DNA of 64,000 bases. Source: a virus (taxonomy: Duplodnaviria > Caudoviricetes). Position 1 is the stretch's first letter, and each line of letters begins with the position of its first letter. The notes under the pieces were generated by a model. It did not search any database. It saw only the letters and a program-made list of their open reading frames with translations, and was not told the origin of the DNA. Location: positions 32,001 to 96,000 of the IMG/VR virus record IMGVR_UViG_3300028888_000069; one strand, written 5' to 3'. Positions 1-64,000 of this stretch are shown here, piece by piece. The position numbers and the translations under genes were made by a program.

Positions 1-155
1 ATAGTCATCCAGAATTAGATTTTTTTATGATTCCAAATAAATTTGGTGCAAAAGATGTTAGTGATTTATGTAAAATGATTGGTAGAGATAAAACTTTAGA
101 GTTAGCAAAAAATCAATTAATACATTATAATAAATGGCTAAAAAGTACTAGCTGA
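1..155 (+). CDS. DNA primase, C-terminal fragment (partial at window edge)
   Basis: Frame from position 3 reads ...FMIPNKFGAKDVSDLCKMIGRDKTLEL...KSTS*(TGA 153-155). KDxSD is typical of the end of a TOPRIM domain in phage DnaG-like primases. Confidence 0.6.
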   Translation, partial: SHPELDFFMIPNKFGAKDVSDLCKMIGRDKTLELAKNQLIHYNKWLKSTS

Positions 156-685
156 ATACTGCCGTAGAAGCTACTTTTAAGAACGGAAATAAAGAAACTT
201 ACGATAGTATAGAAGAAGCTTCTGAGAAAACTGGATTAAGTATTCAAGCAATTAAAATGCGTGCTAATAAGCATGGGAATGGAGGAAAAGATAAGACACA
301 ATTTAGATGGCTAGATGATGCTACAGTAAGACATTATCGTGCCAAAAATAGCAAACATAAGGGATCTAAATTAGAATTAGATGTCATTCATAAATTAAAT
401 GAATTGGGATTTAATTGTGTAAGTAGTAGGTCTCAAAGTAAATCACTTGATAATGCTAAAGTTGATATATATGATATGGAAGGGAATCTTCCTACTTATA
501 TTCAATGTAAAGCTACTCAACAAACCCCTTCATATTTTAAAATAAAAGATGAATGTCCTTTAAAAGACAAACCTTTTACAATAATATGGAAAAAACAGAC
601 AAGTGATAATACTAATAGTCCAGGAACTGTTGCTATTATTGATGTTGATTTCTTTTATTCTTTATTAAAAAATAATTTAAAATAA
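134..685 (+). CDS. Holliday junction resolvase-like PD-(D/E)xK nuclease with N-terminal NUMOD1-like HTH; in-frame TAG at codon 6
   Basis: Motifs SKHKGSKLELDV...LGF, VDIYD and IQCK. The frame extends upstream of 257 to ATG134 (MAKKY-TAG-LNTAVEATFKNGNKETYDSIEEASEKTGLS), overlapping the primase stop. Confidence 0.7.
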
Positions 686-1216
686 ATGAATAAATTAAAA
701 ATTGGATTAGATATTGACGAAGTTCTAGCTGACTGGTGGAATCCTTATATAAAGAGATTTGGATTGCCAAAAACAGATAGCGAAATAACAAAAAATTGTC
801 AACAAGTTCTTAGATATGATAGAAAATTTTGGTTATCATTGCCTGTAATAAGAAGGCCAGAAAAATTCGAACCAATATTATATTGTACTAAAAGAAGCTG
901 TGTTAAAGATTATTCTAAAACATGGCTTGATAACAACGACTTTCCACATAAACCTGTTTATCAACAAATATGTCAATGTGCTTCTAAAGCACCTATGATA
1001 AAGGGAAGAATTGATGTTTTTATAGATGACAGTATAAAAAACTGGATTGATCTAAATATGTCTGGCATTCCTTGTTTATTAATGGATGCACCAAATAATA
1101 GAAATACAGGTCCTATATTGCGTATACACTCTTTAGATTACGATGAAATCGAAGAAGTGTTTGAAATGGCAAGAGAATTTGGTATTTTTAATAATTTTAA
1201 ACATTATTTTCTATAA
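686..1216 (+). CDS. HAD-family 5'(3')-deoxyribonucleotidase (NT5C-like)
   Basis: IGLDIDEVLAD (HAD motif I) and VFIDDS (motif IV). Confidence 0.75.
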   Translation: MNKLKIGLDIDEVLADWWNPYIKRFGLPKTDSEITKNCQQVLRYDRKFWLSLPVIRRPEKFEPILYCTKRSCVKDYSKTWLDNNDFPHKPVYQQICQCASKAPMIKGRIDVFIDDSIKNWIDLNMSGIPCLLMDAPNNRNTGPILRIHSLDYDEIEEVFEMAREFGIFNNFKHYFL

Positions 1217-1240
1217 ATTATAATCAAGCATTAGAAGAAT

Positions 1241-1642
1241 ATGAAAAAATTAGAAGTTAAAATAATTAGAGAATACATTGACGTAGATATTAAAGAAGTG
1301 GCGGAAGAAATTCTAGACTATTTTAGTGAAGTTCAAGTAGATCCTCCTACCAGGATAGATATTGAAAAATACTTGAATGAAAATGATTTTCAGGTTACTA
1401 AGGATGATATAACAAGGATATACGACGAAATTCAATTTAAAAGGAATGAATTAAAAAATAAATTCTTTGAATTCGTTAAAGACAGTATAAAAGACCATGT
1501 AAATGATACTTTAGATAATTTGATGGATATAATAGAACTAGAATATGCTATAGATATAAATGATATTCCTTTTGACGAAAAAGAAGTAAAAGAACTTATT
1601 AAAACTTATATAAAAGAATATTTAAATGAAAATAGAGTATGA
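1241..1642 (+). CDS. hypothetical acidic protein
   Basis: 133 aa ORF in the operon, overlapping the next gene. Confidence 0.6.
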   Translation: MKKLEVKIIREYIDVDIKEVAEEILDYFSEVQVDPPTRIDIEKYLNENDFQVTKDDITRIYDEIQFKRNELKNKFFEFVKDSIKDHVNDTLDNLMDIIELEYAIDINDIPFDEKEVKELIKTYIKEYLNENRV

Positions 1643-2675
1643 TTTTAGCAAAATTAAAATAACTCCACTTTTAGAAACTTTAAAGTTAGAAAGTATAGAT
1701 GACTCTGTCTATTTCAGTGAAAAATATTCTAATTATATTTCTAATTCTAGACTTGGTTTGTTATTGAAATATGGTGCCAAAGAGTTCTTTGAAGGGCTTG
1801 GAGCAAATAAGGAATTTAGTTCTAGTCTTTCTTTAGGAAGCGCTCTCCATCAATTAGTTCTTCAGCCAGATTCCTATCATTTGGTAGAATCTGTAAACAG
1901 ACCAACAGCTAAGGCTGGATTAATGGCAGATTATCTTTATAATCCTTCTGGAATTACTCCTTCTGATGAACAAATAATCGAAGCAAGTGATGCAGTAGGA
2001 TATTATAAAGGAAAGATGTCAGAAAAGAAAATAAAAGATCTTAGGGAGAAATGTAATGAATATTGGAGAAGTAGGGCAATATACGAAAAAGGTAAAGAAC
2101 CTTCTGAAAAAGAAGATATTTTCATAGATGAGAAATCTAAAAATACTATAAGGTTATGTCTAGAAGAAATAAATAATAATAAAAATTTCCAAACTTTATT
2201 ACATCCAGAAGGGTTATTAGAAAAACCTATTTCTGAGAATGAAAAAGCAATTCTTTTGGATATAATGGTAACAATGCCTGAAAGTAAAGAACCTATAATC
2301 TATAAATTAAAAAGCAAATTAGATAACTTTACAATAGATAAAGAGTCTAATGTTATTACTGTTAATGATTTAAAAACTACTTCAAAAATCCTTCCAGAAT
2401 TTCCTGGAGTTATTGATTTCTTTCATTATGACAGAGAAATAGCTATGTATTCATATCTATTAAAATTATGTGCTGAAAAATTCTATGGATTAAAAGACTG
2501 CACTACAAAAGGCAATTTCTTAGTTGTAGAAACAATACCAAAATATTATACACAGGTATTTCCTATGACAAAAGAGTTATATAAAAGAGGTTTACACGAA
2601 TTTCTATATCTTTTAAAATGTGTAGCATATTTTAATGTTATAGAAGGTTTTAAATTTGCAGACACAAATGTATAA
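1626..2675 (+). CDS. PD-(D/E)xK exonuclease, RecE/ExoVIII (DUF3799)-like
   Basis: YISNSRL, LGSALHQLVLQP, KSKLDNF...NDLKTT, YDREIAMY. Confidence 0.75.
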   Translation: MKIEYDFSKIKITPLLETLKLESIDDSVYFSEKYSNYISNSRLGLLLKYGAKEFFEGLGANKEFSSSLSLGSALHQLVLQPDSYHLVESVNRPTAKAGLMADYLYNPSGITPSDEQIIEASDAVGYYKGKMSEKKIKDLREKCNEYWRSRAIYEKGKEPSEKEDIFIDEKSKNTIRLCLEEINNNKNFQTLLHPEGLLEKPISENEKAILLDIMVTMPESKEPIIYKLKSKLDNFTIDKESNVITVNDLKTTSKILPEFPGVIDFFHYDREIAMYSYLLKLCAEKFYGLKDCTTKGNFLVVETIPKYYTQVFPMTKELYKRGLHEFLYLLKCVAYFNVIEGFKFADTNV

Positions 2676-3015
2676 TGATGATGGTTCTCTAAGTTATGTA
2701 GCTTTAAAAAATATGTATGAACAATTCTTTTCTCTTGGCTATATAACTAGAAAAATTGATGAAAAATTTGCCATGATTAGTTTGATATGTTATATAACTA
2801 AAAAGGCAAAAGAGAAAAATCCCGACACCACATACTACCAAATTATTGATAAGGTAGACGAAAACCACAGTCTACCTGATAATATGAAAAAAGTACTTGC
2901 TGTAGTATGTGAAGACTTTGGATATGGGTGTAAAGAATTTCCTTTATTCGGCTTAAAAGGCAAGGATATTATAAAGACCTTGCAAAATATTTTTGGATGT
3001 TATACACCCTTTTAA
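2668..3015 (+). CDS. hypothetical protein
   Basis: ORF 2656-3015. ATG2668 overlapping the upstream gene end is the likelier start. Confidence 0.6.
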   Translation: MYNDDGSLSYVALKNMYEQFFSLGYITRKIDEKFAMISLICYITKKAKEKNPDTTYYQIIDKVDENHSLPDNMKKVLAVVCEDFGYGCKEFPLFGLKGKDIIKTLQNIFGCYTPF

Positions 3016-3042
3016 TTAACTGTTAACATTTTTTAACACTTT

Positions 3043-3076
3043 TATACTTGCAGCTTATATAGGTTGCAAGTATATT
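3043..3076 (+). promoter_or_regulatory. candidate promoter embedded in an inverted repeat
   Basis: TTGCAG(3048)-N17-TATATT(3071). TATACTTGCA/TGCAAGTATA inverted repeat. Intergenic, upstream of a codon-biased gene. Confidence 0.5.
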
Positions 3077-3180
3077 TATATTACTTTCGACAGAGAAGTA
3101 ATAAGATATAAGCCCAACAATGAGTTGGCGATTTTTAGATATACTATTTTTTAAATGAATTAATGTAATTTTATTTTAAC

Positions 3181-3735
3181 ATGGAAGCAACAAATGTAAT
3201 TTTTAAGAAACTTGAAGTAGTTGGTACAACTAAAGATGAAGCACTCGCTAAAGCTCCTTTCTATATTCAGGGGGATGCTACTACAGCTTTTAAGAAGTGG
3301 AAGGAAACTCAAAATGAGGTAACTGAAAGTGCCGTTAAGGAATTTTGCAAGAACTATCTCGCAAAGAAGAAGGCCGCTCCAGGTGTCGGATTTTCAATCA
3401 CCGTACAAACCCCTGTAGTAGATAGTCGTGAACGCCCTTATAAAGTAACCGACATTAAGAACGAAGAGGGCAAACGTAAAATGAAACGTTATCACGTTCT
3501 TAAGAATAAAGAAACTGGAGAGATTCTCGCTAAGTTCGACGGAACAAAGGCAGAAGCTAAGAATATGGCTAAAGAGCTTATCCTTAACGGTTTCCACGGA
3601 ACACTTGTTAGTGAACTTCAAGCATTCGTTGAGGGCAATAATGCTATTGAATTTGAAGCAGCTTATACCCCATCTAAAGGAACTAAGGCAGGTACTTATA
3701 TTGTATTTGGCAATATAGACGCTGAACGTATTTAA
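3181..3735 (+). CDS. hypothetical protein, probably highly expressed (possibly nucleic-acid binding)
   Basis: Lys/Ala-rich. Uses CGT/AAC/TTC/CTT-type codons unlike its neighbours. Has its own leader and terminator. Confidence 0.7.
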   Translation: MEATNVIFKKLEVVGTTKDEALAKAPFYIQGDATTAFKKWKETQNEVTESAVKEFCKNYLAKKKAAPGVGFSITVQTPVVDSRERPYKVTDIKNEEGKRKMKRYHVLKNKETGEILAKFDGTKAEAKNMAKELILNGFHGTLVSELQAFVEGNNAIEFEAAYTPSKGTKAGTYIVFGNIDAERI

Positions 3736-3769
3736 TTAGTTTAAGTTTCTTAATCACTATATTTTTTTC

Positions 3770-3808
3770 GAGGCTAGATAACCCATAAAGAGTTATCTGG
3801 CCTCTTTT
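3770..3808 (+). terminator. Rho-independent terminator
   Basis: GAGGCTAGATAAC-loop-GTTATCTGGCCTC followed by TTTT, 35 nt after the stop of 3181-3735. Confidence 0.75.
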
Positions 3809-3832
3809 CATTTATAATTAAAACATTGAAAA

Positions 3833-5353
3833 ATGTGTAAGGTATCTAAGAAAAAAATAAAAGAATTAATAAAGGATTTAAATAATCTTTATAGTAAAAA
3901 TAAAACATTAAAAGATTCTCCAAAAGGTGCTAAGTATTTCTATCAATATAAATATATGATTTTGCACGATGAAGATTTAGATGAAGAATATAAACAGAGT
4001 TTTATGGAAGCCTATTCTAAGTTAGTAACTACTCCAGAAAAAGAAGAAATTGTTGATAATGGTGAAAGGGCTGAAACTCTTATATTAAGAGATGAAGAAG
4101 GAAAGATAAGCGGATATAAGTTTACTATTTATAGAAAATATAAAGAACCTATAACTGGCACATTTAGTAGAGATGAAATGGCTAGAATTTATAGAATGTA
4201 TTCATCTTATGGTTCAGCTTTAACTCAGAAACAAGTATCTCGTCAATTTCCTGAATATTCTTTAACTGAATTTAAAGCTATATTAAGAGCTTGGCAAATA
4301 ACAAAATCTGGTTCTGCTCCATTTCCTTTGCATTATTTTGAAGAATATACTGAACAAGAATTGTTAGACATTCAAAATAGAGAGAAGGAAAATGATTTTC
4401 TAAGAAAGGTAGAAAAGAATGAGATTGAAGATCTTCGCAAACTCAATTCTAAGTTAGCACAAAGAATAAAAGAATTAGAAGATTATTCATCTATAATTAA
4501 AGAAATAAATGAACATAAGCTAATTTCTTCTTATATTCCTGTTTCTAGTTCTTCAAAGTCTGAGAAGAAAGACTTAATTATCTGGTTAAGTGATTTACAT
4601 ATAGGTGCTTATAATGAAAAATTCGGAACTCATCATCTTCCAGAATATAATGGAGAAGAAATAAATAGACGATTAAATAAGATTATTTCTCAATTTGAAG
4701 GGCAAGAATGGGGAACTATATATGTAATAAATTTGGGAGATAATATAGATTCCTTTAAGAAGGAAACTACTAGAGGTGGACATCCGCTCCCAAGTGTAAT
4801 GAATGATAAAGAAATCTCTAAGTTGTTCATGGATTGTATGTACAGTTTCTTCTTAAATCTAAGTGATAATGTAAAGCATGATAATATTGTTTATAAATGT
4901 ATAGGAGAATCAAATCACGGTGGAGATTGGGAATGGATAAATCAAATTGCTTTATGTAAAAGTATTGAAAGTTTTGTAGATTGTTATATAAGTGATTATA
5001 GTATTGATTTCTTTACTATTAATGACAGTACTTTTATCTATACTCACGGAAAAGATAACTATCAACAATTCAAGCAATTTCCTCTTACTCTTAACGATAA
5101 GACAGAATTATATTTCACTAATTATATAAATGAAAATAATATAAATTCTCCATATTGTTATGTTGTAAAAGGGGATTTACATAGATATGCTTATACAACT
5201 GGAAATAGATTTGATTATATTTCAGTTGGTAGTATGTATGGAAGTAGTAGTTATATCACTGCAAACTTTGGTCATACTAAATGGTCTATAAATTATACAG
5301 TATTAGACCAAGATGGAAAAATGGAAATGGGCACTGTTAAGGGCCAATGTTAA
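3833..5353 (+). CDS. calcineurin-like metallophosphoesterase with long N-terminal extension
   Basis: WLSDLHIG, LGDNID, GESNHG, THG and GDLH motifs. Confidence 0.75.
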   Translation: MCKVSKKKIKELIKDLNNLYSKNKTLKDSPKGAKYFYQYKYMILHDEDLDEEYKQSFMEAYSKLVTTPEKEEIVDNGERAETLILRDEEGKISGYKFTIYRKYKEPITGTFSRDEMARIYRMYSSYGSALTQKQVSRQFPEYSLTEFKAILRAWQITKSGSAPFPLHYFEEYTEQELLDIQNREKENDFLRKVEKNEIEDLRKLNSKLAQRIKELEDYSSIIKEINEHKLISSYIPVSSSSKSEKKDLIIWLSDLHIGAYNEKFGTHHLPEYNGEEINRRLNKIISQFEGQEWGTIYVINLGDNIDSFKKETTRGGHPLPSVMNDKEISKLFMDCMYSFFLNLSDNVKHDNIVYKCIGESNHGGDWEWINQIALCKSIESFVDCYISDYSIDFFTINDSTFIYTHGKDNYQQFKQFPLTLNDKTELYFTNYINENNINSPYCYVVKGDLHRYAYTTGNRFDYISVGSMYGSSSYITANFGHTKWSINYTVLDQDGKMEMGTVKGQC

Positions 5354-5365
5354 AATTTATTTTAA

Positions 5366-5749
5366 ATGGAATATAGTAATTTTAAAATTGAAAGTGTATT
5401 ATCTCTTTTAGACAGATGTTTATCAGGTCAACACATAGACAAATTTTGTATTAAAACTAATGGAGAAATGGACAATTTTTATATTACATTTAGTGATATA
5501 GAAACCAAAACTCCAATTTATACTTTATGTGTTAGATACACTTCTAGCAAGGAATATGTTTTAGATGTGGAGGTTCCACATTCTAGTGGCACGATAAAAA
5601 TAAATTCATTAGAACATTCAATTCTTTTTAATAGATTTTGTGTTATAAATCAAATTAAAAGTAATCTAATTGAAAAGGATTTAAATGAAATATATCCTGT
5701 AGAAGTAGAGAAGATAAAAGCAACTGATATAAACGAATTAGACGATTAA
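5366..5749 (+). CDS. hypothetical protein
   Basis: 127 aa ORF, TAATG-coupled to the next gene. Confidence 0.6.
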   Translation: MEYSNFKIESVLSLLDRCLSGQHIDKFCIKTNGEMDNFYITFSDIETKTPIYTLCVRYTSSKEYVLDVEVPHSSGTIKINSLEHSILFNRFCVINQIKSNLIEKDLNEIYPVEVEKIKATDINELDD

Positions 5750-6531
5750 TGGAAATTACATTAGATGAACTACTAAAAGGAAAAGCTACCAGAATTAAAG
5801 GTAAAGATTACTTTCCTACTGCTGGTTATGTAGAACCTTTCTTGGATAGAATATCTTCATTAACAAATGATTTAAGAATACAAGTTCAAACTCCTAATCA
5901 AATAACTTTAAATCCAAATGGAGACATTGATTTTGAAGACATTACTTATAATAGGGTATGGATTCAGGCAGTTTTGCCAGATTCTTATTCTATTATAAAT
6001 CACAAAAATGTCATAGGAATGATATATGGACTTGATGTTAGAAAGCCTGTTGTAAAGTTTTATAAAGGTGCTTTAAATATGGCTTGCACTAACTTATGTG
6101 TATTTGATCCAGAAGAATTAGATTGTGCTGCTATTGAGCCAGAGTCTGCTATTAACTTTAAGAATCTCAGCAGGTTAATAGAACAAACTGATAAAGCAGC
6201 TGCTTGGTTAAATTCGCTTTCTAGTACTGAGTTTAAGACCGATGAATATAATATAAATGAAGCATTAGGAAGATGGATTAGAAATTGTATAACTTCTTTC
6301 TATGATACAGGTTTTGGAAAAGCAAAAATAGCTTGTAGTACTCCTGTTGATGCGTATAAAGATATGTTTGAAAAAGAAGACAGCCCTTATTACATTGGAA
6401 TGAATAATCCTACTACTATGTTTACTGTTTACAATGCTTTTACTCAGCAACTTACAGATAATCTGAAAAAGGATTTAATGAATCAGGCTGAAAAAACTCT
6501 TCTTTTAAAACAAGTTTTAGATTTAGAATAA
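5749..6531 (+). CDS. DUF932/DUF945-like protein
   Basis: ACTNLCVF motif and C-terminal TMFTVYNAFT resemble the DUF932 family. Confidence 0.55.
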   Translation: MEITLDELLKGKATRIKGKDYFPTAGYVEPFLDRISSLTNDLRIQVQTPNQITLNPNGDIDFEDITYNRVWIQAVLPDSYSIINHKNVIGMIYGLDVRKPVVKFYKGALNMACTNLCVFDPEELDCAAIEPESAINFKNLSRLIEQTDKAAAWLNSLSSTEFKTDEYNINEALGRWIRNCITSFYDTGFGKAKIACSTPVDAYKDMFEKEDSPYYIGMNNPTTMFTVYNAFTQQLTDNLKKDLMNQAEKTLLLKQVLDLE

Positions 6532-6543
6532 TTTGAATTTTTT

Positions 6544-6590
6544 AAAATTAGTGATATATTTATATGGTATATCACTAATTTTTTATTTTT
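6544..6590 (+). promoter_or_regulatory. 15-bp perfect inverted repeat upstream of nrdD (terminator or operator) overlapping a candidate promoter
   Basis: AAAATTAGTGATATA-9 nt-TATATCACTAATTTT plus a T-run. TTTG(6532)-N19-TATATTTA(6555). Confidence 0.55.
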
Positions 6591-6592
6591 AT

Positions 6593-8707
6593 ATGAAGAT
6601 ATTAAAAAGAAACGGCACTTATGAAGAAGCTGACTTAAACAAGATTAGAAATGCTATTTGTTCAGCATTTAATTCTCTTGGTTATGGTTTAGATAAAGAA
6701 ATATATGATGAGATAGTTAATAATGTAAAATTATGGGAAGGAATATCTGTAGAAGAAATTCAAGACGAGGTCATAGAAACTCTTAGGGATTTTGATTTTA
6801 ATGAAGTAGCAGATGCTTATCTTATATATAGATATAAGCATAAACGTATTAGAGATATGGTTTTAGATAAAAAGAATTTTATAAATAAATATAAACAATC
6901 TTCTAATACAGCCAATGCTACTATCGATGATAATTCCAATGTATCGGGAAAGAATATAGGAATACTTAATGCAGAAATACATAAAGAAGACAACAAAATG
7001 ATAAGTAGGGGAATGATTACAGATAAACTAAAAGAATTATTTCCTGATTTTGATTCAAAACAATATATAAAAGATTTAGAAAATCATATTATTTATAAAC
7101 ACGATGAATCTTCTTTCGCCGGAGCAATAGCCCCTTACTGTTGTAGTATCTCAATGTATCCTTTCCTATTAAATGGAATAAAAGGATTAGGAGGATTAAG
7201 TGCAAAACCAAAGAATCTGGATTCTTATTGTGGAATGTATATAAATCTTATATTTGCTGTGGCAGGTCAATTTGCAGGAGCTGTTGCTACATCTGAATTC
7301 CTTTTATACTTTGATTACTTTGCAAAAAAAGAATGGGGAGAAGATTATTATAAATGCTCTGACAAAATTATTACTAATGAAAACGATCTTCGTACTATGT
7401 CTATTAAAAAGAAAATACATCAATATTTTCAACAAGTAGTTTATAGTATTAATCAACCTGCAGCAGCAAGAGGAATGCAAAGTGCTTTTGTAAATATCTC
7501 ATATTTTGACAAACCTTTCTTTGAAGCAATGTTTGATAATTTTGTATTTCCTGATTTTTCTAAACCTACTTGGGATAGTTTAAATTGGCTACAAAAAGAA
7601 TTTATGCAATGGTTTAATGAAGAAAGACTCAAATGTATTCTTACTTTTCCAGTAGAATCCTTTGCTTTGATTTATAAAGACGGCGAATTTTTGGATAAAG
7701 AAAATGCAGATTTTGTAGCAGAAATGTATTCAAAAGGACATAGTTTCTTTACTTATATCTCTGACACAGCTGATTCTTTATCTAGCTGTTGTAGATTAAA
7801 GAATAAAGTGACCACTAATGAATTTAGTTTTACTAATGGAAATATGGGAGTAGAAACAGGGTCTAAAAGCGTTATTACTCTTAATCTAAATAGAATAATT
7901 CAATCTAATCCTAATAAAGAAGATTTAAAAGAATACTTAGAAAGTATATTAGATAGGGTATATAAATATCATATAGCTTATAATGAACTCTTATGGGATA
8001 TGTATAATGCTAATTTATTACCTGTCTATAAACAAGGATTTATATCTTTGGATAAACAATATCTTACTATTGGATTAAATGGATTGAACCAAAGTGCTGA
8101 ATATCAAAATTTAGAATGTACTCCTAATGACTATTATAGAAATTATTGTACTTATATATTTAAAATAATAAAAGATTACAATAAGAAAAATAGTGGAAAA
8201 TATTTTGGACATAAAGTAACATTTAATTGTGAATTAGTTCCTGCTGAATCATTGGCTGCTAAGAACTATAATTGGGATAAAGCTGATGGATATAAAGTGC
8301 CAGAAGATACTAATCTATATGCTTCTTATATATTTAAACCAAATGATCCTAACACATCTATCTTAGAAAAGATAGCAATGCACGGGGCTGGATATATAGG
8401 AGAATATTTAGATGGAGGAAGTTCTGCTCACCTTAATCTTTCAGAACATTTATCAAAAGAACAGTATAAGAAATTATTAAAATTTGCAGCTGATGTAGGT
8501 TGTCAATATTTTACATTTAATGTTCCTAATTGTGAATGCGATGATTGTGGTTTTATAGCTAAACAGCCATTTGATAAATGTCCTAAATGTGGGTCTACTA
8601 ATATTAGTCTATATGATAGAATAATAGGGTATTTAAGTAAAATAGATAATTGGGCACTTCCCCGTCAAATAGAACAAAAAACTAGAGTATATGCTAAAGA
8701 TATATGA
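6593..8707 (+). CDS. nrdD: anaerobic (class III) ribonucleoside-triphosphate reductase
   Basis: ATP-cone start MKILKRNG (ATG6593), SSCCRL, VPAESLA, CxxC...CxxC zinc site, YDRIIGYL glycyl-radical loop. Confidence 0.95.
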   Translation: MKILKRNGTYEEADLNKIRNAICSAFNSLGYGLDKEIYDEIVNNVKLWEGISVEEIQDEVIETLRDFDFNEVADAYLIYRYKHKRIRDMVLDKKNFINKYKQSSNTANATIDDNSNVSGKNIGILNAEIHKEDNKMISRGMITDKLKELFPDFDSKQYIKDLENHIIYKHDESSFAGAIAPYCCSISMYPFLLNGIKGLGGLSAKPKNLDSYCGMYINLIFAVAGQFAGAVATSEFLLYFDYFAKKEWGEDYYKCSDKIITNENDLRTMSIKKKIHQYFQQVVYSINQPAAARGMQSAFVNISYFDKPFFEAMFDNFVFPDFSKPTWDSLNWLQKEFMQWFNEERLKCILTFPVESFALIYKDGEFLDKENADFVAEMYSKGHSFFTYISDTADSLSSCCRLKNKVTTNEFSFTNGNMGVETGSKSVITLNLNRIIQSNPNKEDLKEYLESILDRVYKYHIAYNELLWDMYNANLLPVYKQGFISLDKQYLTIGLNGLNQSAEYQNLECTPNDYYRNYCTYIFKIIKDYNKKNSGKYFGHKVTFNCELVPAESLAAKNYNWDKADGYKVPEDTNLYASYIFKPNDPNTSILEKIAMHGAGYIGEYLDGGSSAHLNLSEHLSKEQYKKLLKFAADVGCQYFTFNVPNCECDDCGFIAKQPFDKCPKCGSTNISLYDRIIGYLSKIDNWALPRQIEQKTRVYAKDI

Positions 8708-8963
8708 TTTTTATGCCACTTGGTGTGGCCCTTGTAAAGTACTGAAGAAGAGCCTTTCCGAAATAAAAGGAGTTGATATAGAAGAATTTGATATAGAAGA
8801 GAATGATGAATTATTGTTTAAATATGATGTAAGAAATGTGCCAACTTTGATATTTCTTGACGGCGATAAAGTTTTAGGAAAAGAAGTTGGGGCAAAAAGT
8901 GCTTCACAATTAAATGAATTAATAAATAAATACAATGAAATTATACATAGTAACGAATCTTGA
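8691..8963 (+). CDS. thioredoxin
   Basis: FYATWCGPCK and cis-Pro motif VPT. Confidence 0.92.
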   Translation: MLKIYDFYATWCGPCKVLKKSLSEIKGVDIEEFDIEENDELLFKYDVRNVPTLIFLDGDKVLGKEVGAKSASQLNELINKYNEIIHSNES

Positions 8964-9153
8964 GGATGCTGAAAATCCTTATGTTATTAATATATGTTCT
9001 AATTTAGAAACAGCAGAAAAGTTAGTAGAACAGTATAAAAATAATTACGAGTTAGGAGGCTATAGAGTTCCAGAATTTTCTATAGACGAAGCAGATACAG
9101 ATAATGATATAATATATGATGTATATGAATACCACGACTCTAATAATTCCTGA
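8935..9153 (+). CDS. hypothetical protein
   Basis: 72 aa ORF overlapping both neighbours. Confidence 0.55.
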   Translation: MKLYIVTNLEDAENPYVINICSNLETAEKLVEQYKNNYELGGYRVPEFSIDEADTDNDIIYDVYEYHDSNNS

Positions 9154-9835
9154 TATTCATGGAAGAGATTTTTGGGAAAAACCTTGTAAAGAATGGGATG
9201 GTCCTATAATATTCTTAGGTGATTATTTTGATCCTTACCCTTCTGAGGGTATTAATGTAGAAGACGCAATAGAAAATGGAAAGAATTTAATATCTTTTAT
9301 AAAAAGTAGGGATAATATAATTACTCTAGCTGGAAATCACGATTGTCATTATATTATAAATGATTTTACAGTTAGCACTAGAAAATCCTATGAATATTTA
9401 GATGAGATAAAAGATCTATTAAATCAAATTCCACTACAATTAGCCCATCAAATAGATAATTTCTTGTTTACCCATGCTGGTGTATCTAAATTTTGGGGAG
9501 ACGAAATATCATCTTTTGAAGGCAATACAGTAGAGGTGTTAAATTCTCTTTTTGAAAAAGCTCTTAATGGAAATGCTGAAGCTACCTATATATTAGGAAT
9601 GGTAGGTAGAGAAAGGGGAGGATATTATAAATCAGGTTCTTGTGTATGGGCTGATATATATGAAACTATTGCTAGTGATCCTTATAAAGGATTTACCCAA
9701 GTTGTAGGACATACTCAAGTAAAAAATGTATGTTATGCAAAAGATCTTGATCCTAATTATAATTCTATTTATTATGTGGATTGTAGAAAACCAAGTATAT
9801 TAACTGATAATAAAATAATAGAATATGAAAACTAA
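9125..9835 (+). CDS. calcineurin-like metallophosphoesterase
   Basis: PDIHG, LGDYFD, GNHD, THAG and GHT motifs. Confidence 0.88.
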   Translation: MNTTTLIIPDIHGRDFWEKPCKEWDGPIIFLGDYFDPYPSEGINVEDAIENGKNLISFIKSRDNIITLAGNHDCHYIINDFTVSTRKSYEYLDEIKDLLNQIPLQLAHQIDNFLFTHAGVSKFWGDEISSFEGNTVEVLNSLFEKALNGNAEATYILGMVGRERGGYYKSGSCVWADIYETIASDPYKGFTQVVGHTQVKNVCYAKDLDPNYNSIYYVDCRKPSILTDNKIIEYEN

Positions 9836-10193
9836 ATGTTATATACTTACAGAAGACTTAATGGAACCTCATTTTGAAAATAATTATGAGGGAGAAAGAA
9901 TCGGAATTTATTACGATAAAGAAGATGCTATAAAACAGTTGTATAAGGAACTTGAGGATTTTAAATCTGATATAAAAGAAAAAATATGGGATGTAGAAAA
10001 TCCTGAAGAAGAAAAGAATTTAGAAAGCGAATTTTCTTACCTGCGTTATGGCAATGATGAATTATATAAATTTTGGGAAATATACCCTGTTTATATATAT
10101 GGAAATGCTAACAAAGAATTATGCAAGGATCTACTTAAATTAGATGTCAATTCGGCATTAGCATTAATAGAGAAAATAGCTTATGACTCTTAA
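9825..10193 (+). CDS. hypothetical protein
   Basis: 122 aa ORF in the operon. Confidence 0.6.
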   Translation: MKTKCYILTEDLMEPHFENNYEGERIGIYYDKEDAIKQLYKELEDFKSDIKEKIWDVENPEEEKNLESEFSYLRYGNDELYKFWEIYPVYIYGNANKELCKDLLKLDVNSALALIEKIAYDS

Positions 10194-10665
10194 ATACTTA
10201 ACTTCTGATGTAACTTTTTTAGAATTTCCTGATGAAATTTCTTTATGTATAAACATTAGCGGATGTCCAAACAAATGTGAAGGATGTCATAGTCCAGAAT
10301 TATGGGAAGACAAAGGAGCTTTATTAAATATTAATAATTTAGAATCTCTTATAGAACATAATGAAGGAATAACTTGTATAGGTCTAATGGGCGGAGACCA
10401 AGATCCCGGTGAAATAAATTCTCTTGCTGCTTATATAAAAGAAAGCCATCCTACTTTAAAGGTAGGATGGTATTCAGGAAAGGATAAATTACCAGAAGAA
10501 ATAGAACTTAAAAATTTTAATTATATTAAATTAGGTCCTTATATAAAATCTTTAGGTGGATTAACAAATCCTAAATCTAATCAGAACTTTTATGAAATAA
10601 GGGATATAGGAGTAGGTTATGTTTTACATAACGTAACTAATAAATTTATAAGAAAAAATGTATGA
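10183..10665 (+). CDS. nrdG: anaerobic RNR activating radical-SAM protein
   Basis: GCPNKCEGCHSP (CxxxCxxC), LMGGD, KLGPY, SNQ. Close to nrdD. Confidence 0.92.
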   Translation: MTLKYLTSDVTFLEFPDEISLCINISGCPNKCEGCHSPELWEDKGALLNINNLESLIEHNEGITCIGLMGGDQDPGEINSLAAYIKESHPTLKVGWYSGKDKLPEEIELKNFNYIKLGPYIKSLGGLTNPKSNQNFYEIRDIGVGYVLHNVTNKFIRKNV

Positions 10666-10927
10666 TGTAACTATAATTTATGATAATCCCCAAACTATTG
10701 AACTATTCAATATGGTCCCAAATAAAAAAGACATTTTTGTTGAATATATAGATATTAATAATCAAAAGGATCGTTCTAATGCAGTCAATTTAAAGAGAGC
10801 CTGGGGAGCAAGAAAGAATCCGTTTGTTATTGTAAAGAACAAAGATAATATAGAAAAGATTTTCTGGTCAGAAGGAAAAGATGATGCTGTTAATCAATTA
10901 ATTAAATGGATAAATGAGCTTGATTAA
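10658..10927 (+). CDS. hypothetical protein, possibly a glutaredoxin-like fold lacking CxxC
   Basis: EYIDI...WGARKNPFVIV resembles the cis-Pro region of thioredoxin-fold proteins. Confidence 0.45.
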   Translation: MYDVTIIYDNPQTIELFNMVPNKKDIFVEYIDINNQKDRSNAVNLKRAWGARKNPFVIVKNKDNIEKIFWSEGKDDAVNQLIKWINELD

Positions 10928-10940
10928 GAAATAAGAAAAA

Positions 10941-11381
10941 ATGAACGTTAAAATTAAAAAACTTAATGAAAATGCTGTAATCCCTTCTTATGCAAAACCT
11001 GGGGATGCAGGAATGGATTTAACTTCTATTAGTTACGAGTATGATGAAAATGCTGATAATCATATCTATGGTACAGGAATAGCTTTGGAAATACCAAAAG
11101 GATATGTTGGATTAATATTTCCAAGGAGTTCTAATAGAAAAACAAATAGTTATTTAACTAATCATGTTGGTGTTATAGATTCTGGTTATAGAGGTGAAAT
11201 AATGTTTACTTTTAAAAACAGGGATTCTAAGATGTTAGCTATTCCAGAAAAGCCTTATAAAGTTGGGGATAGAATAGGTCAAATTATTATTTTGCCTTAT
11301 CCAGAAATCAATTTTATAGAAACAGATGAACTTAATGATTCTGAAAGAGGAGAGAATGGACATGGAAGCACTGGAAACTAA
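10941..11381 (+). CDS. dut: dUTPase (trimeric)
   Basis: AGMDL, PRSS, GVIDSGYRGE, RIGQ and RGENGHGSTG motifs I-V. Confidence 0.96.
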   Translation: MNVKIKKLNENAVIPSYAKPGDAGMDLTSISYEYDENADNHIYGTGIALEIPKGYVGLIFPRSSNRKTNSYLTNHVGVIDSGYRGEIMFTFKNRDSKMLAIPEKPYKVGDRIGQIIILPYPEINFIETDELNDSERGENGHGSTGN

Positions 11382-11697
11382 AAAAGATAGTTTTATTAAG
11401 CTAATTAATTCCATTAAAAATATAGAAACTTTCGTAGACAATGCCGCTTCGTGCGGCATTGATCTTATAGAGTCTTCTTTATACAATGATAGTGGGATTA
11501 TATTTGATATAGCTTTAGATGGATTGGGTTTAAAACAAGATACTAAAGACCTCATTTATTGGTGGCTATATGAAACGGTAGACAAAGTAATTTTTATAGA
11601 AACAGACGATTTATTTGGAAAACATAAGAAGGAAATAGATATAAAAGATGTTGAAGATTTATGGAAATATGTTAAGTATATAGAAAATGCAGACTGA
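11356..11697 (+). CDS. hypothetical protein
   Basis: ORF 11326-11697, likely start ATG11356. LIYWWLYE motif. Confidence 0.55.
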   Translation: MDMEALETKKDSFIKLINSIKNIETFVDNAASCGIDLIESSLYNDSGIIFDIALDGLGLKQDTKDLIYWWLYETVDKVIFIETDDLFGKHKKEIDIKDVEDLWKYVKYIENAD

Positions 11698-12934
11698 TTT
11701 ATTTAATACAGAACCTTTATTACAATTTCCTGCTGTTAATTATTTAGCTACCAGAGATTCTAAAGGAGCTATTAGAGTTGTAGAACTTTTTTGTGATTGG
11801 AGTGATGAAGAACATGCTTTTATTATAAGTAGAAAAACAGGTATATTTAAAATGAAGCAGACAAAGCAACCTGAAATTATAATAAGGCGAGGAAAATCTA
11901 ATAGAACTGTAACAGAACAAGCAAGATTAGAATATAAAGCTAAACTTAAAGAATATAAAGATAAAGGATATAAAGAATTAGAAAGGCCTTGGTCTCAATA
12001 TTCTGATAAAGAAATAAGTGATTTAGTAGGAGAATATAAAACAACTCAAGAAGGTCTTTTAAAACCTATGCTTGCTAAACAATATCAAGACATTGCTCGT
12101 AAAAATGTCTTTGATAAACAGTACTATGGTTCTAGAAAGATTAATGGAGTAAGATGTTTATTATATTGGGATGGAAAAAGAATAAGAGCACATTCTAGAG
12201 GTTCTATATATTATGATTTTGTTCTTAGTCATATAGTAACTCATCCTCTTTTGGTTAAACTTTTTGAAAAGAATCCTTCTTTAATAATGGATGGAGAAAT
12301 ATATAAACATGGATGGACATTAAATAAAATAAGCGGAATTTGCAGATCACAACAAACTGCTTATGATGGAGATCCATTAGAGTTTTATTGGTATGATATT
12401 GTTGATGTTACTAAATCTTTTAAAGATAGGTTTAAAATAATGAATGCTATTTCTAAAGTTATTGGTGCATCTTTTGATCCAGAAAAAGAATGGAAAGAAG
12501 AAGATTTAAAAATACAATTTGTTCCACAAGTATTAATATCTGGAATCGATAATATGAAGAAATTACATGATGAATACGTTAAAGAAGGATGGGAAGGACT
12601 TGTTGTAAGAAACGTAGAAAGTGTATATAAACCAGGAAGTCGTTCTGCTGATATGATTAAAATAAAGAAATACTTTGATGGGGAATATAAAATTATAGGT
12701 ATAAAAGAAGGATTGAGAGAAGAAGATATGTGTTTTGTAATGGAAACTTCTAATGGCCAAGAATTTAATGCCAAGCCTATAGGAGACAGAGAACAAAAGA
12801 AATGGTATAGAGAACATCTTGATGAATTAATAGGGAAAATGGGAACTCTTAAATTCTTTGAGATGTCTGGAAAAGAAGGAAGCGAAATACCACAACAACC
12901 TATATTTTTAGGAGTAAGAGATTCAGAAATGTAA
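11687..12934 (+). CDS. ATP-dependent DNA ligase
   Basis: KPMLA, KINGVR (motif I), MDGEIY, YDI, EGLVVR, KIK. Confidence 0.93.
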   Translation: MQTDLFNTEPLLQFPAVNYLATRDSKGAIRVVELFCDWSDEEHAFIISRKTGIFKMKQTKQPEIIIRRGKSNRTVTEQARLEYKAKLKEYKDKGYKELERPWSQYSDKEISDLVGEYKTTQEGLLKPMLAKQYQDIARKNVFDKQYYGSRKINGVRCLLYWDGKRIRAHSRGSIYYDFVLSHIVTHPLLVKLFEKNPSLIMDGEIYKHGWTLNKISGICRSQQTAYDGDPLEFYWYDIVDVTKSFKDRFKIMNAISKVIGASFDPEKEWKEEDLKIQFVPQVLISGIDNMKKLHDEYVKEGWEGLVVRNVESVYKPGSRSADMIKIKKYFDGEYKIIGIKEGLREEDMCFVMETSNGQEFNAKPIGDREQKKWYREHLDELIGKMGTLKFFEMSGKEGSEIPQQPIFLGVRDSEM

Positions 12935-13473
12935 TGGATTTAATTATTAACAGCAGTTTTTTAAGAGAACTTGATTTAAGTAAATTTCTTAGATATTTTG
13001 CATGTTATGAATTTATAAGTGATGAAATGCTAAAGGATGATTTAGCATTAGAAGATGCTATAAAAGATATATGTGATTGGGATAGAACAGGACACGATGG
13101 CCTTGCTTTATATTGTGGCCATTTTGAAAGTATAAAAAGAAACGATTTAGAATTTCTTATTAAATATATAAAGGATAACTCTGATAAACTAAAAGAAATA
13201 GTTGAAGAAAGAGGCTCCGAAAAAAGAGAACAGATATTAAGGGAAAAGTTAGATAAGGAAGCCTTAAAGATAAGAAAATTAAAAGACTATTATAATTCTG
13301 ATAACTATAAAGTGAATAAATCTTCTAAGAAAACTATTTATAAAGGAAGAGAATATGATAGTAGAAGAGAATGTATTATAAAAGAAGGAATAACTAAGGC
13401 AGAATTATATAAGTATTTAGTTGAGCAAAATCCAGAAGAGTTTGTTGAATTAAGAAAAAAATATAAATTATGA
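12934..13473 (+). CDS. hypothetical protein (C-terminal NUMOD-like segment)
   Basis: 179 aa. IYKGREYDSRRECIIKEGIT resembles small DNA-binding modules. Confidence 0.55.
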   Translation: MDLIINSSFLRELDLSKFLRYFACYEFISDEMLKDDLALEDAIKDICDWDRTGHDGLALYCGHFESIKRNDLEFLIKYIKDNSDKLKEIVEERGSEKREQILREKLDKEALKIRKLKDYYNSDNYKVNKSSKKTIYKGREYDSRRECIIKEGITKAELYKYLVEQNPEEFVELRKKYKL

Positions 13474-14333
13474 AAGATATAAAAATAACTAGTCGTTCTT
13501 ATATAAACCAAAAAGAGGATAATCTTAACTATTTCTTTAGAGACATATATAAATATCCTTTATTAACAGCAGAAGAAGAAAAGAAAGTATGTAAACTATT
13601 AAAATCTGAAGATACTAAAGAAGAAGCTATTGATAAACTTGTTAAATCAAATATTAGATTTGTTATAACAGTTGCTAAACAATATCAAGGGCAGGGAGTA
13701 TTATTGTCGGATTTAATTATGAGTGGGATAGAAGGGTTAATAGAAAGTGCTCATAAATTTGATCCTGATAGAGGATATAAGTTTATTACTTTTGCTGTTT
13801 GGTATATAAGAAGAGAAGTAATAAAAGCCATTTATAATACAGGTAGGACTATACGTTATCCTACTTCTTATATATGTAAATTATCTAAAGTTACAAAAGC
13901 CTATGACTCTTTTGTTAATAAGAACAATAGAGAACCTAATGAAAAAGAATTATTAGAACTTACTAATTTAAGTCAAAAACAATATCAAGATGTAGTAAAT
14001 AATCAATCATATTGTACATCTATTGATTTACCTGCTTATGATGATTCTGATTCTACTGTGGCGGATTTAGTTCCGACTTCTGATATTGATCCTGTATCTT
14101 CTACTGATAATTCAATAATTAAAGAAAAAATATATTCTTTATTATCTAGTTTCGGAAAAAGAGAAAAAGATATATTTAGACTATTCTTTGGATTAGATTG
14201 TGCAAAAATGAATCCTAGAGAAATAGGAGAATTGTTTGGATTAGTAGGAGAAAGAATAAGGCAATTAAAAAATAAAGTTGTGGAAAAGATAAAAAAGGAT
14301 AAAGAACTTAATAGAATTTATAATTCTTTATAA
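13470..14333 (+). CDS. RNA polymerase sigma-70 family factor (RpoD-like, no region 1.1)
   Basis: YFRDI..YPLLTAEEE, LVKSNIRFVITVAKQYQGQG, KFDPDRGYKFITFAVWYIR, EIGELFGLVGERIRQL. Confidence 0.93.
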   Translation: MKDIKITSRSYINQKEDNLNYFFRDIYKYPLLTAEEEKKVCKLLKSEDTKEEAIDKLVKSNIRFVITVAKQYQGQGVLLSDLIMSGIEGLIESAHKFDPDRGYKFITFAVWYIRREVIKAIYNTGRTIRYPTSYICKLSKVTKAYDSFVNKNNREPNEKELLELTNLSQKQYQDVVNNQSYCTSIDLPAYDDSDSTVADLVPTSDIDPVSSTDNSIIKEKIYSLLSSFGKREKDIFRLFFGLDCAKMNPREIGELFGLVGERIRQLKNKVVEKIKKDKELNRIYNSL

Positions 14334-14334
14334 T

Positions 14335-14700
14335 ATGGCTAAAAAAGTAGCAGTTACAAAAAAAGTTAAAGCCAAAAGACATCTGGGGTATTATATATTA
14401 AAAATAAAATCTCCAGATGGAAAGGCTTTTGGTAAAACGGATTTAAATACAGAAAGTTGGTGTGATTTATATTTTATAAATTTAGAAAATCTATTAATGA
14501 AAAATAAAGACACATTAACTTTAGATAGTGCTGAAACTATACTTGATAAGTATAATCAAATTTATACTAAATATAAAGCCTTTTCTACCTATGTTGATAG
14601 TTGGGATAATAAATGGCATGGAAAATTAGGTATGGTTTCAGAAAAGAAAAGATTAGAATATTTAAAAGATAAAATTTCTAAAATATTGAATAATGACTGA
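14335..14700 (+). CDS. hypothetical protein
   Basis: 121 aa ORF in the operon. Confidence 0.6.
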   Translation: MAKKVAVTKKVKAKRHLGYYILKIKSPDGKAFGKTDLNTESWCDLYFINLENLLMKNKDTLTLDSAETILDKYNQIYTKYKAFSTYVDSWDNKWHGKLGMVSEKKRLEYLKDKISKILNND

Positions 14701-15058
14701 ACAAGAATTTTTAAACAAACGTTATCCTTTTTGGTTAGATCCTGAAACTTTAGCAATTAGGTTTCCAACAGGTATGGATAGAGATGATAGACTGGATAAG
14801 ATATTATCAAAATATGGTGTATCTTGGTTAATTGCTTTAAGGGGTTATTATATTCCAGATGAATATATAATGTTATATACTATGGATTATGAAATTCCTA
14901 ATTGCAATGTTTCTCTTATACAATATTTGTTAAATTATTTTCCAACTATTAAATGGGTTGGATTAGGCTGTACTAAAGGAAAGCCTGGAGAATTTTGGAA
15001 ACCTCGTATGGTGTTTATGAGAGATAGTAATAATTATGAACAATTAAAAATGGAATAA
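14693..15058 (+). CDS. hypothetical protein
   Basis: 121 aa ORF in the operon. Confidence 0.6.
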   Translation: MTEQEFLNKRYPFWLDPETLAIRFPTGMDRDDRLDKILSKYGVSWLIALRGYYIPDEYIMLYTMDYEIPNCNVSLIQYLLNYFPTIKWVGLGCTKGKPGEFWKPRMVFMRDSNNYEQLKME

Positions 15059-15059
15059 T

Positions 15060-15377
15060 ATGGCTAATTTTTGTGATAATAGATTTTATTTTAGTTGTAA
15101 AAAGAATTTTGCAAAGAACATAGAATATTTGGAAAAAGAATTAGAAGATTATAATGTAGAATTATTCAATGACGATTATAGTGAAGGAGCAACAGATGGA
15201 GTCTTTGTATCTAAATGGTCTTTTCCAACGAGAGAATTTGAAGAAATATTTTCTAAATTTAAAAAAGAAGATGGAGTATATTTCAGGTGTTTGTCTGAAG
15301 ACTTTGAAGGAGGCTATGTAGCTATGAATATATTTGAAGATAATGAATGGAGATCTGAACAGACTTTTGATTTATGA
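15060..15377 (+). CDS. YubB/DUF1281-like ferredoxin-fold protein
   Basis: MANFCDN start and FVSKWSFP motif. Confidence 0.5.
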   Translation: MANFCDNRFYFSCKKNFAKNIEYLEKELEDYNVELFNDDYSEGATDGVFVSKWSFPTREFEEIFSKFKKEDGVYFRCLSEDFEGGYVAMNIFEDNEWRSEQTFDL

Positions 15378-15643
15378 AAACCTATTATTTTGATGAACAA
15401 GTGGCTATATGGAAAAGAACAAGAGTTTCTGTTCCAGATGAGGTTACAGAGGAAGAATTTATAGAACAGTGTAAAGGAAATAAAGCCTATAAATTAGAAG
15501 AAGAGCATGAAGATTGGGAAATAAGTGAAGCTGAATACTTAGAAGATACAGAATGGCCAATAGAAGACCTAAATCCTGATGAACCTCATACAGAAATTAT
15601 TAATCCTAGTAGCGAGCTTAATTATGTAATATATAATGAATAA
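15374..15643 (+). CDS. hypothetical acidic protein
   Basis: 89 aa, ATGA-coupled to the upstream gene. Confidence 0.55.
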   Translation: MKTYYFDEQVAIWKRTRVSVPDEVTEEEFIEQCKGNKAYKLEEEHEDWEISEAEYLEDTEWPIEDLNPDEPHTEIINPSSELNYVIYNE

Positions 15644-15762
15644 TGAAATTTTTAGATAAATATCCAGAATGTAAAGGGTGCCCTGTACATAAATACTGTG
15701 GCACTATGGTAAGTTCTATAAGATTATGTAATTCCTATGAAAAAAATAAAAAGAATAATTAA
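15643..15762 (+). CDS. small Cys-rich protein (39 aa, not in ORF track)
   Basis: TAATG-coupled. MKFLDKYPECKGCPVHKYCGTMVSSIRLCNSYEKNKKNN. Confidence 0.55.
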   Translation: MKFLDKYPECKGCPVHKYCGTMVSSIRLCNSYEKNKKNN

Positions 15763-16327
15763 TAATATAAAATTATGTATTAAATATCCTTTTTTATATC
15801 CAAGAAATAGATTTACTAATACTCATTATGTTAATTGGAAATTTAAAGAATGGTATAGTAAATTAAGGAAAGAATCTACACATTTTGATAAGGAAACATT
15901 TAAGTCTACCATAACAAATAGACCTAAATATATTCTATATAAAATATGTAAATGGATACATGATTACCCAATGCAATTATTTCACTGTATTCCTACTTAT
16001 ACTGAATTAGATGCAATGGATAAAGGTTGGAGAAAGGCTTTTGGAGTAAAAATGTGTGAAGAAATTAAGCAGGCTTTATTAAAATCAGGTGGAAGAAAAG
16101 ATTTATATAAATATAGAATAATGCAAATAAAAGAAAAGTGGGGAGGCTTAAGATGGTATGATGCTTGGTCTACACACGAAATAATGAAAATTATTTCTAA
16201 ATATGAAGGCATTTCTTATAGAACCTGTATAGAATGTGGAAAACCTGCTAAATGGGTATCAAAAGGATGGATATGTCCTTATTGCGATGATTGCAAAGAA
16301 AAAGATAGGGAATATGATAGAATTTAA
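15737..16327 (+). CDS. conserved phage protein with C-terminal zinc finger
   Basis: QIKEKWGGLRWY followed by CIECGKP...WICPYCDDC. Confidence 0.65.
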   Translation: MKKIKRIINNIKLCIKYPFLYPRNRFTNTHYVNWKFKEWYSKLRKESTHFDKETFKSTITNRPKYILYKICKWIHDYPMQLFHCIPTYTELDAMDKGWRKAFGVKMCEEIKQALLKSGGRKDLYKYRIMQIKEKWGGLRWYDAWSTHEIMKIISKYEGISYRTCIECGKPAKWVSKGWICPYCDDCKEKDREYDRI

Positions 16328-16511
16328 ATTAAATTATAATGAAGAAAAAGAAGCAAATGATTTTCTAAAAGAACACAGGAATTGCGGTAATCCTACTGCT
16401 ATTGGTGGTCATATTAAATTTATATTTACACCAACTTCTGTAGGGGATTCTTGCATATTAAAATGTGTTTGCGGAAAAGAAAAAGATATAACTGATTATA
16501 ATTGTTGGTGA
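16314..16511 (+). CDS. small zinc-binding hypothetical protein
   Basis: ATG16314. HRNC...FTPTSVG...KCVCG...DITDYNCW. Confidence 0.55.
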   Translation: MIEFKLNYNEEKEANDFLKEHRNCGNPTAIGGHIKFIFTPTSVGDSCILKCVCGKEKDITDYNCW

Positions 16512-16514
16512 GAA

Positions 16515-18710
16515 ATGATTTACTTAATTAGTGGACAACAAAGTCTATTTAAATCAGATAAATATAAAGTAATTAGTGCGGAGAAGGCTCTAGAAATGTT
16601 AGAGCCTCTCCAAATTGTACAGTGTGATACTGAAACTATGGGTTTAGACCCATATACAAAACCCTTACTTACTATTCAATTAGGTAAAAAGGAAAATCAA
16701 TTTGTGTTTGATTGTACCCAAGGAATACCTAGTGGGGTAAAAGAATTTTTAGAATCCGATAGATTATTTATTTTTCATAACGCTCAATTTGATTTGATGT
16801 ATCTATATTATTATAATATTTGGCCTGAGAATATCTATGATACTATGTTAGTTGAACAATTATTGTATCTAGGATGGGAAGACGAATCTATATCATATGC
16901 TCTAAAAGAACTTGCCAAAAGATATTTAAATATAGATATTGATAAAACAGTTAGAGGAAAAATTATTACAGAAGGACTAACAGAAAGAGTCATTGTTTAT
17001 GCAGCTGGAGATGTTATGTATCTAGAAGATATAAAAGATCTTCAAGAAATTAAAGTTAAAGAAGAGAATTTAGATAAAGCAGTAGCTGTTGAAAATTCTT
17101 TTGTTAAATGTTTAGCCTATGTTAAGTATTGTGGATTTCATTTAGATGCACAACAATGGCAAGAAAAAATGAATAGAGATAATGCTAAACTTAATGAGGC
17201 TAAAGAAGAATTAAGATTATGGCTTTTAAATTATTTTGACAAGAAAGGTGGAGATAGACAAACTATGATGTTAGATGTAGAACATATAGTTGATTCTCAA
17301 TGGATTCATTCAGAAGAAGAATTAAATGAATTTGGATTTAAGATGGAAATTGCTCCTAAAGGAATAAAAGAATCTGATTTTTATATTAAAGATTCTGGTA
17401 TAGAAGAAGTTGGTAAACTTTATTGTTATAAAACTAGAGAAAAATTTCCTTATTTAGAAATAGATCTACAAGGAGATTTATGGTCTGGTTTTAATAAAGA
17501 ACCACAATGTACAGTAAATTGGGATAGTCCAAAACAATTAATTCCTTTATTTGAATCTTTAGGTTTTAATCTATATACCTTTGATAAAAAGACAAAAGAG
17601 AAAAAGAAATCTGTTGGTGCTGAAATTATAGAAAAACAAATTAATGTTTCTACTATTGCTCCTTTATATTTAAAATATAAGGAAGCAGCAAAAGTATGTT
17701 CATCTTTTGGGCAAAACTGGTTAAAAGCTATAAATAAAGTAAGTGGTAGAATACATGTTGATTTTAAACAATTAGGAACTAATACAGCACGATTAAGTAG
17801 TGGTGGAGGAGTCTATAAACTTAATGTGCAACAATTACCAAGAGGAAAAGAAACAAGAAAATGTTTTACTTCTGAAAAAGGTAATAAATGGATTAGTTGT
17901 GATTATGATAGCCAGGAAAGTCAACTAATTGCTTCTGTATGTAATGATCCAGCAATGTTGGATTTGTATAGAAATGGTTGCGGAGATATGCATGCTCTAG
18001 TTGCTTATAAAAGTTTTAAACAAATTCCTAGGGATACTAAAATAGAAGATATAAGTAAACTATATAAAGACTTAAGACAAAAAGCTAAAGGAGTAGAATT
18101 TGCTATTAATTATGGTGGTGATGATAATACTTTAGCACAACGTGGTATGTCTCCAATAGAAGCAAAAAGAGTATATAATGATTATATGAAGGGCTTTCCA
18201 GGAGTAAAAGCTTATCAAGATTATTGTAGAAAAGCTGTTATGAATGATGGCTATATTCTTATGAATCCTGTAACAGGACATAGGGCACATATTGAAGATT
18301 GGGATTTTCTAGAAGAAATAAGGGATGAAATGAAAGATCCAGATTTCTGGAGATATTATAATGATGTAAAGAGGGAAAGAGGTCCAGAATATAATAGATA
18401 TAGAAAATATTTTAGAAGAAAATCTGAATTAGAAAAAGACTCTATTAACTACAGGATACAAAATAGAGGTGCCATGTGTTTTAAATTATCTGGAATATTA
18501 TTATTTAAATATATTAAAGAACATAATCTTCTTAATAAAGTTAAATTATGCATTCCTGTTCATGATGAATGGAATGTAGAAGTTCCAGAAGATATAGCCG
18601 AAGATATGGCAAAAGTTATTGTAGATTGTATGGAAAAAGGTGCGGCACCTTTCTGTAAAAGATTGCATCTAAGTGCTACACCAGAAATATCAAATTGTTG
18701 GGTACATTAA
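16515..18710 (+). CDS. polA: DNA polymerase family A with 3'-5' exonuclease
   Basis: DTET, HNAQFD, YAAGD (ExoI-III). TARLSS, CDYDSQE (motif A), RQKAKGVEFAINYG (B), VHDE (C). Confidence 0.96.
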   Translation: MIYLISGQQSLFKSDKYKVISAEKALEMLEPLQIVQCDTETMGLDPYTKPLLTIQLGKKENQFVFDCTQGIPSGVKEFLESDRLFIFHNAQFDLMYLYYYNIWPENIYDTMLVEQLLYLGWEDESISYALKELAKRYLNIDIDKTVRGKIITEGLTERVIVYAAGDVMYLEDIKDLQEIKVKEENLDKAVAVENSFVKCLAYVKYCGFHLDAQQWQEKMNRDNAKLNEAKEELRLWLLNYFDKKGGDRQTMMLDVEHIVDSQWIHSEEELNEFGFKMEIAPKGIKESDFYIKDSGIEEVGKLYCYKTREKFPYLEIDLQGDLWSGFNKEPQCTVNWDSPKQLIPLFESLGFNLYTFDKKTKEKKKSVGAEIIEKQINVSTIAPLYLKYKEAAKVCSSFGQNWLKAINKVSGRIHVDFKQLGTNTARLSSGGGVYKLNVQQLPRGKETRKCFTSEKGNKWISCDYDSQESQLIASVCNDPAMLDLYRNGCGDMHALVAYKSFKQIPRDTKIEDISKLYKDLRQKAKGVEFAINYGGDDNTLAQRGMSPIEAKRVYNDYMKGFPGVKAYQDYCRKAVMNDGYILMNPVTGHRAHIEDWDFLEEIRDEMKDPDFWRYYNDVKRERGPEYNRYRKYFRRKSELEKDSINYRIQNRGAMCFKLSGILLFKYIKEHNLLNKVKLCIPVHDEWNVEVPEDIAEDMAKVIVDCMEKGAAPFCKRLHLSATPEISNCWVH

Positions 18711-18711
18711 T

Positions 18712-18846
18712 ATGAAAAAGGATCATTGTAAGTATTGTACATATTTTAAGATATTAAAAAGAGAGGACGGATCAGAAAGGAACTACTGTAACGATATGGA
18801 TTGTACAGTAGATCCTTCGGATCCTGCTTGTAATTATTATGATTAA
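18712..18846 (+). CDS. small Cys-rich protein (44 aa, not in ORF track)
   Basis: Fills the polA-thyX gap. MKKDHCKYCTYF...YCNDMDCTVDPSDPACNYYD. Confidence 0.6.
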   Translation: MKKDHCKYCTYFKILKREDGSERNYCNDMDCTVDPSDPACNYYD

Positions 18847-18849
18847 TTT

Positions 18850-19629
18850 ATGAAGACTTTAAAACCTAGTGTTGAATTTATTGAAAATGATAATGTTTTC
18901 AAAAAGATTGAATTAGTTGGAAGAATATCTTATAAAAGTGAAGATAAGATAACAGAAGATTCAGCTAAGAAATTTGTTAAGATGTTAGAAGAAAAAGGAC
19001 ATGGAGCACCATTAGAACATGGAATAATATATTTGGTATTAAATTTAAGTAATCCTTTTAAAAGAAAATTTGTAGAGTTTTTTGAAACAAATCCTTATAG
19101 TACTGTAGTAATAAGTGATAATCATGCTTATATTACGACTAACTATAGAGTAGTATTTGAAAACAAATTATTTGAAGTAATGGATTGGTTAAGTACTAGA
19201 ACAGAGCTTCATGTTCAAATGTTTACTTTTAAATTCATATGTAGTAGAGCTATAGCAAATGAATTTGTAAGGCATAGAAAGTTTAGTTTTATGCAAGAAA
19301 GTACAAGGTATTGTAATTATTCTAAAGACAAATTTAATAATGAAATAACTTGTATAGAACCAACTCTTTTGACTGAAGATAATTACAGAATATGGAAAGA
19401 AGCAATGAAAAATGCAGAAAAGAGTTATATGGATCTTGTTAAAAACGAAGCTCCTCAAATTGCCAGAGGTGTATTACCTTTAGATTTAAAAACAGAATTA
19501 GTAATGACAGGCTCTCTTAAAGATTGGGCAGATTTCTTAAAACTAAGAAGCACTAAAATGAATGCAAAAGGAGTTCATCCAGATGCAGCATATTTAGCAG
19601 ATAAAGTATTTGATAAAATATTTGTATAA
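18850..19629 (+). CDS. thyX: FAD-dependent thymidylate synthase
   Basis: GHGAPLEH, RHRKFSFMQESTRY (RHRxxSxxxxSxR), ARGVLP. Confidence 0.95.
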   Translation: MKTLKPSVEFIENDNVFKKIELVGRISYKSEDKITEDSAKKFVKMLEEKGHGAPLEHGIIYLVLNLSNPFKRKFVEFFETNPYSTVVISDNHAYITTNYRVVFENKLFEVMDWLSTRTELHVQMFTFKFICSRAIANEFVRHRKFSFMQESTRYCNYSKDKFNNEITCIEPTLLTEDNYRIWKEAMKNAEKSYMDLVKNEAPQIARGVLPLDLKTELVMTGSLKDWADFLKLRSTKMNAKGVHPDAAYLADKVFDKIFV

Positions 19630-19814
19630 TGGAAAATAGAGGATGTACCGTTAGTTGCCAACCTTCCTTAATATTTTTTATATTTTTAATATTAAAATTA
19701 ACTAACACTATTGATTGGTCTTGGTGGTGGATAACTTGTCCATTATGGATATCGGTCATATTCTATCTTTTATTTATATTATTAGTGTTTATTTATGGAA
19801 AAGGAAAAAAGTGA
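19629..19814 (+). CDS. small membrane protein
   Basis: Two hydrophobic segments flanking LKLTNTIDWSWWWITCPLW. Confidence 0.7.
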   Translation: MENRGCTVSCQPSLIFFIFLILKLTNTIDWSWWWITCPLWISVIFYLLFILLVFIYGKGKK

Positions 19815-20031
19815 ATTAAAACTAACGAAAGAAGAAGAAAAAGCCTTTATGGAAGAATTAAGATTTAATTATTTAAAGATGCACACTCCATGGAAAAGGC
19901 TAGATAAAAAAGTTGGAAGAAATGAGATATGTCCTTATTGTGATTCTGGATTAAAGTATAAAAGATGTGCTTGTTATAATAGAGAAAATAATATAAAATA
20001 TACAATTAATGATAGTAGGAGCAATAAGTGA
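19795..20031 (+). CDS. SEC-C motif protein
   Basis: KVGRNEICPYCDSGLKYKRCAC. Confidence 0.75.
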   Translation: MEKEKSELKLTKEEEKAFMEELRFNYLKMHTPWKRLDKKVGRNEICPYCDSGLKYKRCACYNRENNIKYTINDSRSNK

Positions 20032-20692
20032 TTTACATGGACAAATTAGTAATATCCATGTAAAGAAGTGTGATATATTTTGCATATGCGGGGATATAGT
20101 TCCCCTGCGTATGCAAAATCATACTAAAGAATCTTTTAATTGGTTTGAAGAAAAATTTATTCCTTGGTGTCAAAGTATAGAATGTGATCAAGTATATTTA
20201 ATTGGAGGAAATCATGATTTCTTCATGGAAAATAATAAATCAAGAGTAAATAAATGTTTATTAGGAAGTAAAATAACGTATTTAGAAAATGAAGGAACAG
20301 AATATTTAGATTCAGAAACTGGCAAAGTATATAAAATATGGGGTTCTCCACTCTGTCATACTTTTGGCTACTGGGCTTTTATGCATAGTCCAGAATATGA
20401 AAAAGAACAGTTTGAAAAAATGCCAAATGATTTAGATATACTATTGACACATGATGCTGCTTTTGGTCATAGTGATATATGTTTAGAAAACCCTCTTCCA
20501 GGAAATATAGGAAACAGGGAATTAAAGTCTGTAATATCTAAACGTAAACCTCGTTATCATTTATTTGGACATTTACATACTGCAGATCACAATTTAATAA
20601 ATTATGATGGAACTCTTACTGCTTGTGTAAGTGCTTTAAACGAACATTATCAATGTGTATTTAAACCTTTATATATTGAAACTGAATTTTAG
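20009..20692 (+). CDS. calcineurin-like metallophosphoesterase (ends at TAG; extends to 20704 under code 15)
   Basis: ISDLHG, CGDI, GNHD, LTH and FGHLH motifs. Confidence 0.88.
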   Translation: MIVGAISDLHGQISNIHVKKCDIFCICGDIVPLRMQNHTKESFNWFEEKFIPWCQSIECDQVYLIGGNHDFFMENNKSRVNKCLLGSKITYLENEGTEYLDSETGKVYKIWGSPLCHTFGYWAFMHSPEYEKEQFEKMPNDLDILLTHDAAFGHSDICLENPLPGNIGNRELKSVISKRKPRYHLFGHLHTADHNLINYDGTLTACVSALNEHYQCVFKPLYIETEF

Positions 20693-20794
20693 CTGGAGAC
20701 TTAAAAAATTTTCAGATGGACATTTGTTCATATTTAAATATAAAACCTCTCCATCACTTTACTAAGGCTCTAAAAATTTAAATTTTTTTCAATT

Positions 20795-20941
20795 ATGACT
20801 TGCAAAGATTCTCAAACAGGTGAAATATTTAAATATTCTTTTTTGAATGAAGATGTAGTAGAATTAAAAAATAAAGATAAAACCTTTAAAATTTTATATA
20901 AAGATTGGCTAAAAAGGTATTTTATTTTAAATAAATTATAA
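20795..20941 (+). CDS. small hypothetical protein (48 aa, not in ORF track)
   Basis: MTCKDSQTGEIFKYSF...FILNKL*, ending 4 nt before the next ATG. Confidence 0.45.
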   Translation: MTCKDSQTGEIFKYSFLNEDVVELKNKDKTFKILYKDWLKRYFILNKL

Positions 20942-20945
20942 TAAA

Positions 20946-21206
20946 ATGTATAGACTTGTTGAATGGGAAGGAAACAAATATAAAGTTAGGGATATAACTT
21001 TATTTGAAGGAACTGATGAAGAAGTAAAAATATCAGTTTCTTTAGAAGCTTTATATGATAAACTTAAACCTTATCTAGAAGATGTTGAAAATGAAAAATG
21101 GTATGAAGCTTCTTGTTTAGACGATGATATAGGATATTATGTTCCAGATAACGTAATTGATTCTTACGATTTAGTAAAATATGTTGAAAGAGAATATTTC
21201 GGTTAA
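20946..21206 (+). CDS. hypothetical protein
   Basis: 86 aa acidic ORF. Confidence 0.6.
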   Translation: MYRLVEWEGNKYKVRDITLFEGTDEEVKISVSLEALYDKLKPYLEDVENEKWYEASCLDDDIGYYVPDNVIDSYDLVKYVEREYFG

Positions 21207-21723
21207 TCATCCTCCTCACTATACATCTGATCCTTCTGGTATTGAATGTATTGATATAGTCAAATATAGGGATTTTTGTATAGGTAATGCCATTAAATAT
21301 TTATGGAGAGCAGGATTAAAAAAAGATTCTTCTATAAGTGATAAAGAAAAAGAAATAGAAGATTTAGAAAAAGCTATTTGGTATATTAATAAAAAAATAG
21401 AAATGCTGAAAAAAGAAAATGCAAGAAATGTTCTATCTGCTTTGTTAGCATATACTGATGAAAAGAATCCTATGAATGTAGATATTGTTTTAGAAACATC
21501 TGAAGATATGGGATTGTCTACATTACAAAAACCTCATGTAATTAAAGTATTCCAAGATCCTAAAGAAGGAATAATGTGGATGCTTTTTGAAGGTGCTGAT
21601 GATTATATAAAAATAGAAGAAGATGATGAAATGGAACAGATAATAAATTATATAAATAATAGTTATCCTATTTCTACAGAAACAAATAAAATAATAAATA
21701 ATTATTATACAACTTTTAACTAA
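21181..21723 (+). CDS. DUF3310 (SaV-like) protein with C-terminal extension
   Basis: VNHPPHY, IECID, FCIGNAIKYLWRAGLK, EDLEKAIWY. Confidence 0.8.
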   Translation: MLKENISVNHPPHYTSDPSGIECIDIVKYRDFCIGNAIKYLWRAGLKKDSSISDKEKEIEDLEKAIWYINKKIEMLKKENARNVLSALLAYTDEKNPMNVDIVLETSEDMGLSTLQKPHVIKVFQDPKEGIMWMLFEGADDYIKIEEDDEMEQIINYINNSYPISTETNKIINNYYTTFN

Positions 21724-21730
21724 AACAATA

Positions 21731-21775
21731 AAGGGGAAGGTCTCGTCAAACGAGATCTTCCCCTTATTTTTTTTT
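21731..21775. terminator. terminator between the convergent early and late blocks (probably bidirectional)
   Basis: AAGGGGAAGGTCTCGT-CAA-ACGAGATCTTCCCCTT (16-bp stem), T9 run on + and A-rich left flank. Confidence 0.88.
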
Positions 21776-24700
21776 ATACTCTTTCCGCATATTTAATCGT
21801 TTCTCTAAATGATCTTGCAAATGCAAAGTTACTAGATAAGAATTGATTGAAAGATTGTTCTCCTACTAGTGTTTTATAACTAGTCTATAAAAATCTTTTT
21901 GGAACTTTTAATAAAGGAGTAGAAGAATCTTCTAATCTCCAAAATAAATTAAATACTCCATATAAAGAATCGGTTGCCGCTTCAAATGGTCTATAAGCTA
22001 ATTCCATTAAGCCTTGACCTATTATAGAAGAACCTTCTTTCTATTTTTTAAAATCTTTATAAGCAGGAGAAAGTGCATATTTAAATAATAAAGCTAATAA
22101 AGCACCAAGTGCTAAAGTTATTCCAAGTTGATTTAAACTGGATTTAGCTATTTCATCAGCATTAACGTAGTCATATGCTTCTTTCCATCCCTTTTTACCT
22201 AATATTTTTACTGCATTCTTTAATGTATATATAGCCCCTTGAGCAATTGCTGGGACATGTTCCATGACTTTATCTAAGCCTTTAGGATCTACTTCTGTGT
22301 TTTCGTCTTTCATATATTTTTTATTTCCTTTTTCATCGATAATTTCTGTTATTATTTGTCCGTCTTTATCCATATAAAGAAAATTACCGTTTTCATCCTA
22401 GGCCTATTGTTCAGCCATTTTAAATATATTGTACTAACCAGGCTTCATAAACCAGTTGTTATATATACCGTTCATCCATGTAGTAAACATACCAAATGTC
22501 CATCCAGCAGCCAGAAATTCGTATCTAGCTTTAAGAGATTTATCATAAGAACCATATATATTATCAGCTAAAGCTTTTATATTAACTATATCCTAATTAG
22601 AGTATGGAGTAGGAAGGTCAATATTATCGCTGTTTATATCTATTTGTTCATTAATATTAGGGTGGTCTCTATTCCATTTTCTTACTTGTTCTAAAAAAGC
22701 CTATTTCTATTTCTAATACTAAGGATGTTTTTTGTCTCCAGATGCATAAATAGAGAATCTTTTATCTTTTTTCCAGTCATATTTAAGAGTCTCAACCTCT
22801 ATTCCATTTTCGTCTTTAATTTTTTCTATAAACCAAGCAGAATTTTTTGGATCATCCAAATCTATTATTCCATCCTATGCTGCTCTTGCTATAAATAAGG
22901 TCATTCTATTTAAGAAATCAGGAGCACGAAGAGTACCGTAGGCTATATTATCCCAGTTAGATAAACCCTATCTATTTGTTTTTAATCTTTCAGATATACG
23001 AGCTGTATCTGTATTAGAAAGACGATACTTTAGACATAACTTACTTAAAAGAGTGGTTTTAAGGGCATCAAAGGAGCCATTTCTTACTACATAAGTATAT
23101 GCTTTAGAAAGAGTAAGTGCATTTATATCAGTCATATAATGAGAAGCGGTTCTTACAAAATTTTCCATAAGACCATTTTCTATATCTCTAAATGCTGCAA
23201 TGGCATTACCTCCAAGCAACATTAATACAGTAGACTTTTTTACTCCGGCAAATGCTCCCATTAATTTCTAAGAAGTTTCACCAGCTATAGAACCTTGAAA
23301 AACATTTAACTTTATATAGTCTTTTATATAATCTATTTCTCTCTATATCCATTCACTAGACTTCCCACCAGAATCATCTCCCATTATCTATAACTATGTT
23401 AATATAGCACGAGTTCCAACAAGCATTTTATTCATCTTTTCAACATGAATTTTTCTAAACATTCTGTCTACTAAAAGACTCGCTACATTCGTTTCAAAAT
23501 AATCGGAGCCTAGTTCTTTTTCTGAAGCTAAATATTCTTCTCTTTCTTCTTTGGTTAAATCAAAAGGGTCTCTTAATTTTAAACTTTCCATAGATGAATC
23601 TAAATTATAGAAATTTTCCCTCTCATATTTAGATAAAGCATTTATTCCTTCGTCCATCCATCTATTTTTGTCTTTAATAATTTTATATAATCTTCTAGCT
23701 CCTCTTTTCCATTTATCAAATATATTCTACTGTCTTCTAGTAGAACTAGAAGCTCTTTCTAATGGGACCCATAAATAATCTTTATGTCCTTTTATGTAAT
23801 CAGCAATTTTTTGATCATCTACAGACACGCCTTTAAACTGCCAATTATCTTTATATTTATACTTATTAAAATAGTATAAAGCTTTCTTTAAGAACTTTCT
23901 TTCTGCTGCATCTAACGATGTATCGGTGTAAGGATTTTTAAAAAACATTGTTTTCTTTCCTTTAGCATCTCTTTCGTACAGGTTATCAAACAAATGGGTT
24001 TGATTACCGAGAGTCATGTTCTAAAAAGAAGTATAACCTTTTGCTTTTAAAAATTCCATAATGAACCCCTATAAATGATTTGTATGTTCTTTTTCTACAT
24101 CTTCTGCAATAGAGTCTATTGTGATTCTTAAATTATCCACTACTAATCCTATATTTGCATTTGGTATAGTAAAAGAAGTAAACATATTTTTATCAAGGTC
24201 CGTTAATTTTCTTTCATACCCTAAAGTCTCATTTGAATAATATAAATAAGCTTTAGAAATCATATCATATAAATGTGCTACTGTTTTATGTGCTTTATTT
24301 AAGCTGTTTAAATTTTCTGGTATATGCTGAATTATATCAGATATTTTATCATCATTTTCTAATTTCTACATTAGCCCAAATAAAGCGGCTCTTTTTTCTT
24401 CTCTTGTTTTGAGGTCTATTTGTCTAATATTTTCTATTTCTTGCCCATATGTATTCTCTACTGTTACTTTTGAATACATATCATAATCTTCCATTATAAA
24501 ATCATATTCATCAAGAACAGAAGTTAATAAATCTTCATACTAAGCCTTTCCAAAATTATTTTTAATTTGAGCTGTTGGATTATATTGTTTAACTAATTTA
24601 ATAATCTAATTAAATTTAGTTTCTACAAGATCTTGAATATGATAATTTCTACTATTTCTTTGTCTACTTATAATTTTTAAATTACCTAATTTGGTATCTT

Positions 24701-26501
24701 TAATATTATCAAGCGTTGTATTTAATATACATAAAGCTCTTACGGCTTCTACATTTCCATAATCGCCTTTCCATAAAAACTTATTATTATGAACATATCC
24801 TCCTAATATATTATCCCCATAATCATATTGAGGAACCTAATCAAGATTTTTATCAGATAATACTACAACATCAATTATATCATCTTTTTGAAAAACTAAA
24901 ATTCCGTATTGTGCCCATCCGTCATGCATAGTCCATTTATAATTAACACGGGTTACTCCCTTTTCATCCTGTTCCATATCCCCCTCAAAATATTTACTTA
25001 ATTGTTGTTTTATATAAGTTTCGTTTTTTACTCCAAGAGGGGCAAAAGGATTTCTAATTTTATATATTTTTCTTAAAGAATCAACTACTGATGATACATA
25101 TTCATCCTGACCTTCATTCAATTCTACTATATGATCTTTTACTAAATCTATTATTTCTGTATTTCTAGTTTTTTCTGTTTTATCTTTTATTATATGTTCT
25201 TTTCCTTCTATATATACTACATATCTATAATCATCATTATTAGGAAATTCAATTATTTTCAAAGGAACAGTAGAATCACCTGTCTATGGGGCCTTCTATA
25301 TAAGATCTAAAGCAGATTTCATAATTCTGGTACTTTCTACCTATAAAGTAGGAAATATTAAATCCAACATTTTATCAGATTCTATAAACTGTCTAGCAGT
25401 TATACTTTCTACATTTTTAGAGGCCTCTATAAAGTGTTTTGCCTTATTATAACATTTTAAAGAAAGTTCTCCTTTATTTTCTCTATTTCTTTCTAATTCT
25501 ATTAGAGACGGTGCATTTATTTGCCTTATAGAAGAACTATCAAAAGATCCGTCTTTATTCTTGTGAAACTCTATATGTAATGGAATATTATATACTATTG
25601 TATCTTTAACATCTATTCCATTATTCTACAACATTCTAATTAGAAGAGCTACTTCTTGTTTATATTTTAATTGTTTTTCAAAAGACCAATCTGCTCTATT
25701 CTAAGAGGAAACTTTATAATTATAAATTCGTAATTGACCTAAATCTGTTATTACAGCATAATCTATATGAGTAAAGAGTTTTTGGCTTTCATTATCTTTT
25801 AAATTGGATAATAAATTTATATTTCTAACACACATAGAATTAGGAAAAGATCCTTTTATATTTATATAATTATTATCCAATATATCAAATAACATTTCTA
25901 GGGTTTTATATCTTCCTCCTGTTTTTTCTTTTAAAACATCTGGCAAATCATTCATATCTAAAGCTTGTTTAATAAATTTTGCTTTTAATTCTGTTTTATC
26001 TCCTTCTACTCCAATATATTTACTTATAGCCATTCTATGGATAAAAGGAGAAATTGCCACTACTGCTTTTTTTGCTTCTAGATTTTGGTCTACTATTTCT
26101 GTTGCTTTTTCTAACGGAATATCTTTTTTAGTTAATTTATCGATTTCTTTTTCTCTATATTCTTCTAAATTAATTGGCTCCAAAACAGGGACTCCATTTA
26201 TTGTTGCTAGTCCACTATAATCCAAGAAATAAGATAAAGACATTGCATCTCCTAACTCTTCCTAAGAATCTTCATCTATATAAGAATTAGAAGTCATTTT
26301 AGATCTTTTTGATACTTTAGATTTATTAGCCTCCTTTATTTTTTCCAAAGCAGATTTTTTAACCATCTGGGGATCATCATCTAAAGAATATATAAAATCC
26401 GTTCCGTTCCATTTTAAATTCTATAAAGCATTTTTTAATTCGGAAAGAGTATAAGTTCCCTTTTCTAATAAATCTCCTCTATATGTGTATGTACAATCCA
26501 T
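21774..26501 (-). CDS. large virion/ejected protein (~1575 aa, TAG=Gln) with degenerate PD-(D/E)xK-like domain and C-terminal hydrophobic helix
   Basis: Seven track fragments share one frame and break at TAG. Starts MDCTYTY, ends KYAERV-TAA. HIDYAV...IYNYKVS and LGITLALGALLALLF. Confidence 0.8.
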
Positions 26502-26503
26502 AA

Positions 26504-29290
26504 TTAACAATTTTCTTCTAATATTGGTTTTTTATCTTTATCTTTTTTACCCATTTGCTCTTTCATCCAGTTTATTTTTCTTCTGTCCACCTTTAAATTA
26601 TCCAAACTAGTTTCTTCATTATCTCCAAACATTTTTTTATTATTCTACAAATAAGCTGCTATATCGTGATTAAAATTAACTAGTACCTCAAATAAAGACA
26701 TTTTTTGTAAACTTTCTATACTTTCTGTAGTTAAAGAAAGTTCTTTATCTTCTTTCATATTTGGAGTAAAAAGTTTATAGGTTTCTATTAATTCTGGATT
26801 TAAAAAGTCATTAAGATTTCCTCTGTTTTTAAGGACAGATTCAGTAAATCTATCAACAAAAAACTCTTCTAATATAAGTTCCATTGGGTAATTTTGATGC
26901 TATTTTAAAAAGAGTTCTTTTTTGTTCTTATTTCCTTTATCCCATACCGTAGATAATAAAGTATTATATGAATCAGGATTTATTAACTTTAACATACCCA
27001 ATATTAAATGAACATATTCATGGTACATATCAGAAGAAAGAGCTCTAGATACATTAATATATATTCTAGTTCCTTCTCCATTTCCTAAAATATCTTGAGA
27101 AGAGATAAAAGCCTTGGCCCTTTCATCTATTTGCATAGAATCCTCTTTTCCCTAATTATAATTTTCTATATCTTCTTGGGTAATGATTGAAATAGGTATA
27201 TCAATACCTTTTTTCTTTAAAGATTCAGCAGCGGCTTTCCATAACTAAACTATAGGATAAGTTCGGTCTCCTTTTTTATATTCTTCTAATATTTTCTTAT
27301 CTTTTATTGGAATAATATAAGCATTGCCTCCGCTAACTTTATGAATTAAATATTGTCTTAATCCTGCTTTATTTATATCATAAGCTATTCCTAATATAAT
27401 ATTTGCATTCTATTCTTTATGTTCTTCTTTATCATCAAGGCCTGTATAATTCTCATTACCTTCATATTTTACAAGTTTTGGATTAAATAATTGAGATATA
27501 AATAAAGCCACTTTTTTAGGAGAATCTAAATTATATAATACTGTTTCTATTTGATCGTCATTTAAATATTGTCTTAATTCATTTTCTTGACTTCTCATAA
27601 AAATTTTAAATTCATCCATTGTAGCATCGCCAAAAATAAAATTAGCCCATACAGTACCATAAATTTTTTTCTATATATTTCTTGGAACATTATAATCTAT
27701 TACAGATATAATAGTTCCTTCTGGAATATATTTAGTTAGACGAACCCATCTTTCTCCTTCATCATCTGAATAAAAATTGCCATTATCATCCTAATTTCTC
27801 TAATTAAATCTGTATTGAGAATTACTACTTATAACCTAATTTCTATTGTCTATAAATAATTTTGCTTCTAATATCGAATTAAATTTTTGTGTCCACTAAT
27901 TTTCAGTAGCATAATTTTCAAAAACAAAATAAGATCCTTTTATTTCCTATATAAACATATCTTTATAATAAGTATAATTAGGAAGATTTATGACATCATT
28001 AAATCCATACCCATAAGAAGATTGAAGTGTTGGAAAAAAAGATTTAAATACAAGATAATTTCCTTCTGACTTTGTTTTCTTAGCAAAATTCTAATCCCTA
28101 TTTTTTAGAAATTCAAATAAAATTTCCCACCTAGTTCCAATATATTTTTTATTCTAATCACTTATATCTTTACTATCATCAAATTTGGGATTTAAATACC
28201 TAGATTGCTCTGCTTTAAAAAATGTCTAAAATAGATTTATAAAATTATTATCATCATTAATATCTTCATTAAAAAATGCTACAAAATTTTTATAAGAAAA
28301 TTTACCTTTTTCGAAAAATAAATCCTTTACAGTTTTTTCTGACCATCCAAATATCTTCTAAAGATTTTCAATTATTTCTGAATCCTTAGGAAAAGAGTCT
28401 TTTAATAATCCATTATTCAGTATTATATTTACAAAATTTTTCTTAGATATTTTTCCAGTATCATATCTACTATACTAAATAGAATCATTTAATGCACTTA
28501 ATATTGGATCTTTAAATGTAGCAACACTTTTATATCCATCTATTATATGAGAACACAGAGTATCTAAAGCTCTAAATAAAGATATAGTTTCTTCTACCTC
28601 TTCTCCATCAGGTGTTTTATATTTTACAGCCACTACATCTTTATTTTGTCTATATTTACTTCTTCTATTCTAGAAATCTATTAAGAGATTTATTTCATTT
28701 TTTATAGGCCCGGAATAAGAATTTTTTACTGCTTCTAATAATGCAGCATCTTCATTAGTTTCATCACTTCTAATATCATCTAATATTCCCTATTCTTCTA
28801 TTTTAATTCTAGAAGTTAAATAGTTAGCTAAAACCCTTAAATGTTTTATATCAGAATCAATTAATATAATTTCTTCGCCCTTTGAATTATATGTAATACC
28901 ATAAACAGGCTATCCATATTTTGGAGTATATTTACTAACTAACTAAATTTTATATTTAGATAAATCTGTTTTTGGAAATTTTATATTTGGAAATTTTAAT
29001 TTTAATTCCTCCCCATTATAATTGGGAATTGCATAAGCAGTAATATTAGTTATTACTTTCTTTTTATCTACTTTACTTTCTTCAGAGCGGCTTAAATAAG
29101 CGTCTTGTCTAAGTTCAGAACTTTTTTCTCCTATTTTTAATTTACTTTCAATAGCTTCTTTTATTTGAGGCCATTGTTCACTTTGTAAAAGAAAATTCAA
29201 TAGTTCTTCCTAGTTAGAAACTAAGGAATCAGGGGAGATATCAATTTTTATCTCCTCTGTTCCTATGTTTAAATAAATAGTACACTTCAT
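26504..29290 (-). CDS. zincin-like metallopeptidase-domain virion protein (~928 aa, TAG=Gln)
   Basis: Co-framed fragments. Starts MKCTIY, ends EENC-TAA. HEYVH (27008-27022) with downstream LEEFFV. Confidence 0.8.
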
Positions 29291-29296
29291 ATTGTT

Positions 29297-32200
29297 TTAT
29301 ACACAAATCTAACGATAATTAATTGTTCCATCTACCGATAATTTTCTCCATACAGAATTTAATAATGCAATATTATCTTCATTAGCTTCTTTTGTTACAT
29401 TATTTAATGTTTCAGAAATCTGTATAACATAATTTCTATAATCACTTCCATACCCGTATCTATACTAATTCTATCTTCTTGTTTTTAAAATTTCAAAAGA
29501 TTCTCCTGGATTTTCCACCATTAATACAGGTAATGGATCATAATCATTATAAGAACTCCATCTATAATATTCATATCCTCCCATAGGGTCGATAATTTTT
29601 ATCACAGGTTCTTGGTTAGTATGTTCAGTAGAACGTTTTATCGGAGCACTTTCTATTAATATATCCTATAAAGAATAATTTTCCAAATATTTTGTTAATG
29701 ATTTTTCTCTATCTTGTTTATTACTAGGAGTATCCAATTCTCCTAACCATTTATAGTATTTATATAGAAATGATTTATTTACAGACTATCTTCTATCATC
29801 ATTAAGTAAGACATCCTAGAATATAGTAGTTAATCTTTCAGATCCAGCATGGTTAGCATTTACTATAAAATTATATATAATAAATAAATCAGCTATAGAA
29901 GGGCCTTTTTTAGTCAGCCTATAATTAAATAATTTATTTAATCCATCTTTATAATTTTGATATTTATTTCTGTCTTCCTAACTATTTTCTTTTTCCAACA
30001 TGTCTATATTTAATTTATAGAATGGAACTTGCTTATCCTCAACACCTACTAATCCCTGTATAAAAGCATTATCTTTTACAGATATATTTTTATCAGAAGT
30101 ATTAGATATTATAGGTATAGTTCCTCCTTTTAATCCTGGAATTATATATTTTTCAAAAACCATCTTAAAAGTGCACAAATCATGAGCATTTTTTATTACA
30201 AATGGTTTAGAACTTGTCCATTTTTCTTCGAGGAAAGACGGACTTAATACCGTCCAGTTCTTTTCCATATATAACTCTGGTTCCTATTCCTGTAGAAAAT
30301 CTGATATTAACATTTTATCAATAATTCCCTAAAACTTATATTCATAATCAAATGGAGTGCGAGGGAAATATTTTCTCAATTCTTTAGAATATCTCTATAA
30401 TAATCTACTTTTAATAGGTATTTCATTAATAACAAAAACAGCATATCCAGCAACTTTAAACATTGAGCTAAAATGTGGAGTATGATTGAATATATAAAAA
30501 GGATTTAAAGTTATTTTTAAAGGATTATAAAACTATTCAGTCTTCTTTCTATAATTTTCTGAAATAAGCCAATCTAATGTTGTGAAATTTCCATCTATAA
30601 TATCTGAAAAATAGTTTTCAAATTCTTCTACCTCCATTCCATTTCCATATAAATCCTAAATAACTGCTTCATCCCATTCCCCTTCTTTATTTTTTAATTT
30701 AGGTTCAATTTTTGTTATTAAATTCTTTAAAGAATTTTGCCAAGAAACTAAATCTTTATTTACTGCTTTTACACCTTGATTTATTCCTAAGCCTCTTCCT
30801 AAAGCTGAAAATTCATCCGCCCCATTAAGAACCTTCTCAAAGGTATCCAAATCATTTAAATATTGTGTAATAATAGGTATAGAGAAACCTTTTTCATTTC
30901 TAATTAGATTATCTAATTCCTCATTAAATCTTGCCTTTATTGTTGGATGTACTCCCCTAAGACTTGGCACTTTATTCTTTTCTGGATCAATTTTGTTATT
31001 TAAATATTTCCTAATATATGTTATTATATAATTAGCACTTATATTCTAATTGTTTATTATATTAGGATCAGTTATTTTATCTATTAAAGATATTAAAGGA
31101 GAGAACATAAAAGCAGCAATATCCTTTACATCAAATCCAAGGGTCATTAAATATAAATGGCATTTTGCTAATTTAGTTCCAGCATTAATTGCACCTAATA
31201 TTAACTCTTTAGCATTATCGGTTGCAGCAGAGATAACCTAAGAAATTACTCCATCAACAGGAATATCAGGTTTTAAATATTCTCCTTTAACTGTTTTTAA
31301 TAATCTATCCCTTAATTCTTCATTTAAGTCAAAATCAGGTAAAAATTGTATATTGGATTCTTTTTCTATATTACCTGACCATCTTCCTTCTATTCCTTTT
31401 AAGTTCAAATTAAATTTAACTTGATTAAAATCAACTCCCTATTCTAAAGCCTCTAAAACTGCATATCTCCAAATATACTGACCTTTTTGTCCATTAGCTG
31501 ATATACCTGTTACCGCTTTTCCTACCATATTGATCCTCTATAATATAGCCATCATAGCAGGATTAAAAGGACTTAATTTCTCTAATTCCTTTGCTTTTGG
31601 TGCTTTTTTCAAAGTCCCTCTTAATTCCTCTATAGCTACTGGAGAATAAGAAGGAATTAAATTTCCTATTTTTGAACTTATCTTTTGAATACCAGTAGAT
31701 ATAAAATTCTTTAATATCTTATCTCTAATATTAAGAGATTGATCATAATTATCATGTTTTTGTATATCTCCTAATATTGCTTTAGCATCTTCTTCTGGAA
31801 TACTCTAAGAAAATTTTATATTTGTTTTCTTTGATTTGTATAAATCTTTTAGTATTCTTCCTATAACTTTTAATCTACTTATTCTATCATTAATTTCATT
31901 AGAAGTGGTAAGGCTCTTATAACCAATACCTTCAGTTACGATAAAACTATCTTCGTCTTTAATATTTTCATCATTAGTAAATCCAACATTTTTTGCTAAA
32001 GGAAGATATTCATCACTAGCATTTAATGTATCAATAGAAGTATAATCAAATAAATTACTCCATCCTATAAATATACCATTGTCATCAAATTCAAATCCCA
32101 TCATATAAGACTTATCAATATCATAGTCAGATCCCTATAAAAAGGCCTACCAGTGAGAAACCGCACACTAGTTAGTACTTGAACCATTAAATCCTATACA

Positions 32201-35200
32201 CTCCATCTTCATAAAAGATTGAAGGTTTTGTGCTGGAATACGAGAAGATGTAAAAAATTTAGATTTCATAAAAGAAGTATGACGTTTCTTAGATATTTCT
32301 TTCATGTATAATTTATTCCAATAACTTAATTTAGAAGGCTCGTGGCCTCTTTTTAATTTATTTACTTCATTTACTAAATTATTTAATACATCTGCATCAT
32401 CAATTTTTAAGGTAGCTTTAATAACTCTTTTTACATTATATATTGATGGATATAAAATTTTAGTTTTTATTTCTTTTACTAAATCATCACTTATTTCGTT
32501 CCCAAAAATCTTTCTTACTTCCTCATCAGTAAAAGGCTTTCCAGCATTAAATCTTATATACTCTTCTTTTCTTTTTCCAAAGTCTATTGTAAATACAAAC
32601 TATTTAATATTCTTTAAATAATTAAATAATTCCTAATTTCCCTCCTTTTCTGCCTATTTTATTAAATTATCAAGTATTTTAACTACAAGAGGACAGTTTT
32701 CTCTTTTAAGATTATAAGCAGGCTAAATTAAAGCATATTTATCCGATTTAAAAATAGAATTTATTAAATTAGATATTTCTTTCCTAATTAAATATTGTTC
32801 GTTAGTAATTCTTTCTGGAAGTAAACATCTTGAAAGATTATCTCTATCAATGCAAAATTTAGTAAAAATAGAAGATCCATTTGAAGGAATTATATTATAT
32901 TTATTTAAGAATATAATCTATTCACATATAGTTCCATCACTTGCAAAATAAAAAGTTCTCTTTTTAGATATTACTTTTCCTTCTTTATCTAAGAAATTCT
33001 TCCCATCATAAGTAACACCTTCAGCAACAATTCCTCTTCCTACTTCATATAATGGAATATTATTTCTATCCATTACATATATTCTATGTTTTATATTTCC
33101 AATCTAAGTTGGGTTCCCATTTTCGTCTTTTATATCTTGCCTATAAAGACTAGATTGTTTCCATACTTTCTTTTTTTGGCTATATAAATCTGAATTGGAA
33201 CTTGGAGATAAAGATATATAAACATCCTTTTTCCCATTTAAACTAAGTAATTGAAAATCAAAATCATATTTTTCTGCGTCTATTTTATTATCAATATAAT
33301 TATCAAAATAATCAGGATTAGATTCTATATCGTACATACTATCATAGGTAGATAAACCAAACTAAGAAGCATATACATTGGACATTATAACTTCTGCTGA
33401 TTTATATTTCATATCAGTTACCTTATATAAATTGCCATTTCTATCCTAATATTGTCCCTGATCTAATAATCTCAAAAATTCTGGAATAATTACCTTTTGA
33501 TAATGTGCTATAGATATTTGAGCAGCCTATGAATTCTTAGCTTGTTTTCCAAGCTAATAAAGTTCAATATAAGGCCATGTATCAAATATATTTCTATTGA
33601 CAATTTTCCCGGAAGGGGTTTCATAAGAAAAATGTATTCTAGCTGGAGCCAAATCCCTAGGTTTATTTCTTACTATAGAAGTTTCTAATATTGAAATTTC
33701 TGCATTAGGAGATAGTTCTATTTTATTCCCGTTTTCATCATATATATCAGCTTTCTTTAAAATTAAATCTTTAACAAAATCTTCAGTATTCATTTTAAAT
33801 TCATAATACTGAGGTATTGTTTTAAGATTTACTTCTACCTATAGGTTATTATTTACAAATGGCATTCCTCCCTCTATATATTCATGTTTGAATTTTATTC
33901 TTACTCTACTTAACGGATCATAATTCCTTAATATTTCTTGTTTTTTAGAAGGTGTCCATAATTTGCTGTCTTTCCAAGATATTATATTATCATCTGGAGC
34001 TACTTCTTTTAAATAGGAGTCTACTAAAGTTTTATTATATAAAATCTAATCCGTTAAATAAGGAGGCCTTTTTTGAGGATTAAGTCTAAAATAATTTCTT
34101 GCTTCTTTTAAAACATCTGGATATTGTAACTTTTTTCCATTTATTTCATATATCTAGTATATTCCATAAGAAGGTACCATTACCTAACCTATTCCAGGAT
34201 ATTTTCTTTTTATAGCTTTACTATTTAATATAGAAGCAACAGTAGAAAGAATTTGACCATATACGTTATGATCACTAAATGGAATTTTAAAAGTGTCGTT
34301 AAGGTGGTTTTCGTTTAGATTAAAGTTCTTTTTTATATTTCTCAATATACTTTCTAATAATCCTGCTCTTCCACCATTTTCACTAAAATTATTTATGATA
34401 GTATTTCCAACAACTCTGTATAAATCAGCAAAATCCCCTTTTTCTATTGCTCCTTTTAGAGCATCTAATTCTACCTAAGCCGCTTTTAATGTTTGTTCAC
34501 CAATGGCCTCATATAATTCCTATACTTCTTCGTGATAATATCCACCGGAATCTAAAGCAGATATAACTTGAGACATTTCTGTTACTTCCGCTTCATCTGC
34601 TTCATGGTCAGAATCCTATTGAGGACCGTATTTCTAAGTGCTTGCTTTAGTAGTTTTTAATTCCTTATTAGGGTCTAATAAATCTCTAAAAGAATTAACA
34701 TTAGAATATCCATTTTTCATCGCAGATTTATAAACAATACAATCAATTAATTTATACTTTAAAGGCTGATAATAATAAGTTTGATTTACTGGAGGTCTTT
34801 TGCCATTTTCTTTCTAATAACGAGCATTTTCTTCTGTAGGCACACAAACATTATTCATAAAATTGACAACTATATAATTAGAACTTTCTGAATATTCTAA
34901 ATTTCCATCCACTAAAGATTCACAGTACATTCCTCCCATTGCTTGCCATAGCCTATAAAGAGAATTAATAGTATCAAGACCTTCTAACTTTTTAGTAGAT
35001 CTTATATGTCCCTTTTCATTACTAAAATAATGATATACTGTTCTTATTTCATTAAAATTGCCATCACCAGAAGCATCTACTTCTTTTTCTTTTGTATAAT
35101 AAGTACCATCTTCATCTCTTCCAAAATCTATAATTTCATAATGTTTATCATCAAGCATGTAGAATAGCTGTTTTCCCATTAATATATTCTTTCCAAAAGT

Positions 35201-38200
35201 TTTATTTCCAATAACAGCTGACCAACCTTTTTTTGATAAATCTATTTCATCATCCGCCCATCTTTTATCGGCCATTTTCTTGAAAGCCATTCCCAAAGAA
35301 TAATCACTTGCTTCTGACCTTCTCATTAATTCATTAGTTATTGTATTAACAGCATATTTTACTAATTTTCTTCCTCCATATTTTGGTATATCAATATCCC
35401 ATAAAGGTTTTTTTACTTCATAACCAACCGCATTATCGCCTAAAGAATAATTTTCTAATATAGATGTAAAGGCAGTCATATGAGCAGATCCATCGTGAGC
35501 ATCTATAGTTTTGCCTTTAGACCAACCATTTTTTCCTATAAAATCAAAAACAGGTGCTTTATCATCTTCGACAACAGCTATTGTATATTCCGAAACTATT
35601 CCATTTATTTCTCCTTGTCTATATCTATCCATTGTTCCTGGATTTGCCACTGTTCTTTTTGACTGAGCTAATATACCTAATGCTTGTATTCTAGAAGAAA
35701 GATTTTCATATTCTAATTTTACTTTAGACAATAAGTCTTCTGGAAATTTTTCTCCCAATGTTTCTAAAGGAGCGTTTGCTATTGTCCTTAGGTCAGATAT
35801 GGTAACTATGACGTTTTCTACATCATCTGTTGCAAGTTTTCCGTTTAATATATTTATTGCTCCTTTTATAAGCCCTTTCTAAGTAGGATCAAAATTTTCT
35901 AATATATTAATATTAGAAAAAGTTTTAATAGCATGAAAAGCCTCTGTTCCCATTATTTGATGTCTTAAATTCTCATTTACAAGAGCATTAAAATAGACAT
36001 ACATTTGTATAGCAGGATTATATTCTATATGTTCTCCTTCATTTAATTCAATTGGATTATTTAATATATAATTATCAACATTTCCTTCGGAATCGGTTTT
36101 TTTAGCTAGAATAAGAACCCCGTCGGTTGTTACCCAATCTTTTACCCCGTTTTTACCTAATATAGTTTCTAAAATTCCCGAATAAGAATCGTTGTTTACC
36201 TTTAATAAGGTATAATATTGCATTAAAGAATTTACATATTCTCTTGTTTGATTTCTTAAATATTGGGCTATTGAATTTTCATCATTGAATACATGTAAAC
36301 CCATTCTAACTACCGTTTCATTTATTGTACAATATCCTCCTCTAAATGGCCTATAATGTAATTCTTCATAAACTTCTACTCCTTTACTATTAGCCTATTC
36401 TATAAAATCCCTATAATTTAATTCTTTTAATTTCTATTCGGCTTTAAATAAAATATCTTCTATTTTCTCTCTATTTTTTTTAAATTTATCAAGAGTAAAA
36501 TACCCTTCTTTACTGTCGCCTTCATTTAAAGAGTCATAAAAACCAAATATTCTATTATAATCATAAGCTATATTATATACTAAATTTTTATAATAATTAC
36601 CTAATGTATTAGATATAGCTTCTACATAGTCTCCTTCTTTTTTTGTTGCCCATTCTTTTACTTTATTCTGTACTTCTCCTTCTTTTGAATTAAAAATATC
36701 AATCCCAAGTTTTTCCAAAGCTATTCTAAAATTTATAAATCTTTTTTTGTCAGAATAACATACAGGTTGTGCCAAAAATTGTCCTTCTTTTAATGGAAGC
36801 AAAAACTTGTGAAGGAAATTATGCTGCAATAATTCAGAATCTGTAAAATCTGATACCTATTTAGATTCCCCATACTTATTAAATTCTGAATCCATAGTTA
36901 TATTCAAAACAGCATTTATAGCCCCTTCTTTAGTAAATAATAAGTTATTTGTTACACAGCTATAATCAGTTTCTGCTTTTCCTACATAAGCTGTTCTAAG
37001 AGTTTCCAACCAAATATCCATAAAAGCTTTTGAATGATTTGGCTATTTATCACCATTTCCATTGGTAGTTGTAGGTTTATTATATTTGTCTCCTAATTTA
37101 TTTTTTGCGTCTGAATAATCATCAAAAATAGTATCACCTTCTGACAGAGAAGTGCCTATCATTACCCTTCCTTCATTTGGAATTTCTAAAAATATTTTTC
37201 TATTATCTAAATCACTAGATAATAATTTTCTCATAGGCCTATCAGCATCAGTCCAAAATCTGCTATCTTTAAACCAATCATCAAAATATTCTACATTTTC
37301 TTGACTTTCGTTTATCCTATATTCATTATACCTACTATTTATATCAGCAGCTCCTAATACCCTAGCTGCAGCCATTACAAACCTATTTAATGGAGAAAAC
37401 CTATCGTCCTATGTACTTCTTAATACTTTTTCTTTAGAATCTTTAATTAATAAATCAAGTATTTTATAATCTTGTAATAATTCTAATTGGAGTTCTGTGT
37501 CTATAAAATTTAAAAGATTAAGAAACATGCCTACTTTTACAGTACTTTCATGACTTAAATTATGTAAAAAGCTCTCTGTTCCAATAAATTTATTTTTTCC
37601 TCTTATTCCATCTACAAATTCTTCTATGTCTACAGAAGTTTCAATTCCATTATCTTCATGTATAATATGAATTGATTGTGTAGCATTTCTTTCTTCAAAT
37701 TGGAATGTAGGTTCTATAGTTTTTATTTCTAAACGATAAGACTTATCTGGAAAATATATTTTAATAATTTTTTCTTGTTCTAGGGTAGGCTATTCATAAG
37801 AAATAAAATAGCCATTCGTTGAATAAATTTGATGCTATGCTCTACTTTTTAATTCAAAAACTTCATTTCTAGTTTTCGATTTCTTAATATCCTATACGGT
37901 AATATTTCCGTTATCAGAAACTCTTGTATCCAAATAATTAACAGGACTAGTTGAAGTAAAAGTTGCTATTATAGAAGAACAAATACCATAAACATCTGTA
38001 TTAATTACAGAACTATTTTCTTTATTTTCTATTTGCCAAATTCCTACCTACTATTTCCCGTTTCCAAAATGACCGTACATAAATCTATAGACGTCTTTAA
38101 ATACTTGAAAATCGGAATCAATTAATCTATCTTGTTTTAGATCAATTCCTTTACTAATTAAGCCTCTTCTAACTCTATTTGGGTCATTATCAAAAATTCC

Positions 38201-39526
38201 ACGTGTATTTCCTACCCTAACTGGTAATTTTCCGTTTATTAATAATATTCTAAATATATTATATAAGGCTTCTGGTTGGTTTCCATTAGCCAAATCATAA
38301 AATGCGTTTTTTAATGCTATTTCCCAAGTGCTATTTCCAAGTATGTTAACAGTTGATCTTAACCTTGAAAGAGCAGCAACATAATCTTTTAATTTTAAGT
38401 ATCCCCCATTTTCGCGAGGGATACTTTCTATTATTCTTTTTGAAAATTTTCCAGTCTATTTTAAAGCATCAGAAATTGTGTTAGTCCAATCTCCTTTTAA
38501 AGCATTTTTTACTTTTAATTGATATTTATATTTAGTAACGGTTTCTCCTCTTCTATTTTGTTCTTTGACTATAGGAGAAGAATATTTTTTATTTCCTTGT
38601 ATAAACCCTATATCACTTTTTATAATATCGTCAAAATGCTCTAACATTAAATAAGCATTTATTGCTTCCAATAAATTTGAATCAGACGTTTTTCCGGTTA
38701 TTGCATTTAAAAAATCTTCATTTAATTTCTCAAAGTAGCCATTCTCATTTTCTTCTTTAAGTTCACTTATATATTGTGCAAATAAAGACATTAATTTAGG
38801 AAAATGAAGAGAGTTATATGTGTAATTAACATCATATTTACTTAAAGCAAGTGGTTTTATTTTCCCTGTTTCTGAATCAAAATGGTTTTTCTTTAGAAAA
38901 TCCTGTTTAGTTATAAGAAAGTCATGGATAATCCTGGTAAGTTTATTTATATAATAACATAATCCTTCGTTTAAATCTCTTTCATTTCTAATAAGCCTAG
39001 AAGATTCTATATTAGGTCCTCTTTGTACTACACATAAATCAAAAATTTTATGAAAAGCATCATCCTTGAAAAAGGAAATTAATACATCATTATTTCCAAA
39101 ATAGTCTTCATAATCATCCTTTATTTCTCTTTCTTCTTCGTCTTCTTCTTGAGTTAAATTAACTTCCTTTTTTTCTTCTTTTTGAACAGGTTTTATATTT
39201 TCTGTTTTAGAATCACTAAATTCTCTTTCTATATATTTCTTTACTTTTTCTTTTTCATCGTCTAAAATATTTATTTTATCTACGCTACTTATAAGAGATT
39301 CTTTTAAATTATTTATAGAAGTATCAAATTCTTCCTAATCATACATTGTTTCTCCTGAATCATTAGGAATATTTTCTAATGGAATGCCCATCTTCTATTT
39401 TAAAAATTTTTTTAATTCTCCATATTTTAAATAAGATCTGTCTTTTAAAAATTTTGTTAATTGTCTTTTTATTAAAACATCATCCTTCTAAAATAAACTT
39501 TTAACTTCACAAGAATTACCTAACAT
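29297..39526 (-). CDS. virion-packaged two-barrel RNA polymerase of crAss-like phages (~3409 aa, TAG=Gln)
   Basis: Eleven co-framed fragments. Catalytic loop GSDYDIDK (DYDID 32114-32128) preceded by SRIPAQ. Also DAHDG and ATDNAK. Starts MLGNSC, ends RQICV-TAA. Confidence 0.9.
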
Positions 39527-39537
39527 TTTTATTATAT

Positions 39538-42500
39538 TTAGCAGTTTAATAGTTTATTAACTAATTTATCTAAAAATTCTTCTTTATATTTTTCTTCTTC
39601 CCCTTCATTGAGTTTATCAGAAAGGTTTTGTAAAAGTGATTTTATTATATTTTCTTTTCCTTCCTTAATAGATTCTATTAAATATTCTTTTTTGGATAAT
39701 ATTTTTCCATTCCTTTCTTGATCACTTAGGACATCTAAAGCTTTTAATCCCTCATCTATAAGATCTCCTGTTTCTTCCTCATCAAAACCTTCATTATCAA
39801 AAAGATAACTTTTAATAGCATTATCTAAACCCTCTTCTGTAAGTTCATTATTAGTTGGGTCTACAGTTGCTCCTTTTATTTCAACTTCTCCTCTATCATT
39901 TATTAATACTTTAAAATCTCCCCCACTATTAGTTAAAAAGTGTATTTCTTCTCCTCTTAATTCAAAATGTCCATTCCCTTTTTCTTTGATAGAAGAGACT
40001 TCTTTTAAAACAGTCCATTTATAATTATCTTTTCCTTCTTTATTTATATTTATAGGAATATTTCCTATAAGAGAGTTGTGGTTTTCAAGGGGTTTTGTAG
40101 AAATATCATTTATTATACTTCTTATATTATCACCAACAAGATTCTTGTATATATCAAAAGGTCCCCAACCCACTTCTGAAGCCTCTTTTAAAGTTTCTTC
40201 TATGGTTTCTTCATCTACTATTTCTAACTTAAATAGTTCATTATTAAATAAGAAATGTGTTATTTCTTTTTTCTTTTCCTCTTCTTTTACTTCAATTCTA
40301 GAAGTGTCTTCCTAATAATCATCAAAAGATATTTCTATAACAGAAGATCTAGGAACTTTATCGGTCAAGTAATATTGTATCTAAGTTGCTGATTTCTAAT
40401 ATCCTAAACCATTTCGTGTCTTCTTAGATAATAAAGTGTCTACTAACATTCCTTGCCAAAATAAAGATTTTCTCATATGAGGAGGTCTTTTTCCTTTCAC
40501 AAAGTCGTTAACAGTTCCACCTATTGAAACAGAACCATGTAAGGCTAGATTTATCATATTTATAAATCTTCTGTCATTAGCTTCTGTGCCATCATCACTC
40601 AAATAAATTCCAGGCTAAGAATCATATTCTCCATCAGTAGAGTAAGCAGATAAATCATATAAAGGTCTTAATCTAGGTTTTCCTTCTAATACTTCTAGTA
40701 TAGAACCAAAAGACATTGTCATTTCATTATCTTTTCCCTTATTTAATATAATTCTGTCTTCTATTATATCGTCATTTTCTTTGAATTTAGTTGCATTAAT
40801 AGCAGTAGCTACTTTAACCAATAATAAAGGAAGTACTTTTAATCGATCAACTCCTTCTAAAGATATTGAAACGTCTTTATCTAAAGTGAAAGTTAAAGTT
40901 CCGCCCTTTCTTTCTTTAGCATTATTTAATAGATTTATCCAATTTTTTTCATCAGTAGCATAATCTATTAAATCCTATTCTTTTATAGAATCTATAACTT
41001 CTTTTGGGAAAACTTTATAAATTAACTAATTAAATAGCTCTTCTACCATTCCTAGGTTTTGATTAGCTACTATAGGATTTATATAAGCATATCCTTCTTC
41101 ATATTCTTTATGCCCATAAGTTTTAGTAATTGAATCTCTTATATATACACCATGTTTAGATTCATAACCAAGTCTAAACTGAGGATTTTTAGAAGAACCA
41201 TTAAAGTCTATTACAGATTTTACATCTTCTAAATCTTCTTTAGTCAGTTCAAAATTTTTATAATTTAAACTTGAATATGTTTCAGATTCTCTTACTTCTT
41301 TTGAAAATTTATTTAAATCTATTGATTCTAGTTCTTTTAACCATGTTTCATAACTTTGTCCCTCTTCATGTTTTAAATCCCATATAAAATGAAGTTTAGA
41401 TTCTATTTCAGCTCTTCTTTGAGCTTCTCTTAATATCTGTTCTTCATTATCAGATTTCAATAATCTTCCAAAGTATTCTAATAATTCTTTTTTATATGCC
41501 CTTAAATTTGATCTAAAATTCCAAAAAGCAGTAAACATTCTTATAGATTGAGGAAGAGCTTCAAAAGGGAATGTATAAGTATCACCATGTTTTGTTTCAA
41601 AAGCATAATTATATCCTTTATTATATAAAGATTCAAAACTAACACCTGCATGATCTAATGTTATTTTAGATACAAATGGATGCCAAGGAGATGTCTCATC
41701 TGTATAAGCATCAAGTAATTCATCTTCTTTTAAAGTTCTTACACTAGAAACTAAAATGAAAGGTTTGCCCCTTCCTTCAGACTCTTCTCCTGTTCTTTCT
41801 TTTACCCATGTATATACAGGACTTGTTACATAATTTTCTGTTCTGGCATTATAAGCAGAAACAAAATCAGATGATTCTGGAGTAGAATTAACTTCTCTTA
41901 ATCTAACTCTAGTTCTTTTATATTTTCCTTTAGAATCTTTTTTAACAGTTCCGTCCTTATTTAATAATTTAGCATCCGCTAATTGAGTTTTTTCTAAGAA
42001 ATTAGGTTTATTAATTCTTTTGCTTCCAACTCTCCATAGCATTGCTAAATTTTCCCTGTATTCATCTGCAAATCTTCCTTTGTCTATATCGTCTATTTTC
42101 TTTTTAAGTTTCCTTATTTCTTCTTCAATCTTTTTTACTCTTTCTTCAGATTCTTCACCTTCTTTTTCTTTCTCTAATTTCTCTATTTTTTGTTCAGCTT
42201 GTTTTGATAAAATATCAAAAGAATTAGTAGCTTTACTATCAGGTAAAACAGATAGGGTAATAGTATATACAGCACCATTATTTAATTTTAATTTCATCTA
42301 GACATCATTTATAGATTTTACTTCCCAATAAGAATCTTTTAATCCCTATTCTTGAGTAACAAAATGATGTATACTAGGATCTAAATCCTCATGTACTGCA
42401 TAATACTCTGCATTTTTCAAAATATCTATTATATCATCTTCGCCTATAGCAAAGTTTTCTTTTACTACATTGTTATAATCGTCTAAAAATCTCCTATACT

Positions 42501-45500
42501 GTACTATAAATTGTATAGGATCTTTTTCCCACACATTAGATAAAATAAGAGATTTAAATTCCCAGAATAATCTAGCATAGTCTTTTTTAGTAGAATTATC
42601 AGAAATTTCTTTCTTTCCTTCTACCATCATTATTGCTAGGTCTCTTTTATTTGGGCCGTCGGTAAGTCTCCAAACAGCACTTCCATCCGGAAGTTCCTCT
42701 CTTTCAGTACCTAAGAAATTAAAATTAGAATAAGAATGTATAGGATAAGAATAATTGAAATCTTCTAAATCTTTTGTTTCAGCTTCCCTAATATCTTTAT
42801 TATCCTATGGGACTAAACCTGTTCCTTCTAATTCTTTTGGATCAACGGGAACATCTATTGGCTTATCTTCACTTATAGGAACCTCTTTTTCTTTCTTTTT
42901 TTCTTCTTCTATTTTTATTGAATCTTCACTATCAACATCAGTTAAATTTAAAGAATTCAACCATTCTAATTCAGATTTCTAAAATGCCTCAATAGCTTCT
43001 GTATTTAATATTACAGAATCAGTGCTATTATCTTCTTGTTTTGGATTTCCTATTACAGAAGTAAGTTTGTTATTTTTTATAATAGTTCCTTTTCTACTTC
43101 TTGTTATAATTGTATAAAGATTCCTCATGAAATTCAGAGTCTAGAAAGGACTAGTAAAATCCCTTTTCCATCCTATGTCTACTACTAAATAATCGCATTC
43201 TTTTCCCTGAACCTGTTCTATAGACAAGGCTTCTTTTACCTTTCCAGCTGCCTTTAGTTTTTTAAATAAATCAGAAGATTCATCACCAACAAATAATATA
43301 TCTCCTTCTAATGAATCTACATCCATATCCTTTGAAGAATCGATAATCATATCTCCTGTAAATTCTTTTCCATTTTTATAGTACTAAAGTCTAAATTCTT
43401 TTAATTTCTGTATAGTTTGTTTATTATTAGTTTCTGTTTCTTCTGATCCTTCTGATGCCCTTAATATATCCATCATCTGTGATAATTTAGTCTAATTATA
43501 ATATTTCCACTTATTTGCGTCCCTTAAAGAAAATCCTAATTTAGGAACTCTAACCATAAAAGTAGATTCTCTAGTTAAACTAAATCCTGGATCTGTATTC
43601 TAATTCTAATTTTCATCTCCAGAAAATATTAATTCTACATCATTAAAAGCTGCCCATTTGCTTAATATTTGAAGTTCTGCATTAGAAAATAATGTGATTT
43701 CATCAATAATTAATCTTTTAGGGGCATCGGGTGTTGTAGATACATTTATTTTTGATATATCAACAGAACGAATTTCTTTATACCCAGAAGGTTCATTTAT
43801 TTTTAATTTTTCTTTATATTTATCATACTGTTCTACTAATATTTTTTTAAGTAGTTCTTCCTTATCAAATTCTTTTACTTTTATTCCCTTTTTAGTAGCA
43901 ATTTCAGATAGATTACCAATCTAAGAATCAGTAGGCCCACTTATCCAATCTCCTTCTTCCATAACAGCCTTATCTACTACAGAAGTTTTTCCAGAACCTC
44001 CTATTCCTGGAATAAATATAGCATTTGATAATAATACTGTATCCTTATTATCGAAATATTCCGAAAAATATGTTAATGCTTTATTAAAGAGGGGCTTATT
44101 AGCTTGATGAGCCATTAATAATCTAATAGCATGTTTTTGAAAAGATAAAGGAGCTAAATTTTTATTTTCTTCTATAAAAGATTTATATTTAGAATAAAAA
44201 GAATCTGGACTTAAAGATATTACTGATAATAAATAGAAAAATTTATCATATTCAGTAAAGTTTTCTAAAGAAATATTTGCATCTAAAAGAGACGATTTCT
44301 ATGTAGCTATTTTAGCTTTATCAAAATTAGAAAGAATTAATTCCAATAGAGTAGTAAGAGTTAGTTCTTTATTTTTTAAAGCTTTTCTTGCATTATTATA
44401 TAATAATTTTTCTATCTGATAAACAGCAGTTTTTGGATTAGAATCGTCTATTTCATCAATTCCATCTAATAAATTAACAGAACCTAAAGTTAAACTAGAT
44501 TTTAAAGAACGTAAAAATTTTAATTTAGTATTTTCAAAATTTTGCTCAAATTCTTTATACATTTTAACTTTATTAATTCTATTATTTCTAGATTTTTTTA
44601 GCCATCCATTTATTTCTTGATAGTAGTTTTCTAGACTCTATACTAATACATTACCAGTATTAGTATTTATTTCTAATAATTCTTCTGCCTTTTCTCCCAA
44701 CATATCTTTATGGGTTCTTATCCATTCATTCAATGCCTTATTGGCAGGTAATTCATGTAGGAAGTTTGTGTCTAGAGATGCCTATTTAATTACAGAACGA
44801 GCTATCTATAATACTTTTAAAGTATTCTCTAAAGCCTTTATTTGTTCATCATTTAATATATAATCTTCTACAGATTCTAATGTTTCAAAATCTTTATATA
44901 TGTCTCGCAATACATTTTCTATATCAGCAAAATTAACACCAATAATAGGAGCAATAGCTTTTAAAACTTTTAGTGTAGGATTACTATCAAAGTTTAATTT
45001 TTCTTTCAGTCTTTTTACTGCCTTATAAAAAGCATTCTAATTAATAGAAGTAATAATAGAATCTATAAATCTATCAGCTATTTTATTAAGGTCCTAACTT
45101 TCTTCTTCCTATAACTAGGATGAATAATGTAATACTTTTTCTGGATTTATATATGCAACTCCTTCTGAAGTAATTATATCGTTGTATTCTGTACTTAATT
45201 CAGAAAAAACAGCGGCTTTTTCATCAAGGGTTGTTACGGTTTCCCCTTCATGAGAATCGCTAACTAATGTTATAGCATAATCAGAAGGATTATTAATAAG
45301 ATATTGAAGTCTTATAAAATCATATAGATTTTTAACAAAAGGAGTATCTTCTTCAATAAATATTCCAGATTTACTTTTTTCTCCTGTTCCTATTAAATCA
45401 TTTAATTCTCCTACAAAATCTTCAAAAGAAATAAAAGAATCAAATTTTTTCTTATCATTAAAATTAATAAAATCTATTCCACCTTTTGTTATAAATCGAG

Positions 45501-48500
45501 CTAAAGATTTAAAAGTATAGTATCCAGAACCTGCGTTATAAGGAGCGTCTTTATCAAAATCTGCCATTTTACTATCTCCTTCTTCATCTAATCCAAAATA
45601 ATCATCAAGTTCATTCTAAACATAAGTTGAAATAATGGAATGTACTCTATCCTTTAATTCACCTACATTAGATAAATCGTCTTTTAAATCTTTAAGTATT
45701 TCTTCTATTTGATTAAAGATAGATGTTAGTTCTTGTGGAAAATTATTAGAAGATTTTTTTAATACTGAAGCAATTATATCCTTTTTTCTCCAATTTAAGA
45801 TTTGAATAATTCTTCTAAAAGTGTTAGAATCAATTATAGAATTTTCATCCAACATCTTGTTAACCTATTCAAGTATAATTCTATCTTTCTTTATTTTAAT
45901 AAGGCTTTTTCTTATTTTTTTTCTTTTATTGTATTCCTCTTCAGTTTCCCCTTCTTTCTAAGAATCTCTAAATTCAAAATCTTCGTCAATACCTTGTTTT
46001 TCCCAAATTGGAACTTCAATATCTTTTCCTTCATTAGTTACTGTTTCTCCTTCTATGTAAGATACAACATTTCCTGGATGAACATAAGAAGTAATACCTC
46101 TAGAATTATTTCCAAATTCCAATATATAGTGGCCTAATTTTGGAACTTTACTTCCCCTTGTAGTTATTTCGCCGTCTGCCATTGTTCCAGAACTTACTGC
46201 ATTTTGATAAGCATCAGACCACATAGCTGCTCTCCATTTTCCAGAAGATTCATCAAAAACTTGTACACTGGCAGAATCATTTGTAGTGTATACTTTTATA
46301 TGTTTACCTTTTTCTATCAGCAATCTAGTTGCCATATTAAAGTCATATCCCTATTTTCCTTCTGAGAAAAAGACATTATCACTCCATCCATGAAGCCCAG
46401 CATCGATTCCTCCTGTATTATTATGGTGAGATTTAATTCTTCGAGTCATCCCATCTTCAGTAATAATATATTCAGAACCCTATTCAGTATAAAATTTTTT
46501 AGAAACTTTTGCTCCCTTTGGGCTAGTTATATCATTTAAATTTTCTCCATTAAATGTATTAGGAGATGTTCCAGGTCTAGTAAGAACTGCTTTTTCATAA
46601 CTACTTCCATCACCGACTTCCATTGTATTTCCAGGAATCCCTTCCCAAAGATCTTGTAAAACTTTTGGAACTTCTACAGGGGTTGTTGTAGTTTTTGTTT
46701 TAAGTTTCCTAGTATCTACTTTTATAAATCCTAACTGCCCAAACCAATTATTTAATCCAACTACTCCTCCAGGAGATAACTCTCCCCATGTAGATAATTT
46801 ATCCCCTTTAGGGATTACTAAAGCAGCTGCCTAAAATAATCTCTTTTTTTGTTCATCAGTTAATGGAGATACTTCTGTATCGTTATCTTTTGTAGTTTTA
46901 AAATGGATAGACCAATATCCATCTTCAAGGTCTTTTACTATTTCAAATTTTCTGTCTGGGTCTTCTCTTAATTGTAAATAGAAAGCTTTATTAGTTTTTG
47001 AAGGATCTGATTTCCAAGGCTTATCAAAAGTTTCTCCTTTTATTATATTAATGCCCGATAAAAGAATATTTATTTCATCATCAGTAAATTCTTCTACTTG
47101 CTAATCCCACAACTACTTAACTTTTGGCAAATTAGGGAATAATTCTTCCATTTTTTCTAAATGTTTTCCCCAAACTTCTACATCTCCATCATTTAAAGTT
47201 TCTAATTCTTTTTTAGATCTAGTTTGAACCTCTTTATATAATTCAAAAGCCTAATCTAATTCAATTTGTCTTTTTTCTTTTTTATATTTGTCGTATAAGG
47301 AATCAACTATTCCTTTAAATTTATCGATTAATTCATAATAATTAACCCCAAATCTTTGCCTAGTAAAAGCATTTTTTGTCATAGTTAAAAATGCTCCACT
47401 TATTTCTGGATTTATAGCAAAAGCTGTTTTCTCTAAATAATAAAGAGATCCAGAAGAGAAAAATTCTTCCTTTCTTTTATTTAATTCTTCTTTCTTTGCT
47501 TCTAATTTTTCTTTTTGCTCGACATACTAAGGATCATCATCTCTCTTTTCTTTATCCTTCGTCTGTTCTTGTAAATCCTATAAAGCGGTTTCATTTGCAA
47601 CTATTGTATCAGTTAAATCCTCAAATTCTTTAAAATAGCCTGCTATATAAGAAGCATCTTTAATAGAACCTCTTTCTACATCCTACTCTAATTTATCATT
47701 CAAAGCGGCCATTTTATAGTCAGATAAAACCATTCTATCAAATAATTCATCATCAGTTAAATTTAATTGATTTCCTTTTATAATGTTATCCATCTATAAT
47801 ATAGATGATTTCATCATATCATAAACAAATTCATTTTGAGATTTATTATTTTGATCAGCTGTAATAAAAGTTTTTGTTTCGTTACCTTCTGGATCAACAC
47901 TAGTGGTAGTATTTACAGATAAATTAGTATCACCTAATTGTCCTTTATCACGCAATTTACCTAATTCTTCTAATATTTCATTGGTTTTTCCCTACCTTAT
48001 TGCATTCATTAATTCTCTATGGTATTGTACATCTACAGTCGATTTTGGATTTTTTATAGCATCTACTCCATAAAATAATCCTCCACCAATAGCTCCACCA
48101 AAGAAAGACATTAAATATCTGTCTTTGGCGTTTTCCCAAGCACCTACATCTTTTTGAGATACTAAACCAAATTGTCCTGCCAATTCATATAAAGATTTAA
48201 CAGTATCAGAAACCAATTCTTCTGATACTTCTTCTAAACCTTCTCCCAAAGCTTTTCCAAAAAATCCTGCAGAATGTTCTTTTAAACTTTGTAAATAATT
48301 ATCCTTAAAGGAACTAACTGCTTTTTTAGCAGAATTCTTTCCTTTCTATACTAAATTTAGTAAATTCTTTTTACTTGCTTCTTCTTTAATAGTAGAAATC
48401 CCGGCCTTTTGAGCCATTCTTTCCATTATTGGTGTAACATCTTTTTCAACAGATTCTTTTAAGCTTTTTCTAAAAGCTTTTTGTGCAGCCAATTCTGGAG

Positions 48501-50085
48501 TATCATCAAAAAACATTTCTCCTAAACCTGTTTTATCTACAAAATACATTCCCAAAGTACTTCCTAATGCAACAGCAGCTGCTTCCATTTTAGTTGCACC
48601 ATGTTCTAACATAGATTCATATACATCTGTATTAGATACTAAAGCCATATAAGCAAGAGATAAATTTGCTCCTGTTTCATAACTTTTAGAAATAGCTTTT
48701 TCAGCGGCTGGCATTACTTTTTCTAAAGCCGCTGCTCCAACAGCAGTATTTTTCCACTTGCCAGATGCCATTAAATCTGCTACACCTTTACTGGAATCTG
48801 CTCCTGTATATTTTATAGCGGCTGTTATAGAATCCATCTTTCCTTCAAAGGCCTCTCCAAGCTTTCCTTCTTTCGCCTATTGTATTATTCTATTAGCCTA
48901 TTTTTCATATTCAGCCATTGCTTTACTTTCAGCAGAAGCAAGAGATCCTTTTATGCCTTTTCCTGTATTAGTTACCCAATTAGCTATTTGCTTTTGCTGT
49001 CCCCACTATAAAGCAACATCAGAAACCAACCCAGCAAAGTTTTCAAAAGAAAAAGCATTCTATCTTCCTTTTTCAGAAGTAGACGTAGAAAGTCTTTTAC
49101 CAAATGCCGCAAGTGTATTAACAAACTGTGAATCTTCTTCCTATCCCATTAAAGAGGTAAATACACCATCTAGCATTGGCAATGTTTTAGCCAATTCTTT
49201 AGCTATCATTAATCCGCTATAAGCAGCAGAAATCTCTGCTCCTCCTAATACCATAGGAGCTAATGCCACTAAATTCTTTGCTATAATTCCAGCAGTACTT
49301 TTTTCAATATCATCAGAATCAAAAAAGTCGTATTTATTTATAGCAGAATCTTCTTTAGTAAGAACATCAAAAGCACTTAATACTTCTTTTCCTACTATTG
49401 ACCTTCCTCCTAAAGTTTCATAATAATATTCTCCCTAAGGATTTAATTTCTTTTCTCCTTTAAGGTGTTTAACAGTCTATCCAGTTATAGGATCTGTTTC
49501 TTCTTCATCTTTGTCATAAGTGGCCAATACCAAAGAATCAGCAAAAGGATTTAATACGTTCGTTATATATCTAATAGGGTTGGTAAATAAAGAATAGTCT
49601 TCTGGAGAATGTTCTATAAATTTACCTTCTTTATAATCCCATATTTTTTGTCTTTGTGCTAACTCAGCTTCGGTTTTAGTTCTAGGCCCTTCCATATTAA
49701 ACCCAGAAATACCTAAAGAAGTATGATTTGGGTTGTCTGTTTCTATTAAATCTAAACCAGGATTTTTGACACGAGAAGTTGGTTTCTGGAAAGTATCCCA
49801 GAAACCATATTCATAATTGTCAACTTTCTAAGAAGAAGAAAAATCAGAAAATTTATATGCTTGTTGTTGATAAAAAGCATCAAATTTATCTGGAGAAAAG
49901 TTACCTTCATTGTCTTTAAAAATATCTTGATTTTTGATATATTCAGAATTTTTATAATAATCAGCATCTTTTAACTGAGTATTATCCAAAGTCATTCCTA
50001 AAACTTCTTTAAAATCCTGGCTTTCAAAAGTTGGATTATTTATTCCAGCAACTATCCAATCGTTTTCTTTTAATTGTTTATTCAT
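39538..50085 (-). CDS. giant virion/ejected protein (~3515 aa, TAG=Gln) with N-terminal membrane segments and an SF1 helicase domain
   Basis: Fifteen co-framed fragments. GEGLEEVSEE and FFGGAIGGGLF near the N-terminus. GIGGSGKT, LIIDE, GDEN(TAG), QGKE and YTIITR helicase motifs. Ends LLNC-TAA. Confidence 0.85.
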
Positions 50086-53000
50086 TATAATACTCCTGTT
50101 TTAACCGTGCCAGCTTGAGACCTTTTATTAAATATCTAATAAGAGTGTTCTAAAGCTCTAGCATCAGCTGTTTTTACTTTAACTCCTCCAGCATTTTGGG
50201 CTGCAAGTGCATTATTTATAAGAGGTATAAATATAGAAGCTTTATATACTTCATCATATCCAAATTCTAACCAATGATTGTTAACATCAAACTCATAATT
50301 AGATTTATTCTTATCAGTACTAAATGTTTCGTTCATCATTCTTTCAACATCTTCTAATTCATCCTCATCCGTTATTTTATCTATATATTTACTATCCTTA
50401 CTAATTACTCTATCAGAAGTGTATCCCTATACTACTAGGAATTGTCCTACTCTATTTTTATTAGGCATTCCATCTTCTCCTACTAATTCATCTAAATGAG
50501 CTTCTTTTAATTTTTCAGCAAATAGCTTTTGATACTATTCAGAGTTTTTACCAATTCCATTTTGTTGAGCAATTTGGTCGGTTTTATTTATAGCATCTTG
50601 GAAATCTTCTATGATACTAAAATCGACTTGTTTAGTTCCATTTACTATTCTAAACGGAAGAGTAGTAATTGCCTTATCTTCATTATTAAGATATAATATA
50701 TCTTTAAATTTATTGGGATTTACTGCTTGGTCACCAAATGTAATACCTCTATTTCCGTCTAAAACTCCTTGGAAACCGCTCTTCGTTAACATATCAGCTA
50801 AACTCATATTCCCTTCTACTTCTGGTAGGGCTGAATATTTAGTAGCATTTACTCTTAAAGCAGCTCTATAACCGTTTCCATTTTCTTGGTCTCCCCCTGG
50901 TCTTATAACCAATGTTCCAGGATGACCGCCCTGTTCTGCTATCATTTGTGCAACAGGAGATAATTCCATTCCTCCTATTCCTCCAGACTCTCCTCTAGGG
51001 CCATTAGTAGCTGTAGCATCATAAGATATACTAGTTTTTTGAGAAATGTCTTCATTAGCCATATACATCTATTTAATTAATTCTACAGGTTTTCCTCCAG
51101 AATAAAGTTTTAATAAAGTTACTTCATTAGGAGAAAGTTGAGACATAACATAAGTTATGGCCGCTTTAATTTGTTCTTTCTATGTTTTTGTAGCATTTTT
51201 TATTTTATATATGCCATCTTCACTTTGTTCTGTTAAAAGTTGAAATCCTTTTTGTATTTTTAATACTTCTTCTTTCGTATGTAAAGACTCATTCTCTATT
51301 TCAGTAGTTCCTACTTTTATAGGAATTTCTTTTATTTTTTTATTAATAGCTTCCATACTTGTAGCATTTCCTACAATGTTAGTAAGCTACATATTATTAG
51401 CGTAAGTTGGATAATATTCTCTAAGATTAGCTACTTGTTGATTAGTTAAAGGGTTTACTTTGTCTTTATTTTTTTCATATTCTTCATAAGACATATAACT
51501 AATAACTCCTTCTTCATTTTGAACTACCATTCTTCCGCTAGAGTTAATAGCAAATTCATTTAATCCTCCTTTTTCATCTGCTTGCTTTTTAGCAGCATCT
51601 AACTAATCTTTATTATATTTGGCCATATTAGCTTGTCTAATTGCTTGAAGAGCTCTTACTTCTAAATCATCAGTATTTATTCCTCCTCCAGTTAAATTAG
51701 ATAAACTATCTAACCTTAATTGTTTTTCTAAACTAGTAGTAATTGCCTATACATCACTAGGAAGCCCTTCTAATTTAGTTAATAAATGTTTTAATACTTC
51801 GTCTAATTTTTCAGCCTATTCTTTTCCTTGATTTCCTGTCCCAGCTCCAGAAGAAGAAGAAATAGAATTACCTAACTAAGATGAAACACCCTATGTCTGG
51901 GAGGTATCTCTTCCTGCATAAGGAAGGGGTGTGTATACCCAAAAAGGGGCTATTCCTCCGCTTTGATATTTTAAAGGTAATCTTTTATATTTAGGCCTGT
52001 CATTTAATTTTTGTGCTTCTAAAGATAGCTTTGACATTTTTTCAAAATGTTCTACAGCATCTCTGGCACTTTTATAAAGTAATTCGGCATTTTTAGCATT
52101 ATTATCTTTAATAGTAGTTCTAGTAGTTGTTTTCTATTTAGATGATACTCTAGATCCATTTGCCGAAATTTTTATTTTTCCGCCTCTTTTAAAATAATAA
52201 TTATTTAACTAAATATCATTTAATAACTTTAAAGTATCATCTTGTCTACGTCTTGTTACATAACTATTAAATTTAGATAAAGCCTTATATAATTCTCTGT
52301 ACTTTTCTTTCTCTTCTTCTGTAAGAGGCTCGTTTTTATTTATTAATTCCTATAATTCTAATCTTGCATCATTTGCTGTCCATCGTTTTCCGTCATATGT
52401 AAAATCTACTTCTCTTGTTTTTGTAGGATTATCTGGATCAGCTTCATAGTATTTTATATACCCATTATTAAGTATATCTTGATATTCGTTATTTATATTA
52501 TATTGTCTGTTTTGAACACTTAAAGATTTTAATAATTCTTCTCTTTCTCTTGCTCTTAATTCTAATCCTTTAAAGAAATTTTCAATACTAGTTCCTTCAG
52601 ATGCTAATTTTTGTGCTAATAAGTTATGTCTTGCATTCTCAGCTGCAACAAGAGATTTCGTATTCTAATTAGCAACATCTGTAGCTCTAGCAATATTATT
52701 GTCTTCATGTGTTGCAGATTCAGCCCTGGTTTCTCTAATTCTCTAATTGTCCGCTAAATCCCCTTGTGCTTCATATTCAGCTCCCTATCTTTGTGCTTCC
52801 ATTACTTGAGCCATTTGGGAGTCCATATTAGAAGTAACAGGTCTAGATCCCATATATCTTAACCTAGAAGCCCTATTATAAAACTATTGTTTAGTAGCTT
52901 CATCTCCTTCTACTCTTCTATGGGTATTAAAAGTCTTTATTAAAGCAGGGTTAATTCCTTTTAAAGCTTCATTATATATTCTATTATCAGACCATAGATT

Positions 53001-53813
53001 ATGAGCAAGTCTAATTCCATCTAATGCATCACTCCATTTAAATCTCTATCTAAATTTATTTAAAAAATCATTAAATCCAGGACTTCTTGGACCAGGTTGT
53101 CTTTCTGGCATCCCATTCTAATCAGTCGGTTGTTCTTCTGGCTATCCTTCTGGCTATCCTTCTGGCTGTTCTCCTTCTGGTTTCTATCCGCTTCCAGGGC
53201 CTGTTAATTGATAATCCCTCCAATAAATAGTATTATCGTCATTCCAACCTTCTTTTACAGGGTTTTCTGATACGGTATAATTACCTATAACACTTGGATC
53301 AACCCAATGCTGATTTCCCTATTCATCATTATAAAAATATCTTTTACCTTCATTTAAGAATACATTATGTCTAGCCCCTAAAATATTATCATATCTAATA
53401 TGGTCTATATAATCCTTTAAATTGGTATAAGTTTTTTGAGTAGGCCTTCCATAAGTATCGGCAACTTTTGTTGTCCAAGAGGTTCTTAAATTTCCATTAG
53501 GATCAAAGAATCTCTATTGATTATTGTCAGGCAGAAGTCTATCTACAGCTTCCGCCCACTTTTTTCCTATATCAGTGAAATTACCGTTTTCATCCAATAA
53601 TTTATTTCCAAAATCTCTATAATACTAATGTGATTCTATATCCTAAGTAGTTCTCTAAGTGTTTCCTACAGTAGCCCTGTATCTATTTCCCAACCCTTCT
53701 ATGTTAGAAACCCAAGGATCTCTATAATCACTTGCGTTTACTAACCTTTCAGTATTCATAGAATACTGGTATTTATTAGGGTCATAATCTATTAATCCGT
53801 TATACCAAGGCAT
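50085..53813 (-). CDS. virion cargo protein (~1242 aa, TAG=Gln)
   Basis: Open from ATG53813 (MPWYNGL) to a TAA coupled (TAATG) to the next gene. Only TAG interrupts in the stretches read. QPEG repeats, FKRGG and YQSGG motifs. Confidence 0.8.
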
Positions 53814-53814
53814 A

Positions 53815-56151
53815 TTATTTATTATTTATTAAAAAGTCTGTTAAATAATTATCTAAATTTCTATATATTTTACCTCCATATTTAAATATTCCATGGCTTT
53901 CCATTAATCTTTTCATTAACTCGTCTCTATTTTTATTGAAATAAATTCTATTTATATAATCCTTTTCAACTGGATTAGATATTATAACTTCTCCAGACCT
54001 TCCATTAAGACTAGGTATAGTATTAGACAATACCCAATCTGAATTAGAGTTTTTCATTAATAATATTTGTCCTTCTGTCCAGTCCTTTCCAGCAGCAGGA
54101 AAACTCATAATACCATCATGTTGTAATATTAATTTAGGGCTGGCCATTCTTCCTACAGGTGTTACATAAGGCTTTCTTCCTTTAGGTGTCATATAAGGCT
54201 TCTTGTAGGCTCTTAATCCTTTAGGTGTCATATAAGGCTTCTTGTAGGCCCTTAATCCAGCAGGAGTTTCTCTTCCAAATAGTCTTCCTCTCTGTATTGC
54301 CCCTCTAAATGCCCTTGGAACATTTTCACTATTTTCTATCTAACTATTTACTCTTTGATATACTCTTCTATTATGATTTTTAGGTGATAAGAAACCTCTA
54401 TTAGCATCAGCTATTTCATTTACTTGTGCCTCTGTAAGAGGTGCATTAGTATATATAGAACCTGTTCTTTCTACGTCTATTTTAGGGCTTCCTAAATTTC
54501 TTCTTGCATTATACCAATGAGGTTCTCCTAATATTATATCGTCTGGCTCTGCTCCTGCTTTATGAAGAGCCGCTTTTACTTGTTCATTCTCGGATAAAAT
54601 TCTTCTTTGTTCCTTTATTGATTTTATTCTTAAATTTTTCCATATAGGAGCATCTGGAGCATCTTTTAATTCAACATTTAATTCTTTTATTTCATTTCCT
54701 ACCTTAACTTTAAATTTTACTCTTCCTAATTGTTTTAATCCTCTGGCTGCATTTATAGCACCTACAGCTTTAGCAGATTTTACACCTTTCATTGCTTGTA
54801 TACCTACTAAAATCTAGCCTAACTGTTTCCAATCTCCAAAAGTAAAATCTTCTCCACTATTTATTTTGGATACTAAATTTGCTCCACCCATACCTATAAG
54901 AACTCCTGCAAGTGTTTTTCCTCCCCATTTTATCAAATTAGTAAGAGTTTTCACTGCTCTTGCTCCTAAAGCAAAGTCTCCAATAATAGGAATAGCTCCA
55001 ATCGCTCCTAATGTATAATCACCTAAAGTAGACCAAAATCCTGCTCCTTCTTTAGTGTGTGCATTAGCATAATGTCTTGCTCCCGCTGCTCCTAAACCTA
55101 AAGCAGCTGCAGAAAAAGGCTCAGGGTCTATAATAGAAACAACATCAGCAGCTAAAGAACCTACCATTCCCCAAAAATACTCAGGATTCTTTTTAATTAC
55201 TTCTGAAAGACTGTATTCATCAATATTTTTTTCTGGCTGGTCTTCTGCTACAGGTAACTAAACTTCTAATCCAGAAACAGGTTGTTCTGTTTGTTGTTCT
55301 GTTTGTTGTTCTGGATTTTGCTGTCCCGCCTGTTGTTGAGCTGGCTATCCTGCCTATTGCTGAGCTTGAGACTATTGTTGTTCATAATTCTATCTGCCTT
55401 CAGCAGTCAATGTATCTGTTTCTAAAAAATGTTTCCAATTTATACCTGCTGCATTTAAAGCTTGTTTTATTTCGTCTAAATTTCCTAATTGTAAAGCATG
55501 TAAAGCATTTTCTAATTTCTCTTTATGTTCATCGGCATCTTTAAATGCAGAGCCTTCATAATTCTATTCAGGCAATTCTCTTATATATTCTTCTATTAGT
55601 TTTCCTAATGCTTGCTTTCTATTTTCAATTCCTCTATAATGTGTATTAGGATCTACTTTATCCATATCATCCCAATCACTTATATTTGGATTTTCTTGTC
55701 CTCCAAATACTTTCTTTATAAAAAATTTATCAAAATCACTTGGAGTATATTTAGGTAATCCTTCTAATCTTTTCTTTTCTTCCTTTTCCTCTTTTTTTCT
55801 TTTCTCTTCTTCACTATAGGAGTTTTCTTCTAGTTTTCTGTTTATATAATAAGCAGCATCACCGTAAGCTTCTCTTAATTTCTTTGCTAATGCATGATTA
55901 TCTATCTGTTCCCCTTCGTATGTAGTATTTCGTACTCCGTTTATTACCTACATACCTGTTATTCCCCTGCTCATTAAGTCCTAATAAGCTGTTCTAAATC
56001 TTTCCTATTCTTTCTTACTCCAATTCTATGAAGCAATATAATCTTCCACTTCAGCGGCTGCTTTTTCATTAAATGTATTAGCATCTACTACTCTGTCATA
56101 TCCAAAGTGCAAAGTGGTCCCACCCTATTGTAATTTTTTAATTTGTGCCAT
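53815..56151 (-). CDS. virion cargo protein with membrane-insertion segment (~778 aa, TAG=Gln)
   Basis: Starts MAQIKKLQ(TAG)GG. Gln-rich linker and Gly/Ala-rich hydrophobic region (LGAIGAIPIIGD). Three co-framed track fragments. Confidence 0.8.
54181..54258. repeat. 39-bp tandem repeat (2 copies) encoding GLRAYKKPYMTPK
   Basis: TTTAGGTGTCATATAAGGCTTCTTGTAGGC(T/C)CTTAATCC x2, one mismatch, plus a degenerate partial third copy (GRKPYVTP). Confidence 0.92.
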
Positions 56152-56171
56152 ATAATATAGTAATTAATACA

Positions 56172-56204
56172 ATAAAAGGAGCACACTAAAATAATGTACT
56201 CCTT
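56172..56204 (-). terminator. terminator/attenuator-like hairpin in the leader of the cargo/RNAP operon
   Basis: Minus strand AAGGAGTACA-9 nt-TGTGCTCCTT then TTATT, about 25 nt before ATG56151. Confidence 0.5.
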
Positions 56205-56248
56205 CTTTATATAGTTCTTATACATTAAACCTACAGTAAGGAGCTTTG

Positions 56249-56256
56249 CAAATTTA
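56249..56256 (-). promoter_or_regulatory. Bacteroidota-type -7 promoter element
   Basis: Minus strand TAAATTTG matches TAnnTTTG in an intergenic region. No clear -33 TTTG seen. Confidence 0.4.
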
Positions 56257-56278
56257 ATATATAATATAATTATTATCT

Positions 56279-56304
56279 AAAAAGAGCCTTTTTAAAAAGG
56301 CTCT
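56279..56304 (-). terminator. perfect 22-bp palindrome, probable terminator of the 97 aa gene
   Basis: AGAGCCTTTTTAAAAAGGCTCT (56283-56304) followed by a T-run on the minus strand. Confidence 0.6.
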
Positions 56305-56317
56305 AAAAGAGTAAAAA

Positions 56318-56611
56318 TTAATATTTTACCCTTCTTACAAGGCGACCACCTCTTCTATAAACAGGTTCGCCTTCAGGTGCTTCCTCTGGTGCTCCCTCTG
56401 GTGCTGGTCCACCTGGACCTCCTTGAGCTAATTGCACAAGTGCTTGACATACAGCCATAGCTGTTTGGCAGTCTTGTGATTGAACTGCTTGAGCAGCTGC
56501 CTGGATTAATTGCATCATTGGGTCTTGTCCACCGCCCTGTTCTGGCATTGGGCCACCTTCTTGAAATCTATAAACTCCACTAGGAGTATAATTTCTAATG
56601 TTAATATTCAT
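56318..56611 (-). CDS. small Gln/Gly/Pro-rich protein (97 aa)
   Basis: Intact in the standard code. FQEGG near the N-terminus and YRRGG near the C-terminus. Flanked by its own intergenic regions. Confidence 0.8.
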   Translation of the reverse strand: MNINIRNYTPSGVYRFQEGGPMPEQGGGQDPMMQLIQAAAQAVQSQDCQTAMAVCQALVQLAQGGPGGPAPEGAPEEAPEGEPVYRRGGRLVRRVKY

Positions 56612-56704
56612 AAGTATTAATACTTTAATTTATTATTTTAACGACTTTGTTTGTCAGCATCTAATATAATTATATTAAAAACCATAAACCACGTTCATAA
56701 ATAT

Positions 56705-56733
56705 AATATATTCTTATATTGTAAAAAATGCAA
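56705..56733 (-). promoter_or_regulatory. candidate promoter for the 97 aa gene
   Basis: Minus strand TTGCAT-N17-TATATT, the same layout as the site at 3048-3076. Confidence 0.45.
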
Positions 56734-56747
56734 ATTTATAAAAATTT

Positions 56748-57335
56748 TTAAACGGGGGCATTTACATATTCAGGTTCTCTTTCGTCTTGTTTTTTTAACA
56801 CTTTGAATATGTATTTTCCCAATGCTTTATAATCTTTATCTTCTTGAGATAAGTTTGCTTTTATAGCCTTCTTCAAAAGTATTTTAGTTTCTCTTCTTGA
56901 AACTATTCTTTCTCCACCTTTTAACTCCATTTGAGTACTTCCATCAGGAGCCAATACTTTCATTGTTATTTTATCAGTAGTATCTCCTTCATCTATATCA
57001 ACTTCATCACCTACCTAAACTCCAGAATTTTGATTTAACTCTAAAACGTAAGCTACATCTTTTTCTGTAATAGGGGTCTCATCCATCGGTTTTCCTTTTG
57101 CTATAGATATCACTTCTAAATCATCATTTATAAAGATAATATCTAAAGGTATTTTAGTATTATGCATCCAGAAAGAGACGTCTTCAGGAGGATCATATGG
57201 AAATAACATTCCTTCATCGTCAGGTAATTCGTCAACAGTAGACAATCCTCTTTCCTTTTGCTCTTCTGTTTTTGCTATAAATACCTTATACTTTTTATTA
57301 CGAACTATTACAATTCCTATATTTGATTTTTTCAT
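56748..57335 (-). CDS. DUF192-domain protein with C-terminal extension (195 aa, one TAG)
   Basis: ERGLS...EGMLF...FWMHNTKIPLDIIFI...YVLELN...GV(TAG)VGD. Joins track ORFs 57015-57344 and 56748-56963. Confidence 0.85.
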
Positions 57336-58312
57336 TATCCCCAAGGTTTTAATGGATTTCTATTATCTCTTTCTCTTTGTTGTTCTAAAACAGGTAACAT
57401 TATCCTATTCACCCAATTACGAGGGCTTGTTGGAACATAAGGAACTTTTGGCTTTTCTCTTCTTTGTTGTTCTTCCATTTGTCTTATTCTCCTATCCCTA
57501 CCTACATTATATATCCTTCTATCCTATTCTCTTCTTCTTCTTTGTATTTCCCTAGTATAAGGCCTGTCTTTTAATCTTTCATTTCTTACTGCTGTCGTAG
57601 ACAGTAAATTACCTGCTCTATGCTAAGTGGATTCTCTTGCAACATTTGACATATCTTCCATAAATTTTAATGAATCTAATGAATTGCCAAATCTTCTTGC
57701 ATATTCTCTTCCTACATCATCAAATCCTTTTACTACAAGTTTCTTGGTTTCAGGATCCTCAAAGCCATGAGCCGTATGCTCAAATGCTCCAGGCATGTCA
57801 TATAAATCTCCCTATGAAAAAGGATGCTTTGCTAAGTCTTCAGCGGCATCTCTATAAGAACTATAACCATAATAATTTGGAACAATATGCCCAAAGAATT
57901 CATTATTAAATTCACTTAATCTCATGGCTTTTTTATTTATGTCTGTTGTATTTCTAGGAAAACCGTATTCTGTATAGTCTCTATCAGAACCTAAAAATAT
58001 TATTCCAGGAAGAGTATGAGGCCTTTGTCGTCCATCATCATAAGTATGCCCCAATGGATATAATTCTCTTCTTCCTCCAGATACAACAATTCTAGGTTTT
58101 ATGGTATCCATCAAGTTTAATACCCTTTGTGTATTATATTTATTTTCAACCATATCTTTATATATGGCATTTCCTAGATTTCTATCTTCAAAATAATTTG
58201 AAAATTTAGACTAATTGGGGTCTTCTACTATATATTCTTCTATTATTTCCTCATCAGGTCTTTTTCTAGTATTATAGTCCCAATATAAATGTGATAAACT
58301 AATTGGAATCAT
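57335..58312 (-). CDS. hypothetical late protein (325 aa, TAG=Gln)
   Basis: ATGA-coupled start (MIPISLSHLYW) and TAATG-coupled stop. Arg-rich C-terminus. Confidence 0.7.
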
Positions 58313-60987
58313 TTTTCCTACATTAATTTAATTAGCCCTGTTCTATCTTCCGTATTATTCATTATCTCTTTTGTAAGCATTCTTCCACATTGTATAGCTA
58401 TTTCATCCTTTTTAGAATTAGAAGCATCTTCAAATTCCTTTTTTAATTTTTCTATTTTGTCTGTTACTTCTTTTCTAAAAATTATTTCATTACATTCTAT
58501 TTCTGCCTATTGTTTTCCTTCTGTATCAACAACAGGTATTCCTTTCTATGTTAATTCTTTTGAATTTTCCATATGATGTTTCCTGGCATGTAAAGCCCCT
58601 TCAGGAATAACATTTAAAGAACCTCCCTTTTTAAAGCTCTATGATCCTGTCATAAAATCATAATCACTTGAATTTATAGCTCCACCTTCTTTAAAAGAGG
58701 TCTATCTTCCATTTTGGTTTACTACTCCTACTCCATCGCCATTTAAAAATATATCTCTTCCTTTTCTGTCTTTTCCTATAGGTTTTCTTCCTTGTTTTTG
58801 GTCCTCATCTATGGAATCTACTTCTATATATTCTCCTTCTATAAAATCTTTTCCTTTTAAAGGGATTTTAATTTTCTTTAAAGAGCCTCCTTTTTTATAC
58901 CTTTTAGGAGATTTCAAATCTCTATAATACTCATCAACTGGGACATTAAATATAAAGGACAGAACTTCAGGAGAATACATATGGAGTAAATCTCTCATAT
59001 TATCTCCATATTTATTTTCATCTGTATCTTTTAAATTAATGAAAAATTCAGGAGAATATTGTTGTCCTTTAGACATATATTTAGCGGCAGCTATTCTTGC
59101 AACTAATTCTTCTGGCTAATAATATCTATCTGGATTTTGTTTTATAAAAGATATGTCTGCTCCTAATTTTTTAAGCCTTTCATCACTTAAATTCTCCCAA
59201 TAGTCTTTTAATTGTTCCATTACTTTTTTAGAAGGAAAAGCATGGAATCTTTCATGTACTAAAAATTCATTAGGTGTTCCTTTATATGTTCCTGGTAAAT
59301 AAATTATTCCGTCATCATAATAAGGATAAGGGTCTTTAGTATATACTATTTTTGCATTTTGTGGAGAATTTATTACTATTCCTCCTTCTTGATGTTTAAT
59401 AATCCCTCCGTTTTTATATTCATTGTAATGTCTGATAAATACAGGATTTTCTTCTTCAACCGCATTATATTGAGGTTCGTTAATAGTGTAACCTTCTACT
59501 GCCCTTTCTATCTTATCACTCCAAGGTTTATAAGTTTTATATTTTTCTGTAAATAATTTAGCTTCTTCTGGAGACATTATTAAAATATCTCCCATTTGTT
59601 CTGCTCTATCAGCGGCTTTTCTCCAATCATCAATATAAAACAAATTTCCATTTTCGTCTTCTTGAACTTGTGGGAATACAACAGCCCCTCTATCATCAGT
59701 GAAATAGCCTAATATATGAGAAGAAACTCCTTTACCATCAGGACTTTGTATAACTCTTATTTCAGGTTCATTAAGTCTTTGAATAAATCTAGGATTCTAT
59801 TCCATAGCATAATCAATTAGTTCACTTAATGGCCTAACTCTTGGTTTAGAAGATGCAGTCCTTACTCTGTTTCTTAAATTTTGAATATAATTTATAGGTT
59901 CAATTTTAATACCCTATTGTCCTCTTTGAATTTGATTTAATCCACCTTGTATATCCTAAGCATATCTTCCAGTATTTACAGAAGCCATTTGTGATCCTTT
60001 TATTTCTCCTAGTTCAGCTAAATCTCCCATATCAATTAATTTTTCCCAAGCTTCATTAGCAAATGCTAATCTATTTCTTGCTTTTTTATAAGCCCCACGA
60101 GAAAATGTTCCATAGGTTTTTCCCGCTTCATTTATAGCTTTATCTAATTTAGATTCTAGGTTTCCATAACTACCTAATAATCCTGCTGTTTTTTCTTTAT
60201 TTTGCCAACTATAATTATCGAATGTTCCAGTCTTTTTTGCTCCTGCCATATTAAGCCATTTAACAGGGGCAGGAGCCCAGGCTGAACCTAAGATAGCATC
60301 TTGGACTGTCATGCCATCAGTTGATCCAAATAAATTTGATAGTCCTTTATTTAAAGCCATGCCTCCTGATATTACTGAACCAACTGGGCCGATAGCATTA
60401 ACTCCAGCCTGAACAGCATCATAAGCTAAGTCCATATTTTTAGTAATGCTACCATATTTCCCTTGGTATTCTTTAGAAGGGCCATTCATTGCTTGCAAAC
60501 CTGCACCTACTGCTCCCATTCCAAAAGAAGATATTCCAGCAGCACTACCAAAAATATTACCTACTCCAGCCATTCCATTGTTTACAAAAGCCGAACCTAC
60601 TTGACCTAAACCGCTAGAAACTGCTCCTCCAGCAAATTTAGAAAACTTAGAATGGTTTCCCCAAGATTCTATTCCTTGACCTAATAATCCTGCACCTATT
60701 CCAACTGCACTAGTAGCACCAGATTTTAAACCATTAGTAAGTGAATTTTGTAAACTCTGTTGTAAACCTCCTTGAAGAAGTCCTCCAGCAATTCCTGATA
60801 TTATATTTCCTCCTGTAGAATTACCAAAAATATAGGGAGCTAAAGCATTTGCTGTGGACATCCAACTTGCATAATTATTAGTATTCATATTAGAAACGGC
60901 AGCAGCAACATTAGTTCCACTATTAGCTTGTGGCTAAGCTCCTCCTATAGGACCAGAAGGATTCTCATATTTTAGTACTTTTCTCAT
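58309..60987 (-). CDS. modular virion cargo protein (~892 aa, TAG=Gln): Gly-rich N-terminus, HExxH zincin module
   Basis: Three co-framed fragments with ATGA coupling at both ends. VHERFHA...PEEL, NVIPEGALHARKHHM, five [YFH]xxGG motifs. Confidence 0.8.
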
Positions 60988-63900
60988 GAATTACTTACTG
61001 TATAAAATGTTAATACACTGTGGATTAATGCCAAATCGTTTCCACTATATCTTACTTTTATTTTTATCCATTTATCTCTTATTTTTGTTTCTTTTCTAGC
61101 CGTCCAGTTTCCTGTTCCTAAATGAATTACATCTTCTAATTTCCTTTCTTCTTCATCAAATCCCTATAATACTGTATTAGGTAAATATTCCTTATCAGTA
61201 TAATCTATTTGTTCTTTATAACTTTCAGGTAAATCTTTCTTACTTATAGTACTTACATCAATATCTTCAGGAATATATTGTAAAACCAAAGGAGGTTTAT
61301 CATTCTCTGTCCAGGTTTCGTTCTTCTACATATAGGTTATAGAAGGTATCTATACTCTCCAAGTTCCTTCTTTATAATGAGAATTTCCTCTTATTCTTCC
61401 CTCTTTATTTATAGGAGAGTTTTTAATATGAGTAACAAGATTAAATTGATTCTCATCTTGAGACCAAACTATTTCAGTTCCAGATAGATTTTGGTAATCT
61501 ACACCATTAGAGAACATTAATTGATATGTATGGTATATATCATCAAATTTGTCTATTCTATTATAATATAAAGGGAATATAGTAGATTTCTAATAATACT
61601 ATCCATTTTTCATTTTTTGTGCTTCCCTCTAATTAAATATAGAACCGTTATATGCAACAATATCAGTGTACTTATTATTATAAAGAATATCTGAACCTAA
61701 ATTCTAAAATAATTCTTTTGTTGCTTCTTGTCTGAAATATTCTAAAGGTTTTCCAGAAGAGAAATCATAATTATCTCCATTTATTTCAAAATGGAAAGAT
61801 TCAGGCTCAGTTTTGTTGCTTATAATTCGGAAATCTTCCCATATCTTTTGTAAAGAAAGTTGGTCATTTACAACAAATTCAAATTCAAATGGATGAACTT
61901 TTCCGTACCATTTGGTAGGATATATAGTTTCCTGAATATCAATAATTCCTGCTTTTCCATGTTTCCAGAAATCTGTATTTAAAGAAGCACATTCTATTAT
62001 TTTATTTCCATCTTTATCTAATATATAATTTCCTTGTCCATCTTTTTCATATTCTGGATATGGATTATTAAATACTTCTTCAGAAGTTACAGCTATTGTT
62101 TCTGATTTATTTGTTATAGTAACTGTTTTAGTCTAACCTTTATAATCACTATAGGTTATTTCTCCATTTACAGAAATTTTTAATGTCTATATAGGCTTCT
62201 TTTTAAAATCCGCTTCTTCTCCAGTGTATATTAAATAATGTTCATCATCTTTTTCTATTATTACAAAATTCTTATCGTTTCTATGCAAATCTTTTTCAAA
62301 ACTAAACTGGAACTTCTATCCATATGTTTTATCCGTTTTAGAAAATCCTATATTTAAAGATTCAAAATCATCATATCTTAATTTAGTATAATATTTACTT
62401 CTCTTCTCTTCTCCTTCATACTAGTAAGTAATCTCTTCTGATTCTTTAATTATTGGAATATCTAATGTTATTCCACTACTTTCTGGATTCCAATAATTAC
62501 TTTTCCAAAGTAATGCCATATATTTAGAAGTATCTCTATCAAATGAAAAATACTAATTATCAATATTGGCAGAATAAGAAGGAACCCAAGAATAGAAAGA
62601 TATGAATTGGTTTATATATTCATTAAAACATAAACTCCATACATTTTCTTCTTCTGGTTTTTCTTTTCTATCGTCATAGAATGTAAACATTACATCTTTT
62701 TTATTATTATTGTAATGTGTCTTTACATTTCTAAGACCTATAGTTGGCTAAGTTTCTCTTTCTGATAAAGTTATGTTATCAACTAAGAATTTATTAACTT
62801 TAAAGTCAGATAATATTGTTATACCAGAGCCATTAACTGCCCATATTTTTTTGCTAACAGTATCAACACCATAAACAACACCTGTATCTGATTTTAATAC
62901 ACTTTCTGGCCATTGAGAGCCGACTGAATCTGATATAATATTTAATTCGTCTGGAAGGACTTTATTAGAATTAATAAATATTTGTCCTCCTGCTCCTTCT
63001 CCAGCAAAAGCTCTTTCATTAATTGCAGCTATTCCTATTCCATGCTCAAAAACAACTAATAAATTTCCATTCATTTCTACAAGAGCTGTTATACCACCAT
63101 ATTCAGAAGAATAATCTTGCGAGTAAGTGTTTAATGAATACCTATAATTATTTTTATAAGAATCTTGTATAGCTATTGCTGAGTATTGTATTCTATTTGA
63201 GAAAGTATCTTTTATATAATTAATATTATGTAACTCAAAATAGTTTTTGAATCCTAATGTATTTCTAAAACCATCATTATACAAATAAGAATCCTATAAT
63301 TTATTTTCTCCTTTTGCTCCCAATTTAGTTCTTGGCCAAAAACTTCTAGGAGATCCCATTATAGCCTCTTCTGATACATAAGAATGGTCTACAGACCTTA
63401 AAGCATAATTGGTTGCTGATTTTACTCTTATAGTAATCCAACTTCCCATCTAAACAGCATTTAAATCACCGACAGCAATATTAGCCCATTTAGATTGGTT
63501 ACTAACTGTATAATTATCTCTCCAAGTTTTTTTATCTATTATAACATCATTACTTGGAAGAGAAGGGTCATTAAAATTCCTAAATACTCTATAAGTAAAA
63601 GTATTTAAATAACAATCTCCTCTAAAACACTTTAATATTCTTTCATTATCTACTAAAGTAATACTTTCAAAATTATATCTATCAGAAATTGCAAAAAAGG
63701 AATCACTTGAGTTCATTCTGTCTAAATATTCCTATTGAGAGCCTCCTTCAATCCATGTTGCAGGATATATATTATAAGTAATTCCAGTTTCTAATTCTGA
63801 ATCACTATTTATAGCTAAATAAGGAGAATACTATCCCCTGACTAAATTAGAAGCCTTATCTACATTCTTAGAAGATTTTTTATCTCCCATTTTCATAACA

Positions 63901-64000
63901 CCATTATCATATTCTACATATTCAAATCTAAATGCTTCTTGTGTTTCCCCAATAGTAGATTTATATATATCTTCTCCGATAGCAGCTATAGGAATATCTT
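60984..64000 (-). CDS. tail stabilisation/muzzle-like structural protein, C-terminal part (partial, TAG=Gln)
   Basis: Co-framed fragments. NRIQYS, DYSSEYGGIT, FNEYINQFISFYSW, FEFVVND and KIRDKWIKIKVRY resemble crAss-like tail stabilisation proteins. Lies upstream of the cargo genes. Confidence 0.65.

Follow-up and report, generated by a model that had tools for sequence, protein, structure and literature searches.

Cysteines facing every junction of four giant phage proteins suggest end-to-end, probably disulfide, tethering

No phages are more abundant in the human gut than crassviruses. How they package and deliver some 0.7-1 MDa of protein, among it the polymerase with which infection begins, is an open question. 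Mass spectrometry has detected gp47, gp50 and gp49 in virions of the crassvirus crAss001, and g066 of phi14:2 is a virion RNA polymerase of solved structure. The only virion structure, that of crAss001, left the cargo unresolved: gp47, gp49 and gp50 are missing from the map and their cysteines are not discussed, while many inter-subunit disulfides were described in the tail and portal vertex (PMC10172136). A 2026 paper still asks for a structure of the cargo (PMC13434306). In N4-like phages, cysteine is strongly suppressed in the ejected proteins, which has been attributed to their passage through the periplasm (PMC11445570). The closest precedent comes from the cyanopodophage A4 (Anabaena phage A-4L), where cryo-EM revealed that Cys1715 of gp27 is disulfide-bonded to Cys5 of gp26 in the pre-ejectosome of the virion (PNAS 2025, PMC12002296). 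An earlier sequence-only reading of the DNA studied here had supposed that nothing of this kind was described, which the A4 bond shows to be not quite right. In the papers on Crassvirales that we searched, we found no description of a terminal-cysteine linkage or of the cysteines reported below.

We analyzed a stretch of 64,000 nucleotides (the window) from a viral record of 125 kb, focusing on four proteins encoded in one block (Table 1). These probably constitute the RNA-polymerase cargo that a crAss-like phage with a large genome and recoded TAG packages and ejects; by analogy with the proteomics of crAss001 and phi14:2, they would be present in the virion and leave it upon infection. TAG is a sense codon in the block, where 152 in-frame TAGs occur in four otherwise open frames, and standard-code relatives are 2.4-4.3-fold enriched in Gln at these sites. 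A suppressor tRNA was sought in the window and in the whole record and was not found. The start of the last protein is likely the ATG at 26501, and a TTG at 26510 would make it three residues longer.

Table 1. The four-protein block, in the proposed chain order, and the two cargo genes upstream of it.
Feature	Coordinates	Strand	Length (aa)	Cys	Terminal Cys (codon)
Gene A, first link	39538..50085	-	3,515	2	C-terminal residue (39541-39543)
Putative virion RNA polymerase homologue (RNAP), second link	29297..39526	-	3,409	19	Cys6 (39509-39511); penultimate Cys3408 (29303-29305)
HExxH (zincin-like) middle protein, third link	26504..29290	-	928	3	Cys3 (29282-29284); last residue Cys928 (26507-26509)
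Last protein, chain end	21774..26501	-	1,575	5	Cys3 (26493-26495)
Two upstream cargo genes	50085-53813 and 53815-56151 (50085..56151)	-	1,242 and 778	0 and 0	

Searches with Pfam and PHROGs returned nothing useful for the block proteins and no match at all for the HExxH protein. The AlphaFold model of the latter was of low confidence (mean pLDDT 61) and had no significant Foldseek match in the PDB. Residues 2119-2333 of protein A gave weak, sub-threshold matches to AAA_30 and UvrD_C_2, and a scan of this protein, cast as a membrane-anchoring leader of the chain in the sequence-only reading, for a strongly hydrophobic segment found none; the last protein has a single hydrophobic segment at residues 1455-1479. 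The RNAP carries a D-Y-D-I-D motif near residue 2470 that is invariant among relatives. It aligned with crAss001 gp50 in colinear segments (blastp E 1e-7), and its core profile matched residues ~1496-1655 of phi14:2 gp66 (hhalign E 5e-5, probability 67%), although no relevant match came from phmmer and HMM searches of PDB sequences. We therefore have moderate confidence, on sequence grounds, that the RNAP is homologous to gp50 and gp66 and has a DxDxD-type motif. Sequence comparison weakly supports homology between protein A and gp47 and between the last protein and gp49. The last protein reached an hhalign E-value of 0.037 at best against gp49, and the middle protein gave nothing in the same comparison. 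Given these weak gp49 matches, we make no claim that fission of an ancestor resembling gp49 produced the third junction.

When TAG is translated as an amino acid, the four proteins comprise 9,427 residues and contain 29 cysteines in all. Every inner terminus (6/6) has a Cys 1-6 residues from its end, and neither outer terminus (0/2) does: protein A begins with a Cys-free N-terminus in which an N-D-W/F/Y motif is conserved, and Cys is also missing from the C-termini of the last protein and of the upstream cargo gene. The reading frames and termini described in the sequence-only reading matched ours, and the terminal-cysteine observation is confirmed. Using the internal Cys frequency of each protein and a fixed terminal window of nine residues, the probability of six out of six inner termini carrying Cys by chance is ~1.1e-11, and we rejected chance as the source of the pattern. 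Cysteine makes up 0.31% of the block proteins compared to ~2% of replication genes. The two upstream cargo genes, which lack Cys altogether, are the outer boundary of the Cys-linked chain and lie outside it. The block displays the signature of the A4 pair, a near-terminal Cys at one C-terminus and at the next N-terminus of proteins otherwise poor in Cys.

Relatives were gathered by alignment-based scans, as single-protein tblastn against phages and a pattern scan of IMG/VR yielded almost nothing; those entering the conservation test were 15-45% identical. Across the large-genome clade (~67 junctions in some 20 lineages), the rule was kept at every junction examined, and it was kept at 9/9 junctions in the classical Crassvirales crAss001, DAC15, phi14:2, crAss002, cr4_1 and cr50_1; these 76 junctions do not represent 76 independent events, because the lineages share ancestry and fission or fusion events are few. 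In the 16 full blocks with 49 junctions, Cys occurred within nine residues of the end in 98/98 inner termini, in 0/32 outer termini and in 0/16 C-termini of upstream genes. Terminal cysteines are thus kept in distant homologues at inner ends alone, as had been predicted. Cys was the sole invariant or near-invariant residue of the terminal stretches. Among 17 homologues of the middle protein just six columns were invariant, including Cys3, Cys928, E758 of the HExxH motif and E809, and HExxH with its downstream Glu was kept in 22/23 lineages. Each class of junction has its own conserved context around the Cys, such as the x-Tyr that follows Cys3 of the last protein, and these flanks could supply specificity of pairing.

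A nucleic-acid or annotation artefact might produce facing cysteines if their codons were take-off and landing sites of a bypass, as in T4 gene 60, or part of a coupling signal, or if starts were mis-called. The facing Cys codons of the window are indeed only 11-29 nt apart across junctions. However, in crAss001 and DAC15 the first-link gene is on the strand opposite to that of its partner and kilobases away, which places the signal at the protein level and which we regard as already refuting a translational artefact. The pattern also holds under the standard, TAG-recoded and TGA-recoded genetic codes, and the residues that directly follow the Cys show conservation at the amino-acid level. In addition, at every junction examined, a conserved ATG lies 2-7 codons ahead of the N-terminal Cys, so that true starts are located upstream of the Cys rather than downstream, where the earlier reading would have been undone. 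We give an artefact next to no probability; programmed bypass or coupling was rejected given the opposite strands and independent ATG codons. Split inteins, trans-splicing and intein remnants were likewise rejected, since no Pfam intein domains were present and cysteines 1-9 residues from the ends leave no room for them. The annotated start of crAss002 gp33 appears to be 32 codons too early. More generally, the junction rule can guide annotators to where such giant genes really begin and end.

Terminal cysteines always numbered two per junction, or 2 x (n - 1) for n proteins, which is what a linear chain predicts: totals of 2, 4, 6 and 8 correspond to systems of two, three, four and five proteins. 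In phi14:2, g067-g066-g065 have four Cys in 5,398 aa, and all four are at inner termini. The equivalent crAss001 positions are Cys2339 of 2341 in gp47, Cys5 and Cys2404 of 2412 in gp50, and Cys5 in gp49. Most changes in gene structure follow the same rule. In the MT835492 lineage, protein A is divided at window residue ~1870 and, independently, the middle protein is divided in another genome (G012), with a Cys pair on the new ends in both cases (2/2). By contrast, intron-type interruptions of the RNAP gene, one of which carries a group I intron (Rfam RF00028, 74 bits), have no Cys pair. The accompanying prediction that fusions lose the pair held for two of three: Cys was absent at the fusion point of cr50_1 gp059 and crAss002 gp33, whereas cr4_1 gp26 retained a single Cys near its inferred fusion point, which counts against the tethering explanation that we favor. 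Since each event adds or removes two Cys at the junction concerned, pairing across the junction is the simplest explanation.

The parity of the Cys count would also fit a different set of bonds, in which proteins are cyclized from N- to C-terminus and one link joins protein A to the last protein, or in which the cysteines bond to the portal, the capsid interior or the tail. The crAss001 tail is rich in inter-subunit disulfides. Under such schemes, each fission or fusion breaks two bonds and forces cysteines that were not partners to re-pair, whereas with junction pairing exactly one bonded pair is gained or lost per event. The two-protein systems of cr50_1 and crAss002 permit the junction pair alone, and the upstream cargo proteins offer no Cys. 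We consider bonding of this other kind improbable.

Taken together, the pattern kept in all relatives checked suggests end-to-end, probably disulfide, tethering, which supports the interpretation of the sequence-only reading in part. We infer the chemistry of the bond, and judge it reasonably probable that each junction pair is an inter-protein disulfide tethering the cargo head to tail. Under this model, selection would purge nearly all Cys from the four cargo proteins and spare one within a few residues of every terminus that faces a chain neighbor. The cysteines flanking a junction would act as a pair, most likely as a disulfide in the assembled virion, and protein A, the RNAP, the HExxH protein and the last protein would be joined into one covalent chain. 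Other considerations count against this model beyond the cr4_1 fusion. Crassviral hosts are anaerobes of the gut whose cytoplasm is reducing, which raises the question of when and where the cysteines are oxidized. Furthermore, the window RNAP has 17 internal Cys, a weaker depletion than in phi14:2.

The reducing cytoplasm also favors the view that the junction pair holds termini together without a disulfide, through a metal site shared with other ligands or through a tight non-covalent interface (strand-strand or helix-cleft). Candidate contributors are a Glu conserved in the middle protein, 2-3 positions ahead of its C-terminal Cys, and a Tyr conserved in the last protein, two positions past its N-terminal Cys. 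Against this, each side has one Cys whose surroundings show neither a conserved His nor a second Cys, and the sole solved analogue, A4, shows a disulfide. An inter-subunit Zn(Cys)4 site resembling a zinc hook was rejected, as it requires four ligands and each terminus provides one; such a node also misfits the series of Cys totals. Overall, we regard a contact other than a disulfide as unlikely.

Alternatively, the cysteines might serve roles other than tethering, including a redox switch for the polymerase, S-acylation for membrane attachment, or a signal for recognition or cleavage by the HExxH protease. The phi14:2 gp66 polymerase crystallized in an auto-inhibited state with unexplained activation, and a zincin-like protease is encoded adjacent to it. 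Yet these roles leave unexplained the Cys-free outer termini, the facing pairs and the tracking of fissions and fusions, and we think them very improbable. Acylation of the lipoprotein type was rejected because a signal peptide and lipobox are absent.

How a disulfide-tethered cargo would behave during infection is more speculative. The link may keep the cargo stoichiometric and let it exit as one threadable string, the near-terminal position of the Cys may keep each joint almost linear, and reduction in the cytoplasm may release or activate the chain; passage through the tail as a thread and release by reduction are both speculative. A still broader proposal is that the cargo of Crassvirales, and perhaps of podophages as A4 hints, is one covalent thread that is drawn out through the tail link by link in a set order, uncoupled by cytoplasmic reduction, and perhaps thereby relieved of polymerase auto-inhibition. 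We offer this proposal tentatively and think it rather doubtful. Near-terminal disulfides would then replace peptide bonds, so that genes could split and fuse freely, and fused "polyproteins" would need no cleavage, against the current assumption. If true, covalent tethering from head to tail would account for the order in which the cargo is ejected and its stoichiometry, the free fusing and splitting of cargo genes, and the purge of Cys everywhere other than at junctions.

Among known systems, phi14:2 and crAss001 share with the window the order of a large protein, the RNAP and a putative zincin-bearing protein, together with the same terminal-Cys rule. The window clade differs in having four and sometimes five links instead of three, much larger proteins, TAG recoding and genomes of 150-280 kb, unlike cultured Crassvirales. 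The disulfides of the crAss001 tail and portal are similar to those proposed here in stabilizing contacts between different virion proteins, although they lie at internal positions of ring, hub and auxiliary proteins rather than at cargo termini. N4-like phages (Schitoviridae; vRNAP gp50/gp71, with gp51/gp72 and gp52/gp73) also eject a giant vRNAP with helpers, but their proteins are essentially Cys-free including the termini, whereas Crassvirales keep exactly the junction Cys. A4 shares adjacent genes, large ejection proteins and near-terminal facing cysteines, the signature of every junction here; in the sequences we checked, Cys1715 is the sole Cys of gp27 (1,717 aa) and Cys5 the sole Cys of gp26 (1,114 aa). 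A4 belongs to a different family (Saffermanviridae) with a different host, has a single link and does not involve the polymerase, and its bond was reported as a detail stabilizing a folded pentamer rather than as a chain or general rule (PMC12002296). As gp27 and gp26 had no detectable homology to the crass proteins (phmmer best E-value 0.011, 19-protein database), the A4 bond provides an analogy for the junctions of the window rather than a demonstrable homologue.

Translation table 11 breaks the minus-strand block at 21774-56151 into short ORFs, whereas with TAG taken as a sense codon the same block gives six long genes. Virion and cargo genes on the window's minus strand have in-frame TAG throughout, with 152 in the four giant genes (see table), and reading TAG as a residue altered only 1 of the plus-strand ORFs listed for 16515-21723. 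At the TAG sites, standard-code relatives had Gln at 2.4-4.3 times the background frequency. A search for a TAG suppressor tRNA was negative across the 125-kb IMG/VR record from which the window derives, a record that is 69% complete; genomes of relatives span 150-280 kb. ARAGORN also reported a tmRNA-like gene outside the window.

Features discussed, with their coordinates, lengths and cysteines (L numbers denote loci, and G numbers blocks)
Source	Feature	Coordinates, strand	Length (aa)	Cysteines
Window	A	39538-50085, -	3,515	2
Window	RNA-polymerase homologue (RNAP)	29297-39526, -	3,409	19
Window	HExxH (middle) protein	26504-29290, -	928	3
Window	Last protein	21774-26501, -	1,575	5
Window	First upstream cargo gene	50085-53813, -		none over whole length
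Window	Second upstream cargo gene	53815-56151, -		none over whole length
crAss001	gp47		2,341	one, Cys2339
crAss001	gp50		2,412	Cys5, Cys2404 and one internal
crAss001	gp49			one, Cys5
DAC15	gp078		2,222	Cys2220
DAC15	gp076			Cys5 and last residue
DAC15	gp077			Cys4
phi14:2	g067, g066, g065		5,398 together	four, all at inner termini
crAss002	gp33, upstream part	L120:8163-8261		Met-Ser-Cys at annotated residues 33-35
L096 (IMG/VR 3300045988_037023)	Break in A	~12940-12970	992 + 1,984	
L002	Interruption of RNAP gene	16966-18003		
L153	Interruption of RNAP gene	3522-3755		
Outside window	tmRNA-like gene adjoining tRNA-Leu(TAA)	G000:C1:1805-2226 (= L155:1165-1586)		

These proteins show a genuine pattern of terminal cysteines that is far from random and is preserved throughout the order. 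In the window, 6 of the 29 Cys of the four proteins lie at residue 3, 3 or 6 from the N-terminus or are the last or penultimate residue, and they coincide exactly with the six termini facing a neighboring block gene (inner termini). The outer termini, where A begins and the last protein ends, have none, and neither does the upstream cargo gene at its C-terminus. Given the internal Cys frequency of each protein and a fixed 9-residue window, the chance of six out of six is ~1e-11. On the opposite strand, the replication genes have ~2% Cys. The sequence-only reading had counted terminal Cys at 6/6 inner and 0/2 outer ends, which is correct as written, with the nuance that ATG 26501 is the most likely start of the last gene. 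As a separate observation, the gene directly before A in relatives (L038-L117) has a conserved N-terminal basic-Gln-x-Gly-Gly motif, and the window's second upstream gene opens with the same motif.

Two distant GenBank relatives (24-35% identity; one with the standard code, one TAG-recoded) displayed the same pattern at every junction. Alignment-driven scans of IMG/VR returned 114 loci, and complete blocks were then fetched for 15 further lineages, giving 16 complete blocks with 49 true junctions when the window is included. Cys fell within 9 residues of the end at 98/98 inner termini, at position 3-8 on the N-side and 1-9 residues from the end on the C-side, while it was near 0/32 outer termini and 0/16 upstream-gene C-termini. 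With other lineages the clade totals ~67 junctions, covering standard, TAG-recoded and TGA-recoded codes, with 16 clusters at 60% identity. Among other same-strand virion-module ORFs, terminal Cys was rare (6/346 at each end, not de-duplicated). Several proteins have terminal Cys only, such as a 2,882-aa RNAP with two, and in alignments of the terminal 220 residues Cys was the sole invariant or near-invariant position near the end. The 17 full-length middle proteins share six invariant columns, among them those of the catalytic Glu and of the two terminal Cys. Cultured and ICTV-classified Crassvirales follow the same rule, crAss002, cr4_1 and cr50_1 in addition to those tabulated. For crAss002 gp33, annotation probably places the start 32 codons too early; its internal Met-Ser-Cys fits the N-terminal rule of every other member.

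What kind of constraint could place Cys at these ends? Translational bypass, coupling signals or any other cause in the junction nucleotides is excluded by crAss001 and DAC15, where the first-link gene and its partner gene occupy opposite strands. An ATG precedes the N-terminal Cys by 2-7 codons at every junction examined and the residues after it are conserved as protein; therefore, the Cys are inside the proteins. True starts are upstream of the Cys, rather than in the downstream position that the sequence-only reading had set against its own proposal.

Gene fission and fusion add or remove the two Cys flanking the affected junction, with one exception. The MT835492 lineage has A in two pieces, divided at a position matching window residue ~1870, where the window's A has no Cys, and the two new ends together carry a Cys pair. 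Similarly, the middle protein of block G012 is split into 333 + 549 aa with a Cys pair at the split. The suggestion that fissions gain the pair was thus borne out, and its counterpart, that fusions lose it, held in part: the inferred fusion regions of cr50_1 gp059 (A-like + RNAP) and crAss002 gp33 (RNAP + gp49-like) have no Cys, but that of cr4_1 gp26 retains one. In locus L096, A is also split; the second piece has no Cys at its N-terminus, and a proper pair is missing. Near-identical relatives have A intact, and this split is probably a frameshift or assembly error rather than a true fission.

Interruptions of the RNAP gene provide an internal negative control. Many relatives (L002, L153, blocks G007-G011 and G015) have inserts of 0.3-3 kb that interrupt the gene at conserved motifs, frequently within the catalytic G-S-D-Y / D-I-D-K motif. 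Some inserts contain Cys-rich endonuclease-like ORFs, and one matches a group I intron (Rfam RF00028, 74 bits). The pseudo-ends have no Cys pair; RNA-level joining of these pieces makes a tether unnecessary. The window's own RNAP gene is uninterrupted.

Systems of 2, 3, 4 or 5 proteins have 2, 4, 6 or 8 terminal Cys, that is, 2 x (n - 1), the number that pairwise linking along a linear chain would give. These totals do not fit a Zn(Cys)4 node. Were the chain cyclised, or its Cys paired in any other way than across junctions, each fission or fusion would sever two bonds and leave non-partner Cys to pair with one another, whereas under junction pairing one event would change one bond. Comparison among lineages lends good support to a pairwise, junction-specific logic.

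Pfam and PHROGs were nearly silent on the four giant proteins. The RNAP aligned with crAss001 gp50, annotated 'putative RNA polymerase', in colinear segments (blastp E 1e-7), and its core profile matched phi14:2 polymerase gp66, whose structure is solved, over the bridge helix and trigger loop (hhalign E 5e-5, probability 67%). Its D-Y-D-I-D motif is invariant, and the HExxH and downstream Glu of the third protein are kept in 22/23 lineages. A fold search with the HExxH protein was uninformative, its AlphaFold model being of low confidence (pLDDT 61). In that model Cys3 starts an N-terminal beta-hairpin and Cys928 is on a disordered tail beyond the C-terminal helix, positions compatible with an exposed, pairable end, although as evidence this is weak. 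Of the four proteins, only the last has a strongly hydrophobic, transmembrane-like segment, a single one at residues 1455-1479; at that threshold none occurs in A, which had been proposed to lead the chain and anchor it in a membrane.

On balance, an inter-protein disulfide tether seems the most likely chemistry of the Cys pairs. More speculatively, the Cys-linked chain might be threaded as a single string headed by a leader protein and might be released by reduction, and fused polyproteins might need no cleavage. In the crAss001 virion, numerous disulfides join subunits of the tail and portal vertex, and gp47, gp49 and gp50 are in the virion but unresolved in its structure (PMC10172136). Both that paper and the phi14:2 polymerase paper are silent on the terminal cysteines. 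Passage through the periplasm has been given as the reason why N4-like ejection proteins have essentially no Cys (PMC11445570), a background against which the Cys retained at crassvirus junctions are conspicuous.

The sequence-only reading knew of no description of such a linkage. Our literature searches likewise found none for Crassvirales, but one link of the same kind is already published: cryo-EM of the pre-ejectosome of cyanopodophage A4 (Anabaena phage A-4L) revealed a disulfide between gp27 Cys1715 and gp26 Cys5 (PMC12002296). In the A-4L genome, gp27 (1,717 aa) and gp26 (1,114 aa) are adjacent genes, and these are the sole Cys of each protein. Although neither has detectable homology to the crass proteins, they bear the same sequence signature as the crass junctions, and the head-to-tail disulfide is real in this one solved case. 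Relative to A4, what would be new in Crassvirales is a chain of several links, with the virion RNA polymerase as one of its members, that occurs order-wide.
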